Part shown: one piece after another, positions 1 through 64,000 of the stretch
How positions within the stretch are numbered: the stretch's first letter is position 1
Layout: each line of letters begins with the position of its first letter
Assembly: GCA_042568575.1 (NCBI GenBank)
Contig: JBHPIO010000001.1
Coordinates: forward strand, 128,001 to 192,000
Origin: Patescibacteria group bacterium
GTDB taxonomy: Bacteria > Patescibacteriota > Gracilibacteria > UBA1369 > PNNO01
DNA: 64,000 nt
Direction: 5' to 3'
Program-made: the position numbers and the translations under genes
The notes under the pieces: model-generated
The model's database searches: none
Told to the model about the DNA's origin: nothing
Seen by the model: the letters and a program-made list of their open reading frames with translations, nothing else

Positions 1-1375
1 GAAGGTAATCCCCTTTTATCAGGATATCAAATTTCTCTTTGATGATTTTCTGAAGCTGTTTTTCGGTTGGCATTTTCTTCCACAAAGTTTTTTGTCTTCC
101 TTTTGAAGAAGCTGCACGTAATTTATAAAGTTTATATTTGAGATACCTGTTAATATCCTCTTTGCTTGGCTCAAGAGATGGTGGAGATGGCAAGTTAGAC
201 ATCGCTGTAACAGGATCTTTAAGCCCATTTCCAGTTGCCATAACAACTACCGTATCGTCTTTCTTGAAAATTCCTTTTTTAGATAACTGATTAAGCGCAC
301 CAACAGGTAAAGCACCTGAAGGTTCAACAAAAATCGACTCAATATTTGCCAAAAGTGCTTCCGCATCGAGCGTGTCGTCATCATCTACTGCAACAGCCAT
401 TCCTCCGGAGTCTTTTATGGCTTTTAGAACCATATTTCCATCAAGAGGATAATTCACGGCAACAGCACTACAAACCGTATCAATATGGTCTGCCGTAGCA
501 ACCTTTCTTTTCTTTTCCTTGAATGCTTCCACAACTGTTTGGCATCCACTTGGTTGGACACCAATCAACTTTGGAAGCTTATCTATAAATCCAAGTTTAT
601 GAAACTCCTTAAATCCCTTCCATATAGCGGATAAATTCGTTCCACAACCTATTGGACAAATAACATAATCGGGAGCACGCCAGAAAAGCTGCTCGCAAAT
701 TTCGTAAGCTTGAGATTTTTGACCTTCTCTTCTAAACACATAATCACCGGCAAGATAGAAATCATTTTCTTTCGCAATTTGAACTGCCAATTTTGCACAT
801 TCACTATATGCACCTCTAATTAGAAGTACACGAGCACCATATGAAATAGTTTGAGAAAGTTTTCCGATTGGAGTTTTTTCCGGAACCATAACGTAACATG
901 GAATACCCGCAACAGTTGAATATGCCGCAACCGAGGCAGCCATATTGCCTGAAGAAGCAAGGCAAATCGCCTTCGCACCAAGTTCCAGAGCTTTTGTAAC
1001 TTCAACAAGAGTTCCGCGATCTTTAAATACACCAGTTGGATTCGCGCCTTCATTTTTAACGTAAAGTTTTTGGAGTCCGAGTTTTTTTCCAAGATGCTTT
1101 GCGTGATACAGAGGCGTTCCACCTTCTTTTAAACTAACAATCTTTTCAAGATCCAAAATCGGATAAAAATCTAAATATTTCATTGCTGAAATCGGCGAAT
1201 TCTTAAGCGCAAACATATTCATTCGACGCTTAATTCGTTCATAATCGTAAATAACATCAAGAGCACCATCACACTTTAAACAAGATGTCGAAGTTTGCTT
1301 CTCGTCATACTCAGCCTTGCATTCAACACATTGAAGTTTATAAAATTTCTGACTTGTACTCGATCCGTTAGGCAT
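1..1375 (-). CDS. thrC: Threonine synthase (PLP fold II) with N-terminal CxxC...CxxC and a C-terminal extension; runs off the window start
   Basis: Absent from the ORF track because the stop lies outside the window. Manual translation from ATG at 1375 gives MPNGSSTSQKFYKLQCVECKAEY...SLKEGGTPL...VKNEGANPTGVFKDRG...ASSGNMAASVAAY...PIGCGTN...FVEPSGA...ATGNGLKDP; the frame stays open to position 2. Confidence 0.88.
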   Translation of the reverse strand, partial: MPNGSSTSQKFYKLQCVECKAEYDEKQTSTSCLKCDGALDVIYDYERIKRRMNMFALKNSPISAMKYLDFYPILDLEKIVSLKEGGTPLYHAKHLGKKLGLQKLYVKNEGANPTGVFKDRGTLVEVTKALELGAKAICLASSGNMAASVAAYSTVAGIPCYVMVPEKTPIGKLSQTISYGARVLLIRGAYSECAKLAVQIAKENDFYLAGDYVFRREGQKSQAYEICEQLFWRAPDYVICPIGCGTNLSAIWKGFKEFHKLGFIDKLPKLIGVQPSGCQTVVEAFKEKKRKVATADHIDTVCSAVAVNYPLDGNMVLKAIKDSGGMAVAVDDDDTLDAEALLANIESIFVEPSGALPVGALNQLSKKGIFKKDDTVVVMATGNGLKDPVTAMSNLPSPPSLEPSKEDINRYLKYKLYKLRAASSKGRQKTLWKKMPTEKQLQKIIKEKFDILIKGDYL

Positions 1376-1384
1376 TACAATTCG

Positions 1385-1756
1385 TTAAATACTAGCGATG
1401 CAATCAATTTCAACCTTAACATCCTTTGGAAGTCTTGAAACCTCAACAGTCGCACGAGCGGGTTTGTGACTTGGGAAATAAGTCGCGTAAACATCATTAA
1501 CAGCTGTGAAATCATTCATATCAGTCAAAAAGATTGTTGTTTTTACGACTTTATCAAGCGAACTTTCCGCAGCCTCGAGAACAGCTTTCAAATTTTTCAT
1601 AACCTGGTGAGTTTGTTCAGCCACATCGCCATCAATAAGATTCCCGTTTGAAGTAAGCGGAATTTGGCCGGAACAAAAAACCAGTTTACAGTTTTTAACT
1701 GCCTGAGAATAAGGTCCGATTGCCTGTGGAGCGCTATCTGTTTTTATAGTTTCCAT
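1385..1756 (-). CDS. ridA: RidA/YjgF family reactive-intermediate (enamine/imine) deaminase
   Basis: APQAIGPYSQAV, SGQIPL, VVKTTIFL, PARATVEVSRLPKDVKVEIDCIA; start moved to METIKT at 1756. Confidence 0.93.
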   Translation of the reverse strand: METIKTDSAPQAIGPYSQAVKNCKLVFCSGQIPLTSNGNLIDGDVAEQTHQVMKNLKAVLEAAESSLDKVVKTTIFLTDMNDFTAVNDVYATYFPSHKPARATVEVSRLPKDVKVEIDCIASI

Positions 1757-1900
1757 GCCGAGAAGTTTACAAGGTTTTAGAGCCGAAATCAATAAAAATT
1801 CGTAAGACAAGCACCCGCAGCAATGGTAGTAGCTGCGGGGCCAGGTTGGTAGGCTTTGAAAGAGGATCCAGACCCAATTGAATGGGCTGGAAAAGGAGGG

Positions 1901-3457
1901 TTATGGGATGATCTGGATGGTGGGGCCGTTAATAGTGCCACCAAAGACGTTCCCGACGGGGAACGGTGTGTCGTCGATGTACGTGAAGCTAGTCTGCGGT
2001 GACAGGTAGCTAAAGTTGAACGTGGAACTCTGAGCTCCTGCAGCTGTGTCGAACGTGAACCAGAACTCGGTCGACTCACAAATTGGCAAGTTTACCGTAT
2101 CTGTAAGCTCGATGATACACGTGAACACGGTGGGGTCGCTATCATTCCAGCAATCTCCCATGACCACATCTTGTGGTCCAGAAAAAACAGCCTCCTGATT
2201 CTGAGAATTGTATGCCCAGGCCTTGATGTCCAGGATGTCCTGTGGGTCGTACTGTTTGTGCAGCTGGACCGGGAAACTCCACATCTTCAGGGAGTTTTGT
2301 GGCAGCACGCTGATGCTCAGACCCGTAACGTCGTTCTCTCCGGACAGGACGTCGAAGTCCGGCGGGTTATTGGCCGAAGGCACAAAGTGAACCTCGTGCC
2401 CTGGAATGTAGCGCGTAGTCGGATTGCCGTAGTCGGGAAATTCGACAGTGCTCACACCAAAGCCATAAGTACGTCCGATCGCCTCGATATCCATGGGGCT
2501 CTCGATGATGAAACCGACTGTATCGCACGGAGTTGTGCCACTCATGGACACAACAACGCTGAAGTGATACATCATTCCGCGTGGAATGTAGAAGGCCTCA
2601 GGAAGCGTAATTACGATATAATCGCCCACTATCTCCCAATCCACGTTTAGATCTCCGGATCCGCCACCAGCATTGACGGTCATCATCACGTGGACGATCG
2701 ATGTCGCATCAAAAGTTCCGATCTGCTTCATCCTGAACCTGTACAGATCCATGTCCTCGACGGTGGCCTCAAAGATGACCTCGGTCGTCGAGGTATTCTC
2801 GTCGTTCAAGCCATTCTCCGAGACATAGGCGTCGTAGTTCAACACGCCCACAACCGCACTCGTCGTGGTCATGGGATAGCCACAGAGCGGGAACTCCGGC
2901 AGGCCGATAACGTTCACAGGCTCGCCGGTGGTAACTCCGAATGCTGGCATGTGCTCCGGGAACTCTAAACAGAAGTAGTTCTCGGAGTTTTCAACCGCGT
3001 CCATGTTCGCATAAACGTCCATGTACGCGGACTCGCCAGCTCCCAGATAGAAAGTAGTTTCGGAGAAGTCGACCTGGTTAGTCGAAGTGCTAATTCCCAG
3101 GTACGGCGTCTCCTGATCTTCATCGAAGATCACTTGCACGACGGGCATGTCATTGGCATCACCCAACCCCCTTCTCGTGAGAGTGGGGCCAATGATCTCG
3201 ACATCTTGGTCTTCCGGCGCCTTCACCAGGAAGCGCACGAAGTGAACTCGCTGCGCAACGCGCGGAATATGTCTACCTTCAGGCGTGTTCTCGTCGATCT
3301 CCACGGTGAGATCCTTATTCTCCTCCGTGTTGTTGTTATTGGCATTGGAATTGCCGTTAACGTTGTTGTTGCCGTCGTAGCCAACGCTCCTTTCGCAAGC
3401 AGCAAAGGCCATGATGATCGCCGTAACGATCGCTATAGTTCTCGCGATGTGTCCCAA
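1901..3457 (-). CDS. GC-rich secreted lipoprotein with Asn-rich linker and beta-rich repeated domains
   Basis: In-frame TTG at 3457 preceded by AAAGGAGGG (3464-3472) gives the signal peptide MGHIARTIAIVTAIIMAFAA|C, followed by GNNNVNGNSNANNNN. GC is clearly above the flanks. Confidence 0.8.
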   Translation of the reverse strand: MGHIARTIAIVTAIIMAFAACERSVGYDGNNNVNGNSNANNNNTEENKDLTVEIDENTPEGRHIPRVAQRVHFVRFLVKAPEDQDVEIIGPTLTRRGLGDANDMPVVQVIFDEDQETPYLGISTSTNQVDFSETTFYLGAGESAYMDVYANMDAVENSENYFCLEFPEHMPAFGVTTGEPVNVIGLPEFPLCGYPMTTTSAVVGVLNYDAYVSENGLNDENTSTTEVIFEATVEDMDLYRFRMKQIGTFDATSIVHVMMTVNAGGGSGDLNVDWEIVGDYIVITLPEAFYIPRGMMYHFSVVVSMSGTTPCDTVGFIIESPMDIEAIGRTYGFGVSTVEFPDYGNPTTRYIPGHEVHFVPSANNPPDFDVLSGENDVTGLSISVLPQNSLKMWSFPVQLHKQYDPQDILDIKAWAYNSQNQEAVFSGPQDVVMGDCWNDSDPTVFTCIIELTDTVNLPICESTEFWFTFDTAAGAQSSTFNFSYLSPQTSFTYIDDTPFPVGNVFGGTINGPTIQIIP

Positions 3458-3511
3458 AGTAAACCCTCCTTTAAAGGTTTTCCTCATTGTCAAAAATCAA
3501 CTTGGATTAAG

Positions 3512-3539
3512 ATTGTACTATAAATAAGCGAATAGTCAA
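3512..3539 (-). promoter_or_regulatory. sigma70-like promoter TTGACT-16-TACAAT for the GC-rich lipoprotein gene, followed by boxA-like TGATTTTTGACAA (3487-3499)
   Basis: Near-consensus hexamers read on the minus strand. Confidence 0.55.
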
Positions 3540-3627
3540 TAGAGCGCACACGAGATTCCTCCCGGGAGGAGATTGACACAATACATTTCTTTCGTATACA
3601 TTGATCTCTTAATTTATTATTTATCAT

Positions 3628-4275
3628 ATGAAAGAAGACATCAGCCGCGAAGGCCTTACATCAGAAAAACTGCTTCAGCCATTATATTTACTCAGGCCAA
3701 AAAACAACCATGCAATAGCCAAGGTTCAAGAATTCACACAAATAAGACTTCAAAGAATAAATGAACTTCTTGGAAAAGACTACAAGGGTGCAATTTTAGA
3801 TATAGATGAGTGCACAGCCCCACATCACGGAGAGATTCTTCCAGAAAATTTAGAACATGTAGTAGAAATGATTCAAGACGGCACACGCGTAGTAATTTTC
3901 TCAAACATGAAAGCATCAGACCGATATAACGCCATTATTGACGCAACTAATGGAGCAGTCAAAGTGCATACCAGTCAATTTGCAAAACCAGATGCACGCG
4001 GGTTCTTAGAATGCTGCGATGAATTGAATCTTCTTCCTCATGAAGTAGTTATGATCGGCGACAATTTTATCACTGACGGTGGTTCAATAAGAGCTGGCAT
4101 CGACTTTATTAAGGTTGAACCAATTAAAACTGAAGGCGAATCAATTGGAAAAAAACTAAAAAGACTTCCGCAAACAGCTACAAGATGGTTTTACAGTAAA
4201 CTTTCAAATCTATACGACAAAATTTCTAAGAGAAAAGTGCTTAAGCCCGACGATATTTCTCCCAAATCTTCTTAA
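3628..4275 (+). CDS. HAD-superfamily IIIA phosphatase (YqeG-like)
   Basis: Motif I ILDIDEC, motif II VIFSN, motif III/IV AKP...MIGDNFITDGG. Confidence 0.8.
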   Translation: MKEDISREGLTSEKLLQPLYLLRPKNNHAIAKVQEFTQIRLQRINELLGKDYKGAILDIDECTAPHHGEILPENLEHVVEMIQDGTRVVIFSNMKASDRYNAIIDATNGAVKVHTSQFAKPDARGFLECCDELNLLPHEVVMIGDNFITDGGSIRAGIDFIKVEPIKTEGESIGKKLKRLPQTATRWFYSKLSNLYDKISKRKVLKPDDISPKSS

Positions 4276-4504
4276 AAAAAGACAAACTAAGCGTAGAAAT
4301 CACAAAAGCAGCAGTCGGAACAATCGAATTGATAAGCGGATCTGGCAATTCAGCTACATAGAAGAAAACAACAATCACAAGATAAGTTAATACAGCAACA
4401 ATCACTTTCCGAGTGAAGCTCATTTCCCATTTTTTATTAAGCTCAACACGTTTATTGCGTTCTTGTATTTTTGTGATTTCGGATTCAATTTGTTTAAGTT
4501 CCAT
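4241..4504 (-). CDS. Small two-TM membrane hypothetical protein
   Basis: MELKQIESEITKIQERNKRVE...WEMSFTRK followed by two hydrophobic segments; starts 10 nt after the msrAB stop. Confidence 0.7.
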   Translation of the reverse strand: MELKQIESEITKIQERNKRVELNKKWEMSFTRKVIVAVLTYLVIVVFFYVAELPDPLINSIVPTAAFVISTLSLSFFKKIWEKYRRA

Positions 4505-4514
4505 GGTAGTAGTA

Positions 4515-5348
4515 TTAAAAACGTTTAGTATACCCATGACAATACGGCTCATCCCCTTTTTTCTCATAATAATCTTGATGATAATCTTCAGCAGGCCAAA
4601 ACTTCCCTGCTTCACGTAATTCAGTCGCTACATCAAAGCCTTTTTCGTGCAACAATTCAATTAAACCCTCTGCAATTTTCTTCTGCTCTTCATCAATATA
4701 AAAAATAACAGAAAGATATTGCTCACCAATGTCAGGACCCTGACCGTCCTTTTGAGTAGGATCATGAGTCTCAAAAAATAATTTTGCTAGTTTCTCATAC
4801 GAAACCTGAGCAGGATCAAACAAAATCTCCAAAGCCTCAATATGCCCAGTAGTATGCGCACAAACTTCCTCATATGTTGGATTTTCTTTCTCACCACCAA
4901 TGTATCCAACTGTTGTATCAATCACTCCAGGTTCTTTTTGCATGTAATACTCAACTCCCCAGAAACAACCACCTGCAAATATCGCACGTCCAAGATCTTT
5001 CTCAGGAATAAAATTCATTGAAATTGAATTCACACAATGACGAACATTCTTCGGCGTATCCCCTTCTCCTTCAAAAACATGTCCAAGATGAGCATCGCAA
5101 CTCGCACATAAAATCTCCGTTCGCATACCATCCGCATCTGGCTCGTGTTTGATAGCACCTGGAATTTCATCATCAAAACTTGGCCAACCACAACTTGATT
5201 TAAATTTATCAGTCGATTTATACAGCAACGCATTACAACGCTTGCACGTATAAACTCCATCTTCAAAATGATCGTTATACTTGCCGGTAAAAGGAGCTTC
5301 CGTCCCTTTGTTAACGATTACGTCTTCTTCTTCAGGAGTTAATTTCAT
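4515..5348 (-). CDS. msrAB: Bifunctional methionine sulfoxide reductase, MsrB-MsrA fusion
   Basis: MsrB motifs GTEAPF, CGWPSF, HLGHVF, RHCVNS; MsrA motifs FAGGCFWGVE, GYIGG, AEDYHQDYY; start MKLTPEEE at 5348. Confidence 0.95.
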   Translation of the reverse strand: MKLTPEEEDVIVNKGTEAPFTGKYNDHFEDGVYTCKRCNALLYKSTDKFKSSCGWPSFDDEIPGAIKHEPDADGMRTEILCASCDAHLGHVFEGEGDTPKNVRHCVNSISMNFIPEKDLGRAIFAGGCFWGVEYYMQKEPGVIDTTVGYIGGEKENPTYEEVCAHTTGHIEALEILFDPAQVSYEKLAKLFFETHDPTQKDGQGPDIGEQYLSVIFYIDEEQKKIAEGLIELLHEKGFDVATELREAGKFWPAEDYHQDYYEKKGDEPYCHGYTKRF

Positions 5349-5350
5349 AA

Positions 5351-5581
5351 TTAAACGAAAATAAGGTACAAAAGTAGCACAAACGCTATCGTCCAATAAG
5401 TTGTCCAGAAAATATTATAAAACTTGTCCGTTTCATTTTTGAAAATCTTCGCAGGCGGCCAATAATATTTTTTCGACATAGACTTACTCTGATTTCCAAA
5501 AAAGCACTCAATGACATGCAGATGTAAATCATAGAAAACCATGACTGCCAAAATGATTGTAATTACTTCTTTAGTACTCAT
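5351..5581 (-). CDS. Small membrane hypothetical protein
   Basis: 76 aa with two hydrophobic ends; ATGA overlap with the upstream hydrolase gene. Confidence 0.6.
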   Translation of the reverse strand: MSTKEVITIILAVMVFYDLHLHVIECFFGNQSKSMSKKYYWPPAKIFKNETDKFYNIFWTTYWTIAFVLLLYLIFV

Positions 5582-6126
5582 ACTATTTCTTTAATCTTTG
5601 AAAGCAGTATATCAAATTCAGTATATCCAGACGACTGATTAATATGACCAGCACCTGGAACAAGAGTCACATCGATTTCAAGTTTTTCCGCTAGCTTCTC
5701 CGCTTTTTCGAGTTTAATATATGGATCATTATCTGAATGAAAAACATAAAAGTACTCACAATTCGATTTTATCTTCTCCCAATCAAACTCTCGTTGCGCA
5801 AACGTCACCATTCCAGGATCAAATTGATTGTCCGCTTTGCCATAAAAACCACTAACGAGAAAAGCCGCCTTCACCTTATAACGCTCAAGAACATTAAGCG
5901 CAAAAGGCACACCCAAACTGTGACCAATCAAAATCGCATCTTCATTGATGTCCTCTTTATATTGATCAAGTACATTCAACCAGTTTTCAAGCGTCTGCCC
6001 CTCAGGCGTAGGAAATTGAGGAATAATAACTTGTTGATCAAGATCTTCTAATTGTTCTTTGAGCCACGGAAACCAGTTTTCTTGAGGCGAACCCCCTACT
6101 CCGTGGAAGATGAATGTTGTGGGCAT
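5578..6126 (-). CDS. RBBP9/YdeN family alpha/beta hydrolase
   Basis: IFHGVGGSPQENWFPWL, nucleophile elbow GHSLG, HSDNDPY, GAGHIN. Confidence 0.9.
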   Translation of the reverse strand: MPTTFIFHGVGGSPQENWFPWLKEQLEDLDQQVIIPQFPTPEGQTLENWLNVLDQYKEDINEDAILIGHSLGVPFALNVLERYKVKAAFLVSGFYGKADNQFDPGMVTFAQREFDWEKIKSNCEYFYVFHSDNDPYIKLEKAEKLAEKLEIDVTLVPGAGHINQSSGYTEFDILLSKIKEIV

Positions 6127-6189
6127 ATTTTTAACATTAATTACTTCTCTGATATACTACCAACAAAGCATCTCCTAACAAACTTAAAA

Positions 6190-7548
6190 ATGCTGAAACG
6201 AACTCTCGCAATCATACTTTCTATTTCATTGATTGCTCTTAGTGGTGTACCTGCTTTTGCAGCAGGCGGTGCATGTTCTTATCACGACGGAATTGACTGT
6301 CTTACAGGCCCGGACACCGACGGTAGTGTAATTTGTAATGATGGCTGGAAAGCTGATTCGACATCATACTCAAGTGTGAAGTCAGCGTGTGGCGAAGATT
6401 ATCGTCCTTTTGCTGATGTTGATTCTTCAACCGAATATAACGAAGCTATTATAACTCTCTATGAGAAACAAGTGATTATCGGTTATCCAGATCAAACTTT
6501 CAAACCTTATAGTTTTATTAATCGTGCCGAGTTTTTAAAAATCCTTGTTGAAGGAAACGGAATCACTCCAGACGCAGATGTATACAAAGACTGTTTTCCT
6601 GACGTAACTGACGATTGGTACGCACCCCACGTGTGTTATGCAAAAGAGCAAGGATGGGTTGAAGGTTATCCAGACGGACAATTTAAAGCTACACAAAACG
6701 TAAACAAAGCAGAATCTATTAAAATGATTATCGAAATTCACGAATACAGCGATCTACTTCCTGAAATCGTTGAAGAAAGCAAGTACGAAGATGTTGCTAT
6801 GGATGATTGGTTCGCTCCGTATGTGCAAGTTGCTTACGATAAAGCGTTTATCATCCAGGAAATTTCATACTTAAATCCTGCTGACTTTATGACACGAGCA
6901 GGTATCACAGAAATGACATACCGCAGCATGATGGTTAAAGAATTCAATCTTGATACATTCCTCGATTACGATCCTCTTGATGAAGTAGTGCCAATTCCTG
7001 AACCAACTGTAATACTTAATTACTCATCAGAAAATCGTGCGATCGGTGAAGCTAACGCACCGATTGTAATTGTCGAATATAGCGATTATCAATGTCCTTT
7101 CTGCCAAAAACAGGCGGAAGAAGTTATTGCTAACCTAAAAATCGATTACATCGCAACTGGAGACGTATACTATGAGTTTAAAGACTTCCCTCTTGCGTTC
7201 CATACAAACGCAGCTACAGCAGCTATGGCAACAAATTGCGCAGCCGATCAAAACGCATTCTGGGAAATGCACGACATGATCTTCGAAAATCAAAGCGAAT
7301 GGTCATATTCTGAGGATGCTTCAGTTGAGTTTGAAAATTACTCAGATACTATTGGATTAGACTTAGAAGATTTTTCATTCTGCATGGCAGAAGAAACTCA
7401 CCTTGCTGACATCGAGGCTGACAGAGAAGCAGGAGTTGCAGCAGGCGTTACTGGAACACCCGCAATGTTCGTAAACGACGAACTATTTCTTGGCGTACAG
7501 GATTACACTACTTTAAGTGAATATTTAGACACCCTTCTTAGCGAATAG
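6190..7548 (+). CDS. Secreted SLH-domain protein fused to a DsbA/BdbD-like thioredoxin domain
   Basis: Signal peptide from ATG 6190; Cys motif GACSYHDGIDC...VICNDGW; SLH repeats (IIGYPDQTFKP..INRAEF, VEGYPDGQFK..VNKAE); EYSDYQCPFC and GVTGTPAMFVN. Confidence 0.88.
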   Translation: MLKRTLAIILSISLIALSGVPAFAAGGACSYHDGIDCLTGPDTDGSVICNDGWKADSTSYSSVKSACGEDYRPFADVDSSTEYNEAIITLYEKQVIIGYPDQTFKPYSFINRAEFLKILVEGNGITPDADVYKDCFPDVTDDWYAPHVCYAKEQGWVEGYPDGQFKATQNVNKAESIKMIIEIHEYSDLLPEIVEESKYEDVAMDDWFAPYVQVAYDKAFIIQEISYLNPADFMTRAGITEMTYRSMMVKEFNLDTFLDYDPLDEVVPIPEPTVILNYSSENRAIGEANAPIVIVEYSDYQCPFCQKQAEEVIANLKIDYIATGDVYYEFKDFPLAFHTNAATAAMATNCAADQNAFWEMHDMIFENQSEWSYSEDASVEFENYSDTIGLDLEDFSFCMAEETHLADIEADREAGVAAGVTGTPAMFVNDELFLGVQDYTTLSEYLDTLLSE

Positions 7549-7891
7549 ATTCCCGAATCTTCTTTGGAAGTTTCGCAAAAACAAGTTCATACGAATGATC
7601 GACAAGTTCTCTAACCAGCTTGTCGGTCATTTCTTTTTCCTCAACACTCACTGTATTCCAATGGTCCTTATTCATGTGATAACCGGGCACAACAGCCTTG
7701 TGCTTTTGTCGCAACGCCATCGCAAAAATAGGATCGCATTTGAGGTTCACAGTACACGGAGTTTTGTTGATATTCGTTAGAGCAAACATTTTGCCACTAA
7801 CACGAAAAACAAGCGTCTCGTGATCAAATGGAAAGTCACAAGTAGCTTTCGGCTTTGAAAGACAATGTTTTTTAAGTTGATTGATGTTCAT
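7538..7891 (-). CDS. MmcQ/YjbR family DNA-binding protein
   Basis: DFPFD...VFRVSGKMFAL, NLKCDP, PGYHMNKDHWNTV, LVDHSYELV. Confidence 0.92.
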   Translation of the reverse strand: MNINQLKKHCLSKPKATCDFPFDHETLVFRVSGKMFALTNINKTPCTVNLKCDPIFAMALRQKHKAVVPGYHMNKDHWNTVSVEEKEMTDKLVRELVDHSYELVFAKLPKKIRESIR

Positions 7892-8126
7892 CAGGTGAAC
7901 TTAAGGCTATTGCTCTAATGGATATTCTCTTTCCGTCTGCCACAGATTCCTTCATACATCCTATTAACGCATTAATGCCACGACGCTCGAATTTGCTTAC
8001 AAATTCTGCAACAATTATTGCAGGATCTTCCTCTGGATATCTTTTTGGAGTTTCGAAATCAGTTTCGCCATCTCTTCCCAATGCAATTTCTATTCTAGCC
8101 ATCTCTTCGTCTAAAATTGTGAACAT
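7872..8126 (-). CDS. Hypothetical protein
   Basis: 84-aa ORF with its own TTGACA-16-TATAAT promoter at 8160-8187. Confidence 0.55.
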   Translation of the reverse strand: MFTILDEEMARIEIALGRDGETDFETPKRYPEEDPAIIVAEFVSKFERRGINALIGCMKESVADGKRISIRAIALSSPDEHQST

Positions 8127-8202
8127 AATAATTTTGGTAATATTTGATTAAAGGAGATGATTATATTTGATCACCAGATTATGTCAAGCAATGTTTGATA
8201 TC

Positions 8203-10974
8203 TTATTTCTTTTTATCTGCATCTTCCTTCTTTGGCGTCTCCGGCTTTTTCTCAGCAGCAGGCTTCTTATCCGCTACAGGCTTCTTTGGCGCATCACTCT
8301 TCAGCGCAGGTTTCTTATCACTAGGCTTCGCTTCTGGAAGTTCTCTCTTTGGTGGCGGTGAACTCCATCTTTTAATTTTATCCTCAACCATCTCACGTTT
8401 TGATGTATATCGTTCACGAACTACTTTCAAAATCTTATCACGACGACCTTCTTCAACATCATACTCGGGCGGTGGCAATGTATCGTACGAGAATGTCTTT
8501 GATGGCATTCCATCAACCAGAACCTTACTGTACGCGGTATATTTGCTCAAATTAACTAAATCGTTCGGAAGTGCCTCTTCACCAAACTGCGAAGATAGAT
8601 ATTCAGCATCATCAAATCCAACCTGGAATGAAATTGTAGATCCCACATTACCAAACACAGCATCACGAACTTCATCCGGCATTTGCGCAATATACTGATT
8701 CGCCATTGTTAAATTCAAATGATATTTTCGAGCCTCGGAAAGAATTGTCGCAAACGACTCTGTAGCAAAATTCTGGAACTCATCCACATATAAATAGAAA
8801 TCTTTACGATCTTTTTCAGGAATATCAGCACGACTCATCGCATCGATCTGGAACTTTGTAATAAGCATCGCACCAAGAAGCTGCGAATTGTCTTCACCAA
8901 GTTTACCTTTAGATAAATTCACAATAATGATCTTTCCACGATCCATCGCAAATCTCAAATTAACAGTTGATTTTGGCTGTCCCACAATATTTCTAATAAT
9001 TGGACTCGCAAGGAACTGACCCACTTTATTCAAAATAGGAGAAATCGCCTCAACACGCATTCTATCCTGCATAACTTCAAATTCCTTTTCCCAGAAAGCC
9101 TTCACAACTGGATCTTCAATCTTGCGCACAACTTTACGTCTAAAATCACGATCCTGAAGGATTCGCGTAATTCCAAGCATCGTTGTATTCGGATATTCAA
9201 GTAACGAAAGAATTGTGTTCCTTAATATATGTTCAAGACGTGGACCCCAACTATCCGCATAAATCTTTTTAAAGATTCCAACAAGTCCGGAAGAAATAAT
9301 CGTATTTAAAGAAGGATCAGCTGTTTCCAGCATATTAAACGCAATAGGGAAATCACGATCTGAAGGATCAAACACAATCACATCATTTGTTCTCTCCGGC
9401 GGGATATAGTTCAAAACAGCATCGGCAAGATCTCCATGAGGATCAATCACACCAACACCTTTCCCGGCCTTTATATCTGAAAAAATCATATTCTCGAGCA
9501 GAGTCGTTTTACCCATCCCGGTCTTCCCAATAATGTACATGTGACGACGCCTATCTAACGTTTTGATTCCAAATGTTTCCTTAATTCCTCTAAAGTTTGT
9601 TCGCCCAAGTGTTGTAAGCTCTCCCTGCTCCCTTCCAAGTATAGGAAGATCAACAGGCGGCTCAAGCTTTCGCGATTTCACCCAATAAATGTTTGGTGTT
9701 GAAACCGACATATTCGGTAAATGATAAATTGTCGCAAGCTCCTCAACATTCAATACAAAAGGATCATCAATCACACGATGACGATACCTATCAATTGCAT
9801 CTTTGCCTTTAATATATTGTCCGATTTTAAATCCGTTTAATTGCGGTATATTAAACTGTTTAAACGAACCTGCAATTTCCCGAAGTTTAATTTTTGCAGC
9901 CTCTGGGTTTTTATCTTTTTGAACATAAACTATTCTGATGTTTGCTTCATAAAGCAGCTTAACTACCTTATCCATCGCAGCAGAAGTTGAGGTTTCTCTT
10001 TCATGACTTCTTGAAGTTAAATCTTCGATATCCTGCTCACTACCACCCGAATCTGCAGTACTCTGAAAAGACATCTTAGTACCAGCCTTAAGTCCATGAA
10101 TCCACAAAATAAAATAAACAGGAAAGAAAACAATTCTCTTTAATCTGCTTCGTGTACAAAAAACTCTAGTGTAAGCCTTTTGAAAAGTCTCAATGTTAGA
10201 CCAAATTCCTTTTCCGACTATACGAACACATTTTGTAAAAAGAACTCTCCATTTATCAGAAAGCGGACGAACAACAACCTGCACCCAGGCCTGCTCATTT
10301 ACATCATATAGTTTCGCAAGCGTTGCTGTAATTCCCGAAATCGGATCAACTGAAGTTCTTGTAATCTTATCTTCCAATTGAACGTAACGTTTTACCGGGA
10401 AAATATCCGGATCTGTAAAAGTAAGTTCAACTCCAACACTATTCTTATATAGATCATAATTCTCAAAATGCCTTTTCTTCTGAATTGGTGGAAGGCTATC
10501 TATAGCAATCATTGCCTTTTCTTCTGTTTGATGTGCCTGACCCACAACTGGAGCCTGCGCAATCTCAATTTCTTGTGGCGAAGCATAATCCTCTACTTCA
10601 TTGATCTCGACATCAGGATATTGCGCATAAATCTGTCCTTCAATAAAATTCTTATATTTTGCGGGAAATGAGAAGTAAAATTTAATATGACTTCCGATAT
10701 TCGCAATTTCAAGACTTATCCTGTCCTGAGAAGCACCAAACAATCGTTTCCAAAAAGATATCTTCTTGTATATTCCGTGAAGCGACGAAAATATCTGCTC
10801 GGCTACAATTGGCCCTGTTTCGTTTTCTTTGGAGACGCGCACCTCTAGAATTGTGAACTTTTTTGTGAATTGACGCTTTTCCTGAAGCTTTCTTGCAAAA
10901 AGTTCTAGCAAAATTAGGAGTACGTATACACCTATTAAAATAATTCCGATTGTTGCGATTAGAGACATATCCAT
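8203..10974 (-). CDS. VirD4/TraG/TrwB-like type IV coupling-protein ATPase (CPR type) with N-terminal TM and Lys/Pro-rich tail
   Basis: DRRRHMYIIGKTGMGKTT (Walker A), IDPHGDL, FYLYVDEFQNF (Walker B), SEARKY, ANQYIAQ. Confidence 0.88.
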   Translation of the reverse strand: MDMSLIATIGIILIGVYVLLILLELFARKLQEKRQFTKKFTILEVRVSKENETGPIVAEQIFSSLHGIYKKISFWKRLFGASQDRISLEIANIGSHIKFYFSFPAKYKNFIEGQIYAQYPDVEINEVEDYASPQEIEIAQAPVVGQAHQTEEKAMIAIDSLPPIQKKRHFENYDLYKNSVGVELTFTDPDIFPVKRYVQLEDKITRTSVDPISGITATLAKLYDVNEQAWVQVVVRPLSDKWRVLFTKCVRIVGKGIWSNIETFQKAYTRVFCTRSRLKRIVFFPVYFILWIHGLKAGTKMSFQSTADSGGSEQDIEDLTSRSHERETSTSAAMDKVVKLLYEANIRIVYVQKDKNPEAAKIKLREIAGSFKQFNIPQLNGFKIGQYIKGKDAIDRYRHRVIDDPFVLNVEELATIYHLPNMSVSTPNIYWVKSRKLEPPVDLPILGREQGELTTLGRTNFRGIKETFGIKTLDRRRHMYIIGKTGMGKTTLLENMIFSDIKAGKGVGVIDPHGDLADAVLNYIPPERTNDVIVFDPSDRDFPIAFNMLETADPSLNTIISSGLVGIFKKIYADSWGPRLEHILRNTILSLLEYPNTTMLGITRILQDRDFRRKVVRKIEDPVVKAFWEKEFEVMQDRMRVEAISPILNKVGQFLASPIIRNIVGQPKSTVNLRFAMDRGKIIIVNLSKGKLGEDNSQLLGAMLITKFQIDAMSRADIPEKDRKDFYLYVDEFQNFATESFATILSEARKYHLNLTMANQYIAQMPDEVRDAVFGNVGSTISFQVGFDDAEYLSSQFGEEALPNDLVNLSKYTAYSKVLVDGMPSKTFSYDTLPPPEYDVEEGRRDKILKVVRERYTSKREMVEDKIKRWSSPPPKRELPEAKPSDKKPALKSDAPKKPVADKKPAAEKKPETPKKEDADKKK

Positions 10975-11015
10975 CTAGTAGCTCTCGTTATTAAGAGTAT
11001 GTCTCCCCTATTATT

Positions 11016-11471
11016 TTATTTCCCCTGTTTCCCTGTAAGTAAGTTTAGATAATTTTGAAGAATAAGTGAAGCGGCAATTATATCTTGCTCTTGTTTTTTA
11101 ACATTTTTCTTGGATTTTCCGCTCCCTTTCACTCCAAGAGTGTATAATATAGCATCACTTTCCGCACTTGTCAACCGCTCATCGTTATAATTTACTGGCA
11201 AGCCAATCTGACTCTCTAAAACATCTCCGAATTGTTCTACTTTACGTGTTTGTGCAGTCTCTTCGCCATCCATATTTAATGGCAGACCAATAACTATTTC
11301 AACCACTTTTTCACTATCGCAAATCTCCTTAATTTGTTTAATCACAGATTCCCGTGATTTATTTTTAATTAAAACACGGCCAAAAGCGACTGTTTGTGAT
11401 TCATCACTAATAGCGACCCCAATCTTGGCATCGCCATAGTCAATTCCAAGGACTTTTCCTTTATCTGGCAT
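11016..11471 (-). CDS. ruvX: YqgF/RuvX pre-16S rRNA-processing nuclease
   Basis: LGIDYGDAKIGVAISD, IVIGLPLNMDG, DERLTS, AASLILQNYL. Confidence 0.93.
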   Translation of the reverse strand: MPDKGKVLGIDYGDAKIGVAISDESQTVAFGRVLIKNKSRESVIKQIKEICDSEKVVEIVIGLPLNMDGEETAQTRKVEQFGDVLESQIGLPVNYNDERLTSAESDAILYTLGVKGSGKSKKNVKKQEQDIIAASLILQNYLNLLTGKQGK

Positions 11472-11917
11472 TATTTACCTTTTATTTCAACTTTAACCTT
11501 TGCGTGAACTTCGTCTGTAAGCTTTACAGTAACTTTGTGCTTTCCAACAGTCTTAATATGTTCAGCCATGTCGATCTGTTTCTTCTTAAGTTTAACTTTC
11601 CCTTGTTCTTCAAGAGCTTTAACAAGTTCTTTTTCACCAATTGATCCGTAAAGTGTATCTTTGTCAGTTGTTTTTTCTTCAAACGTAATAGTTAATCCTT
11701 CAAGCTTCTTTTTGATTTCTTCTGCATTTTTCACAACTTCTTCTTTTTCTTTAACTGACTGTTCTTGCAATTTTTTAGCCCATTCAAGCAAGTTAGGGTT
11801 TGCAACCTTCGCTACTTTGCGAGGAGCAAGAAAATTTCGATAGTATCCGTCTTTAACGTTTTTAACATCTCCTTTTTTCCCGAGATTCTCAACGTTTTTA
11901 GTTAATATAATCTGCAT
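11471..11917 (-). CDS. rplI: 50S ribosomal protein L9
   Basis: MQIILTKNVENLGKKGDVKNVKDGYYRNFL, LYGSI, IKTVGKH. Confidence 0.96.
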   Translation of the reverse strand: MQIILTKNVENLGKKGDVKNVKDGYYRNFLAPRKVAKVANPNLLEWAKKLQEQSVKEKEEVVKNAEEIKKKLEGLTITFEEKTTDKDTLYGSIGEKELVKALEEQGKVKLKKKQIDMAEHIKTVGKHKVTVKLTDEVHAKVKVEIKGK

Positions 11918-12066
11918 CTTATTTAATATTTAGATTGTAAAAATAAAGCAGGGATACGATAGAGGAAAAACACGTTGTTGTAAATGGAAAATTTATTTAA
12001 ATTTGGGAAAGCTTCCGACCGAAAGGTGGGACGACTGCCGGCAGGAACCTGCGGCGGGACGTACGG

Positions 12067-12267
12067 TCATTTAGAACGACCGGAAGCTTGGGAAGGGCCA
12101 TGAATCGCCCTCGACAGGGAGAAACCTTCTTCTCCCAGGCGCGGGACCTGTGCTCGTAGGATCTGCCATCTCCTTTCGCGCTGTTTTGGAGTTCTGGCAC
12201 TATCGGCTTGATATGCCATCCCCAACAAATTCCATGATCTACACATCAGCGTTCTTTCACTCGGCAT
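12067..12267 (-). CDS. Small basic GC-rich hypothetical protein (66 aa)
   Basis: ATG at 12267 preceded by GAGGAGGTG; promoter TTGACA-16-TAGAAT at 12316-12343; GC-rich hairpins downstream (12010-12060). Confidence 0.55.
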   Translation of the reverse strand: MPSERTLMCRSWNLLGMAYQADSARTPKQRERRWQILRAQVPRLGEEGFSLSRAIHGPSQASGRSK

Positions 12268-12371
12268 CGTCACCTCCTCGAGAAATACATGCCCTTGTTT
12301 ATAGAAACCATACGAATTCTAATAGTTATTAGTAATTTGTCAAGCTCCACCTGGGTGGAATCTAAAATTTC

Positions 12372-14240
12372 CTAATTAAAATACCACTCATCCAGCCTGC
12401 AAAATCTATCTGCAGGGAAAGCCAAATCCTCCATTTGAATACCACTAACTTTCCCGTCGCTGGCATAGTAATAAACCGGTCTGTAAAGGAAAATTGCCGG
12501 AATGTCATCCTGAATAACTTTTGCAAGTTGCTCTGATTTAGCCAGCTTTTCTTCATCATTAAACGTGTTTCGAATTTGTTCAATTAAAGTATCAACCTGG
12601 AAACTTTTGTAATTTGAAAGATTCAATCCAGTTTCTGACGCCTGAGTCGAATGCCAATATCCATAAAGATCCAGATTGTATCCAAGTCCCTGGCCAAACA
12701 AAAGCATGTCGTAGTCACGCGTTCGGATCTTTTCCTGCAAAGTTTCTGAATCGTAAAGCTCGATATTTAATTTAACTCCTGCCTTAGACCAGTTCTCTTC
12801 AAGATAATTAAGAACCGTAGCGGTTTCTGTGTATTTATAAGTGTTCTCCGGATATAAACGTGCAATTAAACGGAATTCCAACACTTGTCCGCCTGCATTC
12901 TTTCGTAGAATAGTTTTTTCCTCTTCTGGAAGTTCTTCCTCGACAGGCTCAGTAACCTCTTCAGTTGCCTCTTCAACGACTGGTTCATCAATCTCGACTG
13001 TATCAGTCTCCGCTGCAACCTCTTCGGTTGTGGCATCCTCAGCTGCCTCTTCCTCACTGGTTGCTTCTTCAGCCACCTCTTCAGCAGCAGCAGCTTCCTC
13101 AGCAGCAATTTCATCTTCTAAAACAAACTCTTTAAATCCTGCGTTATCTAAAAGCTTCATTGCATCATCCATGTTTGCTTTATATCGCCATTCAATTTGA
13201 TTCAAACTTAGAACCGGTGTTTCAACTGGAATCGTATTTGGAATTTGCTCACGGAATGCATCTTTAAAGATTGCCTTCTGTAATGCCTGCCTAACCTTCA
13301 AACTTTTAAGATTAGGATTTTCCATATTCATAAATACCGCATTATACTGCGGCAGAGAGTATCCATATAGAGAGAAACGCGAATCCTGTGAAACAGATTC
13401 AATAGCTTCGTCTGTTAATTTTGCAATCGCATTTATAGAATTTTTATTTTCCAACAAAACTTGCCTTGTAGGATATCCAAAGAACCGAATATTTTGAATT
13501 TGAGGCTTTACGTCATAATAATATTCAGACTGCTCAAGAACAACCTGCGTAACCCCTGTCATTGTATTTATTAAAGGAGAACTAATTTTATAAGGACCTG
13601 TCCCGATCGGATTAAAATTAAACTCATGAGTAAATAAATCCGCAACCAAAACGTCACCTAAAACATGTTGAGGCAAAATTCCAACATTCGTATTTGTTAT
13701 AAAGAAAGAATTTGGCGCGCTCAGTTTAAACGACACACTCATTTCGTCGATCTTGGTAATTTCAATTCCTTCAAAATTCGATTTTAATATTGGATTTTGG
13801 AAATCAGGAGCCTGAACAACATCATGGAAAGTAAAATAAACATCATCCGAGGTAACAGCCTCACCATCATGCCAAAAGAGCCCACTCCTTAAAGTGAATA
13901 TATAAGTTAAATGATCCTCGCTAATCACTACATCAGCCATGTCCGCAACTATTTTCTTTGTACTTGGATCGTATTTAGTAAGACCTGTGAATACTAACTC
14001 ACTCACATCTCTGTCAGACGCATTTAAATCAGCATAAACAGGGTTAATTCTCAATATGCTTGTCTGGAATCCTTCTGTATAAATACCTTCTGCACCTGCA
14101 ACCTGAACACCATATCCAAGTTTTCCATATACATATTTTCCTGCAATCGCTACAAAAGCTACAACAAGAATTATGCTCACGATCTTTTCAACGCCCGAAT
14201 ATGACTTTAGAACGCGGACAAATGTTGAGGGTTTCTTCAT
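12372..14240 (-). CDS. ABC transporter family-5 (peptide/nickel) substrate-binding protein with acidic insertion
   Basis: LVFTGLTKYD, YIFTLRSGLFWHDGEAVTSDDVYFT, PIGTGPY, WHSTQ...GLNLSNY; N-terminal TM anchor. Confidence 0.88.
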   Translation of the reverse strand: MKKPSTFVRVLKSYSGVEKIVSIILVVAFVAIAGKYVYGKLGYGVQVAGAEGIYTEGFQTSILRINPVYADLNASDRDVSELVFTGLTKYDPSTKKIVADMADVVISEDHLTYIFTLRSGLFWHDGEAVTSDDVYFTFHDVVQAPDFQNPILKSNFEGIEITKIDEMSVSFKLSAPNSFFITNTNVGILPQHVLGDVLVADLFTHEFNFNPIGTGPYKISSPLINTMTGVTQVVLEQSEYYYDVKPQIQNIRFFGYPTRQVLLENKNSINAIAKLTDEAIESVSQDSRFSLYGYSLPQYNAVFMNMENPNLKSLKVRQALQKAIFKDAFREQIPNTIPVETPVLSLNQIEWRYKANMDDAMKLLDNAGFKEFVLEDEIAAEEAAAAEEVAEEATSEEEAAEDATTEEVAAETDTVEIDEPVVEEATEEVTEPVEEELPEEEKTILRKNAGGQVLEFRLIARLYPENTYKYTETATVLNYLEENWSKAGVKLNIELYDSETLQEKIRTRDYDMLLFGQGLGYNLDLYGYWHSTQASETGLNLSNYKSFQVDTLIEQIRNTFNDEEKLAKSEQLAKVIQDDIPAIFLYRPVYYYASDGKVSGIQMEDLAFPADRFCRLDEWYFN

Positions 14241-14246
14241 ATACTC

Positions 14247-14462
14247 TTATACAAAAAGATATAAAACTGAACTTGCCACAAAGAGTACCGCAAAAATTAC
14301 AGTCAAATTGAAAAGAACCTTTTCAGCTCCTCTTTTACTAACATGAAATCCTCCAGATCCTCCAAAAGTTGCTGATAACCCAGCACTTCTTTGCTGTGAA
14401 AGGATCGAAAGAATTAAAAGTACTGATACTACGATTTGAAATAGATCTAGAAACGTTTTCAT
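14247..14462 (-). CDS. secG: Preprotein translocase subunit SecG
   Basis: ILSQQRSAGLSATFGGSGG...KRGAEKVLFNLT between two TM helices. Confidence 0.92.
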   Translation of the reverse strand: MKTFLDLFQIVVSVLLILSILSQQRSAGLSATFGGSGGFHVSKRGAEKVLFNLTVIFAVLFVASSVLYLFV

Positions 14463-14470
14463 ATTTTAAT

Positions 14471-14836
14471 TTATTTAAGAATAATGTTTTGCGCCCAGTT
14501 TATTAACCCGAGTACGATTCCTGCAAGCAAATAACTACCAATTCCAGTGAATACTAAAGTAACATCCTGAAACGCCATTGTATTGATAACCCACTGAGTA
14601 AGAAACAAAACTATCGCGTTGATTACAATCAAGAAGAGTCCAGCAGTCAAAACCACAAACGGAAGAGAAAAAATCTTCATAATCGGCTTAATAAAGGCAT
14701 TTATTAGCCCAATAATAACACCACCAATAATAAATAGTTTGAGACCACCTGTCCCAGTTACTTCATCAAGGAATTCGATTAACACATAAAGTGTTACTGC
14801 GTTAAGTGCTATACCTATTAATATGCGTTTAAGCAT
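14471..14836 (-). CDS. 4-TM phage-holin-family (YvlD-like) membrane protein
   Basis: GLINAFIKPIMKIFSLPFVVLTAGLFLIVINA signature. Confidence 0.85.
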   Translation of the reverse strand: MLKRILIGIALNAVTLYVLIEFLDEVTGTGGLKLFIIGGVIIGLINAFIKPIMKIFSLPFVVLTAGLFLIVINAIVLFLTQWVINTMAFQDVTLVFTGIGSYLLAGIVLGLINWAQNIILK

Positions 14837-14924
14837 GTCCTATGAGGTTTAATAAATAGTCGAGTGAAAGTATAGGGAAAATAGAGAAAAAATTCCAGTA
14901 GTTTTAATAATTATTAAAAAATTC

Positions 14925-14952
14925 TTGACGAATATCGAATTAGAACTATAAT
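14925..14952 (+). promoter_or_regulatory. sigma70-like promoter TTGACG-16-TATAAT
   Basis: Near-consensus hexamers upstream of the GC-rich ORF at 15044. Confidence 0.6.
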
Positions 14953-15043
14953 GCGGCCAGTTGTAAATCTAAGCTCTTCGCAACTATGCGAAGGTGCAGG
15001 ATTCATGCATCGCTAATTCACAAACAGGACACGGAGGGAAAGA

Positions 15044-15340
15044 ATGCAGCGTTTCAGGATTGTGAACCATCAGCAAAACCCCGACATGACAGCACTAAGT
15101 CAGAAGAAAAAGAAGTTGCGCTTCTCATTTGCCGTCCAAATCGATGCGGGTGGCAAAGATCGACCGCCCATCACGAAGATGATCACTGTGAAGGCTTCGA
15201 CAGTGACTCGCAAGAACGGGAAATTCGTGATCAAGGCGCAAGTCCAGAGCTCGTCAGCCGCAGAGATCGCCAAAGGTGCGGCCGTGAAAGTGAGCAGCTA
15301 CAGCCCCAACCTCAAAAACGGGGATCTTACGGTCAACTAG
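15044..15340 (+). CDS. Small basic GC-rich hypothetical protein (98 aa)
   Basis: GGAGG SD upstream of the ATG; GC3-rich codons in this frame; hairpins in the 5' and 3' UTRs. Confidence 0.65.
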   Translation: MQRFRIVNHQQNPDMTALSQKKKKLRFSFAVQIDAGGKDRPPITKMITVKASTVTRKNGKFVIKAQVQSSSAAEIAKGAAVKVSSYSPNLKNGDLTVN

Positions 15341-15484
15341 ACCACGGCTCACAGCGCCACTTCAAACGGACTCGGAATGCAAACACCCTTTAACTGCGTA
15401 GCGGTGCCTATCCAGCGGCACACAACCACAAAAAAATCACAAAAGCGGATTAGATTGGAGGATGTGCCGCTTTTTGTAATACGT

Positions 15485-18400
15485 CTACTTCTCCCTCCTT
15501 ACTCCAAGAACAACTTTATGTCCGTCAACTTCAACGGTTTCTTCTAATTCCCACGTAAATTCACTTCCTTGCTGCAATTCAAGTCCAAGGGTTTCTCGTT
15601 TAATGTAGTCAGCAAAATCAGTTACGGCTTGTTCGACATCTCCATCTGTTTTCACCTGAACATAGATGCGCTCAAACACCTCAAATCCCGCTTTCTTACG
15701 CATTTCCTGAATGTATCTGATGATTTCACGAGCATATCCTTCCGATTTTAATTCCGGCGTTATTGTTGTATCTAAAACAACAACAAATCCTGCTTCACCT
15801 TGGACGTCATATCCTTCTTTTCCTTCAAATCCAACTTCAAACTCGTCTTTTTCCAAAGTTACATCGCCAACTTTTATTCGTCCATCTTCAAGCTCTTCAA
15901 AATCACCAGATTTTACCGTTTGGATAATTTTTTGAACATCCTTTCCATGCTTTGGTCCAAGTTTTCGAGCATCCGGCCTAACAACTTTAGTAACGATATC
16001 CCCTACTTCAGTTAACACGTGAAGCTCTTTAACGTTTAGCTCTTCCGTAATAACATCCTTTGACGCCTCAACTATTGCATGATTTACGCTATCAGGCAGA
16101 CCAATTTGAACCTTAGCAAGCGGCTGACGCACCTTAACTCCACTTTTTGCCCTAACACTATGCCCAAGATTCACAATTCTTCTAACAACAGCCATTTCTT
16201 CATTGAGAGACTTATCAATCTTTTTCTTATCCGCAACAGGCCAATCACACAAATGAACCGACTCTTCACACGCCTTGCATGATTTGCTCAAATTTCTATA
16301 CATCTCATCCGCTACAAACGGCATAAAAGGAGCAATCAATTTTGAAAACTCTTTTAACACAACGTAAAGAGTTTGATATGCCTCGTTCTTATCATCATCA
16401 TTTTCCGATTTCCAAAAACGCCTTCGACTTCTTCGGATATACCAGTTCGACAAGTTATCAACAAATTCAATCATAGGACGAGTTCCTTTTGTAAGATTGT
16501 ATGCATCTAATTCCTTTGTCGACTCTTCAGTTAACTGGTGAAGCTCAGATATAATCCACTGATCCAATTTATGCTTTGGCTCAAAATCTCCATTTATCTT
16601 TCCAGGATGCCATTTGTCGATATTCGCATAAGTCACAAAGAAACTGTACGTATTCCATAGTGTTAATAAGAATTTCTTTATCATCTCATCAACATGCGCT
16701 TCCGAGAAACGAACATCTTCCGCAAGTGGCGCAGTCGACGAATAAAGGAAGAATCTAACTGCATCAACCCCTCGAGTATCAAAAAGCATATTCGGATCCG
16801 GATAATTCTTCTTTCGTTTTGAGAGTTTTTCTCCATCCGCAGCAAGAAGTATTCCGTTTACAATCACATTTTCAAAAGCCGACGAATCAAACAGGATAGT
16901 TGCAATCACATGCAGTGTATAAAACCATCCGCGAGTTTGATCGAGCCCTTCTGCAATAAACTGAGCAGGGAAATTCTTTTCAAACTCCTCTTTATTTTCA
17001 AAAGGATAATGAAGCTGCGCATACGGCATTGATCCACTTTCGAACCAACAATCAAGCACTTCGGGAATTCGTTTCATAGATTTTCCACACTTCTCACATT
17101 TAAGTTCAACACTATCAATATATGGCTTATGTAAATCCAAATCACCATGGCGCTCCGGGATTTTACCTCCCGATTTTTCCTTAAGATCATCAACAGATCC
17201 AACACAGGTTTTATGATCACATTCCGTACATTCCCAAATCGGAATTGGACATCCCCAGAATCTATTACGAGAAATCGCCCAATCTCGAGCTCCTTCAAGC
17301 CATTTTCCGAATCGTCCTTCCTGAATATGTTCAGGCTGCCAATGAATTTTCTTATTGTTAGCTTGAAGTTTATCTTTGATATCAGTAACACGAATGAACC
17401 ACGACTTAGTTGTAAAATTAAGCAGTGGAGTATCACATCTCCAACAATGAGGATACGAGTGACGATAATTTTCTTTGCTAAACAAAAGCCCTTCTTCGTG
17501 AAGCCACGTCATAATGTTTTGATCCTGACTTTTCACAAATTTTCCTGCCCACGGCTTAACATCATCAACAAAAGTTCCATCCATATGTACGTGTTGAAGC
17601 ACCTCAAGATCATGTTTCTGACCAAGATGCAGATCATCCTCACCAAACGCAGGAGCAATGTGTACAACACCAGTTCCATCCTCAGTCGACACAAAGTCGG
17701 CAAGCAAAATTACGTATGCTTTTTTCTCTAGTTTGCCTTCAAAAAACGGAAATAGAGGTTTGTACTCTTTTCCTTCAAGAGATTTTGGATCAACATCTTC
17801 CAAAACTTCATAAGGTGTATCCCCCATCACTTTTTCAACTAAATCTTTTGCAAGAATATATTTCTCATTTTCTACAGCAATTTTCACATATTTAACATCT
17901 CCTCCAAACGCAAGCGCAACATTCCCCGGAAGCGTCCAAGGAGTTGTTGTCCATGCAAGAACAAAGGTGTCCGACTCATCTTTTAATGGAAACTTAGCAA
18001 TCACAGAAAGATCCGTAACATCTTTGTATCCCTGACTCACCTCAAAATTCGATAAAGGCGTCTCGCATCTTGGACAAATGTGCATACTTTTGTGCCCCTG
18101 GTAAACCATATCTTTATCCCAAATCTGCTTAAATACCCACCAAATCGATTCCATGTAGTTATTCTCCAGTGTTGCATAACTCTCGCTTGTATCAACCCAT
18201 CGTCCGATTCTTCTTAGGAGCTTTTCCCATTCTTCCGTATACGTAAACACACTTGCACGACATTTGTCGTTAAAGTTCTCCAATCCATATTCTTCGATTT
18301 CTTTTTTACCTGAGATTTCTAGTTCTTTCTCAATTTCATATTCAACAGGAAGTCCATGACAATCCCAACCATTTGTTCGTGGAACGTAATATCCCTTCAT

Positions 18401-18637
18401 GGTCCAGTATCTTGTGACTGCATCTTTTAGAGCATTAGCAAGGATATGTCCGTAATGAGGCAGACCATTGGCAAATGGAGGCCCATCAAAAAACACATAC
18501 TTCTTCCCGCTTTTTCTGCGAACTACAGATTGCTCAAAGATGTGATTTTCATCCCAGTATTTGAGCATTGCCTGCTCCATATCTGGGAATGACTGCTTTG
18601 CATTCACATCATTAAATGGTTGTTCGTTATTGTTCAT
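15485..18637 (-). CDS. ileS: Isoleucine--tRNA ligase (type 2, long form)
   Basis: DGPPFANGLPHYGH (HIGH), GWDCHGLP, WTTTPWTLP, DWAISRNRFWG, EGLDQTRGWF, KLSKR (KMSKS). Confidence 0.97.
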   Translation of the reverse strand: MNNNEQPFNDVNAKQSFPDMEQAMLKYWDENHIFEQSVVRRKSGKKYVFFDGPPFANGLPHYGHILANALKDAVTRYWTMKGYYVPRTNGWDCHGLPVEYEIEKELEISGKKEIEEYGLENFNDKCRASVFTYTEEWEKLLRRIGRWVDTSESYATLENNYMESIWWVFKQIWDKDMVYQGHKSMHICPRCETPLSNFEVSQGYKDVTDLSVIAKFPLKDESDTFVLAWTTTPWTLPGNVALAFGGDVKYVKIAVENEKYILAKDLVEKVMGDTPYEVLEDVDPKSLEGKEYKPLFPFFEGKLEKKAYVILLADFVSTEDGTGVVHIAPAFGEDDLHLGQKHDLEVLQHVHMDGTFVDDVKPWAGKFVKSQDQNIMTWLHEEGLLFSKENYRHSYPHCWRCDTPLLNFTTKSWFIRVTDIKDKLQANNKKIHWQPEHIQEGRFGKWLEGARDWAISRNRFWGCPIPIWECTECDHKTCVGSVDDLKEKSGGKIPERHGDLDLHKPYIDSVELKCEKCGKSMKRIPEVLDCWFESGSMPYAQLHYPFENKEEFEKNFPAQFIAEGLDQTRGWFYTLHVIATILFDSSAFENVIVNGILLAADGEKLSKRKKNYPDPNMLFDTRGVDAVRFFLYSSTAPLAEDVRFSEAHVDEMIKKFLLTLWNTYSFFVTYANIDKWHPGKINGDFEPKHKLDQWIISELHQLTEESTKELDAYNLTKGTRPMIEFVDNLSNWYIRRSRRRFWKSENDDDKNEAYQTLYVVLKEFSKLIAPFMPFVADEMYRNLSKSCKACEESVHLCDWPVADKKKIDKSLNEEMAVVRRIVNLGHSVRAKSGVKVRQPLAKVQIGLPDSVNHAIVEASKDVITEELNVKELHVLTEVGDIVTKVVRPDARKLGPKHGKDVQKIIQTVKSGDFEELEDGRIKVGDVTLEKDEFEVGFEGKEGYDVQGEAGFVVVLDTTITPELKSEGYAREIIRYIQEMRKKAGFEVFERIYVQVKTDGDVEQAVTDFADYIKRETLGLELQQGSEFTWELEETVEVDGHKVVLGVRREK

Positions 18638-18660
18638 ATTTTTAAATTATTTATAAATAC

Positions 18661-18820
18661 TAAAAACGCCTTCAATAGTTTTCAAGGACGAGATCATTTC
18701 GATCCGCGGTACCACCTTGATTCCTAATAGGAAGGCACTTAATTTTGATTTTGTAACGATGTTTTCTCATCGGAAGATTCTACTCTTGTTCGCTAATTAT
18801 GCGAACAATTTCTTCCCTCT
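18661..18820 (-). promoter_or_regulatory. Ile T-box riboswitch (transcriptional) with compact Stem I
   Basis: T-box AAGGTGGTACCGCG (18705-18718) whose antiterminator closes with CGTCCTT; alternative terminator CGTCCTTGAA..TTGAAGGCG-TTTTT; Stem I GGGAAGA...GAATCTTCC with ATC specifier (18776-18778); Stem II-like GAGAAAAC..CGTTA. Confidence 0.85.
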
Positions 18821-18930
18821 GCGTGGCCGAGTGGCGCTCGAAAAGTGATAACTTTTCTTTGGTACGCATTTACCTGTACTTTTAGCACAGATAAAGTCTA
18901 CCACGAAAGCTTTAAAATGCAAGTTGGAAA

Positions 18931-20274
18931 CTATCTCAACAGATATTCTTCTTCGAAGATTTGTCCTTGCGGATGAGCATCAACAAATCTGTCTTTATTG
19001 TTTATTCGAATGCGATTCCTTGTAATTTTACCTTTAGCATCCACAACATTCCAAGTATTCATGTCTTTATGCCACATTGCCTGCTTAATAGCTCCAGCAT
19101 CACTTTCTACTGTGATAAGCATTTTAGGGTCTGAAGGTTTTCCGATAATATCTTGAACTTGAACTTTTGCTTGTTCAGCTCGGTTTCTAAATTTAACAAC
19201 ATAGTGATTTCCTACTGTTTCAACATATTGTGGACCAACTAATGATGAAGCGAGCCTCATAACAGGACCCTGAACTTTTTTTGGTTTAAGTTTGTTTGGA
19301 ATCATATCTGCACTTGGAACGTGTTGAGCAAATTGCTGCTGAGTAACTCTTCCTGCGCCAGTGTAAAGTGAATAGTATCTAGCTTTATCAGTTTCAACAA
19401 TAACGTTGCTTGCAGTTACCCTAACCTGCAATTTCGACTTTGGAACTTTGTAAGTTCCTTTTGGCCAACCTCTCATAGCTCTTACTAATGGATAGATATC
19501 ATGAGTAGCTGTAAATCCTTTTTCGATTCTACCGTTTAATGTTGCTAAATGACTGTTTCTTATTCGTGCATTTGCAAGTTCTCTTCGTTCCCTCATTGAA
19601 GGTCTTAAGAATCTCATCATAGTTCTCATTGCATGACGATTAACAACCTTTCCTGCAATACAAAGTGGATAATTCCGCATTGACTTAGGACGTGTAAAAC
19701 TAATTGTAAGTTCACCTTTTGGATTTTTTCTTACAAGAAACGTACGACCTTCAAATCTAGCAGTAGTAAATATGAATTGTTTTGGCAAACGAAGGCTTCT
19801 TTCTATCCGCCATTCAACCGATAGCATTTTCTGTAATGATGAGCTGCTATTTGGCAATCCGCTTATAGCTCTTTTTAAGCTACTCTCATACTTTTTCTTT
19901 TCTTTTTCTAATGGACCGGCAACTTGTTTTAAAGCAGCCTTTAGCTGTCTCAATTTACTTTGCAAGTAAGTCACAGGATTCGATTTTCCAATCGCTTTTC
20001 GAATTTCAGGAGCATTTTTTAATGTCTGACGAATAGTATGCGCAGTATAATAAAGTTGCATATGATCTGAATTCTCATCAATATTGTACTGGCGCATGTA
20101 ATCGTCAGCCACTTTTAGTGTTTGCTTTGCATCTTTAAGTAAGTCAGCATTAACTTCAAGCGCTTTCATATGCTCAGCTCCCCCACCGGCTTCCGGTGAA
20201 CGATAGAACACAAGCTTTGAATATGCTGAGATAATGCTTTCCTCATGCATATTTTGTAGAAATTTAGTAAACAT
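18931..20274 (-). CDS. Basic orphan hypothetical protein
   Basis: Long ORF rich in K/R with no recognised motif; start uncertain (20274 or 20250). Confidence 0.75.
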   Translation of the reverse strand: MFTKFLQNMHEESIISAYSKLVFYRSPEAGGGAEHMKALEVNADLLKDAKQTLKVADDYMRQYNIDENSDHMQLYYTAHTIRQTLKNAPEIRKAIGKSNPVTYLQSKLRQLKAALKQVAGPLEKEKKKYESSLKRAISGLPNSSSSLQKMLSVEWRIERSLRLPKQFIFTTARFEGRTFLVRKNPKGELTISFTRPKSMRNYPLCIAGKVVNRHAMRTMMRFLRPSMRERRELANARIRNSHLATLNGRIEKGFTATHDIYPLVRAMRGWPKGTYKVPKSKLQVRVTASNVIVETDKARYYSLYTGAGRVTQQQFAQHVPSADMIPNKLKPKKVQGPVMRLASSLVGPQYVETVGNHYVVKFRNRAEQAKVQVQDIIGKPSDPKMLITVESDAGAIKQAMWHKDMNTWNVVDAKGKITRNRIRINNKDRFVDAHPQGQIFEEEYLLR

Positions 20275-20400
20275 AATATTTTGTGTTAATTTTTGTTTTA
20301 CCATCATATTATTTTAGCATATTTTAGACATTTTGTTAAGCCCTAACCTTGACATAGCTCTCATTTTCCGTACAATTACCTCCAATCTAAATTATTTACT

Positions 20401-21468
20401 ATGAAACGTTCTTACAAAGACATACCAGAAATTGCTTCTGAAAGAGTAGAATTAGAGGAATTCATAACTGAACCAATAGTTAGGATACAAACAGAAGATG
20501 CTAATGATGCAATAACAGCAGGAGAAATTAATGGTCCTGAGGGCTTTAAACTAAGGGAGCATTGTATTACTGAAGGATCAAAACTTCAATCGCTCTTCAC
20601 AATTCATCCTTATGATAAATTCTCAGAAAAAAAGGTTGAAGGGATAAGCATTATTGATCATTTTGAAATAATTCAACGTTATGGAGACCCAACAATTCTT
20701 AATGAAGCTTATTGGTTAGGAGGAAAAGAATGGGGAGCTTTCCCACTTTTGAATCCAAGTATGATGAGAAAACTATCACGAAAAGAGCTTGAAAAACACT
20801 TTTCAAGAATACGTGATACGCGTGATGCTGAAACATTTATTCAAGAAGGTCCAACATTGATTCTTACAGATAGAGATGATGAAGTTGCGGCATATGATGG
20901 GAGTGTAGAAAGGATTGTTGATACAACTAAAGATAGAGTAAAAGATACTACTTGGGCTGTTAAAAGCACCCCTGGAAGCCCTCATGCAACAAAAGTAGAA
21001 GTAGATGAAAACTCTTCAGCCTCACTAGTATTTAATGTAGCTGAATATCCAATTACAGAGGAAGTTAATCCAAATGGAATTATGTTGTTCTTGGATGGTA
21101 AACATATTACCCCATCCGTTATTGCTCAAATAGTTAGGAAAGCTGGAGTTAGAAATCCACTAGGTATTCATGTTGTTGTTGATGGAGAAATCACATGTAG
21201 TGCTCCACATACACTACCAACACGAGCAATAGAAATGGAAGATTTAAAAAGTCCAGATTATGTGAATATTCTTAAACAAGAAGGCACTTTTATTGGAAAC
21301 GGTATTAGTTCAGCTTTGGAAGGGCACTCACAAGATGCACACATTCATACAAATGTTGGACATATGATTGAAGCAAGCGGGAAAGTACTTGTTTATATAT
21401 CCCCTGCTCGTTCAGAAATAAGGGTTGAATATGCGGATGATGCAATCAAACAACAGGTTACTCAGTAA
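20401..21468 (+). CDS. Hypothetical protein, possible remote alpha-acetolactate-decarboxylase-like Zn fold
   Basis: 355-aa ORF with promoter TTGACA-16-TACAAT (20349-20376); C-terminal GTFIG...HIH..GH motif. Confidence 0.7.
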   Translation: MKRSYKDIPEIASERVELEEFITEPIVRIQTEDANDAITAGEINGPEGFKLREHCITEGSKLQSLFTIHPYDKFSEKKVEGISIIDHFEIIQRYGDPTILNEAYWLGGKEWGAFPLLNPSMMRKLSRKELEKHFSRIRDTRDAETFIQEGPTLILTDRDDEVAAYDGSVERIVDTTKDRVKDTTWAVKSTPGSPHATKVEVDENSSASLVFNVAEYPITEEVNPNGIMLFLDGKHITPSVIAQIVRKAGVRNPLGIHVVVDGEITCSAPHTLPTRAIEMEDLKSPDYVNILKQEGTFIGNGISSALEGHSQDAHIHTNVGHMIEASGKVLVYISPARSEIRVEYADDAIKQQVTQ

Positions 21469-22831
21469 TTTTATAGTCCTCAACAAGTTTTTCGGCAATT
21501 CCAAGATACTTTTCCGGAGTTAGCTTTTTTAGACGTTCAATTTCACGTTTAGGCAATCCAGATTTGTTCAGGAATTTCGTAATACTCGATTTATTAATTG
21601 TTTTGCCACGAGTCAGCTCCTTAAGTTTCTCATAAGGATTTTCTAACTTGTACCTCCTCATAACTGTTTGAATTGGTTCCGCCAAAAGTTCCCATGCATC
21701 TTTTAGGTCGGCTCTTATCGCAGTTTTATCGATTACAAGTTTCTGAAGACCACGTAGAACACTTCGGTATCCAAGCACACTATGTCCAAACGCAGCTCCA
21801 AAGTTTCGAAGCACTGTTGAATCTGTTAAGTCTCTCTGCATTCTGGCAATTGGAAGTTTTGCAGCAAAATGTTCGAAAAGCGCATTCGCAACTCCAAGAT
21901 TCCCTTCACTATTTTCAAAATCAATCGGATTAACTTTATGAGGCATCGCAGACGATCCAACTTCACCTTTCTTAGTTTTCTGTTTGAAATATCCAAAACC
22001 GATGTAGGTCCAGATATCACGATCAAAATCCAATAAAATTGTATTGATTCTCTTAAACGCATCGCATATTTCTGCTACAAAATCATGACACTCAATTTGC
22101 GTTGAATATTCAACAAATTCAAGCCCCAAACCTTGTATAAATTTTTTATTCGCTTCCACCCAATCTACGTTTGGATATGCGATATAATGGGCGTTGTAAT
22201 TCCCGGTTGCTCCATTAAATTTAGCTTTCATCGGAATTGACTCCAAAGCAACGATTTGATTAGCAAGACGATCAACTGTGTTCACAAATTCTTTACCCAT
22301 TGTAGTAGGACTTGCAGGCTGACCATGAGTCCGAGCCATCATTGGAACTCCTTTGTACTTTTCTGCGTGAGAATAAAGAGCCTCCGCAACACCAGTAAGC
22401 ATTGGATAAAGCTCGTTGTGGATAGCACCTTGAAGCATTAACGCATAAGCTGTGTTATTAATATCCTCAGAAGTGCATCCAAAATGAATAAATTCAAAAT
22501 ATTTCTCAAGACCCGAGCCTTTCATTGTCTCTTTTATGTAATACTCAATCGCCTTAACGTCATGATTTGTTTTTTTCTCAATATCTTTTACTCTTTGAGC
22601 CGCAACAAGATCAAAAGTTTCGTATAGCGCACGCAAATCGTTAACCTGAAGAGGCTTTAACTCCTTAGTTCCGCTCAATTTCATTTCATTGCAAAGATGA
22701 ATAAACCATTCAATTTCTACAACAATTCTGTAGCGCATAAGAGCTGCCTCAGAAAAATAGCTTCGAAGTTCCTCGACTTTGTCATTATAACGACCATCAA
22801 GTGGAGAAAGTGCAAATAAGGGGTCTATCAT
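21458..22831 (-). CDS. purB: Adenylosuccinate lyase
   Basis: ALSPLDGRY, TNHDVKAIEY, HFGCTSEDIN, RTHGQPASPTT, GSSAMPHKVNPIDFENSEGN. Confidence 0.97.
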   Translation of the reverse strand: MIDPLFALSPLDGRYNDKVEELRSYFSEAALMRYRIVVEIEWFIHLCNEMKLSGTKELKPLQVNDLRALYETFDLVAAQRVKDIEKKTNHDVKAIEYYIKETMKGSGLEKYFEFIHFGCTSEDINNTAYALMLQGAIHNELYPMLTGVAEALYSHAEKYKGVPMMARTHGQPASPTTMGKEFVNTVDRLANQIVALESIPMKAKFNGATGNYNAHYIAYPNVDWVEANKKFIQGLGLEFVEYSTQIECHDFVAEICDAFKRINTILLDFDRDIWTYIGFGYFKQKTKKGEVGSSAMPHKVNPIDFENSEGNLGVANALFEHFAAKLPIARMQRDLTDSTVLRNFGAAFGHSVLGYRSVLRGLQKLVIDKTAIRADLKDAWELLAEPIQTVMRRYKLENPYEKLKELTRGKTINKSSITKFLNKSGLPKREIERLKKLTPEKYLGIAEKLVEDYKITE

Positions 22832-22838
22832 TTTTAAT

Positions 22839-23291
22839 TTAGTTAAATTTAGCTTTAATACTTTTGATATGTTCTGCAACACGCTTTTTAAGTTCTGGAT
22901 CGCTGTTACTTAGAATTCTCGTTACTGCCATAGCCGCATTTTGTGGATCAACAACCGTTAAAACAGGTGTATCTGAGGGCATTTGAAGTGTCGAATGCAT
23001 ATTAATAAGCATATCCTCTTTGCCAGAAAATGGAGGACAAGCAATAACAGGATGATTACTATTTGCTGCCACAACTCCAGAAAGACCGTTTGAACGACCA
23101 GCAATTGTTATATAACAGATATCTTCATCAGACTCGTTATATTTCTGAACGACTTCAAAAACTTTTTCAGGAACTTTATGAGCGGAGGCAACTGTGATTT
23201 CGTAAGGAATTTTCCATTCATCAAGAATGTTTGTGATTTTTTCAGCGAATACTTTATCAGATTCGCTACCCATAAGTATTGGAACTAACAT
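22839..23291 (-). CDS. purE: AIR carboxylase / N5-CAIR mutase
   Basis: ILMGSESD, VASAHK, IAGRSNGLSG, PVIACPP, STLQMPS. Confidence 0.92.
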   Translation of the reverse strand: MLVPILMGSESDKVFAEKITNILDEWKIPYEITVASAHKVPEKVFEVVQKYNESDEDICYITIAGRSNGLSGVVAANSNHPVIACPPFSGKEDMLINMHSTLQMPSDTPVLTVVDPQNAAMAVTRILSNSDPELKKRVAEHIKSIKAKFN

Positions 23292-23303
23292 ATTGTTTGC
23301 GGT

Positions 23304-24272
23304 TTATTGCATATAAGGTTTAAGATTTTCTGTAACGCGAGCAAGTGGATCCCCCACTTCTCCTTCGAATGTTTTTCCAGTGATAAGTTCGTATGCTTCG
23401 ATATATCTTCGAGCTGCTTCTACTCGCACCTCATCTGGTAACTCAGGAACTTCTCCTTCTCCGATAAATCCTTGATCAGCAAGCCATTCTCGAACATACT
23501 CTTTGTCGATTTTCTTTTGTTCTTCCCCAGCTGCAAAACGTTGATCATATTCGTTCTGGAACCAAAAACGAGAAGAATCAGGTGTGTGAATTTCATCAAT
23601 CAAAATGATTTCACCATCAGGAGTTTTTCCGAATTCGTACTTTGTATCAACAAGGATAATCCCCTGTTTCGCAGCAATCTCAACCCCTCTCTTGAAAAGT
23701 TTCATTGCAACGTCAGCCATGTAATCAAAATCTTCTTCAGTAATTTTTCCTTCTGCTAGAATTTCTTCTTTCGAAGCCGAAACATCATGATCACCATGTG
23801 CAGCTTTTGTAGAAGGAGTTAGGATCGGTTCATCAAATTTTTGGTTCTTTTTTAGGCCTTCAGGTAATTGATTACCGCAGAAATTCCGTACGCCTTTTTC
23901 ATAATTGTACCAAGCAGAAGTTGATGTAACTCCTGTGATGTATCCGCGAACAACCATCTCAACAGGCATTGCCTCACACTGTTTAACAACAATTGCATTT
24001 GGATCCGGTAATTCAATCATATGATTTCCAACAATGTCTTTAGTCTCATCAAACCAAAATGTTGCCATTTGATTAAGAACTTGGCCTTTAAATGGAAGAA
24101 GTGTTATTATTCGATCGAACGCCGAAAGACGGTCTGTAATTACAATAATACGTTTCTCACCTTGAGTGTAGTTATCCCGAACTTTGCCTTCATAACGTTC
24201 ACCCATATTCGTAAAATTAGTTCCCTTAAAGCATAGAGGGAGTTGTTTCTGGAGGTCTTCAACTGAAATCAT
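23304..24272 (-). CDS. purC: SAICAR synthase
   Basis: YEGKVRD, TDRLSAFD, EMVVRGY, LTPSTKA, LVDTKYEFG, IDEIHTPDSSRFW, DKEYVR. Confidence 0.97.
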   Translation of the reverse strand: MISVEDLQKQLPLCFKGTNFTNMGERYEGKVRDNYTQGEKRIIVITDRLSAFDRIITLLPFKGQVLNQMATFWFDETKDIVGNHMIELPDPNAIVVKQCEAMPVEMVVRGYITGVTSTSAWYNYEKGVRNFCGNQLPEGLKKNQKFDEPILTPSTKAAHGDHDVSASKEEILAEGKITEEDFDYMADVAMKLFKRGVEIAAKQGIILVDTKYEFGKTPDGEIILIDEIHTPDSSRFWFQNEYDQRFAAGEEQKKIDKEYVREWLADQGFIGEGEVPELPDEVRVEAARRYIEAYELITGKTFEGEVGDPLARVTENLKPYMQ

Positions 24273-24486
24273 TTGTATTTTGAATTAAATAGTATGTGTG
24301 TCTTAAATTTATATTAATTGTTGGAAAGGATCAATGTTGATTTTGCATGTCGAAAAACCACTTTTCAATTAAAGCGGATTAGGGGTTTTCAGGGCGGCTC
24401 AAACAAATAAATGCTTAAGCGCGCCCCGATAGCCCGAGTTTCAGACGGATTATAGGTGCGCGAAACGCGCGAGGTGGGTCGAGAGG

Positions 24487-24963
24487 TCAGCGGCGGATGG
24501 ACTTGGGCGTGAGCGTGGCCTGGATCGCGAGTCGCCTCACGCGAATCTCGGGCATGCTGGGACAGGACTTCTGCACCGGGAGGACGCAGTCCAAGGCGCG
24601 CCCCCAAAGGTCTTGCTGGAGCCACTTGCTCAGCTGGCCCGCCGGGACGGTACGCATCTTGTCGCGATAGGCCTTAATTTTCTTCAAATCCTGGTGGCCA
24701 ATCCAGCCCTTCGTGGAGTGCGGGTCAGGCCACTTGCACTCGAACTTCACGGGTATGGGGCCGCGCGATTTCGCGAGCACCTCGATCTTGCACTGACGCA
24801 TCTCGAGTTGGATCGCGATGAACCACCTCGCCCTGGGTGTCTCGTTGATGACGCGATTCTCGTACTTGAAGTTGATCTTCGCCGGCTTGGGCTTCTGCAC
24901 AGTCGCCGCACAGCCACCGAGCATCATCACGGCCACGATCATTCCGATGTTTCTCAGCTTCAT
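24487..24963 (-). CDS. GC-rich basic lipoprotein, unknown function
   Basis: Signal peptide MKLRNIGMIVAVMMLGG|C; SD AGAGGAGTGA upstream; high GC. Confidence 0.75.
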   Translation of the reverse strand: MKLRNIGMIVAVMMLGGCAATVQKPKPAKINFKYENRVINETPRARWFIAIQLEMRQCKIEVLAKSRGPIPVKFECKWPDPHSTKGWIGHQDLKKIKAYRDKMRTVPAGQLSKWLQQDLWGRALDCVLPVQKSCPSMPEIRVRRLAIQATLTPKSIRR

Positions 24964-24994
24964 CTCTCACTCCTCTGTTTTACGGGGCGTACCC

Positions 24995-25648
24995 CTACTT
25001 GGTTCTTCTTACGCCTGGCGGTGGTTCCACCAAGCGACTACGTTTCTTGAACTCCTGATGTGCCTTCCTCAAGCATCTGATGCGCTTGGCAGGCAACGGA
25101 AACATCATGCAGATCGACTGATGACTGTTTCTGGTGCAGAGATACGGCAAGCCGTCCCTGTACTTCACCATCATCAGTTGGTGCATAGCAGCCTTCTTGG
25201 CCCAGGTGCCAAACTTGACACCGTTCGACACCATAATCAAGGGTATGAGTTTACCCGATGTCGGACACTTCTTGTGGTGAGTCGTCAGGCTATAGACCGG
25301 AATCGGGTGGATGTACGTAACCGTTCGATTCGGAAACTTGCACACCACGGCGATCTTGGAAGAGTCCCGAATGTAGATAAAGAAGTTTCCGCAGTAGGGA
25401 TTCGCACCCCATGCGGAAATCCAGATCTGAAAGGACTTCCAGACTCTGATGTTCATCTGCCTATACTTCTCGCGCTCCATCGCCTTCTCGATGTCAGGAC
25501 ACTTGGACCGCTTCACGACTTCTACGTCTGCACATGACGATTGTTGATTTGCCCTCCAGCAAGTCAGATATGAACCATTCGAACAAACCGGACCGCAGCC
25601 ACTTAGCAGCAGTCCGATCGCCATCGCAGTCAAAACCAAAGTCTTCAT
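24995..25648 (-). CDS. GC-rich Cys-rich basic lipoprotein, unknown function
   Basis: Signal peptide MKTLVLTAMAIGLLLSG|C; SD AAAGAGGTGA; many Cys. Confidence 0.75.
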   Translation of the reverse strand: MKTLVLTAMAIGLLLSGCGPVCSNGSYLTCWRANQQSSCADVEVVKRSKCPDIEKAMEREKYRQMNIRVWKSFQIWISAWGANPYCGNFFIYIRDSSKIAVVCKFPNRTVTYIHPIPVYSLTTHHKKCPTSGKLIPLIMVSNGVKFGTWAKKAAMHQLMMVKYRDGLPYLCTRNSHQSICMMFPLPAKRIRCLRKAHQEFKKRSRLVEPPPGVRRTK

Positions 25649-25918
25649 GAGATCACCTCTTTCGTTTCGTTATTTGTATGCGAGCACTTCTGGCTCGCAA
25701 TTTTCCGTCTTTTTCTCGGGATTACCACCGGCAACACCGCATGAACCAAAAAAAATCAGTATCAGGGAGTTACCTGGCAGTAAGCCAAGAAAAAGTTTGT
25801 CAAAGGACAAAAAAGGTTACCATTACACCATAACCAAGCCGCGAAGTCAACGTTTTGTTCTTATTTAAATTTTATACTATACTTCCCCTGACAAAATTAT
25901 AACTACTAACGAAATCCT

Positions 25919-27226
25919 ATGAACTCTGATTCTTACAACCTCGGAAATATTGCTGCTGTGATTGGTACCCAATGGGGCGACGAGGGTAAAGGAAAACTGG
26001 TTGATATATTATCTGAAAAATACGACATCATTGCTCGTGCAACTGGAGGAGCAAATGCAGGTCATACAATATATGTTCCAAATCCTTTAAATCCTGAAGA
26101 AACTACTAAATTCGTATTCCACTTGGTTCCATCAGGCATTATTCACGAGGGAAAGATCGCGATAATCGGGAACGGACTTGTTGTTCATCTACCGGCTCTT
26201 TTGGAAGAACTTGATACATTAAAAGAATATAAAATTGATTTAACAGGAAAGCTATTTATTTCAGACCGTGCTCATATTGTTTTTGATTATCATAGAAAAA
26301 TCGACGGACTTGAAGAAGATCAAAAAGGAGACAAGAAAGTTGGAACTACACTTAGAGGAATCGGCCCTGCATACCAAGATAAAGTAGCACGCCGTGGAGT
26401 ACGATTTGGAGAACTCTTAGATTTTGATAAATTCTCTGAACACGTTAGAAGCACTTTTGTTCAACTTCAACGAATGCATAAAGATCTTAAGCACGATATC
26501 GAAAAAGAACTCGAAGAAATTCGAAAAATGCTTGGATTCCTAAGACCCTTCATCATTGATACTGCGCTTTATCTACACAAAGCCAACAAAGAAGGAAAAA
26601 CTATTTTAATTGAAGGAGCAAATGGAACTCATCTTGATATCGACCACGGAACTTATCCGTTTGTGACATCTTCAAACCCTACATCTGGAGGGCTTCACAC
26701 AGGACTTGGAATTGGAGCAAACAAAATCAATAGTGTTGTTGGAATAATGAAAGCATACACAACAAGAGTTGGAGGAGGAGTATTCCCTACCGAGCTTCAC
26801 GATGACCTTGGAGAAGCAATTCGCCAAAAAGGTGGTGAATTCGGTGCAACAACCGGACGTCCACGAAGATGCGGATGGTTCGATGCCGTTGTTGGAAGAT
26901 ACGCTGTTATGATAAACGGACTTACCTCAGTTAACTTAACTAAACTTGATATCCTGGATGATCTTGAGAAAATCAAAATCTGCACAGGGTACAAGTACAA
27001 AGGAAATCAACTCGAATCAATGCCTCCAACAATTCCAATGTACGAAGATCTAGAACTTGAATACATGGAAATGGATGGATGGATGGAAGATACATCTAAA
27101 GCAAAAACATTCGAAGACCTTCCTGAGAACGCTCAAAAATATGTTCTCAAACTTGAAGAACTTGTTGAATGCCCTATGCAATTTATCGGTGTTGGAGTAC
27201 GAAGAGATCAAATGATTGTTAGATAG
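25919..27226 (+). CDS. purA: Adenylosuccinate synthetase
   Basis: GTQWGDEGKGK, GGANAGHT, GTTLRGIGPAY, GTYPFVTSS, GATTGRPRRCGWFD. Confidence 0.98.
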   Translation: MNSDSYNLGNIAAVIGTQWGDEGKGKLVDILSEKYDIIARATGGANAGHTIYVPNPLNPEETTKFVFHLVPSGIIHEGKIAIIGNGLVVHLPALLEELDTLKEYKIDLTGKLFISDRAHIVFDYHRKIDGLEEDQKGDKKVGTTLRGIGPAYQDKVARRGVRFGELLDFDKFSEHVRSTFVQLQRMHKDLKHDIEKELEEIRKMLGFLRPFIIDTALYLHKANKEGKTILIEGANGTHLDIDHGTYPFVTSSNPTSGGLHTGLGIGANKINSVVGIMKAYTTRVGGGVFPTELHDDLGEAIRQKGGEFGATTGRPRRCGWFDAVVGRYAVMINGLTSVNLTKLDILDDLEKIKICTGYKYKGNQLESMPPTIPMYEDLELEYMEMDGWMEDTSKAKTFEDLPENAQKYVLKLEELVECPMQFIGVGVRRDQMIVR

Positions 27227-27228
27227 GC

Positions 27229-28665
27229 CTAGCTTGTTTTAAGAAGCTTATCCATATCAACATTTTCTAGTTCGCGAAGATTCTTTAGGAATCTTCCAAC
27301 ATATCTGCTGTTTGAAGTTGTTTGTCTTACAACAGTTCTAAATTCGCTTTTTCCATTATTTCTTCTCCCCTGCCAAGTCTTACCATGAAGATATTTGTCG
27401 TAGTATTTATTTGCATCAGCACTATTTGTTGGAAATAGAATTCCCTTTCTCAAATTTTCTCTATATACACGAGATCCTCCAACTCCTCGGTAATGTCTTA
27501 AATACAGCATATATCCCCACTGCCTTTTCATCATATCGTTTGGTGCATTTTTAATGTTGTCACAAATTTCTAGCATCTGGATATCCCTTCTTGAACGACG
27601 CCATCCTGCAAGGTACTGATATACGTGTGCTATTGTCTGATGGAAAACACTTAGATGTTCCGCCCTTACTCTTGGCATATCCACACCTTCAAGCGCATTG
27701 TAGTTAATCCCGGGAACTCTTCTTCTTCTAGCAATTGATTTTTGCACACCTTCGCTGCTACCTCGTCCTAAATAGTACCTTGTAAAAAGTTGAAACATTC
27801 CTCGCTCAGGACCTTTAACTTTTCTTCCACGTAATTGAGCCAAAGCCATAGGATTGTATCCAGATTCAGTACGTGCAGTAGCATCGAAATGAGCTATAAA
27901 TATTTTCCAATATCTTTTTGGAATATTGAACATTTTTAACGCAACTTTAACAGCCTCTAAATAATCATATTCCTTCTGAAAACTTTTTAATCGATCAACA
28001 ATATTCATTCTAAAACGTCTTCGCGCTTTAGCTCTTTCAGCTTTGTAGATCTTATATTGCTCCGGAGTCAATGTATCTCCCTGCCTAATTGGAAACGGTA
28101 GCGCTCCCCTTTTCCTTCTTTCCGGACGGGAAATAATTGCAGGCAGTACAACTAACGGCGCTGCTCCAGGAGTTACATATCTTGTCCGTTTTTTGGGTCT
28201 AGAAGCAATTGGTGCTGAGCCACCTGATGATCCAGGCAAATTATAGCTGCGAGCAAATTTCTTTCTTTTATCTTTATAAAAACCTTTAAAAAATTTCTTT
28301 AAAGTTGCACATTTTTTATTTCGCAATAATTCACTTTCAGTGAATTCACCAAATTTCACATCTATTGATTCAGGATAACCGCTTAACTCCGACCTTCCAC
28401 TTTTAGGGATAAGTGGGAATTTCAGCTTCATCTGAATATATAGCACATTAAAAAACATGTCATCGGATGGACTCTTAAGTCCCAAAAACTTAGCAGCCTT
28501 CTTTAAAAACTCGTTCGGCTTATGTTTAGGATGTAGCCTCGAAGCCAAATATCTTCGAGTATATGCAACTCTGCTGGCCTTGGTCTTCACCATATCCTTA
28601 TAATAAACCGATTCTTTAAGCTCGGGAGCCGATTTAGCCGATAAAACTTCAAGTCTGCTTGTCAT
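27229..28665 (-). CDS. Highly basic protein with a lysozyme-like/SLT lytic transglycosylase domain
   Basis: ATARTESGYNPMA (catalytic E-S motif) followed by ERGMFQL (GLMQ-like motif). Confidence 0.65.
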   Translation of the reverse strand: MTSRLEVLSAKSAPELKESVYYKDMVKTKASRVAYTRRYLASRLHPKHKPNEFLKKAAKFLGLKSPSDDMFFNVLYIQMKLKFPLIPKSGRSELSGYPESIDVKFGEFTESELLRNKKCATLKKFFKGFYKDKRKKFARSYNLPGSSGGSAPIASRPKKRTRYVTPGAAPLVVLPAIISRPERRKRGALPFPIRQGDTLTPEQYKIYKAERAKARRRFRMNIVDRLKSFQKEYDYLEAVKVALKMFNIPKRYWKIFIAHFDATARTESGYNPMALAQLRGRKVKGPERGMFQLFTRYYLGRGSSEGVQKSIARRRRVPGINYNALEGVDMPRVRAEHLSVFHQTIAHVYQYLAGWRRSRRDIQMLEICDNIKNAPNDMMKRQWGYMLYLRHYRGVGGSRVYRENLRKGILFPTNSADANKYYDKYLHGKTWQGRRNNGKSEFRTVVRQTTSNSRYVGRFLKNLRELENVDMDKLLKTS

Positions 28666-28789
28666 GTTTGTTTTTATATTAGATTTCTTATCATTTTAGC
28701 AAAAAATAGCCATTTTTTCAATACCTAGCCCTCTTAAAACCTTGTATTTTACTTTTATTTCACTAAAATAGCGATGTACCAATTGTTGT

Positions 28790-28879
28790 GGGCAAGTGGC
28801 GGAATTGGTAGACGCGCTAGGTTGAGGGCCTAGTCTCCATTATTTGGAGGTGGAGGTTCAAGTCCTCTCTTGCCCACCA
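28790..28879 (+). tRNA. tRNA-Leu(GAG)
   Basis: Acceptor GGGCAAG/CTTGCCC + ACCA, D-loop GGAATTGGTAGAC, anticodon arm CTAGG-TTGAGGG-CCTAG, long variable arm, T-loop TTCAAGT. Confidence 0.96.
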
Positions 28880-30870
28880 TTTTCTTCATCTACAATCTCC
28901 GGAACAGACTCCTTTTGTTCCTCAAAAATGCTTCTAAACTCATCATACATCAAACGAATCTCATTATCATTTGGAGCGATCTCTTTAATCAAGGAAGTAT
29001 ACATATCTTCAGCATGGAGATGATTATCAGAGTTCGTTAGCAAATATGGATTATTCTCAAGTAATTCAGAATATAATAAAAGTCTTTCTTTTAAATCATC
29101 AACATCATCCTGATTAAGCACTCCAATATGCCATTTAGAAAGCATCAAATTATGATAATATTCTAAATGATTGTGAGGATCGATAGACAGGGCTTTCTCA
29201 AAAATTTCTTTTGCTTTTTCATAATAACCAAGTTCATATAGCGCCTCCCCATAAGCATTCCAGGTTCTGTCGCTATGTGGCGAGAAATCAATAGCTTTTT
29301 CGGCAGCTTCAATCCACAATCCTTCGCCTTTCTTGGTAAGCTCCCCATCCAGATACATGATTTTGTACATATTGGCACTTTGAATTTGGAAATCTTCTTT
29401 AAACCATTTTGCATCTGCTGCTTTTTCATAATATTCAGCGGCTTTTTCAAAGTCTTTGTTAGCCTGTGCAATTCTAGCTTTTTTAACCCAAGTATCAGCG
29501 CTATACTCATGAATCGAAACAACTGATATTACCATCAAAAACAGTGTCATAGCAGTAATTGTAAGTACCTGCCAACTCTTTGAAATCTTCTTTTTTGTGA
29601 CTGGAAGTCGAGAAATAAACAAAGCTGTAAATAAACCAAGAATCGTGATATTCAAAACAAAATTTACATTGTGATCCATTGAGTTCTGAATTACACCTGC
29701 CAGAAGAATAAATCCCAAAGTCCCAACATAATACTTCTGTTCGATATTATGCTGTTGCTTTAAATAGAAATAACCCACGAAAATAATAAATAGTGCAGCA
29801 AAGATAGCAGACGGGATACCCGTCTCGCTTGCTATTCTAATAGCAAAATTATGCGGATTTGTCGCCAATAACGGAGCTTTCTGGTATTTAGGATAGAAAA
29901 ACCGAAAATTATCAGCCCCAATTCCAAAAATCGGATAATCCAAACTAAGTTTCATCCCTGCACTCTGATAATCGAACCTATCAAAAAACGAAGTGGTGTT
30001 CTCGGAAGCATCTAGATCCAAACGCTCCTCAAAATCACTAATCTCATATTGGTAACTTCTTGCTAAGTTTATAAACGATATACTTACAAAACTTACAAGG
30101 AAAATTACAAGCAAAGCTCTGATTGCTTTTCCTCTAAAAAAATCTTTACCCTTTAAGGCATTCTGAAGTTGCACCCCAATAAAAACAAGTGAAAGCACAA
30201 GCAGTGCGATTAGGGAGGAACGCGAGAACGCAAGGAAGAAGGCGGAAAAAATTACTATCGAGCTAATATAAAAATAAAGTTTATGTACTGTTATTTGCCG
30301 AGAAGATGCCTGATTAAACAAATAAAGAATCTGAATTGGAATAATCAGTATGAGGAAAAATGCAAATGCATTTGGAAAAAGTTGTTTAGTTTGTCCAACA
30401 TTAGCAACAAAGGGACCAATAACTCGATCAAAAGGAAAATAGATATATCTATAGATTCCATATAGGGAAAACAAAAACGCAACAACACATAGACAGCGGA
30501 AAATACATCTTAGATGAACTTTTCCCCACGGAATTGTGACACTTCCTAATATCACAAAATTCATTGAAAAAAACAGGATAAGATCTTTAAATCCAAACGG
30601 ACTAAAAGGAGGGACAAAATAACCGATAAATACAAAAAGCGCCCAAGTAAAAAGCGCTATAAGGGCGGGATTGTATGTTTTTACTAGTTTCCAATTCTTA
30701 TTTGGAATAAGAAGCCAAAACGCAAAAAGTGGAATTGTCGCAAATGCCCATAGAGAAACAGAATAGAAAGTATATCCGGCATCAACAAAAGTTGCTAAAA
30801 CAGCCGAAGCAATCAAAGTTAGTATATACAAATAAACTGCTTTTTGTTGAAGTAATTTCAGGTATTTCAT
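28858..30870 (-). CDS. O-antigen ligase (Wzy_C)-family membrane protein with C-terminal TPR repeats
   Basis: About 12 TM segments; FPNAFA, FSRSS, PIFGIGADNF, NPHNFAIRIASETGI; TPR-like WNAYGEALYELGYYEKAKEIFEKALSIDP. Confidence 0.85.
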   Translation of the reverse strand: MKYLKLLQQKAVYLYILTLIASAVLATFVDAGYTFYSVSLWAFATIPLFAFWLLIPNKNWKLVKTYNPALIALFTWALFVFIGYFVPPFSPFGFKDLILFFSMNFVILGSVTIPWGKVHLRCIFRCLCVVAFLFSLYGIYRYIYFPFDRVIGPFVANVGQTKQLFPNAFAFFLILIIPIQILYLFNQASSRQITVHKLYFYISSIVIFSAFFLAFSRSSLIALLVLSLVFIGVQLQNALKGKDFFRGKAIRALLVIFLVSFVSISFINLARSYQYEISDFEERLDLDASENTTSFFDRFDYQSAGMKLSLDYPIFGIGADNFRFFYPKYQKAPLLATNPHNFAIRIASETGIPSAIFAALFIIFVGYFYLKQQHNIEQKYYVGTLGFILLAGVIQNSMDHNVNFVLNITILGLFTALFISRLPVTKKKISKSWQVLTITAMTLFLMVISVVSIHEYSADTWVKKARIAQANKDFEKAAEYYEKAADAKWFKEDFQIQSANMYKIMYLDGELTKKGEGLWIEAAEKAIDFSPHSDRTWNAYGEALYELGYYEKAKEIFEKALSIDPHNHLEYYHNLMLSKWHIGVLNQDDVDDLKERLLLYSELLENNPYLLTNSDNHLHAEDMYTSLIKEIAPNDNEIRLMYDEFRSIFEEQKESVPEIVDEENGGQERT

Positions 30871-30979
30871 TGTATCCGCATTGTAGCAAAATTACACTTT
30901 GGCAACAATTTTATATTGCAACAATCGCTGAAAAATGATAAAAAAGATCGTGCAACTTCAGAAACTTGAAATTGATCAT

Positions 30980-31056
30980 GGGCGATTAGCTCAGTTGGCT
31001 AGAGCACCTGGTTTACACCCAGGGGGTCGTAGGTTCGAATCCTACATCGCCCACCA
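30980..31056 (+). tRNA. tRNA-Val(TAC)
   Basis: GGGCGAT/ATCGCCC + ACCA, anticodon arm CCTGG-TTTACAC-CCAGG, T arm GTAGG-TTCGAAT-CCTAC. Confidence 0.97.
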
Positions 31057-31120
31057 AAAAAAGTTCACAAAGTAGAAAAAGTTGTTTCTGCTTTTTTTGA
31101 TATACGCAAATTTATTTTCA

Positions 31121-31150
31121 TGGAGCTCATTAATAAACGAAGTGCGAACT
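31121..31150 (+). repeat. att-like site 1: TGGAGCTC-ATTAATAAACGAAGTG-CGAACT
   Basis: Right arm nearly identical to site 2; the ~60-bp left flank (31058-31120) is repeated before site 4. Confidence 0.8.
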
Positions 31151-31246
31151 GGTAATGCAATATAATAGCTCCGAACAACGTATGAAATTCGAACCAATTT
31201 TTTCCAAAATAAAGTCTATAAAATGGGAATATGTTAAAATATTTCC

Positions 31247-32428
31247 ATGAGCTTAAAAAAGTACAACATCAAATCCAAGAATATTCCAATAATGTACGCG
31301 ACTACAGTAATTGGGGGTATGCTGTTCTTTCTACCTGTAATTGCACTTTATTATGAAGAAACTCTTTTTTCAGTTACTAATGTTGCATTAATTTTTGCTG
31401 TTGAATATTTTGCTTCAGTGATTTTTGAAGTTCCAACAGGTGCAATTGCTGACCTTTTTGGAAGAAGAAAAACAATTATTTTAGATCATTTTATAACTTT
31501 AATAGCTTTAGTATTTTTATTTATTGGAGGGAGTATGACAATGTTCATACTTTATGCAGTTTTTAATGCTCTAGCAATGAGTCTTGCTAGTGGAACAGAT
31601 AGCGCACTCATTTACGATTCACTAAAAGAAGAAGGTAAAGAAAAACACTATAAAAAAATTATTGGTACTTATCATGCATTGTGGCCTTTAGGTGCTTCAA
31701 TAGGATCAATAATAGGTGGATATTTAGCAGCAGTATCTTTAAATTTTCCAGTTTTGATTACATTTATTCCAATTACAATTGCTCTAATTTTCACTTTCTT
31801 CCTTAAAGAACCTAAATATGAAAAAGAGGGACATAAAAATATTTTTAAACAAATGTTTCATTCTTCAAAATTTATACTCAATAATGGTCAAATAATTATT
31901 TTGATATTAGCCGGATTTTTATTCTTTGGATTTGGAGAATCAATGCATCATTTAAGTCCTTTATTTTTCAAATTTCATGAAATCCCTATAATTTATTTTG
32001 GTTATATAGTAGCTGCTTCATTTGCATTTTCTTCATTAGGTCATTACTTTTCGCATGATGTTTCTGAATTTCTCGGAGATAAAAAAGCCTTAATTGCTGC
32101 TGCTTGCCTTTCTCCTGTATTTGTAATACTTGCAACATTTAATACAGGAATTACCGTTGCCATATTATTTATAATTCCATCAATCTTTTTTGGAATCAGA
32201 AATCCAATTATTGATAATTATATAAATTTGGAAGTCACCTCAAGTAAAAGAGCTACTGTTTTATCAATAAATAATTTATTAAATAGTTTTGGATTTGTTT
32301 TTATAGCTCCTTTAGTCGGATATCTCGCCGAACTCTACACTATAAATATGGCTTTTAGAATAAGTGCTGGATTTGTTGTACTAAGAGTGTTTGTATATTT
32401 ACTTTTAAAAGATAAGGAAACGGCTTAA
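31247..32428 (+). CDS. MFS transporter
   Basis: FEVPTGAIADLFGRRKT (MFS motif A), SGTDSALIYDSL, about 12 TM segments. Confidence 0.92.
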   Translation: MSLKKYNIKSKNIPIMYATTVIGGMLFFLPVIALYYEETLFSVTNVALIFAVEYFASVIFEVPTGAIADLFGRRKTIILDHFITLIALVFLFIGGSMTMFILYAVFNALAMSLASGTDSALIYDSLKEEGKEKHYKKIIGTYHALWPLGASIGSIIGGYLAAVSLNFPVLITFIPITIALIFTFFLKEPKYEKEGHKNIFKQMFHSSKFILNNGQIIILILAGFLFFGFGESMHHLSPLFFKFHEIPIIYFGYIVAASFAFSSLGHYFSHDVSEFLGDKKALIAAACLSPVFVILATFNTGITVAILFIIPSIFFGIRNPIIDNYINLEVTSSKRATVLSINNLLNSFGFVFIAPLVGYLAELYTINMAFRISAGFVVLRVFVYLLLKDKETA

Positions 32429-32444
32429 GCAAGCCATAAATCCT

Positions 32445-32474
32445 TGGAGCTCCTTATGGAACGAAGTGCGAACT
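32445..32474 (+). repeat. att-like site 2: TGGAGCTC-CTTATGGAACGAAGTG-CGAACT
   Basis: 16 nt after the MFS stop; left flank CGGCT..CAAGCCAT shared with site 3. Confidence 0.8.
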
Positions 32475-32535
32475 AGAGGAATAATTTGACATATTTTCTT
32501 TTTCTTGTAGTATTGATCCCCATTATTATATATGT

Positions 32536-33276
32536 ATGGAATCAAAAAAACTATATGTCATTTCATCCTTACATCAAGCAGAAGGGCAATCTTGGGAAAC
32601 TATTGATAAAATTGAAAATATCCGTGAAATAAGGATGCTAGTTATTGAAGCTATAGCACGGACTATTCAAACGGGTGGTATTTTTATTGATGGATCAACT
32701 GCAAAAGATGCTACTGAAGATAATAAGATTATTGATGAAGAAAGTTTAGATGACATTAAATCAAGAAACAGTATAGCTTTTGCAATGAGATATATAGATC
32801 CAAAGAAATTTGATATTGGTAAAACATATGAATTATTTAAATGTTTAAGGCAAGATGGTTTAAAATTCGAATTTAAACATACTGAAGATTGTGAGATGAG
32901 TGAAGTTATGGAATTTTATAGACCTTTGATTGAAGCTGATCCTGAATTCCAAGAATTTATTAAAACATGCAAATCTCAAGAAGAGTTTAGTGAATTTATT
33001 TTTAAAAAATTTCTTGAACTACGAGACAAGAGGATAATAAACAATATAATTACGAATGGCGAAGATGAGAATATACTTTTTATAGGATCCGATCATGAAT
33101 TAGCAGATTTAGAAGCATCGCAATTAGACTTTTATAGAGTAGAGGTTTCTATGAATGTTGAAACAGTTTTAATTACAGGAAAGCTTCCTGTAAAATTTGA
33201 AAGTAATTTAAGAAAATTTGTTACTGAAATGACAGATGAAGGGGGAAAAGTGGAAATAGACATTAGATACATTTAA
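32536..33276 (+). CDS. Acidic hypothetical protein (possible TraB/EreA/ChaN-superfamily-like RD...GxxH motif)
   Basis: 246-aa ORF with own promoter TTGACA-16-TAGTAT (32486-32513); LRDKRIINNII...ILFIGSDH. Confidence 0.7.
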   Translation: MESKKLYVISSLHQAEGQSWETIDKIENIREIRMLVIEAIARTIQTGGIFIDGSTAKDATEDNKIIDEESLDDIKSRNSIAFAMRYIDPKKFDIGKTYELFKCLRQDGLKFEFKHTEDCEMSEVMEFYRPLIEADPEFQEFIKTCKSQEEFSEFIFKKFLELRDKRIINNIITNGEDENILFIGSDHELADLEASQLDFYRVEVSMNVETVLITGKLPVKFESNLRKFVTEMTDEGGKVEIDIRYI

Positions 33277-33312
33277 CCGTTTTCGGCTCATACAAGCCAT
33301 TTCTCAAGGTCC

Positions 33313-33398
33313 TGGAGCTCCTTACTGGAATTGAACTAACTAAATTATTTCACCCATTTCCAACCGAAACCCTATTTTTCCGCATAAACCAAAGCACA
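33313..33398 (+). repeat. att-like site 3 (antisense tRNA-3'-end-like) plus ~60-bp right flank shared with site 5
   Basis: TGGAGCTCCTTACTGGAATTGAAC...CCATTTCCAACCGAAACCCTATTTTTCCGCATAAACCAAAGCACA. Confidence 0.8.
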
Positions 33399-33429
33399 AA
33401 CAAAAAATAAGTTTTTAACAAGAAGGTGG

Positions 33430-33479
33430 TTGACTCTATTTTAAATATATTGTATAATATATGTAGTGATCATTGAAAA
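33430..33479 (+). promoter_or_regulatory. Promoter TTGACT-17-TATAAT followed by boxA-like TGATCATTGAAAA
   Basis: The boxA-like motif differs at one base from TGATCCTTGAAAA in the 23S rRNA leader of this window. Confidence 0.65.
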
Positions 33480-33762
33480 ATATATGAAACTTGGAGCGCA
33501 AATGGTGATAAATTTGAAATTATTTATCTCTAATTGTGCCTCAAGTTTTGAATAGCAAGAATAGGCCTGGTTATAAACTTTCCCAAAGGTTTATAGTCAC
33601 TGTAAACTCGTTCTAAACGGGCTTGGTGTTTAGAGAAAAGTAACAGACAGATTATAAGTTAAGGTGACTTAATTTACAGGAAATTAGTTCAGTGATGTAT
33701 TAATTTTTACTTTAAACTCTTATCTGCTGCCGAAAGTGCTATTTGAAACTTGGGGCTTTTTT
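33465..33762 (+). ncRNA. Candidate ~300-nt structured non-coding RNA of unknown family
   Basis: 20-bp closing stem 33538-33557/33737-33756 (3 G-U pairs) followed by T6; internal hairpins; no ORF of 60 aa or more. Confidence 0.55.
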
Positions 33763-34073
33763 GTATGACCTTATTTCCAAGCACAAACAAAAAATAAGTT
33801 AAAACAGGCTTGTTACCATGCTTAAGCATGCGTATGAGTGCGAAGCACGAATCGGATGATTAAGTACAACGTAGCGAAGCGGAGTGTTTTAAGGTTGTGC
33901 AAATTTATCTCGAGGCCGAAGGCCGAGAGAACCTTTTCGTTCTGCAACGAAGGGCAAATCGTTAGATTTTATTTGCAAATTTGAGCAAAACCCTATTGCA
34001 TAAAAAGTTCACAAAGTTGAAAAAGTAGAAAAAGTTGGTTTTGCTTTTTTTTATATTCATAGATTTATTAGCT

Positions 34074-34103
34074 TGGAGCTCCCTTCTGGACGTTAATCGA
34101 ACC
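34074..34103 (+). repeat. att-like site 4: TGGAGCTC-CCTTCTGGACGTTAAT-CGAACC
   Basis: Preceded (34002-34073) by a diverged copy of the tRNA-Val 3' trailer and terminator that precede site 1. Confidence 0.8.
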
Positions 34104-34288
34104 TCTCAAAAAAATTAGTATTTTTAATTAAGGACTTTTCTAAATTTAAAACAGACTTATAAGTCAGAAAAATACCATCTGGTTCTTATTTTATTATTCC
34201 AAGCAATACCAGATGATTTACAAAATAAATTTTTTCTGATATAATAAACAGATTCTTGGAACGAATACAAAAAATAGAATTAAAACAA

Positions 34289-35356
34289 ATGGTTAAAAAA
34301 CCAAAAAAAATCGTTCCAGTAAAGAAAGTAAAAAAAAGGATTAAGAAAAGAAAATCTTTAAATTTTTTAAATAAATCAAAACATAATCCAATAATCGAAC
34401 CCATAAAAGAAAATGGCTGGGAATCTTGGCAAACTTTTAATCCGGGTGTAATTCAAATTGATAATAAAGTATATTTTATTTATAGAGCAATTGGTGAAGA
34501 TGGAGTTTCCCGTTTTGGTTTTGCCGTATCCAATGATGGATTTGTTATTGAAGATCGTCTGCCTTATCCAATTTATGAACATAAAACAAATGAAAGCAAA
34601 TTTTATTATTATTCGTATCTATCAGGTGGCAGCTTTGGTGGATGCGAAGATCCCCGACTTGTGCAAATAGAAGGTGAAGATGAATTATATATATCTTATA
34701 CTGCATGTGACAACGGTTTACGAATGGCTTTAAATTCAATTAAAATCGATGATTTTGAAAATCAGAAATGGAAATGGAAAGAATCTAAACTAATTTCACC
34801 ACCACAGGAAGTTCACAAAAATTGGCTTATTTTCCCCGAAAAAATCAATGGGAAATATGCGCTTCTCCATAGTATTAAACCGGATATTCAAATAGAATAC
34901 ATGGAGGATTTAGAATTTAATAATGATTCATTTATTGAAAGTATATATAAGGCTGGTCCCCAAAAAGGATGTTGGGAAAAATGGGTAAGAGGTGCTGGTC
35001 CCCCACCAATAAAGACTAAAGATGGGTGGCTATTATTTTATCATGCCATGGACGACGACTTTAGTAAGTACAAACTTGGTGTTATGCTGCTTGACCTTAA
35101 AGATCCCACCAAAGTTTTATATCGGGCAAAAGAACCTATTTTAGAACCAAATGAGACTTATGAAAATTGCGGTTACAAATCCGGGGTTATTTATGCTTCC
35201 GGCACTATTGTAAAAGATGGCAATTTACTTGTATATTATGGTGGAGCTGATAGTTATGTTTGTGTAGCTTATGCACCACTTGGTAAATTTCTTAAAGCTT
35301 TGAAAGAAAATTCACATCCAGTCCTCAAAACGAAAAAATTAAGAACTAAAAAATAA
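34289..35356 (+). CDS. GH130-like glycosidase/mannoside phosphorylase (five-bladed beta-propeller)
   Basis: NPII.P...WES..TFNPG, GCEDPRL, KNWLIFPEKINGKY, GAGPPPIKTKDGWLLFYH, VYYGGADS. Confidence 0.88.
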   Translation: MVKKPKKIVPVKKVKKRIKKRKSLNFLNKSKHNPIIEPIKENGWESWQTFNPGVIQIDNKVYFIYRAIGEDGVSRFGFAVSNDGFVIEDRLPYPIYEHKTNESKFYYYSYLSGGSFGGCEDPRLVQIEGEDELYISYTACDNGLRMALNSIKIDDFENQKWKWKESKLISPPQEVHKNWLIFPEKINGKYALLHSIKPDIQIEYMEDLEFNNDSFIESIYKAGPQKGCWEKWVRGAGPPPIKTKDGWLLFYHAMDDDFSKYKLGVMLLDLKDPTKVLYRAKEPILEPNETYENCGYKSGVIYASGTIVKDGNLLVYYGGADSYVCVAYAPLGKFLKALKENSHPVLKTKKLRTKK

Positions 35357-35360
35357 TTTT

Positions 35361-37277
35361 ATGCTTGCTGAACGCTCTGAATCAAATCCAATTTTAAAAC
35401 CTGATATTACTCATTCCTGGGAAGCAGAAGCTGTTTTTAATGGTTGCCCTATTAAAAAGGACGGGAAAACTTATTTTGTTTATCGTGCAACTTCTCTTCC
35501 TCATTTCCATAAGTTAGCTAATTCGCTACTTAAAGTATCAAATATAGGGATTGCAGAAAGTGACGATGGTGTTAATTTTGAAAACCGTAAATGTTTTATT
35601 TCTCCCGAACATTCCTGGGAAAAATTCGGATGTGAAGATCCAAGAATTACTAAACTGGGAGCAAAATATTTTATTTTTTATACAGCTCTTAGTACCTACC
35701 CTTTCAATGCTGAAGGTATAAAAGTAGGAGTCGCTATTAGTAAAGATCTAAAAACAATTGAAAAAAAACATCTTGTCACACCTTTTAATGCTAAAGGTAT
35801 GGCTCTTTTCCCAGAGAAAATTAATGGTAAAATCTGGTCAATTTTAACAGTTAACACCGATTCACCTCCATCGAAAATATGTCTAGCATCCTTTAATAAT
35901 GAAGAAGAGATATGGAGTAAATCATATTGGGATGAATGGTATGAAAATTTTGAAAATCATTCACTCCCTTTTGTTAGAAGCCCTCAAGACCTTGTTGAAG
36001 TAGGTGCCCCGCCAATTAAAACAGCAAAAGGCTGGCTTATAATATATTCCTATATTAAAAATTATTTTTCAAATAATCCGCTTTTTGGAATTGAAGCAGT
36101 TCTTCTTGATCTTAAAGATCCTTTAACAATTATTGGTAAAACTACTGAGCCTTTTTTAACACCTGAGGAATATTATGAAAAAATTGGAATTGTCCCAAAT
36201 ATTGTATTCCCCACGGGTGCATTGTTAGAAAAGAACAATATAAACCTTTATTACGGTGCAGCTGATACAACTTGTTGTTTAGCAGTTATTAACAAAAAAG
36301 CCTTACTAAATAAATTATTAAAAAAAGGAATATCAGGAAAATTAATAAGATCTAAGAACAATCCTATAATTGTTCCAGACGAAACCCATCCATGGGAATC
36401 AAAAGCTACATTTAATCCTGCGGCACTTTGCATAGATGGTAAAGTGCATCTAATCTATCGGGCTTTATCTGGAGACAATACATCTGCTTTGGGATATGCA
36501 ACCAGTAGTGATGGATATAATATCGACTATCGCAGCGAAAATCCTGTTTTTATCCCCATGGAACCTTTTGAGCTAAAAAAATCACCTGGAAATAATTCCG
36601 GTTGTGAAGATCCCCGTCTTACATTAATTGGGGATACCATTTATATGCTTTATACTGCTTTTGACGGTGTGAATTTGCCTCGAGTAGCATTCACTTCAAT
36701 TTCAGTAAAAAATTTTATTGATCAAAAATGGAATTGGGAAAAACCGGTTTTAATAACACCTCCTTATTTGGATGATAAAGATGCATGCCTGTTTCCCGAA
36801 AAATTTAATGGAAAACATATAATTATACATAGATATGGTGATGATATGGATCTAGCTTTCCCCTCGGATTTAAATTTTGATGGTAAAACCTGGATTGAAG
36901 AATATAGATGGCTTTCTCCCAGAGCCGGTATGTGGGATAGTAAAAAAGTTGGAGTTTCAGCTCCCCCAATAAAAACTAAAAAAGGATGGATTCTTTTTTA
37001 TCATGGGGTCTCCGATGATTCGTGTTATCGATTGGGTGCTGTACTGCTTGATCTAAAAGATCCGGTTAAAATTATCGCAAGGTCAGATGATCCAATTCTT
37101 GAACCGGAAATGTATTATGAAAAAGAAGGTATTGTAAAAAATGTAGTATTCCCGTGCGGCGCAGTTTTGAAAGATGATAAAATATTCGTTTATTATGGAG
37201 GGGCTGATAAAGTTACAGGTGTTGCAACTATTAAACTGGAAAAACTCCTAAAGCATCTGAAAGCATGTAAAAGTTAA
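35361..37277 (+). CDS. Tandem double-domain GH130-like glycosidase
   Basis: Two full sets of FN.., GCEDPR, FPEK.NGK, PPIKT.KGW, N.VFP.GA and YYG.AD motifs. Confidence 0.88.
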   Translation: MLAERSESNPILKPDITHSWEAEAVFNGCPIKKDGKTYFVYRATSLPHFHKLANSLLKVSNIGIAESDDGVNFENRKCFISPEHSWEKFGCEDPRITKLGAKYFIFYTALSTYPFNAEGIKVGVAISKDLKTIEKKHLVTPFNAKGMALFPEKINGKIWSILTVNTDSPPSKICLASFNNEEEIWSKSYWDEWYENFENHSLPFVRSPQDLVEVGAPPIKTAKGWLIIYSYIKNYFSNNPLFGIEAVLLDLKDPLTIIGKTTEPFLTPEEYYEKIGIVPNIVFPTGALLEKNNINLYYGAADTTCCLAVINKKALLNKLLKKGISGKLIRSKNNPIIVPDETHPWESKATFNPAALCIDGKVHLIYRALSGDNTSALGYATSSDGYNIDYRSENPVFIPMEPFELKKSPGNNSGCEDPRLTLIGDTIYMLYTAFDGVNLPRVAFTSISVKNFIDQKWNWEKPVLITPPYLDDKDACLFPEKFNGKHIIIHRYGDDMDLAFPSDLNFDGKTWIEEYRWLSPRAGMWDSKKVGVSAPPIKTKKGWILFYHGVSDDSCYRLGAVLLDLKDPVKIIARSDDPILEPEMYYEKEGIVKNVVFPCGAVLKDDKIFVYYGGADKVTGVATIKLEKLLKHLKACKS

Positions 37278-37288
37278 TGTTTTTTCAA

Positions 37289-37370
37289 TGGAGCTCCCTC
37301 CTGGGATCGAACTGACTTTCATTATCCATTTTCAACCAGAACCCTGTTTTTCCGCATAAACCAAAGTACA
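37289..37370 (+). repeat. att-like site 5 (antisense tRNA-3'-end-like) plus right flank shared with site 3
   Basis: Reverse complement reads G-TTCGATC-CCAGG-AGGGAGC-T-CCA; 11 nt after the GH130 stop. Confidence 0.8.
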
Positions 37371-37450
37371 CTCCGTCGTACTTGACTATCCGATTCTCTA
37401 TGCTCATCGCATGTTTAGCATCATACGCAGATTCAAGTACAAACAGAAAC

Positions 37451-37596
37451 TTGACATACATCCCAACATAACGTATCGTAGCCGCATGATGAACGCAAAA
37501 AAAATCACAATTATATCTAACCATAAAACCTCTTAATCTGAGGTCTGTTTGCATATCTAATATTTATTTAAGACCTCAGAATGAGGCCTTTTTTTT
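37451..37596 (+). promoter_or_regulatory. Promoter, 16-aa leader ORF and alternative antiterminator/terminator hairpins (attenuator-like)
   Basis: TTGACA-17-TATCGT; ORF 37486-37536 MMNAKKITIISNHKTS; TCTGAGGTCT (37537-46) pairs with AGACCTCAGA (37571-80), which overlaps the terminator GACCTCA-GAA-TGAGGCC-T8. Confidence 0.55.
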
Positions 37597-37746
37597 ATTA
37601 TGAATGATTTAGTTATATTACAAAAAGTACATATATGGTGCGGTGATACGTGCTGTAAATTAATCCATCAAATCTGATAGTGAAAAATTTACAACCACGA
37701 CACCTGCAAATTTGTATGTGTTTTTTTATTTATATAACTAATTATT

Positions 37747-38517
37747 ATGAATACTAGAGAAAAAATTGTTGGAATCCCCAAAAACACACGTTTAAAGGAG
37801 GATGTCCAACCAATTCTTAATAAAGCATTAAAGCTGGAAGATTGTAATAATGGTATATGGCGAAGCCCCTTTCTTGATGACACAAGGTTTGTAGAAATGA
37901 AAATCGCTGACCTTATCATGGCTCTTAGAAGGCGATTTGTAGACCTTGCTCTTATTTCAGACGACAAAGGTTTGGAAGAAGAAGCTAAGCCAAAGAATGA
38001 AGAAAGGATGGAAAGATGTTTTGGACTTCGTATAGAGAAGCCACCTGTAATGAGAGCATTGGTGCGAGAAGAAGATAAGGATAAAATGACTGACAGAATC
38101 TTTGGGGCTTATTACAAAGAGCCTGTTTATAGCGGGGAGAAGGCGGTCACTTCCTATCCTGAGTTAATGCGTTATTATGTCAGGACAAAACTCGGAAAAC
38201 TTCTTCAAAGCTGCAATATCTGGAAGGTGGATGGCCAAGTGGAAAGCTTTATGAGAAATGGTGTATTGCCTAATACAGTTCTCGCTTATGACATTGTTAG
38301 AAGCGGCGATACTGCTCGAAAATTTGGACTTGTTCCAGTAGATGCTGATCAAACATGTGACCCAGCATATAAGGCTTATCCAAGTTTTTGGAGAAATGAA
38401 AGGCTTTTACCTTATCAGAAAAAATATATACAAAAAGTTTTACCTGAAATTATGCTTCGATTAGGTTCCGAGGTTGAAATTGATAATAGGAACACAAGAG
38501 AAGTCTTAACGGGATAA
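37747..38517 (+). CDS. Divergent HisG-like ATP phosphoribosyltransferase (short form)
   Basis: IVGIPK, VDLALISDD, VTSYP, VDGQVE and DIVRSGDTARKFGL follow HisG motif order but are degenerate. Confidence 0.6.
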   Translation: MNTREKIVGIPKNTRLKEDVQPILNKALKLEDCNNGIWRSPFLDDTRFVEMKIADLIMALRRRFVDLALISDDKGLEEEAKPKNEERMERCFGLRIEKPPVMRALVREEDKDKMTDRIFGAYYKEPVYSGEKAVTSYPELMRYYVRTKLGKLLQSCNIWKVDGQVESFMRNGVLPNTVLAYDIVRSGDTARKFGLVPVDADQTCDPAYKAYPSFWRNERLLPYQKKYIQKVLPEIMLRLGSEVEIDNRNTREVLTG

Positions 38518-38526
38518 ACTGAATAT

Positions 38527-38556
38527 AAAAAGGGCGTAGAAAATCTGCGCCCTTTT
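38527..38556. terminator. Bidirectional intrinsic terminator
   Basis: AAAAAGGGCGTAGA-AAA-TCTGCGCCCTTTT between convergent genes. Confidence 0.75.
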
Positions 38557-38620
38557 GTAGTCACGAAAAGAGTTTTAACATCGTCATCCACTATTTTCAA
38601 TAGAAACTCTATTGCGTAAA

Positions 38621-39364
38621 TCATCTACCTCTAAAAAAAGCTTCCTCCGCTTCATACAGGCGCCTTTGTTTTTCATCTAATTCAGCAAGTCTTTGCTTGG
38701 TTTCAAAGATTATAATCCTTGCACCCCCGGATTCTAAAGACTCAACACCCAGTTGAGGATAGAAATCGAATGATGCGTTATAGAGACCTCTCCCTCGCTG
38801 CCTTCCTGCTTCATTTGGTTGCAATAGTTTATCTCTATTTATTTCACCGGACATTAACTGTGTTATCTTTTCAATTAATACGGCAGCGGAATTAGGTTGC
38901 TCAATTGAACAAAGCACACAATCAACTCCAACTTTTGCGTTTACTATTATGCTACCTGTAGCACAATAATCACTTCCATGTTCAATTGCGTTATAAAGAA
39001 ATTCCAACACTAAACGAGGAAACCTTTCCTGATGGTGCTTCTGATTTTCGTCAAGCATTTCATACCACTGACGTATAGGTAAGTACAATCTTAAAGCTAC
39101 CAATCTTCCTAAATTTTCGTTAACTATTCCTAACTTTTCCTTTGCCATCAATCCTCCAGGAATATCATTGAAACGAATATCCTCTTCTAAAAGATTATTT
39201 GTATGAACAGCCACTCCACTTCTTAGAGCTTCATCAGCAATTGCACAAGTTTCTTTATAAAGTGAAACAACAAGGTCATCACTTGTGATTTCCAAAGCTG
39301 TGACCTGCTTCATATCACCAAGCTCCGATTCTGCCTCCTGTAATGTTAATTCTGGCTTAATCAT
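38621..39364 (-). CDS. GHKL/HATPase-like (RsbW anti-sigma kinase-like) protein, divergent
   Basis: N-box LEFLYNAIEHG and G2-like RGRGLY; own promoter TTGACA-16-TATGAT (39391-39418). Confidence 0.6.
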   Translation of the reverse strand: MIKPELTLQEAESELGDMKQVTALEITSDDLVVSLYKETCAIADEALRSGVAVHTNNLLEEDIRFNDIPGGLMAKEKLGIVNENLGRLVALRLYLPIRQWYEMLDENQKHHQERFPRLVLEFLYNAIEHGSDYCATGSIIVNAKVGVDCVLCSIEQPNSAAVLIEKITQLMSGEINRDKLLQPNEAGRQRGRGLYNASFDFYPQLGVESLESGGARIIIFETKQRLAELDEKQRRLYEAEEAFFRGR

Positions 39365-39470
39365 GATCAAATAAAAAAAGAATAGGTTTCATCATATCCA
39401 TTTTTGGATTGATGTCAACTTTCTGGTATAATGTCTTTTGGTGTATATAAATTTTAACTTTTCACTTATC

Positions 39471-40883
39471 ATGAAATCTTTTAGCAAAATCTCTTTAGGC
39501 CTTATTGTGAGCATCCTTTTTGTAAGCATGTTTTCAGGATGTGCGGATATCACTAAATCAAAAGATTACAAAACTTATAAGCTCAAATATCAGGTAAATC
39601 TCACAAATATATCTGATGAGGAAAAAGAGGAAGCTGTTAAAAAAACTCAAAGTCTGATTAATAAACGTATTCATTCATTTGATGTAGCTAATGTTAACTT
39701 AACTCGAGAAACTGAAGGAGAAAAAACTGTTATTGCTGCAGAATTTGGGACTATTGATGATGTTAATGAAGTAAAACAAGAGATCTCGCGAAACGACACG
39801 CTTGTTATAAGAACTCAAGTTGAAGTTCCTGAAGACTATCAAGAAACGCTTAAGGAGAAAGCACAATCAACGTTGCAAACTCTTTTAGATGGAGCAGATT
39901 TCGAAAGTACTGCTCAAAACGATGTATTAAGTGATCCAGAACGAATTTTGTATTCTACTGGTAAAGATATGTACAGAGATGAAATTAAAGAAGTGTTCGC
40001 GGAAAAATTATTTGATATGGAACCGGGAACAGTATATAGCGAATTAATTGAATATGATGAATTTGGAGGTCCGCTCGCACCTCCTATTCCAGTAGCAGCA
40101 ATAATAAAACTAATAGATAAGAAAGAAGTTGATAGAATAACTGAGTATGCAAAAGAAGTTAAATCTAGTCACATACTTATTGCTTACCAAGATGCTATGC
40201 GTGCGTCTGAAGAAGTAACACGTTCAAAAGAGGAAGCCTTCGCATTTGCAGAGGAAATTAAAAGAAGAGTAGATAATAGTGAAGATTTCGTACTTCTTGC
40301 AAGAGAATACTCTGATGACGCTTCAAATAAAATGAGTGGTGGAGTTTTAGAAACTCCAGCAGGACACGGAATATATGCAGAGCAGTTTGAAATAGCTGCT
40401 TTAGCACTAGAAGAAGATGGGCAAATTTCTGAAATCACAGAAACACAATTTGGATATCACATAATTAAAGCTGAAAAAGTAACTCCTTATTCCGAAGACT
40501 CACATAAAGAAATCCAAGTGAGCTTCGGCATCCTATTTTATGCATTACTTGAACCAAAATGGGAAAACACTGAATTAACAGGAGAGTACTTAAAGAAAGC
40601 AGAAACTTTTTATAACGAGGATTACGATCCATATACTATTATAACTTTCAACAGGGAAGGAAAAGAACTTCTAGAAAAAGTAACCGATGAAAACTACAAC
40701 GAAATTATTGCAGTATTCACAGGTCAAAAACTTCGAACAAGCTTTATTGTTGAGAATGTTAATTATTCTGGAGAAATAAAAATCCTCCAACCTTCTACAA
40801 CAAAAGAAGCTGACGAACTATTAGAAGCTCTATATTTAGAACCGCTGCCAGCTCCAATCATTTTGATTGAAGAGGAAGCTTAG
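39471..40883 (+). CDS. Lipoprotein with parvulin-type PPIase domain(s) embedded in a SecD-P1-like periplasmic domain
   Basis: Lipobox FSG|C; SSHILIAY, F..LAREYSDD, ISEITETQFGYHIIK; flanks resemble SecD P1 (INKRI..FDV; LTGEYLKKA...ITFN.EG..L.KVT...PLPAPI). Confidence 0.8.
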   Translation: MKSFSKISLGLIVSILFVSMFSGCADITKSKDYKTYKLKYQVNLTNISDEEKEEAVKKTQSLINKRIHSFDVANVNLTRETEGEKTVIAAEFGTIDDVNEVKQEISRNDTLVIRTQVEVPEDYQETLKEKAQSTLQTLLDGADFESTAQNDVLSDPERILYSTGKDMYRDEIKEVFAEKLFDMEPGTVYSELIEYDEFGGPLAPPIPVAAIIKLIDKKEVDRITEYAKEVKSSHILIAYQDAMRASEEVTRSKEEAFAFAEEIKRRVDNSEDFVLLAREYSDDASNKMSGGVLETPAGHGIYAEQFEIAALALEEDGQISEITETQFGYHIIKAEKVTPYSEDSHKEIQVSFGILFYALLEPKWENTELTGEYLKKAETFYNEDYDPYTIITFNREGKELLEKVTDENYNEIIAVFTGQKLRTSFIVENVNYSGEIKILQPSTTKEADELLEALYLEPLPAPIILIEEEA

Positions 40884-40885
40884 AA

Positions 40886-41767
40886 CTATTCAATCGTTTT
40901 CTGATAACTAGCAAATGCTGAGTTAATAGCTTCAACGGGAATGACGTATGATGTCCCCTCTTCTAGGGAATCAAAATCCAAGACCATTCCTGTGACCTCT
41001 CCTCCCAAATTCACAACAGGCCCACAATGAAGGGATGAATCTATCTCGAAATCTACATACATGAATTCATTTGGGAATAATCTTTTTGATACCCTTGGAG
41101 TTTTATGAATGAGATTTGAAATAATTCCAGACTTAACATGCGTTTTAGCACTTGCATCATTTCCAAAAGAAAGGATCTTTTGCCCAAGCTCAACTACATT
41201 TTCCGAAAAAGGAAGTGTTTGAAAATATGATGTGTCTTCTTCAGCATTTATTGCTAAAAATGCAATGTCATCAAAAGAATCATTATAAACGACATTTGCA
41301 CTATATTCTGTTCCATCATCAGTTAGAAGTTGCCATCTTGCTTGCGAGCCAACAAGGCTGCTGCAAGTCGCAATCAACCCATCATTACTAATAATAAAAC
41401 CCGTTCCTCCAACTACATTTCCAGAAGGATAATTTGAAATTGCCTTCCCCTGGAGATAAAACTGATCACTTGTTTGAGAAACAAAAAGATCGCTATCCGA
41501 AACCTCAACAGATCCTGCATAAAGTGTAACCAACGATGGCGTAACTTTCTTAACTGCATCGATAATAAGAGACTCTTCAACAAAAGTGTGCTCTTCGATT
41601 ACTCTTTTAACTATTGGTGAATTTTCTTCCTGCTCCTGTATAAAATTACTAAAAAGGTACGCAATAATATATTCGTTCGTAATGATCCCTCCAATTAATC
41701 CGAAAATAATACTAACTACAATGCATACTCCTATTATTTTTGTTCGTGACGGTTGTTTGTTACTCAT
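40886..41767 (-). CDS. HtrA/trypsin-like membrane-anchored protein with degenerate catalytic residues
   Basis: GGTGFIISNDGLIAT, DDIAFL, GPVVNLGGEVTGM; TNxH is replaced by TCSS and GNSGG by LHCG. Confidence 0.8.
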   Translation of the reverse strand: MSNKQPSRTKIIGVCIVVSIIFGLIGGIITNEYIIAYLFSNFIQEQEENSPIVKRVIEEHTFVEESLIIDAVKKVTPSLVTLYAGSVEVSDSDLFVSQTSDQFYLQGKAISNYPSGNVVGGTGFIISNDGLIATCSSLVGSQARWQLLTDDGTEYSANVVYNDSFDDIAFLAINAEEDTSYFQTLPFSENVVELGQKILSFGNDASAKTHVKSGIISNLIHKTPRVSKRLFPNEFMYVDFEIDSSLHCGPVVNLGGEVTGMVLDFDSLEEGTSYVIPVEAINSAFASYQKTIE

Positions 41768-41844
41768 TTTAAGTTGATTAAAGTGCCTCAAAATTTTAGT
41801 GACAAAAAACTATTAAAGCAATGTTTAAATGTTATACTGAAAAT

Positions 41845-42411
41845 ATGAACGATGCCGCACAAAAAGACATAATCAGAAAAAATATTAATGAAAAGCGCAA
41901 AAAGCTTGATCCCTTTAATAAAAATAAATTTGATAGGAAGATTTTTGAAGTGCTTCTTCAGCTTCCGGAATGGAAAAATGCAAAAAACATCCTTATGTAT
42001 GTATCCCATTCTTATGAAGTAGATACACACATGCTGATAAGAACTCATTTGGACGAAAAAAACATTGTCGTCCCAAAAACACACAAGATTGATAACACTC
42101 TTATTCTTCACAAAATAAGTACATTTAATGAACTTAAAAAAGGAAACTTCAAGATTTTAGAGCCAGTTTCTCATACAAAAAAGATTGATCCAAAAGATAT
42201 TGATCTTGCGGTAATTCCGGGAGTTGCATTTGATCTAAAAGGCCAAAGAGTCGGATATGGAAAGGCGTATTATGACAATCTCATCCCTAATTTAAACTGC
42301 AGGAAAATTGGTCTTGCATATAGCTTCCAAATTGTTGACAATGTTCCTGCCGAAAAGCACGATCAACCAGTAGATTTGTTAATCACGGAAGATCAAACCC
42401 ATATATTTTAA
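41845..42411 (+). CDS. ygfA: 5-formyltetrahydrofolate cyclo-ligase
   Basis: EVDT, ILEP, IDLAVIPGVAFD..GQRVGYGKAYYD, HDQPVD.LITE. Confidence 0.93.
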   Translation: MNDAAQKDIIRKNINEKRKKLDPFNKNKFDRKIFEVLLQLPEWKNAKNILMYVSHSYEVDTHMLIRTHLDEKNIVVPKTHKIDNTLILHKISTFNELKKGNFKILEPVSHTKKIDPKDIDLAVIPGVAFDLKGQRVGYGKAYYDNLIPNLNCRKIGLAYSFQIVDNVPAEKHDQPVDLLITEDQTHIF

Positions 42412-42420
42412 TCACTAATC

Positions 42421-43665
42421 ATGACTGCACTTGCGAAAACCGACCCAGAGGTTAACGACATATTAAACAAAGAAATGGATAGACAGGCTTATGGCCTTGA
42501 GTTAATCCCTTCAGAAAATTATGCATCTGAAGCTGTTTTGGAAGCTACAGGTTCTGTTTTCACTAATAAATATTCAGAAGGTTATCCAGGAAAAAGATAT
42601 TACGGCGGTCAGGAATATGTTGATATGGTTGAGCGACTCGCAATTGATCGTGCAAAGGAAATTTTTGGAGTGGAACATGTGAATGTGCAGCCTTACTCAG
42701 GAAGTCCTGCAAACACCGCAGTTTATTTCGGCCTCTTGGAATATGGCGACACAATCATGGGATTAAAACTTGATCACGGAGGGCACATAACTCACGGACT
42801 ACCAATTAGTTTTTCTGGAAAATCATTCAACTGCATTGGATATGAAGTTGAAAAGGAAACTGGACGAATAAATATGGATCATGTTCGAGAACTTGCACTT
42901 AAACACAAGCCAAAATTGATTATTGCTGGATACACTGCGTACCCTAGACCTATCGACTGGAAAGGGTTTAAATCTATCGCTGATGAAATTGGCGCTATCA
43001 CTATGGCAGACATCGCTCACATTGCAGGTTTAATTGCTGGCGATGCTCACGAAAGCCCAGTCCCACACTTTGATGTAATCACAACAACAACTCACAAAAC
43101 TTTGAGAGGTCCTAGAGGCGCAATGATTATGTGTAAAGAAAAGTTCGCAAAAGATATTGATCGTGCAGTGTTCCCAGGTTTACAAGGTGGTCCTCACGAC
43201 AATACTACAGCAGCAAAAGCAGTAGCGTTTGGGGAAGCACTAAAGCCAGAGTTCAAGGATTACGCAGCACAAGTTGTTAAAAACGCAAAAGCTCTTGCTG
43301 GTAAATTAACAGAACACGGATTCGAGCTAGTTTCTGGCGGAACAGACAACCATTTAATGCTCATAGATCTTACTAATAAAGACATACCAGGGAAAGTAGC
43401 TCAAGAAGCCCTTGATAAGGCAGGGATAACTCTAAACAAGAACACAGTCCCATTTGATCCTAGATCCCCTTTCGATCCAAGTGGTATACGTCTTGGAACG
43501 CCTGCTCTTACAACTCGTGGAATGAAAGAGGATGAAATGTATAAGATTGCAGGTTGGATTGCAGAAGCACTAGAAAATCACACTAGTGAAGAACACCTGG
43601 CAAAAGTAAAAGGCGAAATTAAAGAGATGTGCAAAAGTTTCCCAGTACCTGGAATTAAAATCTAG
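42421..43665 (+). CDS. glyA: Serine hydroxymethyltransferase
   Basis: [58 protein letters not shown]. Confidence 0.98.
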
Positions 43666-45239
43666 TCCTCAGTACGCTTCACGATCATAATCGTAATATC
43701 ATCCATTTGTTTGTAGTCTCCTATAAACTCTTTCACGTTCTGCAAAATAGCATTACGGATTGCAGTTGAATTTTCTAAACTACCAAACTGCTGAACAGAT
43801 GACTGAAACCGCTCCATTCCATAGTTTTCCTTTTCATTTTTCCAAGCTTCAGGAATACCATCACTGTATAAAACTATGTAATCACCAGGTTGTATCTGGA
43901 TTTCTTGTTCATTTATCATTTTCGAAATATCCGGGAACATTCCAAGTGCAATACCACCACTTTTAATCACGGAAACCGAGTTATTTGCCTTAGAATAGTG
44001 AAGAATCGGCTCATGCCCTGCATTCACAAATGTAAGTTTCTTTTGGGTAGTCTCCCAATTCAATAAACAAAGTGTAAGGAACATATTTGCAAGCGACTTA
44101 GCTTTGATTACCTTGTTAACTTCAACCATAATTTCTTTTAGGTTTGGATTTTCCAACTTGCTGAAAAACAATGCATTCGCAATAGATCCAAGTATTCCCG
44201 AAGGAACACCATGACCTGTTACATCACCTAAATAAAACATCGTATTTTGATCATCTCTTTTTAAGAAATCGTAAACGTCCCCTCCAATTTCTTCCGCTGG
44301 TATAAGCCCAGCTGAAATATCTAGTCCTTCTAGTTTTGGAATATTTTTAGGAATCAAATCCGCCTGAATTTTCTGCGCAACTTCAAGCTCTTTCGCAACA
44401 CGCTCTTTGTAAACAAGTGCCTTCGTACTCTTATCAAGATCTTCCGCCATCTTGTTAAACGCATTACCAAGAAGCTCAAGTTCATCATGCGTTTTAATAG
44501 TTACACGATGCTGGAAGTCCCCTTTCGCAATAATTCCAGAACTAGCAGTTAATTTCTTCAAAGGTTTTGTAATTCTGTTTGCAAAGAAGATAATTGTTAA
44601 TAACCCCACAATCATACCCATAACTGCAAGGAATACGATCCTAAGTGCAGCTGCTTTAATTAAATCATCAAGTCTCTGATAATTAACATGGAACAAGACA
44701 GCAAATTCATCATTAATTGGATAAACCAGATAATCCAGTCTCTCCAAAGCACCAAGGTCCTCAATAGATTGCTCATTATTATCCACATACTCATAATTCC
44801 CATCCTCATCCTCTTTCAAATAAATAGTTCTTCCTTCCTGAGTATGGACAGAAGGATTATGGGCTTGAGTCTGCTCAAGCAAGTCAGGATCTGTAATTGG
44901 TCTTTCCGGCCCCTGATACTGTTTTTCACTTTCAAGAACAGAGTCATAAAGAACTCGCCCTGAATATTCAAATACTTGAATTGCATCTATATCCTGTGTT
45001 TTTTGGAAGATACCCGCCATTTCACGATTGAAGTACACAAATCCATTTTGAGCCAAATAGAGGTTATAATTTTCAACTATCAAAGGCGACGTTAATTCGC
45101 TAAACGATCTTGCCTTAAAGAAAATATCCTGAGTCGATTCCTTCTGTTGCTCTTTAATCAAAAGAAAAGCTGCAGCACTAAATAGTCCGAAAACGAGGAT
45201 TGTGATTACCGCTACTAGTTTTGCTTTAATTGAGTACAT
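43662..45239 (-). CDS. Membrane sensor-HAMP-PP2C (SpoIIE/RsbU-like) phosphatase
   Basis: Two TM segments, HAMP ([13 protein letters not shown]), [28 protein letters not shown]. Confidence 0.92.
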
Positions 45240-45247
45240 AAGAATTG

Positions 45248-46771
45248 TTAATAGACTTCCCAGGCAAGGATATATCCATCAAGACGCGGTCTAAATTGCA
45301 CGCCTACTCGAACACCATAAACAACATCACTTTCGAAAAGTGGAATACCGAAAATATCTTCTTCTGTAATGATTTTCATGATTTCATGAAGCTGGGTTGA
45401 TCTCTTTTTTTGTTCAAGATTCTCCGAACTTAGCTCTACAAGCTGATCTACTTTTTTACTCAGATAATTTCCCCCATTGAAGTGCCCTTTTGAGTGTACA
45501 ACGTTTTCAAAAAATGAACTCGCATCACCAAGTTCCGAACGCCATCCAAGATAATACATCTCGGATTCTTTGTTGACTATCTTGTCTCGCAGGTCTTCCC
45601 ATTTTAGTAAATTTATTTTTACTGAGAATCCAATTTCTGTTATTTGTTCCTTGATATATTCAGCTACAACTTCTGTTCCCATTGTCATATCAATCTCAAT
45701 AGAAGGTCTTTTAAAGGGATCGTACTGCCGAACCAATGTTTTTGCTAAAGTCACATCTTGCTTATTATCCTCAATATCTGGATTAAACCCAAATATTCCA
45801 TTGCTCACAAATTGATTTGAAGGCCTTGCAAAGCCATTTGAGAATTCAACAAATGCACGTTTATCAAACGCAAAAGATATTGCCTTTCTAATACGGCTAT
45901 CTTGTAAAAGTGTCGAATCCATATTAAAGATAAGGAAATTCACTTCAAGACTCGGCAGAGATGCTATTTCAATTGCAGGGTTATCTTTAAGTTCCTGCGC
46001 AAATGAAGGAGGCACATTCGCAAGAATATGTACATCACCAGCCTTAAGGGCATCAATCCTGTCGAATCTATTTGGAATAGTCTTAATTAAAAGAGAAGCA
46101 TAATAAGGCATTCCTCCCCAATAGTCTTCATATCGTACAAATTGAACGTCCAATTCTTCCAATGAAATAAATTTATATGGACCTGTCCCAACTGGCATAC
46201 CAAAATCCTTTTTCTCCGATGGAAAAATCAATACAGAGGAAATCCTATTAACAAGTAGTGGATCAGGTTTCTCAGTTTCTATCAGAATCGTCAAACCATT
46301 AGTTTTCTTAATAGATGTAATTGTTGATAAGACATCAGTTAATCCAGACTTACTGTTTATCATAGCCCTATCAAAACTTGTAATAACGTCATCTGCATCA
46401 AAAGTAGTTCCATCGTGGAATCGTACATTTGGACGCAGCTTGATCTCCCACTGGGTATCATTCAATCGCCCCCAAGAAAGTGCCAACGCCGATTCTATTT
46501 GCAAATTCCTATCCGTTTTAACTAACGCCTCATAAACGTTAAGAATACGACTTCTTGTAGTTGGATCAAAATAAGTTGGCTCAAAAATATCAGTTCCTGA
46601 CGAATATGCAACCACAAGCTCTTTGTCACTCATTTCCTCACTTTCAGCGGTTGAATGGAAAACCCTGTCTTTAAATTGATTATATTCATCAATAAAAAAG
46701 AGTTGCATGAGCAGATAGCCAAGAAGCGCAAGCAAGGCAATATAAAACAATATTTTCAGAAAAGTCTTCAT
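45248..46771 (-). CDS. ABC family-5 substrate-binding protein (no adjacent permease)
   Basis: NVYEALV, LRPNVRFHDGTTFDADDV, VGTGPY, RYEDYWG. Confidence 0.9.
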   Translation of the reverse strand: MKTFLKILFYIALLALLGYLLMQLFFIDEYNQFKDRVFHSTAESEEMSDKELVVAYSSGTDIFEPTYFDPTTRSRILNVYEALVKTDRNLQIESALALSWGRLNDTQWEIKLRPNVRFHDGTTFDADDVITSFDRAMINSKSGLTDVLSTITSIKKTNGLTILIETEKPDPLLVNRISSVLIFPSEKKDFGMPVGTGPYKFISLEELDVQFVRYEDYWGGMPYYASLLIKTIPNRFDRIDALKAGDVHILANVPPSFAQELKDNPAIEIASLPSLEVNFLIFNMDSTLLQDSRIRKAISFAFDKRAFVEFSNGFARPSNQFVSNGIFGFNPDIEDNKQDVTLAKTLVRQYDPFKRPSIEIDMTMGTEVVAEYIKEQITEIGFSVKINLLKWEDLRDKIVNKESEMYYLGWRSELGDASSFFENVVHSKGHFNGGNYLSKKVDQLVELSSENLEQKKRSTQLHEIMKIITEEDIFGIPLFESDVVYGVRVGVQFRPRLDGYILAWEVY

Positions 46772-46822
46772 TTTTTATTTTTATTTCCTTTTATTTTAGC
46801 ATATTATCGCTGTTTTCTCAAC

Positions 46823-48649
46823 CTACATGTCACGTTTGAGAATTGAAAGGAACGCCTCTTGTGGAATATCAACATTGCCGACTTTTTTCATACGCTTTTT
46901 CCCTGCCTTTTGCTTTTTAAGGAGCTTATCTTTACGAGTTCTATCACCTCCATACAATTTAGCAGTAACATCTTTTCGAAGAGCCCTAATAGTTTCACGA
47001 GCAATAATTTTTGATCCAATCGCAGCCTGAACCGGAATTTCGAATTGAGAACGCGGGATCAACTCTTTAAGTTTCTTTGTAATGTGCACGCCGACTCTAT
47101 ATGCCTCTTCACGATGAACAATCACAGAAAGAGCCTCAACAACATTCCCTCCAACCAAAACGTCTAATTTTACAAGTTTATCCTCTCTATACCCAATATA
47201 ATCATAATTCATTGAAGCGTAACCCGAAGTTATACTTTTAAGTGCATCATAAAAATCAATAACAATCGAAGCCAAAGGTATTTCAAAAGTTATCATAACC
47301 CTATTTTGATCTATATATTGCATATCTTTATGCATTCCTCTTCTCTCTTGAACAAGCTTCATTATACTTCCCGTATAATCTTTTGGAGTAAGAATCTCAA
47401 GCTTCATCCATGGCTCTTTAATACCTAAAATAGAAGCAGGAGGTGGAAGCTCAGAAGGGTTAGATATTTGCATTTCCTCAGCATTAGCTTGAATAACTCT
47501 GTAAGATACTGACGGAGAAGTAATAATAAGATTAAGATCATATTCCCGTTCAAGCCTTTCCTGAACTATTTCCAAATGAAGCATTCCCAAAAACCCACAT
47601 CTAAAACCAAATCCAAGAGCACCAGACTGTTCTGGAGCAAAAGATAGAGCAGAATCATTTAATTGTAATTTCTCCAATGCATCTCTTAGAAGTGGATAAT
47701 CATCTCCATCAACACAAAAAATCCCCGCAAACACATACGGCTTAACCTCAGTATAACCTTCCAGAGGCTTCGCTTGTGTGAACTTCATTCTTTCAGCACC
47801 TTGTTTCCATAAAGTGTCACCTACTCTCGCTTCAGCAACCGTCTTTAAACCTGTAACGATGTATCCCACTTCTCCCGCTTTCAACCTCTGTGCTGGCTGA
47901 TATTTTGGCTTAAAATAACCACATTCAACAACTTCGATTTGCTTTTGAGTGTGCAGTAAATGCAATTGATCCCCTCTTTTTACCTCACCAGACATCACTC
48001 TTATATATGCAACAACACCTTTATACGAATCATATACTGAATCAAAAATTAGTGATTTGAATTCATCATCTCTAGAAGAAGCTGCCGGAGGTGGAACTTT
48101 CTTAATTACCGCTTCTAGAACTGCTTCAATGTTTGTTCCTTCTTTTGCGGAAACAGCTATAATATCCTCCTTTGGAATACCCAATGTGGCTTCTATTTCT
48201 GCTGACACTTTATCAACATCCGCAGAGGGAAGATCAATTTTATTAAGAACAGGAATTAATTCTAAATTATGATCAATTGCCATGTAACAATTCGCAAGTG
48301 TCTGAGCCTGTATTCCTTGAGTAGCATCAATGACCAGAATCGCGCCTTCACAAGCGGCTAAACTCCGAGAAACTTCATATGCGAAATCAACGTGTCCAGG
48401 CGTATCAATTAGATTCAAAATATAATTCTCGTTGTTATATGCCCACTCCATACGGACAGGCTGAAGTTTAATTGTAATTCCCCTTTCCTGTTCAATATCC
48501 ATCGTGTCCAGAAGTTGACCGTGCTTCATATCTCTTTTACTCACCGTACTTGTCACTTCCAAGAAGCGATCAGCGAGGGTCGATTTTCCATGATCTATAT
48601 GCGCGATAATGCAAAAGCTCCTAACGTTTTGTACTAAATTTTTATTCAT
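46823..48649 (-). CDS. lepA: Elongation factor 4 (LepA)
   Basis: IAHIDHGKSTLADR, ERGITIK, DTPGHVDF, NKID, GFRCGFLGMLH, KLLKKQKAGKKRMK. Confidence 0.98.
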   Translation of the reverse strand: MNKNLVQNVRSFCIIAHIDHGKSTLADRFLEVTSTVSKRDMKHGQLLDTMDIEQERGITIKLQPVRMEWAYNNENYILNLIDTPGHVDFAYEVSRSLAACEGAILVIDATQGIQAQTLANCYMAIDHNLELIPVLNKIDLPSADVDKVSAEIEATLGIPKEDIIAVSAKEGTNIEAVLEAVIKKVPPPAASSRDDEFKSLIFDSVYDSYKGVVAYIRVMSGEVKRGDQLHLLHTQKQIEVVECGYFKPKYQPAQRLKAGEVGYIVTGLKTVAEARVGDTLWKQGAERMKFTQAKPLEGYTEVKPYVFAGIFCVDGDDYPLLRDALEKLQLNDSALSFAPEQSGALGFGFRCGFLGMLHLEIVQERLEREYDLNLIITSPSVSYRVIQANAEEMQISNPSELPPPASILGIKEPWMKLEILTPKDYTGSIMKLVQERRGMHKDMQYIDQNRVMITFEIPLASIVIDFYDALKSITSGYASMNYDYIGYREDKLVKLDVLVGGNVVEALSVIVHREEAYRVGVHITKKLKELIPRSQFEIPVQAAIGSKIIARETIRALRKDVTAKLYGGDRTRKDKLLKKQKAGKKRMKKVGNVDIPQEAFLSILKRDM

Positions 48650-48836
48650 ATATCTGGGGATTCCATGCCCTCTTGAACAACATTCTTGTTCATCTTTTAT
48701 TGTCACTTATTTGTTTAAAATAAGGCGAAAAGATTCTAACAAACATCTTCATAAAAGTAAAATATTATTGTTGATCATCTGCAATTGAATTTATAGGCGT
48801 TTTTTGGTATACTTATCTGATGTAAATACTTTATTT

Positions 48837-49283
48837 ATGCAATTTAAAGTCCCACAAGACGTACAAAGAGCGGACAAGATCATTGGGCCGCTAACCCTAA
48901 AGCACATGATTATAATTGGTGCTGGAGGTGGTCTTGCGTACATTATTTACACTATTCTCTCTCGAAGTTATTTCTGGGAAGTCTGGCTTCCGCCTGTAGG
49001 AATCATTTTGGTACTCACCGCAGTAATAGCCTTTGTAAAGATATTCAACGTATCTTTCGGGAAATTCGTACTTCTATTTATTGAATTTAATATAGCTCCA
49101 AGGCAAAGAAAATGGTTTAAAGCCAGCGGAGAAGTGATTATTCCAATAATAACACCACCAAAACCATCAGACGTTCAGGAAAAAGCCGTTAAAAAGAAAC
49201 AATCATCTGCAGAAACGATGGGTAAGCTGGATGATCTCTCACATATGCTCGATACATATGGTGAAAAAATCGAAAAATCTTAA
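48837..49283 (+). CDS. PrgI-family membrane protein (CPR type)
   Basis: MQFKVPQDVQRADKIIGPLTLKH followed by two TM segments. Confidence 0.8.
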   Translation: MQFKVPQDVQRADKIIGPLTLKHMIIIGAGGGLAYIIYTILSRSYFWEVWLPPVGIILVLTAVIAFVKIFNVSFGKFVLLFIEFNIAPRQRKWFKASGEVIIPIITPPKPSDVQEKAVKKKQSSAETMGKLDDLSHMLDTYGEKIEKS

Positions 49284-49293
49284 AACATAAAAT

Positions 49294-50071
49294 ATGCCTA
49301 CAGAAGCAACAAAAACTAAAATCAACGACAAGAGTGTTCGTCAGGCCAAAAAATCACCTGCAGCAAGCACCCAAACATATTTAAAGATAGCTGAAATTAG
49401 AGACGATACAGTTGTACTCAAAAACGGAGGAATTCGTTCTGTATTGAAAGTTTCGAGTGTAAATTTCAGCTTAAAATCAGAAGAAGAGCAAAACGCTATT
49501 ATTTACTCATACCAAGGGTTTTTAAACTCTTTGGAGTTCCCAATTCAAATACTTATACAATCAAAAAAGCTAGATATAGACAATTATATTGATCATCTTA
49601 GCGATCTTGGAGAAAAAACAAACCAATACACTTCTACAGCAACAGACATACGAATATATGGATTACATCCAAAGACTTGTTGAATACGCTGATATCATGG
49701 AAAAAGCGTTCTACGTAATAATCCCGATGGATACTTTCCGATCAACAAAACCTTCATTCATTCAACGTTTCTTTCAAAACATGTCGCCGAAAGACACATA
49801 TTCAGAACTACAAAAACGGCACAAAGAATTTGCACAGCTCAAAAAAACCCTAAACCAGCGCACTACAACTGTTAAAGCAGGGCTGGAAAGCGCAGGGCTA
49901 AAGGTAGATCAACTTAAAACTAAAGATCTTATTGAACTCTTCTACGAAATCTACAACCCAATGAGTTCACGTAATCAAAAAGTTGACGAGATTGAAAAGA
50001 TAGACATTAAAACCGACAAAGACGTTCTTTCAGAAGCGGAACGGAATAAAATTGGTAACGACGAAGAGTAA
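49294..50071 (+). pseudogene. CPR T4SS-associated (PrgI-partner) protein split by a +1 frameshift at an A6 run
   Basis: ORFs 49294-49683 and 49589-50071 join as ...DLGEKQTNTLLQQQTYEY... if one A is removed from 49613-49618. May be a sequencing error. Confidence 0.7.
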
Positions 50072-50109
50072 CCTATTGGTTGTAGGTTCGAACCCCACGG
50101 CCCCCACCA
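50069..50109 (+). other. Isolated tRNA 3' half (anticodon loop to CCA), att-like remnant
   Basis: TAA-CCTAT-TGGTT-GTAGG-TTCGAAC-CCCAC-GGCCCCC-A-CCA; no matching 5' half upstream. Confidence 0.75.
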
Positions 50110-50117
50110 TACTTGTG

Positions 50118-50145
50118 AAATCTCAACCCAGGTTGAGATTTTTTT
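50118..50145 (+). terminator. Intrinsic terminator
   Basis: AAATCTCAACC-CA-GGTTGAGATT followed by a T run. Confidence 0.75.
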
Positions 50146-50159
50146 ATACACTTAAAACC

Positions 50160-50316
50160 GTGAACAAAATCTTTTTGAGCCCGCGTAGTGTTTTTTCTGC
50201 GGGTCTCGTGGGCCCCGCAGGCAAAAAAACACGAGCCTTTGCGAAAAACAATTTCGTTCACAACCTTATGAGGAAAGGGGTTCCCAAAAGGGGGAAACCA
50301 GGGGTGTCCCCCTTTT
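50160..50316. repeat. Long imperfect palindrome plus G/C-rich hairpin (REP/MITE-like)
   Basis: GTGAAC..GTGTTTTTTCTGCGGG / CCCGCAGGCAAAAAAACAC..GTTCAC, and AAAAGGGGG..CCCCCTTTT. Confidence 0.5.
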
Positions 50317-50336
50317 GAATATGCTAAAAACCACTA

Positions 50337-50452
50337 TCTTGGCAGCGCCCTACTCTCCCACAACTCATGCTGCAGTACCATCGGCGAAGAGTGGCTTAAC
50401 TTCTGTGTTCGGGATGGGAACAGGTGTACCCCACTCTCAAGAGCTACCAAGA
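50337..50452 (-). rRNA. rrf: 5S rRNA
   Basis: Reverse complement contains CACCTGTTCCCATCCCGAACACAGAAGTTAAG...GCCGATGGTACT...GGGAGAGTAGG, with terminal stem TCTTGG/CCAAGA. Confidence 0.97.
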
Positions 50453-50598
50453 CAGTGGCTTTTAAAGCTACTGTCTAAAATTGACATGTTATTTCCACAA
50501 ATTGCTAGTCTTAGCACTAATTTAGTGCCGGTACTAAATCCCTAAAAAATATGGGGACTTAGCACCAACACCGCCGTGCTAAAAAATACGTTTTAAAT

Positions 50599-53588
<2,990 letters not shown>

Positions 53589-53713
53589 ATTTTTATATTA
53601 AAACGTACATATCACGTCAGCGAACTGACATGATTGACTAGCAATTCGTAAAAATAACAACGAATCACTAGATTTTTATTACAAAGTGTTCAATTTGTGG
53701 TTATAAACTCTAA

Positions 53714-53896
53714 TTTTCAAGGATCAACTTCATGCGAAAAAAAAAGTGTGTACTTGGCGCACACACTCTCAAACCTAAATAAACGCGAGGCTTTACGTCT
53801 TCAAGCTTAAGAGTATGTACGGATTTTTGCGCATAAAAAAGCTACTTTTTAGCAATTTAGTGTACCGATTATAAAGAATCGAAAATCCAAAGTCAA
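53714..53896 (-). promoter_or_regulatory. rRNA promoter TTGACT-17-TATAAT (53868-53896) and boxA-like TGATCCTTGAAAA (53714-53726)
   Basis: Consensus motifs directly upstream of 23S; no 16S gene intervenes. Confidence 0.75.
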
Positions 53897-53920
53897 CTAA
53901 TTTTTTACTTTTTTTAGACT

Positions 53921-54169
53921 TTAGTTACCTGGGGATAAAATAGGGCCAAACAAACCACTTAATACAGACTGAACCGTTCCGGTAATATACATCAATGTAG
54001 CGAAAAAAAGTCCAATTCCAATAAGGACGAATAAAGTATACGTTCCACCCGACCCTAAATACTTTTCTGCAAAACCAATATCGCCGGTGAAATTCTTCAA
54101 CTTAGACCTATATATAATGATGAGAAATGAAAGTGGAAATCCAATAAGCGCAAAAATGACTTTATTCAT
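53921..54169 (-). CDS. Small membrane hypothetical protein
   Basis: 82 aa with two TM segments around FTGDIGFAEKYLGSGGTY. Confidence 0.75.
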   Translation of the reverse strand: MNKVIFALIGFPLSFLIIIYRSKLKNFTGDIGFAEKYLGSGGTYTLFVLIGIGLFFATLMYITGTVQSVLSGLFGPILSPGN

Positions 54170-54214
54170 GACAAAATTATTAACCAGCTAAATACTATGG
54201 AGTATTGTAGCATA

Positions 54215-54784
54215 TTAATAATTACTTCCCAGCGGGGTTATATTATCTACTTCATTCTCGCCAACCATTTTATCCAATTTTTTCCATAACTTTCTACAAG
54301 TCTTGCGTCTTTCATGCGAGATCTTGAGATTTCTTTGATTCTTATTAGCTTCACTTTGAGCGCCTAATAAGAATTTTTCGTATCTTTTACATGCTTTTTG
54401 TCCATCTTGTTGAGTCCCTAAATCTAAAAGCCCTTCGCTTTGACGTTGATCAGTCCAAGATTTTCTTTTTTCTACACAATCATCTTCTAAACTTTTTTGG
54501 TGCTTGAGAAATTTTTTCGCATTATCCTCCTCATAACAACCTTGGGAATAAGTAACCAAGTCCGGAGTCTTCTTCTCTTTCTTACAACCTCCAGCAGCTC
54601 CAACAGCAGCACCTAGACCTAATGCTCCAAGGATGCCAAGAACTCTATTATTATACCAATGCCTCATCCTCCCAGGTTCTGCTTTAGGAGTAGGATCATC
54701 TATTTCAGATATAATTCCATCAATAAATTCATCACTATATCTTTCGGTTTCTGAACCTGTTTGTCCGCTAGTTGATTCACTCAT
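54215..54784 (-). CDS. Hypothetical protein with internal signal/lipobox-like segment and Cys-containing helical domain
   Basis: Start MSESTSG at 54784; RVLGILGALGLGAAVGAAGG|CKKEKK about 50-66 aa into the protein. Confidence 0.7.
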   Translation of the reverse strand: MSESTSGQTGSETERYSDEFIDGIISEIDDPTPKAEPGRMRHWYNNRVLGILGALGLGAAVGAAGGCKKEKKTPDLVTYSQGCYEEDNAKKFLKHQKSLEDDCVEKRKSWTDQRQSEGLLDLGTQQDGQKACKRYEKFLLGAQSEANKNQRNLKISHERRKTCRKLWKKLDKMVGENEVDNITPLGSNY

Positions 54785-54927
54785 TATATATAGGTAATAA
54801 TTACAAGACTCATTTATATAATATATGATGATTTTTGTCAAGTATTTTATGTCAATTTATTTTAACAATAATTATCTTGCTTCGTTGTTAAAAAAGGGAT
54901 AGGATTTTCTTAGTTATTTTCTAGGCT

Positions 54928-56811
54928 ATGAATTCAAATATAGGAAGTTTTTTCCGGAAAAAATCAGTTAAGATCATTATCGGCATTATTGTCGTAGGAT
55001 TGATAGCTTCGTATTTTTGGGGTGGAGAAGAAGAGAAAGAATACGTTCTTGCCCAAGCAACTAAAGGAGATATCATCCAATCAGTAAGTGTAACTGGAAC
55101 AATCAAAGCAGACCCTTCTATGGATCTGCATTTTCAAAAATCTGGAAAAATTAACGAGATAACTGTTAAAGAAGGTGACAAAGTTGTAAGTGATCAACTT
55201 CTAGCATCACTTGAAAACGAAACACTTGAACTGGATGTAGAAAGAAAGCGCGCAAATCTTCAATATGCTAGAGCACTTTATAATCAAACACAGGCAGGAG
55301 CGAAGTACGAGGAAATACTTATCGCGCAGGCTGATGTTCAAAGTGCACAGGCAGCTTACGATGCAGCACTAGTTGAAGCTGACAATACTAAAGAAATCGG
55401 ATGGCAGACCGTTGATTTAGCTGAACTTGAATATGAGGATGCACAAGATGAATATGACACAACGAAAGAGCTTGTTGAAAAAGAACTTGCCAACCTTGAA
55501 CTTACAGGCAACACATCTCAGTCAGTTGCTCTGGATAACGCATACAAAACAGCGGAGACACAATTGGACAACATATTCCCTACCCTCCAAGACAGCATTT
55601 ATTTAGCTGAAGAAACTATCGGAGTTAGAGGAACAGGTTACATCCTTTTATCACAAACAAATAAGAATAATTTAGAAAGAACCTACCACACCCCAGCAGA
55701 CAATGATTACACAGCAGCTCTGGAAGCATATCAAGCTTTATCTGCAGATCCTTCTCAAGCAGAGGTTGATGATGTTATTGGTAAAACCTTAAAAGCAGCT
55801 AACAGCATATTACTACTTTTAACTCAGACAGGGTTCGAACTTGAGAAACTTCCATATGACAGAACTGACCTACAGAACTTAATAGTAGAGATATCAGCAC
55901 AATCAACTGCTCTTTCAACAGTAACGCTGACACTTCAAGAATCACAGAATACGATTATAACTTTAAAGACTGGTTCATCACAGGACATTGAAACTCTAAC
56001 TCTATCGTATCAATTACAAATAGATGCTGCGGGAAGTAAACTTAACGCAGCAGAGAATGCTCTTGCACAAGCAAAACTTAATTCAGAAATATCAAATAAA
56101 AATGTTGACGCACTCGTTGCTTTGAAAAAGGCTGCTTTAGATACAGCGCTAGCAAATCTTGAACTCAGGAAATCTCCAGCAAGGACAGTGGATCTCGCTC
56201 CCCTAGCAGCACAAATCACTCAGGCAGAAATTGATCTCAGAACTTCTGAAAAGAATTTCCGTGACGGCCAATTGTTTGCACCAATCGATGCCGTTGTAAG
56301 TTTTATATACAGCGAAGTTGGTGAAAACATTTCATTAACAGAAACTTCATTAAGTCCTTTTATCACTCTTCACGCTGAAGGATTGCTTGTTGAGGCAAAC
56401 GTACCTGAAACAGATATCGTAAAAATTAAATTGAAAGATTCCGTTGAAATGACTCTGGATGCATTCGATTTCACTGAAAAGTTCTATGGAGATGTTGTTG
56501 AGATAGATCCAGCTGAAACAGCTGTTCAGGGCGTTATCTACTATAAAATCAAATCTGCATTTACTGGCCAGGACGATAGAATTAAATCTGGTATGACAGT
56601 TAATCTGGAAATCGAAACTGATAAGAAGGAAGATGTCCTTCTAATTCCAATACGTGCCCTTAAATTTGAGGACAGCACTAAATATGTTGAAGTCCTTAAT
56701 AATGGAGGCCCAAAGAAAACTCAAATCACTACAGGTATCGAAAATGATCAATTTGTTGAAATCCTATCCGGCCTAAAAGAAGGTGACAAAGTAATCACGT
56801 TCGTTAAATAA
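54928..56811 (+). CDS. MacA/HlyD-like periplasmic adaptor with very long coiled coil
   Basis: N-terminal TM, SGKINEITVKEGDKV, LFAPIDAVV, VPETDI, IKSGMT, ILSGLKEGDKV. Confidence 0.9.
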   Translation: MNSNIGSFFRKKSVKIIIGIIVVGLIASYFWGGEEEKEYVLAQATKGDIIQSVSVTGTIKADPSMDLHFQKSGKINEITVKEGDKVVSDQLLASLENETLELDVERKRANLQYARALYNQTQAGAKYEEILIAQADVQSAQAAYDAALVEADNTKEIGWQTVDLAELEYEDAQDEYDTTKELVEKELANLELTGNTSQSVALDNAYKTAETQLDNIFPTLQDSIYLAEETIGVRGTGYILLSQTNKNNLERTYHTPADNDYTAALEAYQALSADPSQAEVDDVIGKTLKAANSILLLLTQTGFELEKLPYDRTDLQNLIVEISAQSTALSTVTLTLQESQNTIITLKTGSSQDIETLTLSYQLQIDAAGSKLNAAENALAQAKLNSEISNKNVDALVALKKAALDTALANLELRKSPARTVDLAPLAAQITQAEIDLRTSEKNFRDGQLFAPIDAVVSFIYSEVGENISLTETSLSPFITLHAEGLLVEANVPETDIVKIKLKDSVEMTLDAFDFTEKFYGDVVEIDPAETAVQGVIYYKIKSAFTGQDDRIKSGMTVNLEIETDKKEDVLLIPIRALKFEDSTKYVEVLNNGGPKKTQITTGIENDQFVEILSGLKEGDKVITFVK

Positions 56812-56831
56812 ATCATTAATAATAGTGCAGG

Positions 56832-57518
56832 ATGAAAAAAGAAGCGCTAATTTCTACGAAAAATCTTTCGAAAGATTATATAACCGGCACCGTAGTTACC
56901 CAAGCACTCAAGGGTGTTGATTTCGAAGTACATGAAGGAGAGTTTATTGCAATTATGGGACACTCAGGAAGTGGCAAATCAACATTAATGCATATTCTCG
57001 GATTCTTGGATGTACCAACTGCTGGCGACTATATTTTCGATGGTAAAAATACAAAGAAATTCGATGACGACAAACTTGCTGAAATAAGAAATAAAAAAGT
57101 TGGATTCGTATTTCAGGCTTTTAATCTCCTGCCAAGAACTACAGCTATTGATAACGTGCGCCTTCCAATGATTTACGCTGGTGTTCCCGAAGAAGAGCAA
57201 ATCAAAAGAGCAAAGAAGGCTCTGCATGACGTTGGACTTAGTGACAGGATGAATAATAAATCAAATGAGCTTTCGGGAGGTCAGCAGCAACGTGTCGCAA
57301 TTGCGCGAGCTTTAATCAACAAACCAAGAATTATTTTTGCGGATGAGCCTACCGGAAATCTGGACAGTACTTCGAGTCGCGAAATCATGGAAATTGTCGA
57401 CAATCTTCACAAAGAAGGTCACACAATAATAATAGTAACTCACGAAGACAATATTGCCGCACACGCACAGCGAATAACAAAGATGAAAGACGGGCTAACA
57501 TTTAATGGACACTCATGA
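56832..57518 (+). CDS. MacB/LolD-family ABC ATPase
   Basis: [45 protein letters not shown]. Confidence 0.95.
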
Positions 57519-58747
57519 ACCACTGGTTAACTATAAAACTTGCAATAACCGGACTTCTTGCGAATAAGATGCGGGCATTTTTGACCATTCTGGGAACTAT
57601 AATAGGTGTATCTGCAATTATTGTAATCGTATCTGTCGGGAATGGCGCTGAATCATTAATAGTGAGTCAGGTTGAATCAATTGGATCAAATTTAGTTGGT
57701 ATACTGCCTGGTGGAAGCGATGAAGATGAGCCACCGGCTGCTTTAATGGGAATTGTAATCACAACACTCAAATATGAAGATATTGCGGCACTACGAGATA
57801 TTCCAAATGTTGTTGAAGTTGCTGGCTATAATAAAGAAGTAGGAGAAGTTGTTTATAAAAATAATAAAACAGAAACCACGCTCACAGGAACATTTTCTAG
57901 CTACCCGGTAGTTGAAGAGGCAGATCTTTCCGAAGGAAGATTTTTTAATGAAACGGAAGAACGGGGCATCGCAAAAGTTATTGTTCTTGGATCGCAAATA
58001 AAAAAGGATCTATTTGGAAGTAGAAGTCCTATTGGGGAATCAGTAAAAATCCAGAGTGTTTCATTTAAAGTTATTGGTGTGATGGAAGAACGGGGCGCAA
58101 GCGGCTTTTCAAATAATGATACGCTTGTGTTTATTCCTGTTAAGACAATGCACAAATTAATCCTGGGTGTTAATCACCTGGCGCTTGCGCGTGTCAAAGT
58201 AAATGACGATCAAAATGTGGAAGAGGTTATGGCAACTGTGGAAAATATTTTAAGAGGCAGGCACAGCATTGATGACCCTAAAGATGACGACTTTACTGTA
58301 GCAAGTCAGGCGCAAAGTCTAGATACGGTGCAGAACATCACAGGAAGTATAAAAATTATGCTTACGGCAATTGCGTTTATCGCTCTTATTGTTGGAGGAA
58401 TCGGAATTATGAATGTTATGTATATAGCCGTAACAGAACGTACAAGAGAGATCGGGCTGCGAAAAGCACTTGGAGCAAAACGAAAGGACATCCTGAGCCA
58501 ATTCCTTGTAGAAGCAGTTTCAATCACAAGTATTGGAGGGGCTATCGGAATAATCATTGGGGTTCTATTTTCTGCACTGGTTGCGGCAACCATTCAGTAT
58601 TTAGGTTACGACTGGGCGTTTATCGTGACCGGCGATTCGATAATAATAGCAAGTCTTGTTATAGCAGGTGTAGGAATTGTTTTTGGATACGGTCCTGCAA
58701 AAAAAGCTGCCGGCTTACCGGCAATCGAAGCATTAAGGTATGAATAA
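57515..58747 (+). CDS. MacB/FtsX-family ABC permease
   Basis: [45 protein letters not shown]...IEALRYE. Confidence 0.94.
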
Positions 58748-58752
58748 TATTT

Positions 58753-60015
58753 ATGTTTGATCTAAAGAAAATAAAATTAGCGATTCAACTTGCAGTTCAA
58801 GGTCTAAAAACGAACAGACTTCGAACAATTTTAACGACTGTCGGGATTGTAATAGGCATTTCAACGGTAATTATCGTACTTGCTGCAGGAAGAGGCCTTG
58901 AAACATATATCATCAAGCAAATGGAAATTTTTGGTTCAGACACAATTGAGATTGAGATAAAGCTTCCAAGTACATCTGATGTTGAAATGATGTCAGCGAT
59001 GATTGGAGGAGCAGAAGTTACCACACTTAAAAAGGAAGATTTTGAAGCCGTAAAAACTCTCGAAAATGTTGATGAATACTATGCGGCGATTCTTGGTGAA
59101 TTTAAAACTGTATATAAGAATAAGAATGTCAGCGCCACAATTCTTGCCACAACTGCAGGAGAACCGGCAATAGAGCCTGATTTAAAAATGCAACAGGGAA
59201 GATTTTTTACAGAAAAAGAAGATAGAGCAGTTGCTAAAGTAGCAATACTTGGATCTGAAATTAAAGAAGATCTTTTTGGAGCCGAAGATGCAATCGGAAA
59301 GAATATCAAAATAAATCAGGTAAGTTTTAAAGTGATAGGTATAGCTGAATCACGCGGAGCAGCATTCTACTTCAGTTACGATAAAATGATTTACGTACCA
59401 CTAAAAACTGCTCAGAAGCTCCTTTTGGGCATTGAGCATGTTCTTTATGGATTCGTTTCAGTCCACGATACTACACGCGTTAAAGAAACTGTTGCAGAAA
59501 TGATCACCATAATGGAAAGAAGACACGGAATCCCTCCTGGGAATGAAAAGAAGCACGACTTTAGAGTTACAAGTATGCAAGAAGCAATGGAGATAATGGG
59601 AACTGTTACTTTTGCAATTACACTACTAGTACTCGGTGTCGCAGGCATATCCCTACTTGTTGGAGGTGTTGGAATTATGAACATCATGTATTTAACAGTT
59701 TTAGAACGCACAAGAGAGATCGGACTACGAAAAGCATTAGGAGCACCAAACAGTTTAATCCAAGCTCAGTTCTTATATGAAGCAATCATTATTACCGGCC
59801 TCGGTGGCCTTGTTGGAATAGCACTTGGATGGGTCATTGTTACTTTAATAGGCTTTGCTGCATCTCTTCAGGGATTTAATTTCGATCTAGGAGTTAGTTT
59901 AGACGCAGTTTTAGTTGGCCTGGGAGCATCTCTATTCTTCGGAGTCATCTTCGGATTATATCCAGCTCGAAAAGCTGCATCACTTAGTCCTGTGGAAGCG
60001 CTTAGGTGGGAATAA
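58753..60015 (+). CDS. MacB/FtsX-family ABC permease (second paralog)
   Basis: RTILTTVGIVIGI, VGGVGIMNIM...[31 protein letters not shown]. Confidence 0.94.
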   Translation: MFDLKKIKLAIQLAVQGLKTNRLRTILTTVGIVIGISTVIIVLAAGRGLETYIIKQMEIFGSDTIEIEIKLPSTSDVEMMSAMIGGAEVTTLKKEDFEAVKTLENVDEYYAAILGEFKTVYKNKNVSATILATTAGEPAIEPDLKMQQGRFFTEKEDRAVAKVAILGSEIKEDLFGAEDAIGKNIKINQVSFKVIGIAESRGAAFYFSYDKMIYVPLKTAQKLLLGIEHVLYGFVSVHDTTRVKETVAEMITIMERRHGIPPGNEKKHDFRVTSMQEAMEIMGTVTFAITLLVLGVAGISLLVGGVGIMNIMYLTVLERTREIGLRKALGAPNSLIQAQFLYEAIIITGLGGLVGIALGWVIVTLIGFAASLQGFNFDLGVSLDAVLVGLGASLFFGVIFGLYPARKAASLSPVEALRWE

Positions 60016-60017
60016 GC

Positions 60018-63000
60018 TTAAACAGCTTCATTTTTGTTCTCATTCAGCCAAATTACATCGCAGTCCTTCACTGAATATGAAGGTGAAAATGAAAATGCTT
60101 TTTCTGTATCAAATGAGAAATCTTGATCGACATCTTTTATGCGTTCATTCATGGCTCTTTCAAACTCCCCTCCTGTACGATTTGTACGAATTTGCTTATT
60201 TTTAGACATCAAAATCATATCTATGTTGTTATCCTCCGCGAATTGACCTAATTGATCAACCAAACCATTAAGTAACTGCCCCTCATTTACTTTAAACAAA
60301 TAAGTACTAGATGGATTTATTGAAGCTGTGAGGATTTTTTTTCCGCCCTCTTCGTAATGATGCAATAGAACTGCACCTTGGCATGTTTTTGTTTCTTTAT
60401 CTCTTAATACCATCTGAAAATACTCAGACATATTCCACTGACATTCTATCTTTGAAGGCTCATCTTCTTCACTCTTTGCTAGTTTTGCCGGATTATCCCC
60501 TGCTACACACACACCACCAACTTGCCTAGCATGTGCAGAAGTGTGATTCTTTGTTATAAAACATTCAAGCTTTCTTAATTGTTTGCCCTGTTGCTCCTCT
60601 TCTTTTGGCTGATATTTGGCAACCTCTCTATCAATAAAACCAAGTTCTTCTTCAAATATACTTTGAAACAATTGAGTTAAATATTGATAAAATAGATTCT
60701 CATCATATTCACCTTTATCAACTGACTCTTGTGCTTCCAAATATTGTTCAAAATTCAATTCACCCAAATTTATTTCAGATGGATCTACCTCTTGGCCAGT
60801 AAGTTGTTTAACAATAGAAGCAGCCTTCCTTCTCTCTCCCTGAATCATTCCAAGATATGCTCTTTCTTTTTTGCCAAGCTCTATTTCTCCATACATTTCA
60901 GGATGATCTAACATTTCCTGCGTCACTAGTTTCACTTGCCCAATAGGTGTTCCTTTTCCTTTTAACATTCTTAATACCTTGCTTTTCAATGCACCTCGCC
61001 ACCCTATTTCACTAGCTCGCATTTTATTCAATACAGCCTGACTTTTTTCTCTTTTATCTGAAGAGCTTAACTGTTTAAAATAATCAGGAAGTATTTTAAC
61101 AATATCTTCATTTTCATGTGCATCCTTTGCGACCTTCCTCTGTACCTCCTTTAGATGGTCAGCAAAAAACTCTCTTAGTTCTAGCATGTATGCATATTCA
61201 GGATTTTTTGCTTGTTCCGCCCTATCGCGAGTACCATCCAGGTATTCCCTAATACCCTGAAATTCAGCAAATTGATATGCAATTAAAAGTTCCTTTAACT
61301 CTTTAGGGTCCAAATCCCCTGTTAAGCTTTCTAAAAGCAAAGCAAATATCTTTTCTTCACGGGTATTAAACATCTCTTTATTTTTAGCACCTTGGAATCT
61401 CTTATCGATTTCTTCATCTAAAATTCTTCGCATTTCATCTTGTTTAAAATCAACCTCAGCAAATCTCCCCTGTATCCTAGCAATTGGCCCTTGCAACCTA
61501 TTTAATCCAGCCTCATCTTTTTTCTCCCCTTTTCTTAATTGCATTTCAACACCTTCGGCCAAATCAATCATATAAACATCTCGGATTTTAAAATCCGAAA
61601 GATCATCCGACCTGTCCCTGCAACTTTCATTATTTTCGAAATTAGTCCAGTTTCCGGAATTATCCTGAAAAACATGGTTAACTAAGGCCTCATAGTGCTC
61701 CATTTCGGTAATATCCCCTGGTTGAGTATCGTTTGATATTAATGATTCAATATTTTGCTGAATAGCCTCTACAAATCCTCTTGCTGCCACTTCATTATCT
61801 GCTTTTTTGAAATCTGCATACCTCTCATAAATCTCTTTGTCAGCAATATTCAAATCTTTTCTGTAAGCTAATAAATGATGTTTTTTCTCCAATGACCTTA
61901 ATGCTGTTTCAGGCACGACTTCCAAATTGTTTACCAAATTCATTACGCCACCTTCAGTAATTGAAGCTTCTATTGCTTCAGTTAAAACTTTTGTTTTTAA
62001 TCCAACTTTTCTACTCACTTCCATCGCCGAAGAAACGCGCCCTTTTATAATTTCATATATTACCGTATTTTTACCCGCTTTTGTAATCCACCTTTCATTA
62101 CTTTTCCTCTTCTTCAGAAGTTTTACATTCTCATCTTCTAATTTTGAAGTAATTCTTTTAGCATCATCTCTTTCATTAGCCGCATCAAATAAACTGTTTT
62201 CAGCATCTGATATTAATTCCTCAGGAAATTCAACTTTTCGACTACTTGCGGATTGCACAAGCAAAGCTAAAGCATATTTATAATTACCAATCAAAATCTT
62301 TAGAATATCTAAAGACCAACTATAAGATTCATAGTTTGCAAAATTCCGAATGAAATCTACACATGCATGCTCTTGTTTTCGATTATTTTTTGCTACAAAT
62401 TGCCAATATTCCTCTTCTTTCTTAAAGTCCTCAGGAATGTTTGCGTAATCAAGCCTTCCTAAATAGCCACTATTAAGCAACAGACTTAATAATTTAACAT
62501 AATCATCAGAATATTTTGCTACCCATAATTCAACTTTGAAACTATACAATTCATCTTTTGCCGCCAACTCTATAAGCAGATCAATCAAGAAATAATCAAC
62601 CACTTCAGGAAGGTTATCGTTTCTGTATACGCGCTTGACAATTTCTAAAAAGTCGCTTCGTTCAAATCCGTAGTTTTGCTCTAATTCTTCCCGGCGACCT
62701 ATAAGTTCCCATCCAAAATGTGAAGCATTTTTTACAATTACTAATTTCTGAAGCTTTTTAGGAAGTTTCTCAATTAATGGCTTGATCGTTTCTAATGTAA
62801 TTGAAGACGAAAAATTCGAAGTTGCAAGGACTTTCGAGATAACATCCTTATAATTTTCATTCTCAGTTGCAACCATTAAGCGCTCCAAAGAAGCAGTGGA
62901 GATTGGCAACAAACTGGATTGCTCGATTTCATCAAGAATTGCTAAATCGGCCTCAGCATCAAATAACAATAAATGTGTGATATTAAAATTTTGTTCTCTA

Positions 63001-64000
63001 CCCCATTTATCCTTTTTAACTATGCCATGTAGTCTTTCCGCCACTTTTAATACTGATAAATATTGTTCGTCTCTCAAATATTCTATAGCATTTACAGGAT
63101 CGTGAATTAGGATATATGAAGGCAATTTCTTTAATTTTGCAATTACGTCTTCATCTAGGTTTTTACAAAAATTTGCAACTTGTTCATTTGTTCCAGATTT
63201 TATTAAATTATCGAAGTATCTTAATTCATGCTTAAATAATTCAATTAATAATTGAAAATTTTCACTTTTGGCAATAATAATTAAACTTCTTATATGTTCA
63301 GGATTTTCACATGGTGGATAAGTTGTTTCACTTAGTAAACTTGATAAAAGTTCCAAGTTTTGCAGAGTATCAGAATCCAATTCAGCTATTTCTTTAGCAA
63401 CTTCGGGAGAACTACTGCTACCAAATGCTTTCTCTCTTATTCCATATTCTAATGTTTTTTCTAAAGAGCCTGGTACACTCGATAATTCCCCACGACTTCT
63501 AGTCTGCCACCACTTTGATCTACGTATTGCCGAAAACTTAACTCCATATAAATCCTCTAATTCATCGTCATTATAGGAGCCAAAATCTTGATCTATTTGA
63601 TTTTTGATCTCTTCAGCGGTCTTGCCTTGTTCTAAAAGCACCTTTATAAATCCGATAACTTCAATCGAAATACGACCACCTATTAATTCATGGAGTTCGC
63701 GTACTTCTTCATAATCCTCATGGTTAGTGTTCTCTACGAATTTAACTATATTTTTATACTCATACCCGTTGCTGTAATAAAAATATGAGGAAATTTTAGA
63801 AATTCTTCTGATATCAAGCTCATTACGTGAAGCTAAGTCTAAAGGCAATCCCGGATAAATCTCGACATGCTTAAACCCATCCATAATATCATCATCCAAT
63901 ATTAATGGAGACTGTTCGTAAGCTGCCAACAGATCCTCATTTATCTTGAAATTATAATTCAGCTTAAAACCTCTCTCCTCTAAAGCGTAAACCTTCTCAG
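60018..64000 (-). CDS. Very large helical hypothetical protein (>1325 aa), 5'-partial
   Basis: The frame stays open upstream of the TTG at 63929 to the window edge; no recognised domain. Confidence 0.8.
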   Translation of the reverse strand, partial: EKVYALEERGFKLNYNFKINEDLLAAYEQSPLILDDDIMDGFKHVEIYPGLPLDLASRNELDIRRISKISSYFYYSNGYEYKNIVKFVENTNHEDYEEVRELHELIGGRISIEVIGFIKVLLEQGKTAEEIKNQIDQDFGSYNDDELEDLYGVKFSAIRRSKWWQTRSRGELSSVPGSLEKTLEYGIREKAFGSSSSPEVAKEIAELDSDTLQNLELLSSLLSETTYPPCENPEHIRSLIIIAKSENFQLLIELFKHELRYFDNLIKSGTNEQVANFCKNLDEDVIAKLKKLPSYILIHDPVNAIEYLRDEQYLSVLKVAERLHGIVKKDKWGREQNFNITHLLLFDAEADLAILDEIEQSSLLPISTASLERLMVATENENYKDVISKVLATSNFSSSITLETIKPLIEKLPKKLQKLVIVKNASHFGWELIGRREELEQNYGFERSDFLEIVKRVYRNDNLPEVVDYFLIDLLIELAAKDELYSFKVELWVAKYSDDYVKLLSLLLNSGYLGRLDYANIPEDFKKEEEYWQFVAKNNRKQEHACVDFIRNFANYESYSWSLDILKILIGNYKYALALLVQSASSRKVEFPEELISDAENSLFDAANERDDAKRITSKLEDENVKLLKKRKSNERWITKAGKNTVIYEIIKGRVSSAMEVSRKVGLKTKVLTEAIEASITEGGVMNLVNNLEVVPETALRSLEKKHHLLAYRKDLNIADKEIYERYADFKKADNEVAARGFVEAIQQNIESLISNDTQPGDITEMEHYEALVNHVFQDNSGNWTNFENNESCRDRSDDLSDFKIRDVYMIDLAEGVEMQLRKGEKKDEAGLNRLQGPIARIQGRFAEVDFKQDEMRRILDEEIDKRFQGAKNKEMFNTREEKIFALLLESLTGDLDPKELKELLIAYQFAEFQGIREYLDGTRDRAEQAKNPEYAYMLELREFFADHLKEVQRKVAKDAHENEDIVKILPDYFKQLSSSDKREKSQAVLNKMRASEIGWRGALKSKVLRMLKGKGTPIGQVKLVTQEMLDHPEMYGEIELGKKERAYLGMIQGERRKAASIVKQLTGQEVDPSEINLGELNFEQYLEAQESVDKGEYDENLFYQYLTQLFQSIFEEELGFIDREVAKYQPKEEEQQGKQLRKLECFITKNHTSAHARQVGGVCVAGDNPAKLAKSEEDEPSKIECQWNMSEYFQMVLRDKETKTCQGAVLLHHYEEGGKKILTASINPSSTYLFKVNEGQLLNGLVDQLGQFAEDNNIDMILMSKNKQIRTNRTGGEFERAMNERIKDVDQDFSFDTEKAFSFSPSYSVKDCDVIWLNENKNEAV

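What the first reader, a model, noticed from the sequence alone, without database searches (positions are those of the whole stretch)
1811..25850. Two gene classes: GC-rich, Shine-Dalgarno-led islet genes scattered through an AT-rich genome whose housekeeping genes lack SD motifs
Seen: four islets (about 1811-3470, 12000-12295, 14950-15430 and 24385-25790) are much more GC-rich than the backbone; two 60-nt lines chosen by eye (2341 and 24481) are 62% and 68% GC. All five genes have strong SD motifs: AAAGGAGGG (3457), GAGGAGGTG (12267), GGAGG (15044), AGAGGAGTGA (24963) and AAAGAGGTGA (25648). In contrast ileS, purA, purC, glyA, rplI, secG, lepA and msrAB have AT-rich leaders with no SD. Each islet has a TTGAC-type promoter and hairpin-rich UTRs, and I see no transposase, integrase or flanking repeats. 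Three genes encode lipoproteins and two encode small basic proteins. Inference: these may be genes captured from a GC-rich host and placed behind native promoters. More speculatively, they may be a class tuned for translation by another cell's ribosomes, with mRNA or DNA delivered to the host of this presumed episymbiont.
Basis: partly seen in the sequence, partly recalled or inferred. Interest (0 to 1): 0.8.

Follow-up and report, generated by a model that had tools for sequence, protein, structure and literature searches.

The report
GC-rich, SD-led accessory genes, CPR genome
A tiny AT-rich bacterium whose ordinary genes avoid the classical ribosome-binding site carries a small second set of GC-rich, mostly cell-envelope genes that do use it; some were inserted recently, others have kept this foreign-looking style through long descent.

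Summary
All four islets are real: 52-55% GC against 38%. Four of the five ORFs have GC3 of 0.67-0.85, against 0.18-0.33 in their neighbours. Only about 6% of 832 backbone genes have even a 4-nt Shine-Dalgarno (SD) match, although the 16S rRNA keeps CCUCC. About 32 GC3-rich genes are SD-enriched and envelope-biased.

Islets 2-4 are cleanly absent at the same junctions in a same-genus relative and two same-family relatives. I read them as recently gained transcription units, whose promoter-like sites are part of the insert. Their proteins are orphans, and no donor was found.

Plain recent transfer does not explain the whole class. A complete genome of another genus has the same class. Three members are positional orthologs that are still GC3-rich although backbone synonymous sites are almost saturated, and one keeps an SD in 8 of 8 orthologs. 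The rpsU gene of 14 of 14 relatives has a roughly 10-nt SD, which is the Bacteroidia "SD-blind ribosome" signature.

Nothing supports translation by host ribosomes. Read coverage could not be checked. Earlier notes of this scan describe the same phenomenon in other CPR genomes.

The parts
1797..3560 (-). Islet 1 cassette. Promoter-like TTGACT-16-TACAAT at 3539-3512; SD AAAGGAGGG at 3472-3464; ORF 1901-3457 from TTG (alternative starts ATG 3487 and TTG 3493). It encodes an acidic (pI 4.1) 518-530 aa putative lipoprotein, stop TAA.
   Evidence: GC 0.53 and GC3 0.67; promoter scan; sequence read. It lies in a 3.77-kb stretch (1797-5570) absent at the syntenic place of same-genus G001. Only remote relatives exist (27-33% identity), inside 1200-aa AT-rich proteins of the family; it is an orphan at similar length. 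The Atlas structure neighbours are CPR surface proteins, TM about 0.5.
11994..12371 (-). Islet 2 cassette. Promoter-like TTGACA-16-TAGAAT at 12343-12316; SD GAGGAGGTGA at 12279-12270; ATG 12267; 66-aa basic ORF ending with TGA at 12067. Coding status is uncertain.
   Evidence: GC 0.55-0.59. No codon-position signal. No Rfam match at E<=1. Fold z-score -0.86. Absent in G005 and G006, and replaced by a different 692-bp AT-rich stretch in G001.
14916..15485 (+). Islet 3 cassette. Promoter-like TTGACG-16-TATAAT at 14925-14952; SD GGAGG at 15033-15037; ORF 15044-15340 (98 aa, pI 10.7, stop TAG); hairpin plus T-run at about 15441-15477 (by eye).
   Evidence: GC3 0.69; promoter scan 11/12. Precise presence/absence against G001, and a gap of only 25-129 bp in G006 and G005. 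Orphan. The Pfam Levi_coat hit at E 0.084 is below cut-off and treated as chance.
24346..25851 (-). Islet 4 cassette, a two-gene unit between purC and purA. isl4b: ORF 24995-25648 (217 aa, LSGC lipobox, 11 Cys), SD AAGAGGTGATC at 25661-25651. isl4a: ORF 24487-24963 (158 aa, LGGC), SD AGAGGAGTGA at 24976-24967. Terminator-like hairpin at 24377-24358. By-eye TTGACT at 25850-25845.
   Evidence: GC 0.54, reaching 0.62 in 200-nt windows; GC3 0.67 and 0.85. Precise absence in G001, and only a 210-bp gap in G005. Terminator scan. isl4a is an orphan. isl4b has 2 relatives among 1.84 billion representatives, at 67% and 37% identity with conserved Cys. It was found in none of 204 other genomes of the order.
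23304..24272 (-). Backbone neighbour purC (GC3 0.27, AT-rich leader without SD).
   Evidence: NCBIfam NF009251, 439 bits; composition and leader.
25919..27226 (+). Backbone neighbour purA (GC3 0.27, no SD).
   Evidence: NCBIfam NF002223, 549 bits.
15485..18637 (-). Backbone neighbour ileS (GC3 0.32, no SD), used as the divergence yardstick.
   Evidence: TIGR00392, 970 bits. Identity to relatives is 90-94% (G001), 79% (G006), 68% (G013) and 54% (G025).

Best explanation
[quoted passage not shown] Its ordinary genes start translation without SD pairing: their leaders are A-rich and G-poor. The 16S rRNA nevertheless keeps the anti-SD, and the rpsU gene of its relatives carries a roughly 10-nt SD. 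That combination is the signature of the Bacteroidia 'SD-blind ribosome' regime.

The four islets belong to a minority class of about 32 genes (about 3%) written in another style: GC3 of about 0.6-0.85, TAG/TGA stops, an SD, and mostly exported or lipoprotein products rich in Cys.

Shown: islets 2-4 are self-contained units gained in this lineage by insertion into short intergenic gaps. They carry no recombinase and no clear target duplication. Islets 2 and 3 hold a scan-detected promoter-like site inside the segment that relatives lack, and islet 4 a scan-detected terminator-like hairpin there; its promoter and the terminator of islet 3 are seen by eye only. Islet 1 lies in a larger indel.

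Shown: the class is a lineage trait. Another genus has it too, and some members are positional orthologs that kept both the high GC3 and the SD.

Inferred: these genes are translated by the cell's own ribosomes through SD/anti-SD pairing. If the anti-SD is normally sequestered as in Bacteroidia, that would tie their expression to the fraction of ribosomes with a free anti-SD.

Inferred: the GC-rich state is kept up by a gene-specific force (selection on the mRNA or DNA, or biased conversion at recombining loci), on top of repeated import of foreign cassettes.
For: Composition and coding.

Class genome-wide: 32 curated GC3-rich ORFs. Their 4-fold sites are C .39, G .29, T .17, A .15, against backbone A .37, T .40, C .10, G .13. 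Cys is 3.2% against 0.9%. Stops are TAG 17, TGA 8, TAA 7 of 32, against TAA 584 of 843 in the backbone.

SD: 6.2% of 832 backbone ORFs against 45.9% of 37 GC3-rich ORFs at the longest-ORF start. Internal windows give 18% in both classes. With the best start, 28 of 32 reach at least 4 nt and 17 of 32 at least 6 nt; the same permissive procedure gives 34% and 4% in the backbone.

The same dichotomy in the complete genome G006: 4.5% of 1018 against 40% of 25. The anti-SD is kept in both 16S rRNAs. Backbone leaders have G at .05-.10 and A at .45-.54 over -13..-10.

Gains: clean presence/absence at the junctions in G001, G005 and G006.

Persistence:
- The M23/Golvesin gene was found in 8 of 61 genomes of the order, including 5 of 5 other family genomes. 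Its GC3 is .53-.77 in 7 of them and .46 in 1, with flanks at about .3.
- It is syntenic between G000 and G006, and an SD is present in 8 of 8 orthologs.
- Two further positional orthologs exist.
- Over 25,681 backbone 4-fold sites, identity is .400 against .323 expected at saturation, and the GC-state correlation is .063. A gene that was 100% GC3 at the split should now be at or below about .42; the observed values are .56-.72.
- Mean GC3 is .687 both in 7 old members and in 23 members without a G006 homolog.

rpsU: GAAAGGAGGTG-like SD in 14 of 14 relatives examined. The Bacteroidia model is taken from the abstracts of PMC7797042 and PMC9976891.

Export bias: a hydrophobic N-terminus in 20 of 32 against 311 of 843, and a lipobox-like motif in 8 of 32 against 34 of 843.
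Against: No expression, proteome or read-coverage data could be obtained; no sequencing run was listed.

The rpsU gene of G000 itself was not found; the genome is 82% complete.

Sequestration of the anti-SD cannot be tested by sequence. The bS21 of G006 shows no special likeness to any solved bS21.

In Flavobacterium only very strong SDs respond to loss of bS21 (abstract), whereas isl3 and isl4a have only 5-nt cores.

The amelioration argument uses a rough stationary two-state model and ignores rate heterogeneity. Repeated in-place replacement by foreign alleles is not excluded.

The M23 SD lies inside the 3' end of an overlapping upstream ORF in the family genomes, so its conservation there may partly reflect protein coding.

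For the window's own islets, nothing contradicts plain recent transfer.

The class was delimited by my own ORF filter, not by a gene caller, and the signal-peptide and lipobox calls are crude regex heuristics.
Confidence: 0.6

Rival explanations
1. Plain horizontal transfer and nothing more. Each islet is a recently imported gene from GC-rich, SD-using bacteria (perhaps the host). GC-richness and SD are unameliorated donor traits with no special role.
For: Islets 2-4 are absent in the closest relatives. GC3, stop usage and SD all look foreign. Other islands carry FadB-like, thiolase, ECH, ADH, GT87 and OPT genes. The 20 best thiolase matches, at 55-61% identity, include 14 records titled as Myxococcota-type lineages, at 62-76% GC. 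FadB was found in 1 of 151 genomes of the order, the window's own only. The tRNA set is not adapted to G/C-ending codons.
Against: No donor was found: three of four window proteins are orphans among 5.8 billion proteins, and there is no plasmid or phage match. Positional orthologs stay GC3-rich beyond what decay from any starting value allows. Old and young members show no GC3 difference. SD is kept in 8 of 8 M23 orthologs. The relatives of isl1 are native AT-rich genes of the family.
Confidence: 0.3
2. GC-biased gene conversion at recombination hot spots. Fast-evolving envelope genes recombine often, for example after DNA uptake, and conversion bias drives them GC-rich. SD motifs follow from G-richness and selection for initiation on structured mRNAs.
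For: Class members evolve much faster than their flanks: M23 is 46-49% identical against 67-77% for neighbours, and the DUF4215 ortholog about 30%. GC enrichment also affects amino-acid usage and untranslated parts of the islets. M23 similarity follows the genus grouping.
Against: It is not tested directly. A shift of GC3 from about 0.3 to 0.6-0.9 is much larger than my recollection of conversion effects reported for bacteria (not checked in a paper). It does not explain the clean gain of whole cassettes or the Myxococcota-like metabolic genes. SD-like motifs inside GC3-rich coding sequence are no commoner than in the backbone, 18% against 17.5%.
Confidence: 0.1
3. One reading: the class is tuned for translation by another cell's ribosomes after mRNA or DNA is delivered to the host.
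For: Only circumstantial: foreign-style codons and SD, and a TraD-like coupling-protein gene nearby at 8203-10974.
Against: The organism's own 16S keeps the anti-SD. rpsU of the relatives uses the same SD. Promoter-like sites are of the sigma-70 type. The products carry signal or lipoprotein peptides for export from the producing cell. Some members sit in operons overlapping native genes.
Confidence: 0.02
4. Artefact: chimeric assembly or binning, or GC-rich structured RNA genes misread as ORFs.
For: The source is a draft genome (31 contigs, 82% complete). Coverage could not be checked. Islet 2 lacks a coding signature.
Against: The islets lie inside a 226-kb contig with native flanks on both sides. 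The inserts hold promoter-like sites (scan: islets 1-3) and a scan-detected terminator-like hairpin in islet 4. The same class occurs in a single-contig 1.37-Mb genome and at syntenic places across genera. Codon-position GC shows coding in 4 of 5 ORFs. There is no Rfam match and no excess fold stability for islet 2.
Confidence: 0.03

Closest known systems
Horizontally acquired genomic islets and phage-type 'morons' (autonomous promoter-gene-terminator cassettes of deviant GC), with the amelioration framework of Lawrence and Ochman. These names are recalled; the papers were not read here.
   Same: Deviant GC, codon and stop usage. Promoter-like sites and, in islet 4, a scan-detected terminator inside the inserts. 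Insertion between conserved genes. Presence/absence among close relatives. Accessory envelope functions.
   Different: They lie in a chromosome, not a prophage. No mobility gene or clear target duplication was seen. No donor was found. Part of the class is vertically inherited and shows no decay toward host composition.
Bacteroidia 'SD-blind' translation. The anti-SD is sequestered by bS21, bS18 and bS6. rpsU carries an extended SD and is autoregulated through ribosomes that lack bS21 (Jha et al. 2021, PMC7797042; McNutt et al. 2023, PMC9976891; abstracts read).
   Same: Genome-wide SD avoidance with A-rich leaders, a retained CCUCC tail, and an extended SD on rpsU in 14 of 14 relatives.
   Different: The phylum is different (CPR). 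Sequestration is untested. In Flavobacterium rpsU is said to be virtually the only strongly SD-led gene, whereas here about 30 further genes, compositionally distinct, carry an SD. Word searches found no mention of Patescibacteria or candidate phyla in PMC9976891 or PMC13000453. None of the 12 papers listed (of 59 holding at least two of the terms) for 'bS21', 'anti-Shine-Dalgarno' and 'Patescibacteria' mentions Patescibacteria.
Host-to-symbiont gene transfer in episymbiotic CPR, for example Saccharibacteria (PMC7427843; seen in a search listing only).
   Same: A reduced CPR genome with foreign-looking accessory genes. One island has thiolase and FadB-like genes, and the thiolase has Myxococcota-like affinity.
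   Different: No host is known here. The thiolases of G000 and of a second CPR genome branch outside the sampled Myxococcota clade on long branches. The window's own islet proteins have no relatives in any named organism.

Membership tests
Horizontally acquired genomic islet / moron-like cassette | Base composition and codon usage deviate from the host genome | tested here: met
   GC 0.52-0.55 against 0.38; GC3 0.67-0.85 against 0.18-0.33.
Horizontally acquired genomic islet / moron-like cassette | Present or absent among close relatives at an otherwise conserved junction | tested here: met
   Islets 3 and 4 are precisely absent in G001 (same genus). Islets 2-4 are absent in G005 and G006. Islet 1 lies in a larger 3.77-kb indel.
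Horizontally acquired genomic islet / moron-like cassette | Own promoter and terminator inside the inserted segment | tested here: met
   Promoter-like sites lie at the edges of islets 1-3, and a terminator-like hairpin in islet 4. These are consensus matches only, and their counts do not exceed shuffles.
Horizontally acquired genomic islet / moron-like cassette | A closer relative in a donor lineage than in the recipient's kin | tested here: not met
   isl1, isl3 and isl4a match only themselves. isl4b has 2 metagenome relatives whose contigs could not be fetched. No plasmid or phage match.
Horizontally acquired genomic islet / moron-like cassette | Composition decays toward the host with residence time (amelioration) | tested here: not met
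   Old positional orthologs are as GC3-rich as genome-specific members.687 in both. They exceed the maximum expected after near-saturation of backbone synonymous sites.
Bacteroidia-type SD-blind translation with rpsU autoregulation | mRNAs genome-wide lack SD while the 16S rRNA keeps the anti-SD | tested here: met
   6.2% of 832 (G000) and 4.5% of 1018 (G006) backbone ORFs have a match of at least 4 nt. The 16S tails end ...CACCTCCTTTC.
Bacteroidia-type SD-blind translation with rpsU autoregulation | The rpsU (bS21) gene carries an exceptionally strong SD | tested here: met
   14 of 14 relatives aligned (11 of the family, 3 of other families) have a GAAAGGAGGTG-like motif 6-8 nt before the start. 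The rpsU of G000 itself was not found.
Bacteroidia-type SD-blind translation with rpsU autoregulation | The anti-SD is physically sequestered by bS21, bS18 and bS6, so ribosomes ignore SD | not testable with these tools
   This needs a ribosome structure or in-vitro initiation assays. The bS21 sequence is only weakly similar to solved bS21 chains.
Bacteroidia-type SD-blind translation with rpsU autoregulation | Virtually no other gene has a strong SD | tested here: not met
   17 of 32 GC3-rich genes have an SD of at least 6 nt at a plausible start.
Structured non-coding RNA gene (Rfam family) | A covariance-model match or excess fold stability | tested here: not met
   No Rfam match in any islet at gathering score, and none in islets 2-4 at E<=1. 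The islet 2 fold has z = -0.86.
Bacterial lipoproteins (Lgt/Lsp substrates) | Signal peptide ending in a lipobox with an invariant Cys | tested here: inconclusive
   FAAC (isl1), LGGC (isl4a) and LSGC (isl4b) follow a hydrophobic segment, found by regex only. No dedicated predictor was available.

The most novel reading that the evidence does not exclude
This CPR order runs two translation-initiation regimes in one cell. An SD-blind regime serves the roughly 97% AT-rich housekeeping genes. An SD-dependent regime, perhaps using ribosomes with a free anti-SD because they lack bS21 (as at rpsU), serves a compositionally insulated, fast-evolving set of envelope genes. New foreign cassettes are recruited into that set, and its GC-rich style is actively maintained rather than decaying.
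Probability: 0.2. Interest if true: 0.85.

Novelty: new variant of a known kind. Interest (0 to 1): 0.6.

Why it matters
If the class is only unameliorated transfer, this is ordinary islet biology in a poorly known phylum. Three results here go beyond that.

- A CPR order shows the full sequence signature of Bacteroidia-type SD avoidance, including the extended SD on rpsU. My searches did not find this in print for CPR.
- SD use is confined to a distinct gene set of about 3%, biased toward the envelope.
- Positional orthologs of that set keep GC-rich codons after synonymous sites have turned over, which the standard amelioration picture does not predict.

Together these make two questions testable. 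Do specialised ribosomes define a regulon outside Bacteroidia? How do episymbionts with tiny genomes keep and express a flexible surface-protein repertoire?

Tried and rejected
- Rfam on the window and on the islets found only rRNA and tRNA.
- Pfam on the window's islet ORFs gave nothing above cut-off. The Levi_coat hit at E 0.084 for isl3 is treated as chance.
- The AlphaFold2 model of isl4b from a 3-row alignment had pLDDT 41 and was unusable. No fold search was run.
- ESM Atlas for isl3 gave only low-confidence small beta-barrel look-alikes.
- Two scans of metagenome contigs for the isl4b family and for P0004 found no encoding contig.
- No public sequencing run was listed for 20000-27000, so coverage across the borders and expression were not examined, and read laying was not used.
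- An apparent conserved hairpin 5' of the M23 SD turned out to be the coding 3' end of an overlapping upstream ORF and was dropped.
- An 11-mer shared by the edges of islets 3 and 4 occurs only twice in the genome, but is probably chance given the number of comparisons.
- The islets have no paralogs within G000.
- Codon adaptation to the tRNA pool was rejected. There are 23-32 distinct tRNAs, and the CNN anticodons present serve Met, Trp, Leu-UUG, Gln, Lys, Glu and Arg-AGG, none reading NNG in a four-codon box.
- The first genome-contig request gave no answer and was repeated.
- Supplementary files of the cited papers were not seen. They may list SD strengths for phyla outside Bacteroidota.

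Full report

The 200-nt GC profile shows four blocks of 0.49-0.625 GC in a background of 0.31-0.44. The two quoted 60-nt lines are 0.62 and 0.68.

The islets are not known RNAs. Rfam finds only the 23S and 5S rRNAs and two tRNAs in the window. It finds nothing in islets 2-4 even at E<=1.

Four of the five proposed ORFs show the codon-position pattern of real genes written in a GC-rich style. Their GC3 is 0.67, 0.69, 0.85 and 0.67, with GC2 of 0.39-0.44. Thirteen neighbouring long ORFs have GC3 of 0.18-0.33. The fifth ORF, the 66-68 aa frame of islet 2, has no such pattern. Its RNA does not fold better than shuffles, z = -0.86, so its coding status stays open.

ileS, purC, purA, msrAB, thrC and a Rid-family gene were confirmed among the AT-rich neighbours. 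Islet 4 sits between purC and purA.

2. The genome and its translation signals

The window is C1:128001-192000 of a 1,203,139-bp, 31-contig genome with 38.3% GC. It is 81.8% complete with 0.19% contamination. Four observations place it in the CPR (Patescibacteria):
- Its relatives at order and phylum level are all small, 0.7-2.0 Mb in the lists shown.
- Ribosomal protein uL30 was not found.
- The Atlas neighbours of isl1 are proteins of CPR phyla.
- One more distant relative (L062 = G041, IleS 49% identical) bears a record title naming Candidatus Magasanikbacteria.
No tool named the lineage of G000 itself.

The 16S rRNA ends ...GGATCACCTCCTTTC, so the anti-SD is intact.

I called 843 non-overlapping backbone ORFs (at least 120 aa, GC3 below 0.42). 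A match of at least 4 nt to the SD consensus at -20..-3 occurs in 6.2% of the 832 that have a full leader. That is below the 14% of control windows at -90..-60 and the 17.5% of internal coding windows. Their leaders are depleted in G (0.05-0.10) and A-rich at -14..-10.

3. The class genome-wide

GC3 of ORFs of at least 200 aa has a main mode at 0.2-0.4 and a flat tail up to 0.8. The tail also holds some wrong-frame ORFs. After filtering and overlap removal I kept 50 candidates and then 32 credible GC3-rich genes. This filter is my own and not a gene caller.

Properties of the 32:
- Their 4-fold sites are C .39, G .29, T .17, A .15, against A .37, T .40, C .10, G .13 in the backbone. Cys is 3.2% against 0.9%.
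- Stops are TAG 17, TGA 8 and TAA 7, against 69% TAA in the backbone.
- At the longest-ORF start, 45.9% of 37 GC3-rich ORFs have an SD of at least 4 nt.
- Taking the best start within 50 codons, 28 of 32 reach at least 4 nt and 17 of 32 at least 6 nt. The same kind of permissive procedure, over 60 codons, gives 34% and 4% in the backbone.
- SD-like words inside GC3-rich coding sequence are no commoner than in the backbone (18% against 17.5%), so GC-richness alone does not create the signal. The SD-chosen starts often expose a clean signal peptide.
- By a crude heuristic, 20 of 32 have a hydrophobic N-terminus against 311 of 843 (p = 0.005). 8 of 32 have a lipobox-like motif against 34 of 843 (p = 6e-5).

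Pfam on 20 of the proteins outside the window gave hits for 12. These are DUF4215 cysteine-rich repeats (3, one below cut-off), an M23 peptidase with Golvesin_C, SLH (at cut-off), TSP3_bac (below cut-off), an OPT transporter, GT87, an enoyl-CoA hydratase, a zinc alcohol dehydrogenase, a FadB-like enzyme and a thiolase.

The tRNA set is minimal. Aragorn finds 24 tRNAs in G000 and 34 in the complete G006, with no CNN anticodon that reads NNG in a four-codon box. The GC-ending codons are therefore not an adaptation to the tRNA pool.

4. The window's islets are gains

A same-genus genome (G001, backbone DNA 79-87% identical) and two same-family genomes (G005 and G006, 67-76%) are collinear with the window on both sides of the islets.

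- Islet 3: in G001 the matches to the sequence left and right of the islet abut, so 14916-15485 is missing. The gap is 25 bp in G006 and 129 bp in G005.
- Islet 4: 24346-25851 is missing in G001, and G005 has a 210-bp gap. G006 has 1268 bp there, and no GC-rich block is seen in that stretch.
- Islet 2 is absent in G005 and G006. In G001 it is replaced by a different 692-bp AT-rich stretch.
- Islet 1 lies in a 3.77-kb stretch (1797-5570) that G001 lacks as a whole. That stretch also holds AT-rich genes, so this junction is less clean.

By parsimony islets 2-4 were inserted after the split from G001.

The junctions show only 4-5 nt of microhomology, with no inverted repeats and no recombinase. 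The two best promoter-like sites in 11800-15700 (11 of 12 matches) lie exactly at the upstream edges of islets 2 and 3, inside the inserted DNA. Islet 1 has TTGACT-16-TACAAT. The units therefore arrived with their own signals rather than landing behind resident promoters.

5. Where from?

- isl1, isl4a and isl3 match only themselves among 5.8 billion proteins of similar length.
- isl4b has two relatives among 1.84 billion representatives, at 67% and 37% identity with conserved cysteines. Both come from metagenomes, and their contigs could not be fetched.
- The isl4b family was found in 1 of 205 genomes of the order, the window's own only.
- There is no plasmid or phage match.
- isl1 has remote relatives (27-33% identity) in 9 of 12 other genomes of its family, and weaker ones in 11 of 400 other sampled genomes of the phylum. 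These always form part of 1150-1500 aa proteins (616 aa in one). The family copies have ordinary AT-rich codons, GC3 0.17-0.28.
- The thiolase of another island finds its 20 best matches at 55-61% identity. They are 14 Myxococcota-type MAGs at 62-76% GC, five records without an informative taxon label, and L062. In a tree G000 and L062 are successive long-branched sisters of that clade and are not nested in it.
- L062 carries FadB, thiolase and OPT in its own GC-rich island. FadB was found in none of 150 other genomes of the order.

The sources are therefore mixed and mostly unsampled. A single GC-rich host donor is not shown.

6. The class is older than the islets

The complete 1.37-Mb genome G006 belongs to another genus and has 35.5% GC. 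It has the same structure:
- about 25 GC3-rich genes;
- an SD of at least 4 nt in 40% of them against 4.5% of 1018 backbone ORFs;
- an intact anti-SD.

9 of the 32 G000 class genes have a G006 homolog, and 7 of those homologs are GC3-rich there too. Three are positional orthologs with conserved flanks: M23/Golvesin, one DUF4215 protein and C2:53138.

The M23 gene was found in 8 of 61 genomes of the order, including 5 of 5 other family genomes searched. Its GC3 is 0.53-0.77 in seven of them and 0.46 in one, with flanks near 0.3. Same-genus pairs are the most similar, 0.66 and 0.61, apart from the pair G000/G005 (different genera) at 0.64. This mostly fits vertical descent. An SD precedes the signal-peptide start in 8 of 8 orthologs.

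One caveat applies to that SD. In the family genomes the M23 start overlaps the 3' end of an AT-rich upstream ORF, so part of the conservation may be protein-coding. A hairpin I first saw there is simply that coding sequence.

Backbone synonymous sites between G000 and G006 are nearly saturated. In 250 of 508 reciprocal-best pairs, 25,681 4-fold sites show identity 0.400 against 0.323 expected at saturation. The GC-state correlation is 0.063, which gives a per-lineage memory of about 0.25. Under the backbone regime, a gene that was 100% GC3 at the split should now be at or below about 0.42. The positional orthologs are at GC3 0.62-0.72 in G000 and 0.56-0.72 in G006.

Mean GC3 is 0.687 both for 7 shared members and for 23 members without a G006 homolog. 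The model is rough, and repeated in-place replacement is not excluded. Simple fading after one old transfer, however, does not fit.

7. The link to SD-blind translation

Pfam finds bS21 in G006 and G005. In G006 the gene is preceded by AAAGGAGGTG, 7 nt before a TTG start. A bS21 homolog was found in 21 of 24 relatives. In all 14 that I aligned (11 of the family, including same-genus G001, and 3 of other families) a GAAAGGAGGTG-like motif lies 6-8 nt before the start. The rpsU gene of G000 itself was not found, probably because it lies in the missing 18%.

SD avoidance, a retained anti-SD, A-rich leaders and an extended SD on rpsU together are what define the Bacteroidia regime. There the anti-SD is buried by bS21, bS18 and bS6, and ribosomes lacking bS21 translate strong-SD mRNAs better (abstracts of PMC7797042 and PMC9976891).

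Word searches found neither 'Patescibacteria' nor 'candidate phyla' in PMC9976891 or PMC13000453. None of the 12 papers listed (of 59 holding at least two of the terms) for 'bS21', 'anti-Shine-Dalgarno' and 'Patescibacteria' mentions Patescibacteria. One CPR paper reports loss of the anti-SD motif in part of the Parcubacteria, which is a different situation (PMC9297842, passages read). Whether the anti-SD is really sequestered here cannot be told from sequence.

8. Verdict

The islets are genuine accessory gene cassettes. Three of them were gained recently. They belong to a lineage-wide, SD-led, GC3-rich and envelope-biased gene class that coexists with an SD-avoiding backbone.

The 'native promoter' detail and the host-ribosome speculation are not supported.

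What stays unexplained is why the class remains GC-rich, and whether its SDs make it a regulon of ribosomes with a free anti-SD.

Earlier notes of this scan describe the same class in several other CPR genomes, including persistence through descent and the Bacteroidia analogy. My tests were run independently on this genome and agree with those notes.

Noticed in passing
L181-L194 (rpsU loci of 14 relatives); for example L142:8239-8258 in G006: The bS21 gene of every relative examined carries a roughly 10-nt SD (GAAAGGAGGTG) in an order whose other native genes avoid SD. This is the Bacteroidia-type signature outside Bacteroidota.
   Followed up: partly
window 8203-10974 (-): A 923-aa AT-rich ORF with a weak TraD-like (type IV coupling protein) match, TIGR03743, E 4e-12, far below cut-off.
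   Followed up: no
window 15443 and 24372: The 11-mer AAGCGGATTAG occurs only twice in the 1.2-Mb genome, at the 3' edge of islet 3 and at the left edge of islet 4. It is probably chance.
   Followed up: partly
window 50337-53589 (-) and G000:C1:202067-203530 (-): The 23S and 5S rRNA genes lie about 20 kb from the single 16S gene found, so the rRNA genes are unlinked.
   Followed up: no
G001:C75:25406-28918: The same-genus relative carries a second, divergent IleS-like ORF, 51-57% identical to the window's IleS, in a 1220-aa open frame.
   Followed up: no
G000:C1:11881-13800 (outside the window): A 1.9-kb stretch of 53% GC whose ORFs show only a weak codon-position signal. It may be something other than a class member.
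   Followed up: no
L062 (G041), about 3200-8200: A second, more distant CPR genome, whose record title names Candidatus Magasanikbacteria, holds FadB-like, thiolase and OPT genes in its own 56-66% GC island inside a 38-47% GC backbone.
   Followed up: partly
window 11994-12371 against L035:5152-5844: Where G000 has islet 2, G001 has an unrelated 692-bp AT-rich insert. This gap seems to be a repeatedly used insertion site.
   Followed up: no

Follow-up and report, generated by a model that had tools for sequence, protein, structure and literature searches.

Integrons are composed of an integrase (IntI), an attachment site (attI), and gene cassettes bounded by attC sites. Xer-dependent modules carry no recombinase gene; they are bounded by sites of ~28 bp and depend on a host enzyme acting in trans, and in pdif modules the orientation of the sites alternates. 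Bacteria of the Candidate Phyla Radiation (CPR) have tiny genomes, and gene exchange among them is little understood. Tandem islands and cis-mobilizable elements that arise by accretion at tRNA or tmRNA genes are exemplified by the Dehalococcoides ssrA islands and the ICESt1-related elements (available portions of PMC3146451 and PMC5704250), and 16 of the Dehalococcoides islands are described with an integration module that includes a serine recombinase (PMC3146451, available portion).

Here, an array of five repeated sites was analyzed in a 64,000-nucleotide stretch of DNA from a Patescibacteria group bacterium, referred to below as the window. Protein uL30 is absent, which fits the Candidate Phyla Radiation. 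We propose, with a probability of roughly 0.6, that the motifs are five members of a family of attachment-type sites that occurs across this order of bacteria with small genomes.

Results

Five sites separate small gene modules in the window

The core TGGAGCTC occurs five times within positions 31057 to 37370, on the + strand every time (Table 1). Shuffled sequence contained a mean of 1.36 copies, and five or more were reached in 1 of 100 shuffles. The core is followed by YGAAC after a 16-nt gap at sites 1, 2, and 4 and an 11-nt gap at sites 3 and 5; positions and spacings reproduced those of a preliminary description of the locus. The sites are 24 to 30 bases long and separate modules of accessory genes. 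Although the core alone has 41 copies on the two strands of the whole 1.2-Mb assembly, copies of the site family number seven (five in the window, one at C28:767, and one variant on contig C15). The motif is thus not a genome-wide terminator or regulatory repeat with many scattered copies, the possibility against which the preliminary description had set its own reading. The 30-mer of site 2 exactly matches sites on contig C17 of genome G010 and on metagenome contigs, and site 4 is close to the site at C28:767 and to sites in genomes G008 and G010.

A degenerate copy had been suspected at 31166 to 31195. A similar stretch is present at 31165 to 31195, but it is rated only as plausible because two core positions are mismatched and the spacing is 18 nt. 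The five sites do give similar translations, as first pointed out; this likeness is attributed to conservation of the nucleotide sequence, and some members of the site family contain an in-frame TGA.

Table 1. Coordinates of the array and its neighborhood in the window (spacing, nt between core and YGAAC)
Feature	Position	Strand	Remarks
tRNA-Val(tac), intact	30980..31056	+	ARAGORN; Rfam 74 bits
L arm copy 1, native tRNA-Val trailer, up to core 1	31057..31120	+	
Site 1, cassette type	31121..31150	+	16-nt spacing; core, TGGAGCTCA
Candidate decayed site copy	31165..31195	+	2 core mismatches; 18-nt spacing; read from sequence
MFS transporter, cassette gene	31247..32428	+	Pfam MFS_1, E 2.8e-33
Small hairpin, tail of MFS cassette	32420..32437	.	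GGCTT, 4 nt, AAGCC
Site 2, cassette type	32445..32474	+	16-nt spacing
246-aa protein without known family, cassette gene	32536..33276	+	
Site 3, anchor type	33313..33336	+	11-nt spacing; tRNA 3'-end layout on - strand
R arm copy 1	33337..33413	+	
Non-coding spacer between two units	33414..33999	.	
L arm copy 2	34000..34073	+	
Site 4, cassette type	34074..34103	+	16-nt spacing
Two GH130 genes, cassette cargo	34256..37277	+	Pfam
Site 5, anchor type	37289..37312	+	11-nt spacing
R arm copy 2	37313..37370	+	
~60-nt hairpin module copy	37371..37440	+	
Remaining DNA missing from G001 locus	37441..39420	.	
Weak HisG-like ORF	37747-38517	+	
ORF without known family	38621-39370	-	

The AT-rich modules first listed between the sites (MFS transporter, protein without known family, non-coding spacer, and GH130 genes) were recovered, with a G+C content of 32.1% in the array region versus 39.1% in the remaining window. 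The 246-aa protein had no Pfam match and no relative in genome_contigs. The GH130 genes lie at 34256-35356 and 35361-37277, the latter encoding a double GH130. Cargo stop codons precede cores 2, 3, and 5 by 16, 36, and 11 nt, respectively, within the 11 to 36 nt initially reported. Downstream of sites 2, 3, and 4, promoter-like sites match at 10 to 11 of 12 positions (consensus matches only); such sites stand at 32486-32513, ahead of the 246-aa gene, and at 34217-34245, ahead of the GH130 pair. From these matches, the cassettes may have promoters of their own. Within the spacer, a strong promoter-like site stands at 33430-33458, positions 33785-33811 correspond to part of a third R-arm copy, and the hairpin module recurs in inverted form at about 33812-33880.

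Arms are exchanged at the core

Arms of 60 nt were compared, with the 95th percentile of identity between random 60-mers of the window at 0.62. Identity reached 0.80 both for the left arms of sites 1 and 4 and for the right arms of sites 3 and 5, which upholds two of the shared arms described earlier. A third pair, the left arms of sites 2 and 3, was borderline (0.62), and both of these arms contain the same small hairpin. The fourth did not stand: ACGAAGTGCGAAC, common to sites 1 and 2 and described as a right arm, is located within the site and not past it. Arms have been swapped at the core, in that sites 1 and 4 are alike on the left only and sites 3 and 5 on the right only.

The first 48 nt of L arm copy 1 match the DNA that follows tRNA-Val in genome G006 at 90% identity, and this copy is 83% identical to 34013-34081. 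R arm copy 1 shares 79% identity with 37305-37370 and 84% with the DNA that follows tRNA-Val in genome G001, which belongs to the window's own genus. Elsewhere, the ~60-nt hairpin module is found after tRNA CCA ends or within long-form sites, and hairpins resembling the one at the tail of the MFS cassette stand ahead of many family sites. The L- and R-arm duplication is not accounted for by the cassette model proposed below. Since the window arms are just ~80% alike, the events are old, and the window array itself may be a fossil.

tRNA-Val is a neighbor of the array

The preliminary description took tRNA-Val as the platform of the array. That assignment was not supported: the sites read antisense to tRNA-Val, which is therefore a neighbor and not the anchor, and in the family at large the anchor is tRNA-Gly (once tRNA-Thr), with the sites in the sense of the tRNA. 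The window contains no intact anchor tRNA. Sites 3 and 5 had also been interpreted as tRNA 3' ends. Read antisense, both have the corresponding layout, but no upstream 5' T-stem partner was found and neither site gave a tRNA call. A tRNA with their 3' end was present in none of the 204 other genomes of the order (a search that CCA-less tRNA genes would escape), among none of the own genome's 24 tRNAs, and nowhere in genome_contigs; sites 3 and 5 copy none of the tRNAs found.

A site family is spread across the order

A scan of the genome and its relatives, as had been suggested, revealed that family-like 29-mers occur in ~20 of the 205 genomes of the order (counted by reading the match list), mostly at 2 to 7 per genome and clustered inside a few kilobases. 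The usual site is 29 to 30 nt long and consists of TGGAGCTCC, nine variable bases, and GANGTKCGAAC. In all, 78 sites were gathered, from the window and from 47 other sources of low G+C content. Because the site lists were collected with patterns that fixed the core and GAAC, their conservation profile is biased. Site-to-site spacings (n = 28) had a median of 1308 bp and a range of 529 to 3927 bp. No match to the site pattern was found in viral_contigs.

Compared with a tRNA 3' end, the usual site has 5 additional nt (a spacing of 23 nt versus 18), and long-form sites contain about 56 nt in the would-be central region. Two conserved blocks, each near an 8-bp palindrome (GGAGCTCC and GTTCGAAC), were self-complementary but not mutually complementary among 52 distinct 30-mers. 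In the same set, inner candidate pairs averaged 2.3 of 4, versus 2.0 with the partners slid by 2, and 13 of 1000 shuffles reached the observed value.

A co-oriented ORF ends within 120 nt upstream of just 36 of the 78 sites, so that the cassette layout is not uniform. Family cargo includes MFS and GH130 proteins, M19 and M15 peptidases, a Phd/YafQ-like toxin-antitoxin pair, a Res restriction-enzyme subunit, an ArsP-like permease, glyoxalase, and SLH proteins. Modules are often as small as one gene in 0.5 to 1.5 kb; a 720-bp toxin-antitoxin pair is an example of a small module. TrmB-like winged-helix proteins are recurrent next to sites.

Many family sites lie 3' of tRNA-Gly, and exchange maps to GCTCCA

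A tRNA-Gly gene was nearby in 20 of 47 loci. All 38 sites of these 20 loci lie 3' of the tRNA, in the same sense, and end in GCTCCA like the tRNA; in these loci, but not in the window, the array starts at a tRNA 3' end and has the same orientation. The ten anchor tRNAs inspected (nine tRNA-Gly and one tRNA-Thr(ggt)) all end in GCTCCA. Identity between tRNA-Gly and the sites is limited to these 6 nt and a T-loop-like block, a short match by the standard of classical tRNA attachment sites.

At four sites (L011:7662, L011:10260, L039:5919, and L034:139), the 40 nt right after CCA are 75 to 95% identical to tRNA-Gly trailers, and the sequence upstream of GCTCCA differs; at these four, a native trailer has been displaced to a position after a distal repeat. 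An 858-nt cassette (93% identity) follows tRNA-Gly(ccc) in locus L066 and a site in locus L039, and one L039 site has lost its core. By these comparisons, the view that the sites behave as recombination junctions delimiting mobile modules is supported.

Cargo turns over among relatives

Comparison of the locus across relatives, as had been suggested, showed differences in cargo. In G001, about 620 bp stand in place of window positions 31057-39420 (8.4 kb), and the R arm is joined to the tRNA-Val 3' end, the "wrong" side of a site, which a simple integration model does not predict. In G008 and G010, two genomes of one genus, the tRNA-Gly flanks are 72 to 81% identical and the sites are kept, yet there is no cargo in common. 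The GH130 pair between sites 4 and 5 is 82% identical over 3019 nt to a pair in the tRNA-Gly array of G008, which belongs to another genus and in which the module is bounded by degenerate and long-form sites; the pair was not found in five closer relatives (G001, G006, G010, G002, and G004).

Recombinase genes are absent from the arrays

Pfam searches identified a recombinase in 0 of 40 proteins (10 ORFs around the window array and 30 ORFs of other arrays). When the genome's four tyrosine recombinases were compared by tblastn with the window and 56 related loci, none was found beside sites or in the window; the lone match, in locus L024, adjoins tRNA-Lys about 5 kb from the sites. The array had been described as free of recombinase genes, and this holds for the window and, beside the sites, for all 56 loci.

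Xer-like tyrosine recombinases were equally present in genomes with and without sites. In some genomes with arrays, namely G008 (one gene) and G099 (two), no other kind of recombinase was detected. Serine recombinases were not found in four of five array-bearing genomes. On contig C2 of the window's own genome, an integrase gene lies 63 nt downstream of tRNA-Thr(ggt), with two tRNA-Thr-like 3' fragments 8.8 and 9.4 kb further on. The family of this integrase is present in 33 of 205 genomes and adjoins tRNA-Thr(ggt) in 21 of the 30 loci examined; it was next to tRNA-Gly in none of the 30.

Discussion

Because sites of this family mark exchangeable cassettes next to tRNA genes in many relatives, the array looks like part of a system for gene capture with an enzyme encoded at another locus. 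The preliminary description of a gene-capture platform survives with respect to the sites as junctions of mobile modules and the lack of an enzyme in cis, but not with respect to tRNA-Val as the platform or sites 3 and 5 as tRNA copies.

Read on the strand opposite TGGAGCTC, a site comprises a GTTCGAAC-like block, about 12 nt, and GGAGCTCCA, and thereby roughly imitates a tRNA 3' end. We propose that each cassette is made up of a tail, between one and three genes, which would often have a promoter of their own, and a single site. Conservative site-specific recombination, in or adjacent to GCTCCA, would link cassettes head to tail; tRNA-Gly, the usual anchor, ends in the same six bases. Growth would occur downstream of the anchor and leave the old anchor trailer after a later site. 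The enzyme would act in trans, most likely as a tyrosine recombinase, and circular intermediates may be formed. Under this model, the window would hold two units side by side: L arm, site 1, MFS gene, site 2, no-family gene, site 3, and R arm, followed by L arm, site 4, two GH130 genes, site 5, and R arm. Sites 3 and 5, which have real-tRNA spacing, would play the role of the anchor as relics without a tRNA body, and sites 1, 2, and 4, with 5 more nt, would be those carried by cassettes. The array has the opposite polarity to tRNA-Val, whose trailer (the L arm) would only abut it.

In its broadest form, the proposal is integron-like gene capture native to the whole CPR order, in which integrase-less cassettes with a 29-bp site are placed at GCTCCA of tRNA-Gly, tRNA-Thr, or a relic by an unlinked chromosomal recombinase. 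We advance this form tentatively and consider it somewhat doubtful; the recombinase is possibly a Xer-like enzyme or an integrase domesticated at tRNA-Thr. A full-text literature search (not exhaustive) found no description of such a system. If this form is true, bacteria would have invented cassette arrays a second time, independently, and streamlined genomes would have a means of sampling accessory genes. Cassettes anchored at tRNA-Gly would then explain the swapping of transporters, glycan enzymes, toxin-antitoxin pairs, and defense genes without a recombinase in each element, and the defined 29-bp site and crossover (GCTCCA) would be testable at the bench.

The arrays could instead be fossils of self-encoded integrative elements at tRNA-Gly whose integrases were deleted, leaving scars and leftover cargo without any trans enzyme; phage-like or mobilizable islands would have been inserted serially, and what is left would resemble remnants of cis-mobilizable elements. 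Tandem accretion followed by decay is well documented (PMC5704250 and PMC3146451, available portions), contig C2 provides a classical integrase-bearing example in the same genome, and the diverged window arms (about 80%) and the coreless L039 site fit decay. However, an integrase adjoins none of the 78 sites, and modules that often hold one gene in 0.5 to 1.5 kb are too small for island remains unless decay was always extreme. Moreover, several families of the order share the conserved 29-mer, with a constant 5-nt difference from its supposed source tRNA, and the tRNA-Thr(ggt)-type integrases do not adjoin tRNA-Gly (0 of 30 loci). We consider the fossil explanation unlikely.

It is considerably less probable that the 29-mer is a cis element, such as a regulator or nucleoid-protein site, an insulator, a terminator, or an RNA-processing signal, with modularity arising by homologous recombination after DNA uptake. 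The near-palindromic blocks GGAGCTCC and GTTCGAAC would suit a dimeric DNA-binding protein, TrmB-like proteins recur next to sites, and sites often stand right after stop codons, near hairpins or bidirectional terminators. Nevertheless, seven copies in a genome are not a general signal, site orientation tracks the anchor tRNA (38/38) and not the flanking genes, the 6-nt identity at the tRNA-Gly junction is too little for homologous recombination, and mid-site pairing is unconvincing (2.3 of 4 versus 2.0 slid by 2; 13 of 1000 shuffles). Least probable of all is that the sites are dif-like targets of the host Xer enzymes, with cassettes that exploit Xer as pdif modules or dif-integrating elements do, since a 28- to 30-bp length with a possible 11-6-11 reading, partly complementary inner arm bases in some subfamilies (CATC/GATG and CTTA/GAAG), the Xer-only genomes G008 and G099, and the scarcity of serine recombinases are outweighed by arm symmetry that is weak and absent from the AATCGAAC subfamily, sites that all point one way in an array where those of pdif modules alternate, a location at tRNA-Gly and not at the replication terminus, long-form sites with about 56 nt in the would-be center, and the same Xer-like genes in site-less genomes.

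Comparison with known systems

The preliminary description had set the locus apart from CRISPR and attC integrons, and both distinctions hold. Unlike CRISPR spacers, the intervals of the arrays are 529 to 3927 bp long and protein coding. The outline does recall integrons, with short, mostly single-gene cassettes, one end site each, one orientation, a fixed platform, and cargo that includes toxin-antitoxin pairs and transporters. In contrast to integrons, the platform is a tRNA 3' end with no adjacent integrase, the 29-mer contains no hairpin-forming imperfect inverted repeat like that of attC, and the cassettes, which in integrons are promoterless and read from a platform promoter, may here have promoters of their own (consensus matches only). 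Xer-dependent modules are likewise recombinase-less and lie between sites of about 28 bp; the arrays differ from them in their weak arm symmetry, direct and not alternating sites, and tRNA-gene location. The tRNA-Thr(ggt) island of contig C2 shares a target tRNA ending in GCTCCA and tRNA-like 3' fragments downstream, but its integrase directly follows the tRNA, and the repeats of the island, which include a proper T arm, are genuine 3' halves of a tRNA rather than copies of the 29-mer.

The closest resemblance is to tandem islands at tRNA and tmRNA genes. As far as the available portions of PMC3146451 and PMC5704250 describe them, these islands and the arrays both lie downstream of a small RNA gene with strain-specific cargo, and in both a conserved motif unmatched by the RNA gene stands just upstream of the repeat and some units are without integration genes. 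Every island unit ends in a direct repeat of the RNA gene's 3' end; the sites that bound the array units share GCTCCA and a T-loop-like block with such an end. The arrays differ in that no unit of the 56 loci has an integrase, unlike 16 of the Dehalococcoides islands; units are mostly single-gene and about 1.3 kb; and identity to the anchor spans 6 nt and not about 20 nt, with a site 5 nt longer than the tRNA end. We class the array as a variant of tandem site-specific accretion at tRNA genes.

Sites, arms, and cassettes in the window

Five copies of the core TGGAGCTC lie on the + strand of the 64-kb window and are followed by YGAAC after 16 nt (sites 1, 2, and 4) or 11 nt (sites 3 and 5), in agreement with the preliminary description in both position and spacing. 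In shuffled versions of the window, the core occurred 1.36 times on average, and five copies were reached in 1 of 100 shuffles; counted over both strands, the full 1.2-Mb assembly has 41 copies. The combinatorial flanks reported earlier were also recovered: over 60 nt, identity is 0.80 between the left arms of sites 1 and 4 and also 0.80 between the right arms of sites 3 and 5, relative to a 95th percentile of 0.62 for random 60-mers from the window. A small hairpin on the left side is common to sites 2 and 3, and ACGAAGTGCGAAC, inside the site, is common to sites 1 and 2.

The ORFs between the sites encode an MFS transporter, a 246-aa protein, one GH130, and one double GH130 (Pfam), and the distance from the end of the stop codon to the next core is 16 nt for core 2, 36 nt for core 3, and 11 nt for core 5. 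The 246-aa protein had no Pfam match and zero relatives in genome_contigs. G+C content is 32.1% in the cassette block versus 39.1% in the remaining window, and promoter-like sequences follow sites 2, 3, and 4. An Rfam search of positions 30900 to 37800, with E values up to 10, returned tRNA-Val only.

Positions of the sites, units, and neighboring features (window coordinates unless a contig [C] or fetched locus [L] is named)
Feature	Location	Strand	Remarks
Site 1, core	31121	+	
Site 2, core	32445	+	
Site 3, core	33313	+	
Site 4, core	34074	+	
Site 5, core	37289	+	
Unit 1	31057-33413		L arm, core, cassettes, core, R arm
Unit 2	34000-37370		L arm, core, cassettes, core, R arm
Near-consensus promoter and following ~300 nt	33430-33775		Within the spacer between units
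Terminator-like hairpin	33607-33621		Downstream of that promoter
~60-nt hairpin repeat	37371-37440	+	
~60-nt hairpin repeat	~33812-33880		Inverted
~60-nt hairpin repeat, elsewhere in own genome	C1:213651; C27:65879; C1:5560; C1:194633; C2:3526-3580		
Weak HisG-like ORF	37747-38517		After the window array
23S and 5S rRNA genes	50337-53589	-	No 16S in window (Rfam)
Site copy in own genome	C28:767		Near tRNA-Gly(tcc)
TrmB-like ORFs	L013:809-1543; L070:2696-3430; L034:1100-1888; L075		L013 is own C28; three ORFs in L075
Histidine-synthesis run	L021:10535-17980		HisIE-like, HisA/F-like; after last site of G099 array
Inverted site pair	L029 (G103:C11): 5854 and 11451	+ and -	5.6 kb apart
Island at tRNA-Thr(ggt)	own C2 ~5900-15910 (L083)		
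tRNA-Gly(acc) call	own C2:49086-49159		ARAGORN
Short ORF, ~72 codons	L019 (G001:C10)		~60-280 nt after tRNA-Val

The site family and its tRNA-Gly anchor

A scan of the window's own genome and its relatives showed that the motif forms a family. Beyond the window, the own genome carries one further copy near a tRNA-Gly gene and one variant on contig C15, for a total of seven family copies in two places. Approximately 20 of the 205 genomes of the order, most of which are incomplete bins, contain family-like 29-mers (loose pattern, by reading the match list), usually as two to seven copies per genome inside a few kilobases. The other loose-pattern matches look like chance in coding DNA, and the two that were checked fall in a SecD/F-like gene. 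A stricter pattern returned 42 metagenome stretches and no matches in viral_contigs; eight of the 42 (>50% G+C, likely chance matches in other organisms) were excluded before family counts. With site sets defined by these author-made patterns, 78 sites were collected over the window and 47 low-G+C sources, with a median site-to-site spacing of 1308 bp (range, 529 to 3927; n = 28). In its usual form the site reads TGGAGCTCC, then nine variable bases, then GANGTKCGAAC, a profile that is biased because the search patterns fixed both ends; both conserved blocks are near-palindromes. The ribosomal protein uL30 went undetected in all nine genomes searched from the group and was detected in 13 of 14 controls. 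Candidate Phyla Radiation bacteria generally lack uL30, and its absence here fits membership in that radiation.

A tRNA-Gly gene (tcc, gcc, or ccc) is present in the fetched DNA of 20 of the 47 loci, and in these 20 loci every site (38 of 38) lies 3' of the tRNA-Gly and in the tRNA sense. Read in that sense, the site consists of a GTTCGAAC-like block, ~12 nt, and then GGAGCTCCA. All nine tRNA-Gly genes whose sequence was inspected end in GCTCCA. One site is likewise 3' of a tRNA-Thr(ggt), and that tRNA also ends in GCTCCA.

Two further observations concern the tRNA genes and the site copies. Among the 24 tRNAs found in the own 82%-complete assembly, a tRNA-Gly(acc) has no CCA end, unlike the other 23, and may be a false or decayed call. 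One locus (L029) carries two identical site copies in inverted orientation, whose flanks are also identical over at least 50 nt; this could represent an invertible segment or an assembly effect.

Homology boundaries at the core and cargo turnover

At four sites, the 40 nt from the base after CCA are 75 to 95% identical to native tRNA-Gly trailers, and the sequence before GCTCCA at the same sites is unrelated to tRNA. An 858-nt cassette directly follows tRNA-Gly(ccc) in one locus (L066); its 93% identical counterpart in another (L039) comes after a site that itself lies ~790 nt past a tRNA-Gly(gcc). The homology between the two begins at GCTCCA and ends in the body of the next site, and in L039 the site after the shared cassette is without its core.

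Comparison across relatives bore out the variable cargo proposed in the preliminary description. In two genomes of one genus (G008 and G010), the genes upstream of tRNA-Gly, the tRNA itself, and its trailer are common at 72 to 81% identity; downstream, only the sites and 50 to 120 nt around them are common, and all cargo differs. Homology of the window to G001, a genome of the same genus, extends as far as tRNA-Val (79.7%) and resumes at position 39420 (80.3%), with ~620 bp at the array position versus 8.4 kb in the window. The two GH130 genes between sites 4 and 5 match, at 82% identity over 3019 nt, a module of the tRNA-Gly array in G008, which belongs to another genus. The housekeeping flanks of the window's genome and G008 are ~75% identical. 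On its upstream side that module borders on a degenerate long-form site (long-form sites carry an extra ~56 nt inside); on its downstream side, one further gene separates it from a long-form site. The GH130 protein was not found in G001, G006, G010, G002, or G004 at an E value of 1e-30 or better.

Cargo in and around the arrays includes peptidases and proteases (M19, M15, and an SDH-type protease), DUF4037, TrmB-like regulators, DUF4256, SLH proteins, a glyoxalase, an ArsP-like permease, a Phd/YafQ-like pair, a Res subunit, DUF4143, and histidine-synthesis genes. TrmB-like winged-helix proteins (~245 aa) recur beside sites, with the stop codon abutting the site in two loci; they are mutually only 23 to 30% identical and may be either cargo or an accessory factor that binds DNA. 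Downstream of the window array is a weak HisG-like ORF, and a histidine-synthesis run comes after the last site of the G099 array; arrays may thereby carry biosynthetic genes in genomes that are usually without them.

A ~60-nt repeat that forms a conserved hairpin also occurs in the window and elsewhere in the own genome. Several compensatory changes preserve the pairing of its stem, CUUAAGCAU with AUGAUUAAG, in which one internal mismatch does not vary. The repeat starts right after the CCA of tRNA-Lys and tRNA-Gln, is tandem on C2, lies between the two conserved blocks inside long-form sites (L020, L026, and L011), and has no match in Rfam.

Two units beside tRNA-Val

The left (L) arm is the native tRNA-Val trailer, and its first 48 nt recur at 90% identity after tRNA-Val in G006. 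The right (R) arm is the sequence after tRNA-Val in G001, in which the R arm is joined straight to the tRNA. The unit of L arm, core, cassettes, core, and R arm is present twice in the window. The sense of the array is opposite to that of tRNA-Val, and therefore tRNA-Val is a neighbor of the array and not its platform.

The gap from GTTCRA to GCTCCA is 18 nt in sites 3 and 5, the last of each unit, the same as in real tRNA-Gly genes, and 23 nt in sites 1, 2, and 4, like cassette-borne sites elsewhere. Because of this difference in spacing, we read sites 3 and 5 as putative anchor-type relics and sites 1, 2, and 4 as probably cassette-delivered. Read antisense, as in the preliminary description, sites 3 and 5 have the layout of a tRNA 3' end; ARAGORN and Rfam found no tRNA body at either site, and the five bases before the T-loop-like block are unable to pair with the would-be T stem. 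In searches that genes not encoding CCA would escape, a tRNA with this 3' end was absent from the 204 other genomes of the order, and the tRNA-like 24-mer had zero matches in genome_contigs. Two 24-nt lookalikes (G008:C23 and G201:C75) were rejected as chance, both lying inside a SecD/F-like gene.

The spacer between the two units contains a near-consensus promoter (TTGACT, 17 nt, TATAAT) and then ~300 nt with only a 23-codon ORF, together with a terminator-like hairpin, and may hold a small RNA or small-peptide gene. At the position of the cassette block, G001 has a short ORF whose product, by eye, looks like a ribbon-helix-helix antitoxin.

Search for a recombinase

The absence of a recombinase from the array was confirmed. 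Pfam searches detected no recombinase domain in 40 ORFs in and around the arrays, and tblastn with the four tyrosine recombinases of the own genome against 56 loci and the window placed none beside the sites; the sole match (L024) is beside tRNA-Lys, ~5 kb from sites. Two of these four enzymes are Xer-like, encoded on contigs C12 and C6, and two are at tRNA-Thr(ggt) on C2; no serine recombinase was found in the own genome. Serine recombinases were found in one of five array-bearing genomes. Xer-like genes in array-bearing genomes (one in G008, two in G099) are equally present in genomes without sites. Of the 205 genomes of the order, 33 carry the tRNA-Thr(ggt) integrase family, which adjoins tRNA-Thr(ggt) in 21 of 30 loci and tRNA-Gly in none of the 30. 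This family is present in 6 of ~20 site-bearing genomes (by reading match lists), a phyletic link too weak to use.

The own C2 contig carries an island of the classical kind at tRNA-Thr(ggt), with one integrase gene beginning 63 nt past the tRNA and a second close by. Farther downstream, at 8.8 and 9.4 kb, are two tRNA-Thr-like 3' fragments whose trailers are homologous.

ALTERNATIVES

The serious alternative is that ordinary islands with their own integrases decayed and left the arrays as their remains. This reading is opposed by the complete absence of integrases beside 78 sites, the very small size of the modules, and the constant 5-nt difference from the tRNA end. For a dif-like site with 11-6-11 arms, inner pairs average 2.3 of 4 versus 2.0 with partners slid by 2; the observed value was reached in 13 of 1000 shuffles, and dif-like or hairpin symmetry in the site is weak. 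A general regulatory or terminator repeat, a reading weighed from the outset, is unlikely given the few, clustered genome copies and an orientation that tracks the anchor tRNA, not the flanking genes. A small RNA gene ending at GGAGCTCCA was rejected, as the DNA upstream in that orientation serves as the next gene's promoter. The similar translations of the five sites, noted in the preliminary description, do not reflect a protein-coding motif, since some members carry in-frame stops on either strand; nor are the sites CRISPR repeats, as had been argued, since the intervals are genes.

Comparison with known systems

Among described systems, those closest to these cassette arrays are the tandem islands found at tRNA or tmRNA genes. 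A non-exhaustive search of the literature, including PMC12455944 and bioRxiv 2024.03.08.584096, turned up no account of arrays like these in such bacteria; the supplements of PMC3146451 and PMC12455944 may bear on the comparison. By analogy, the arrays would resemble integron cassette arrays in function; unlike integrons, they have no IntI and no attC-like fold, a distinction drawn correctly at the start. In Dehalococcoides, a 20-bp repeat of the ssrA 3' end delimits the islands located downstream of that gene, and immediately before the repeat there is a conserved 15-bp motif with no match to ssrA; a serine-recombinase module is present in sixteen islands (PMC3146451). For units without that module, cis-mobilizable elements were suggested (PMC3146451; for the definition, see PMC5704250). 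The present arrays follow the same tandem-island logic as these islands. They differ in that their units all lack a recombinase and mostly consist of a single gene, the identity with the anchor is only 6 nt rather than a 20-bp repeat, and the site is conserved over an order.
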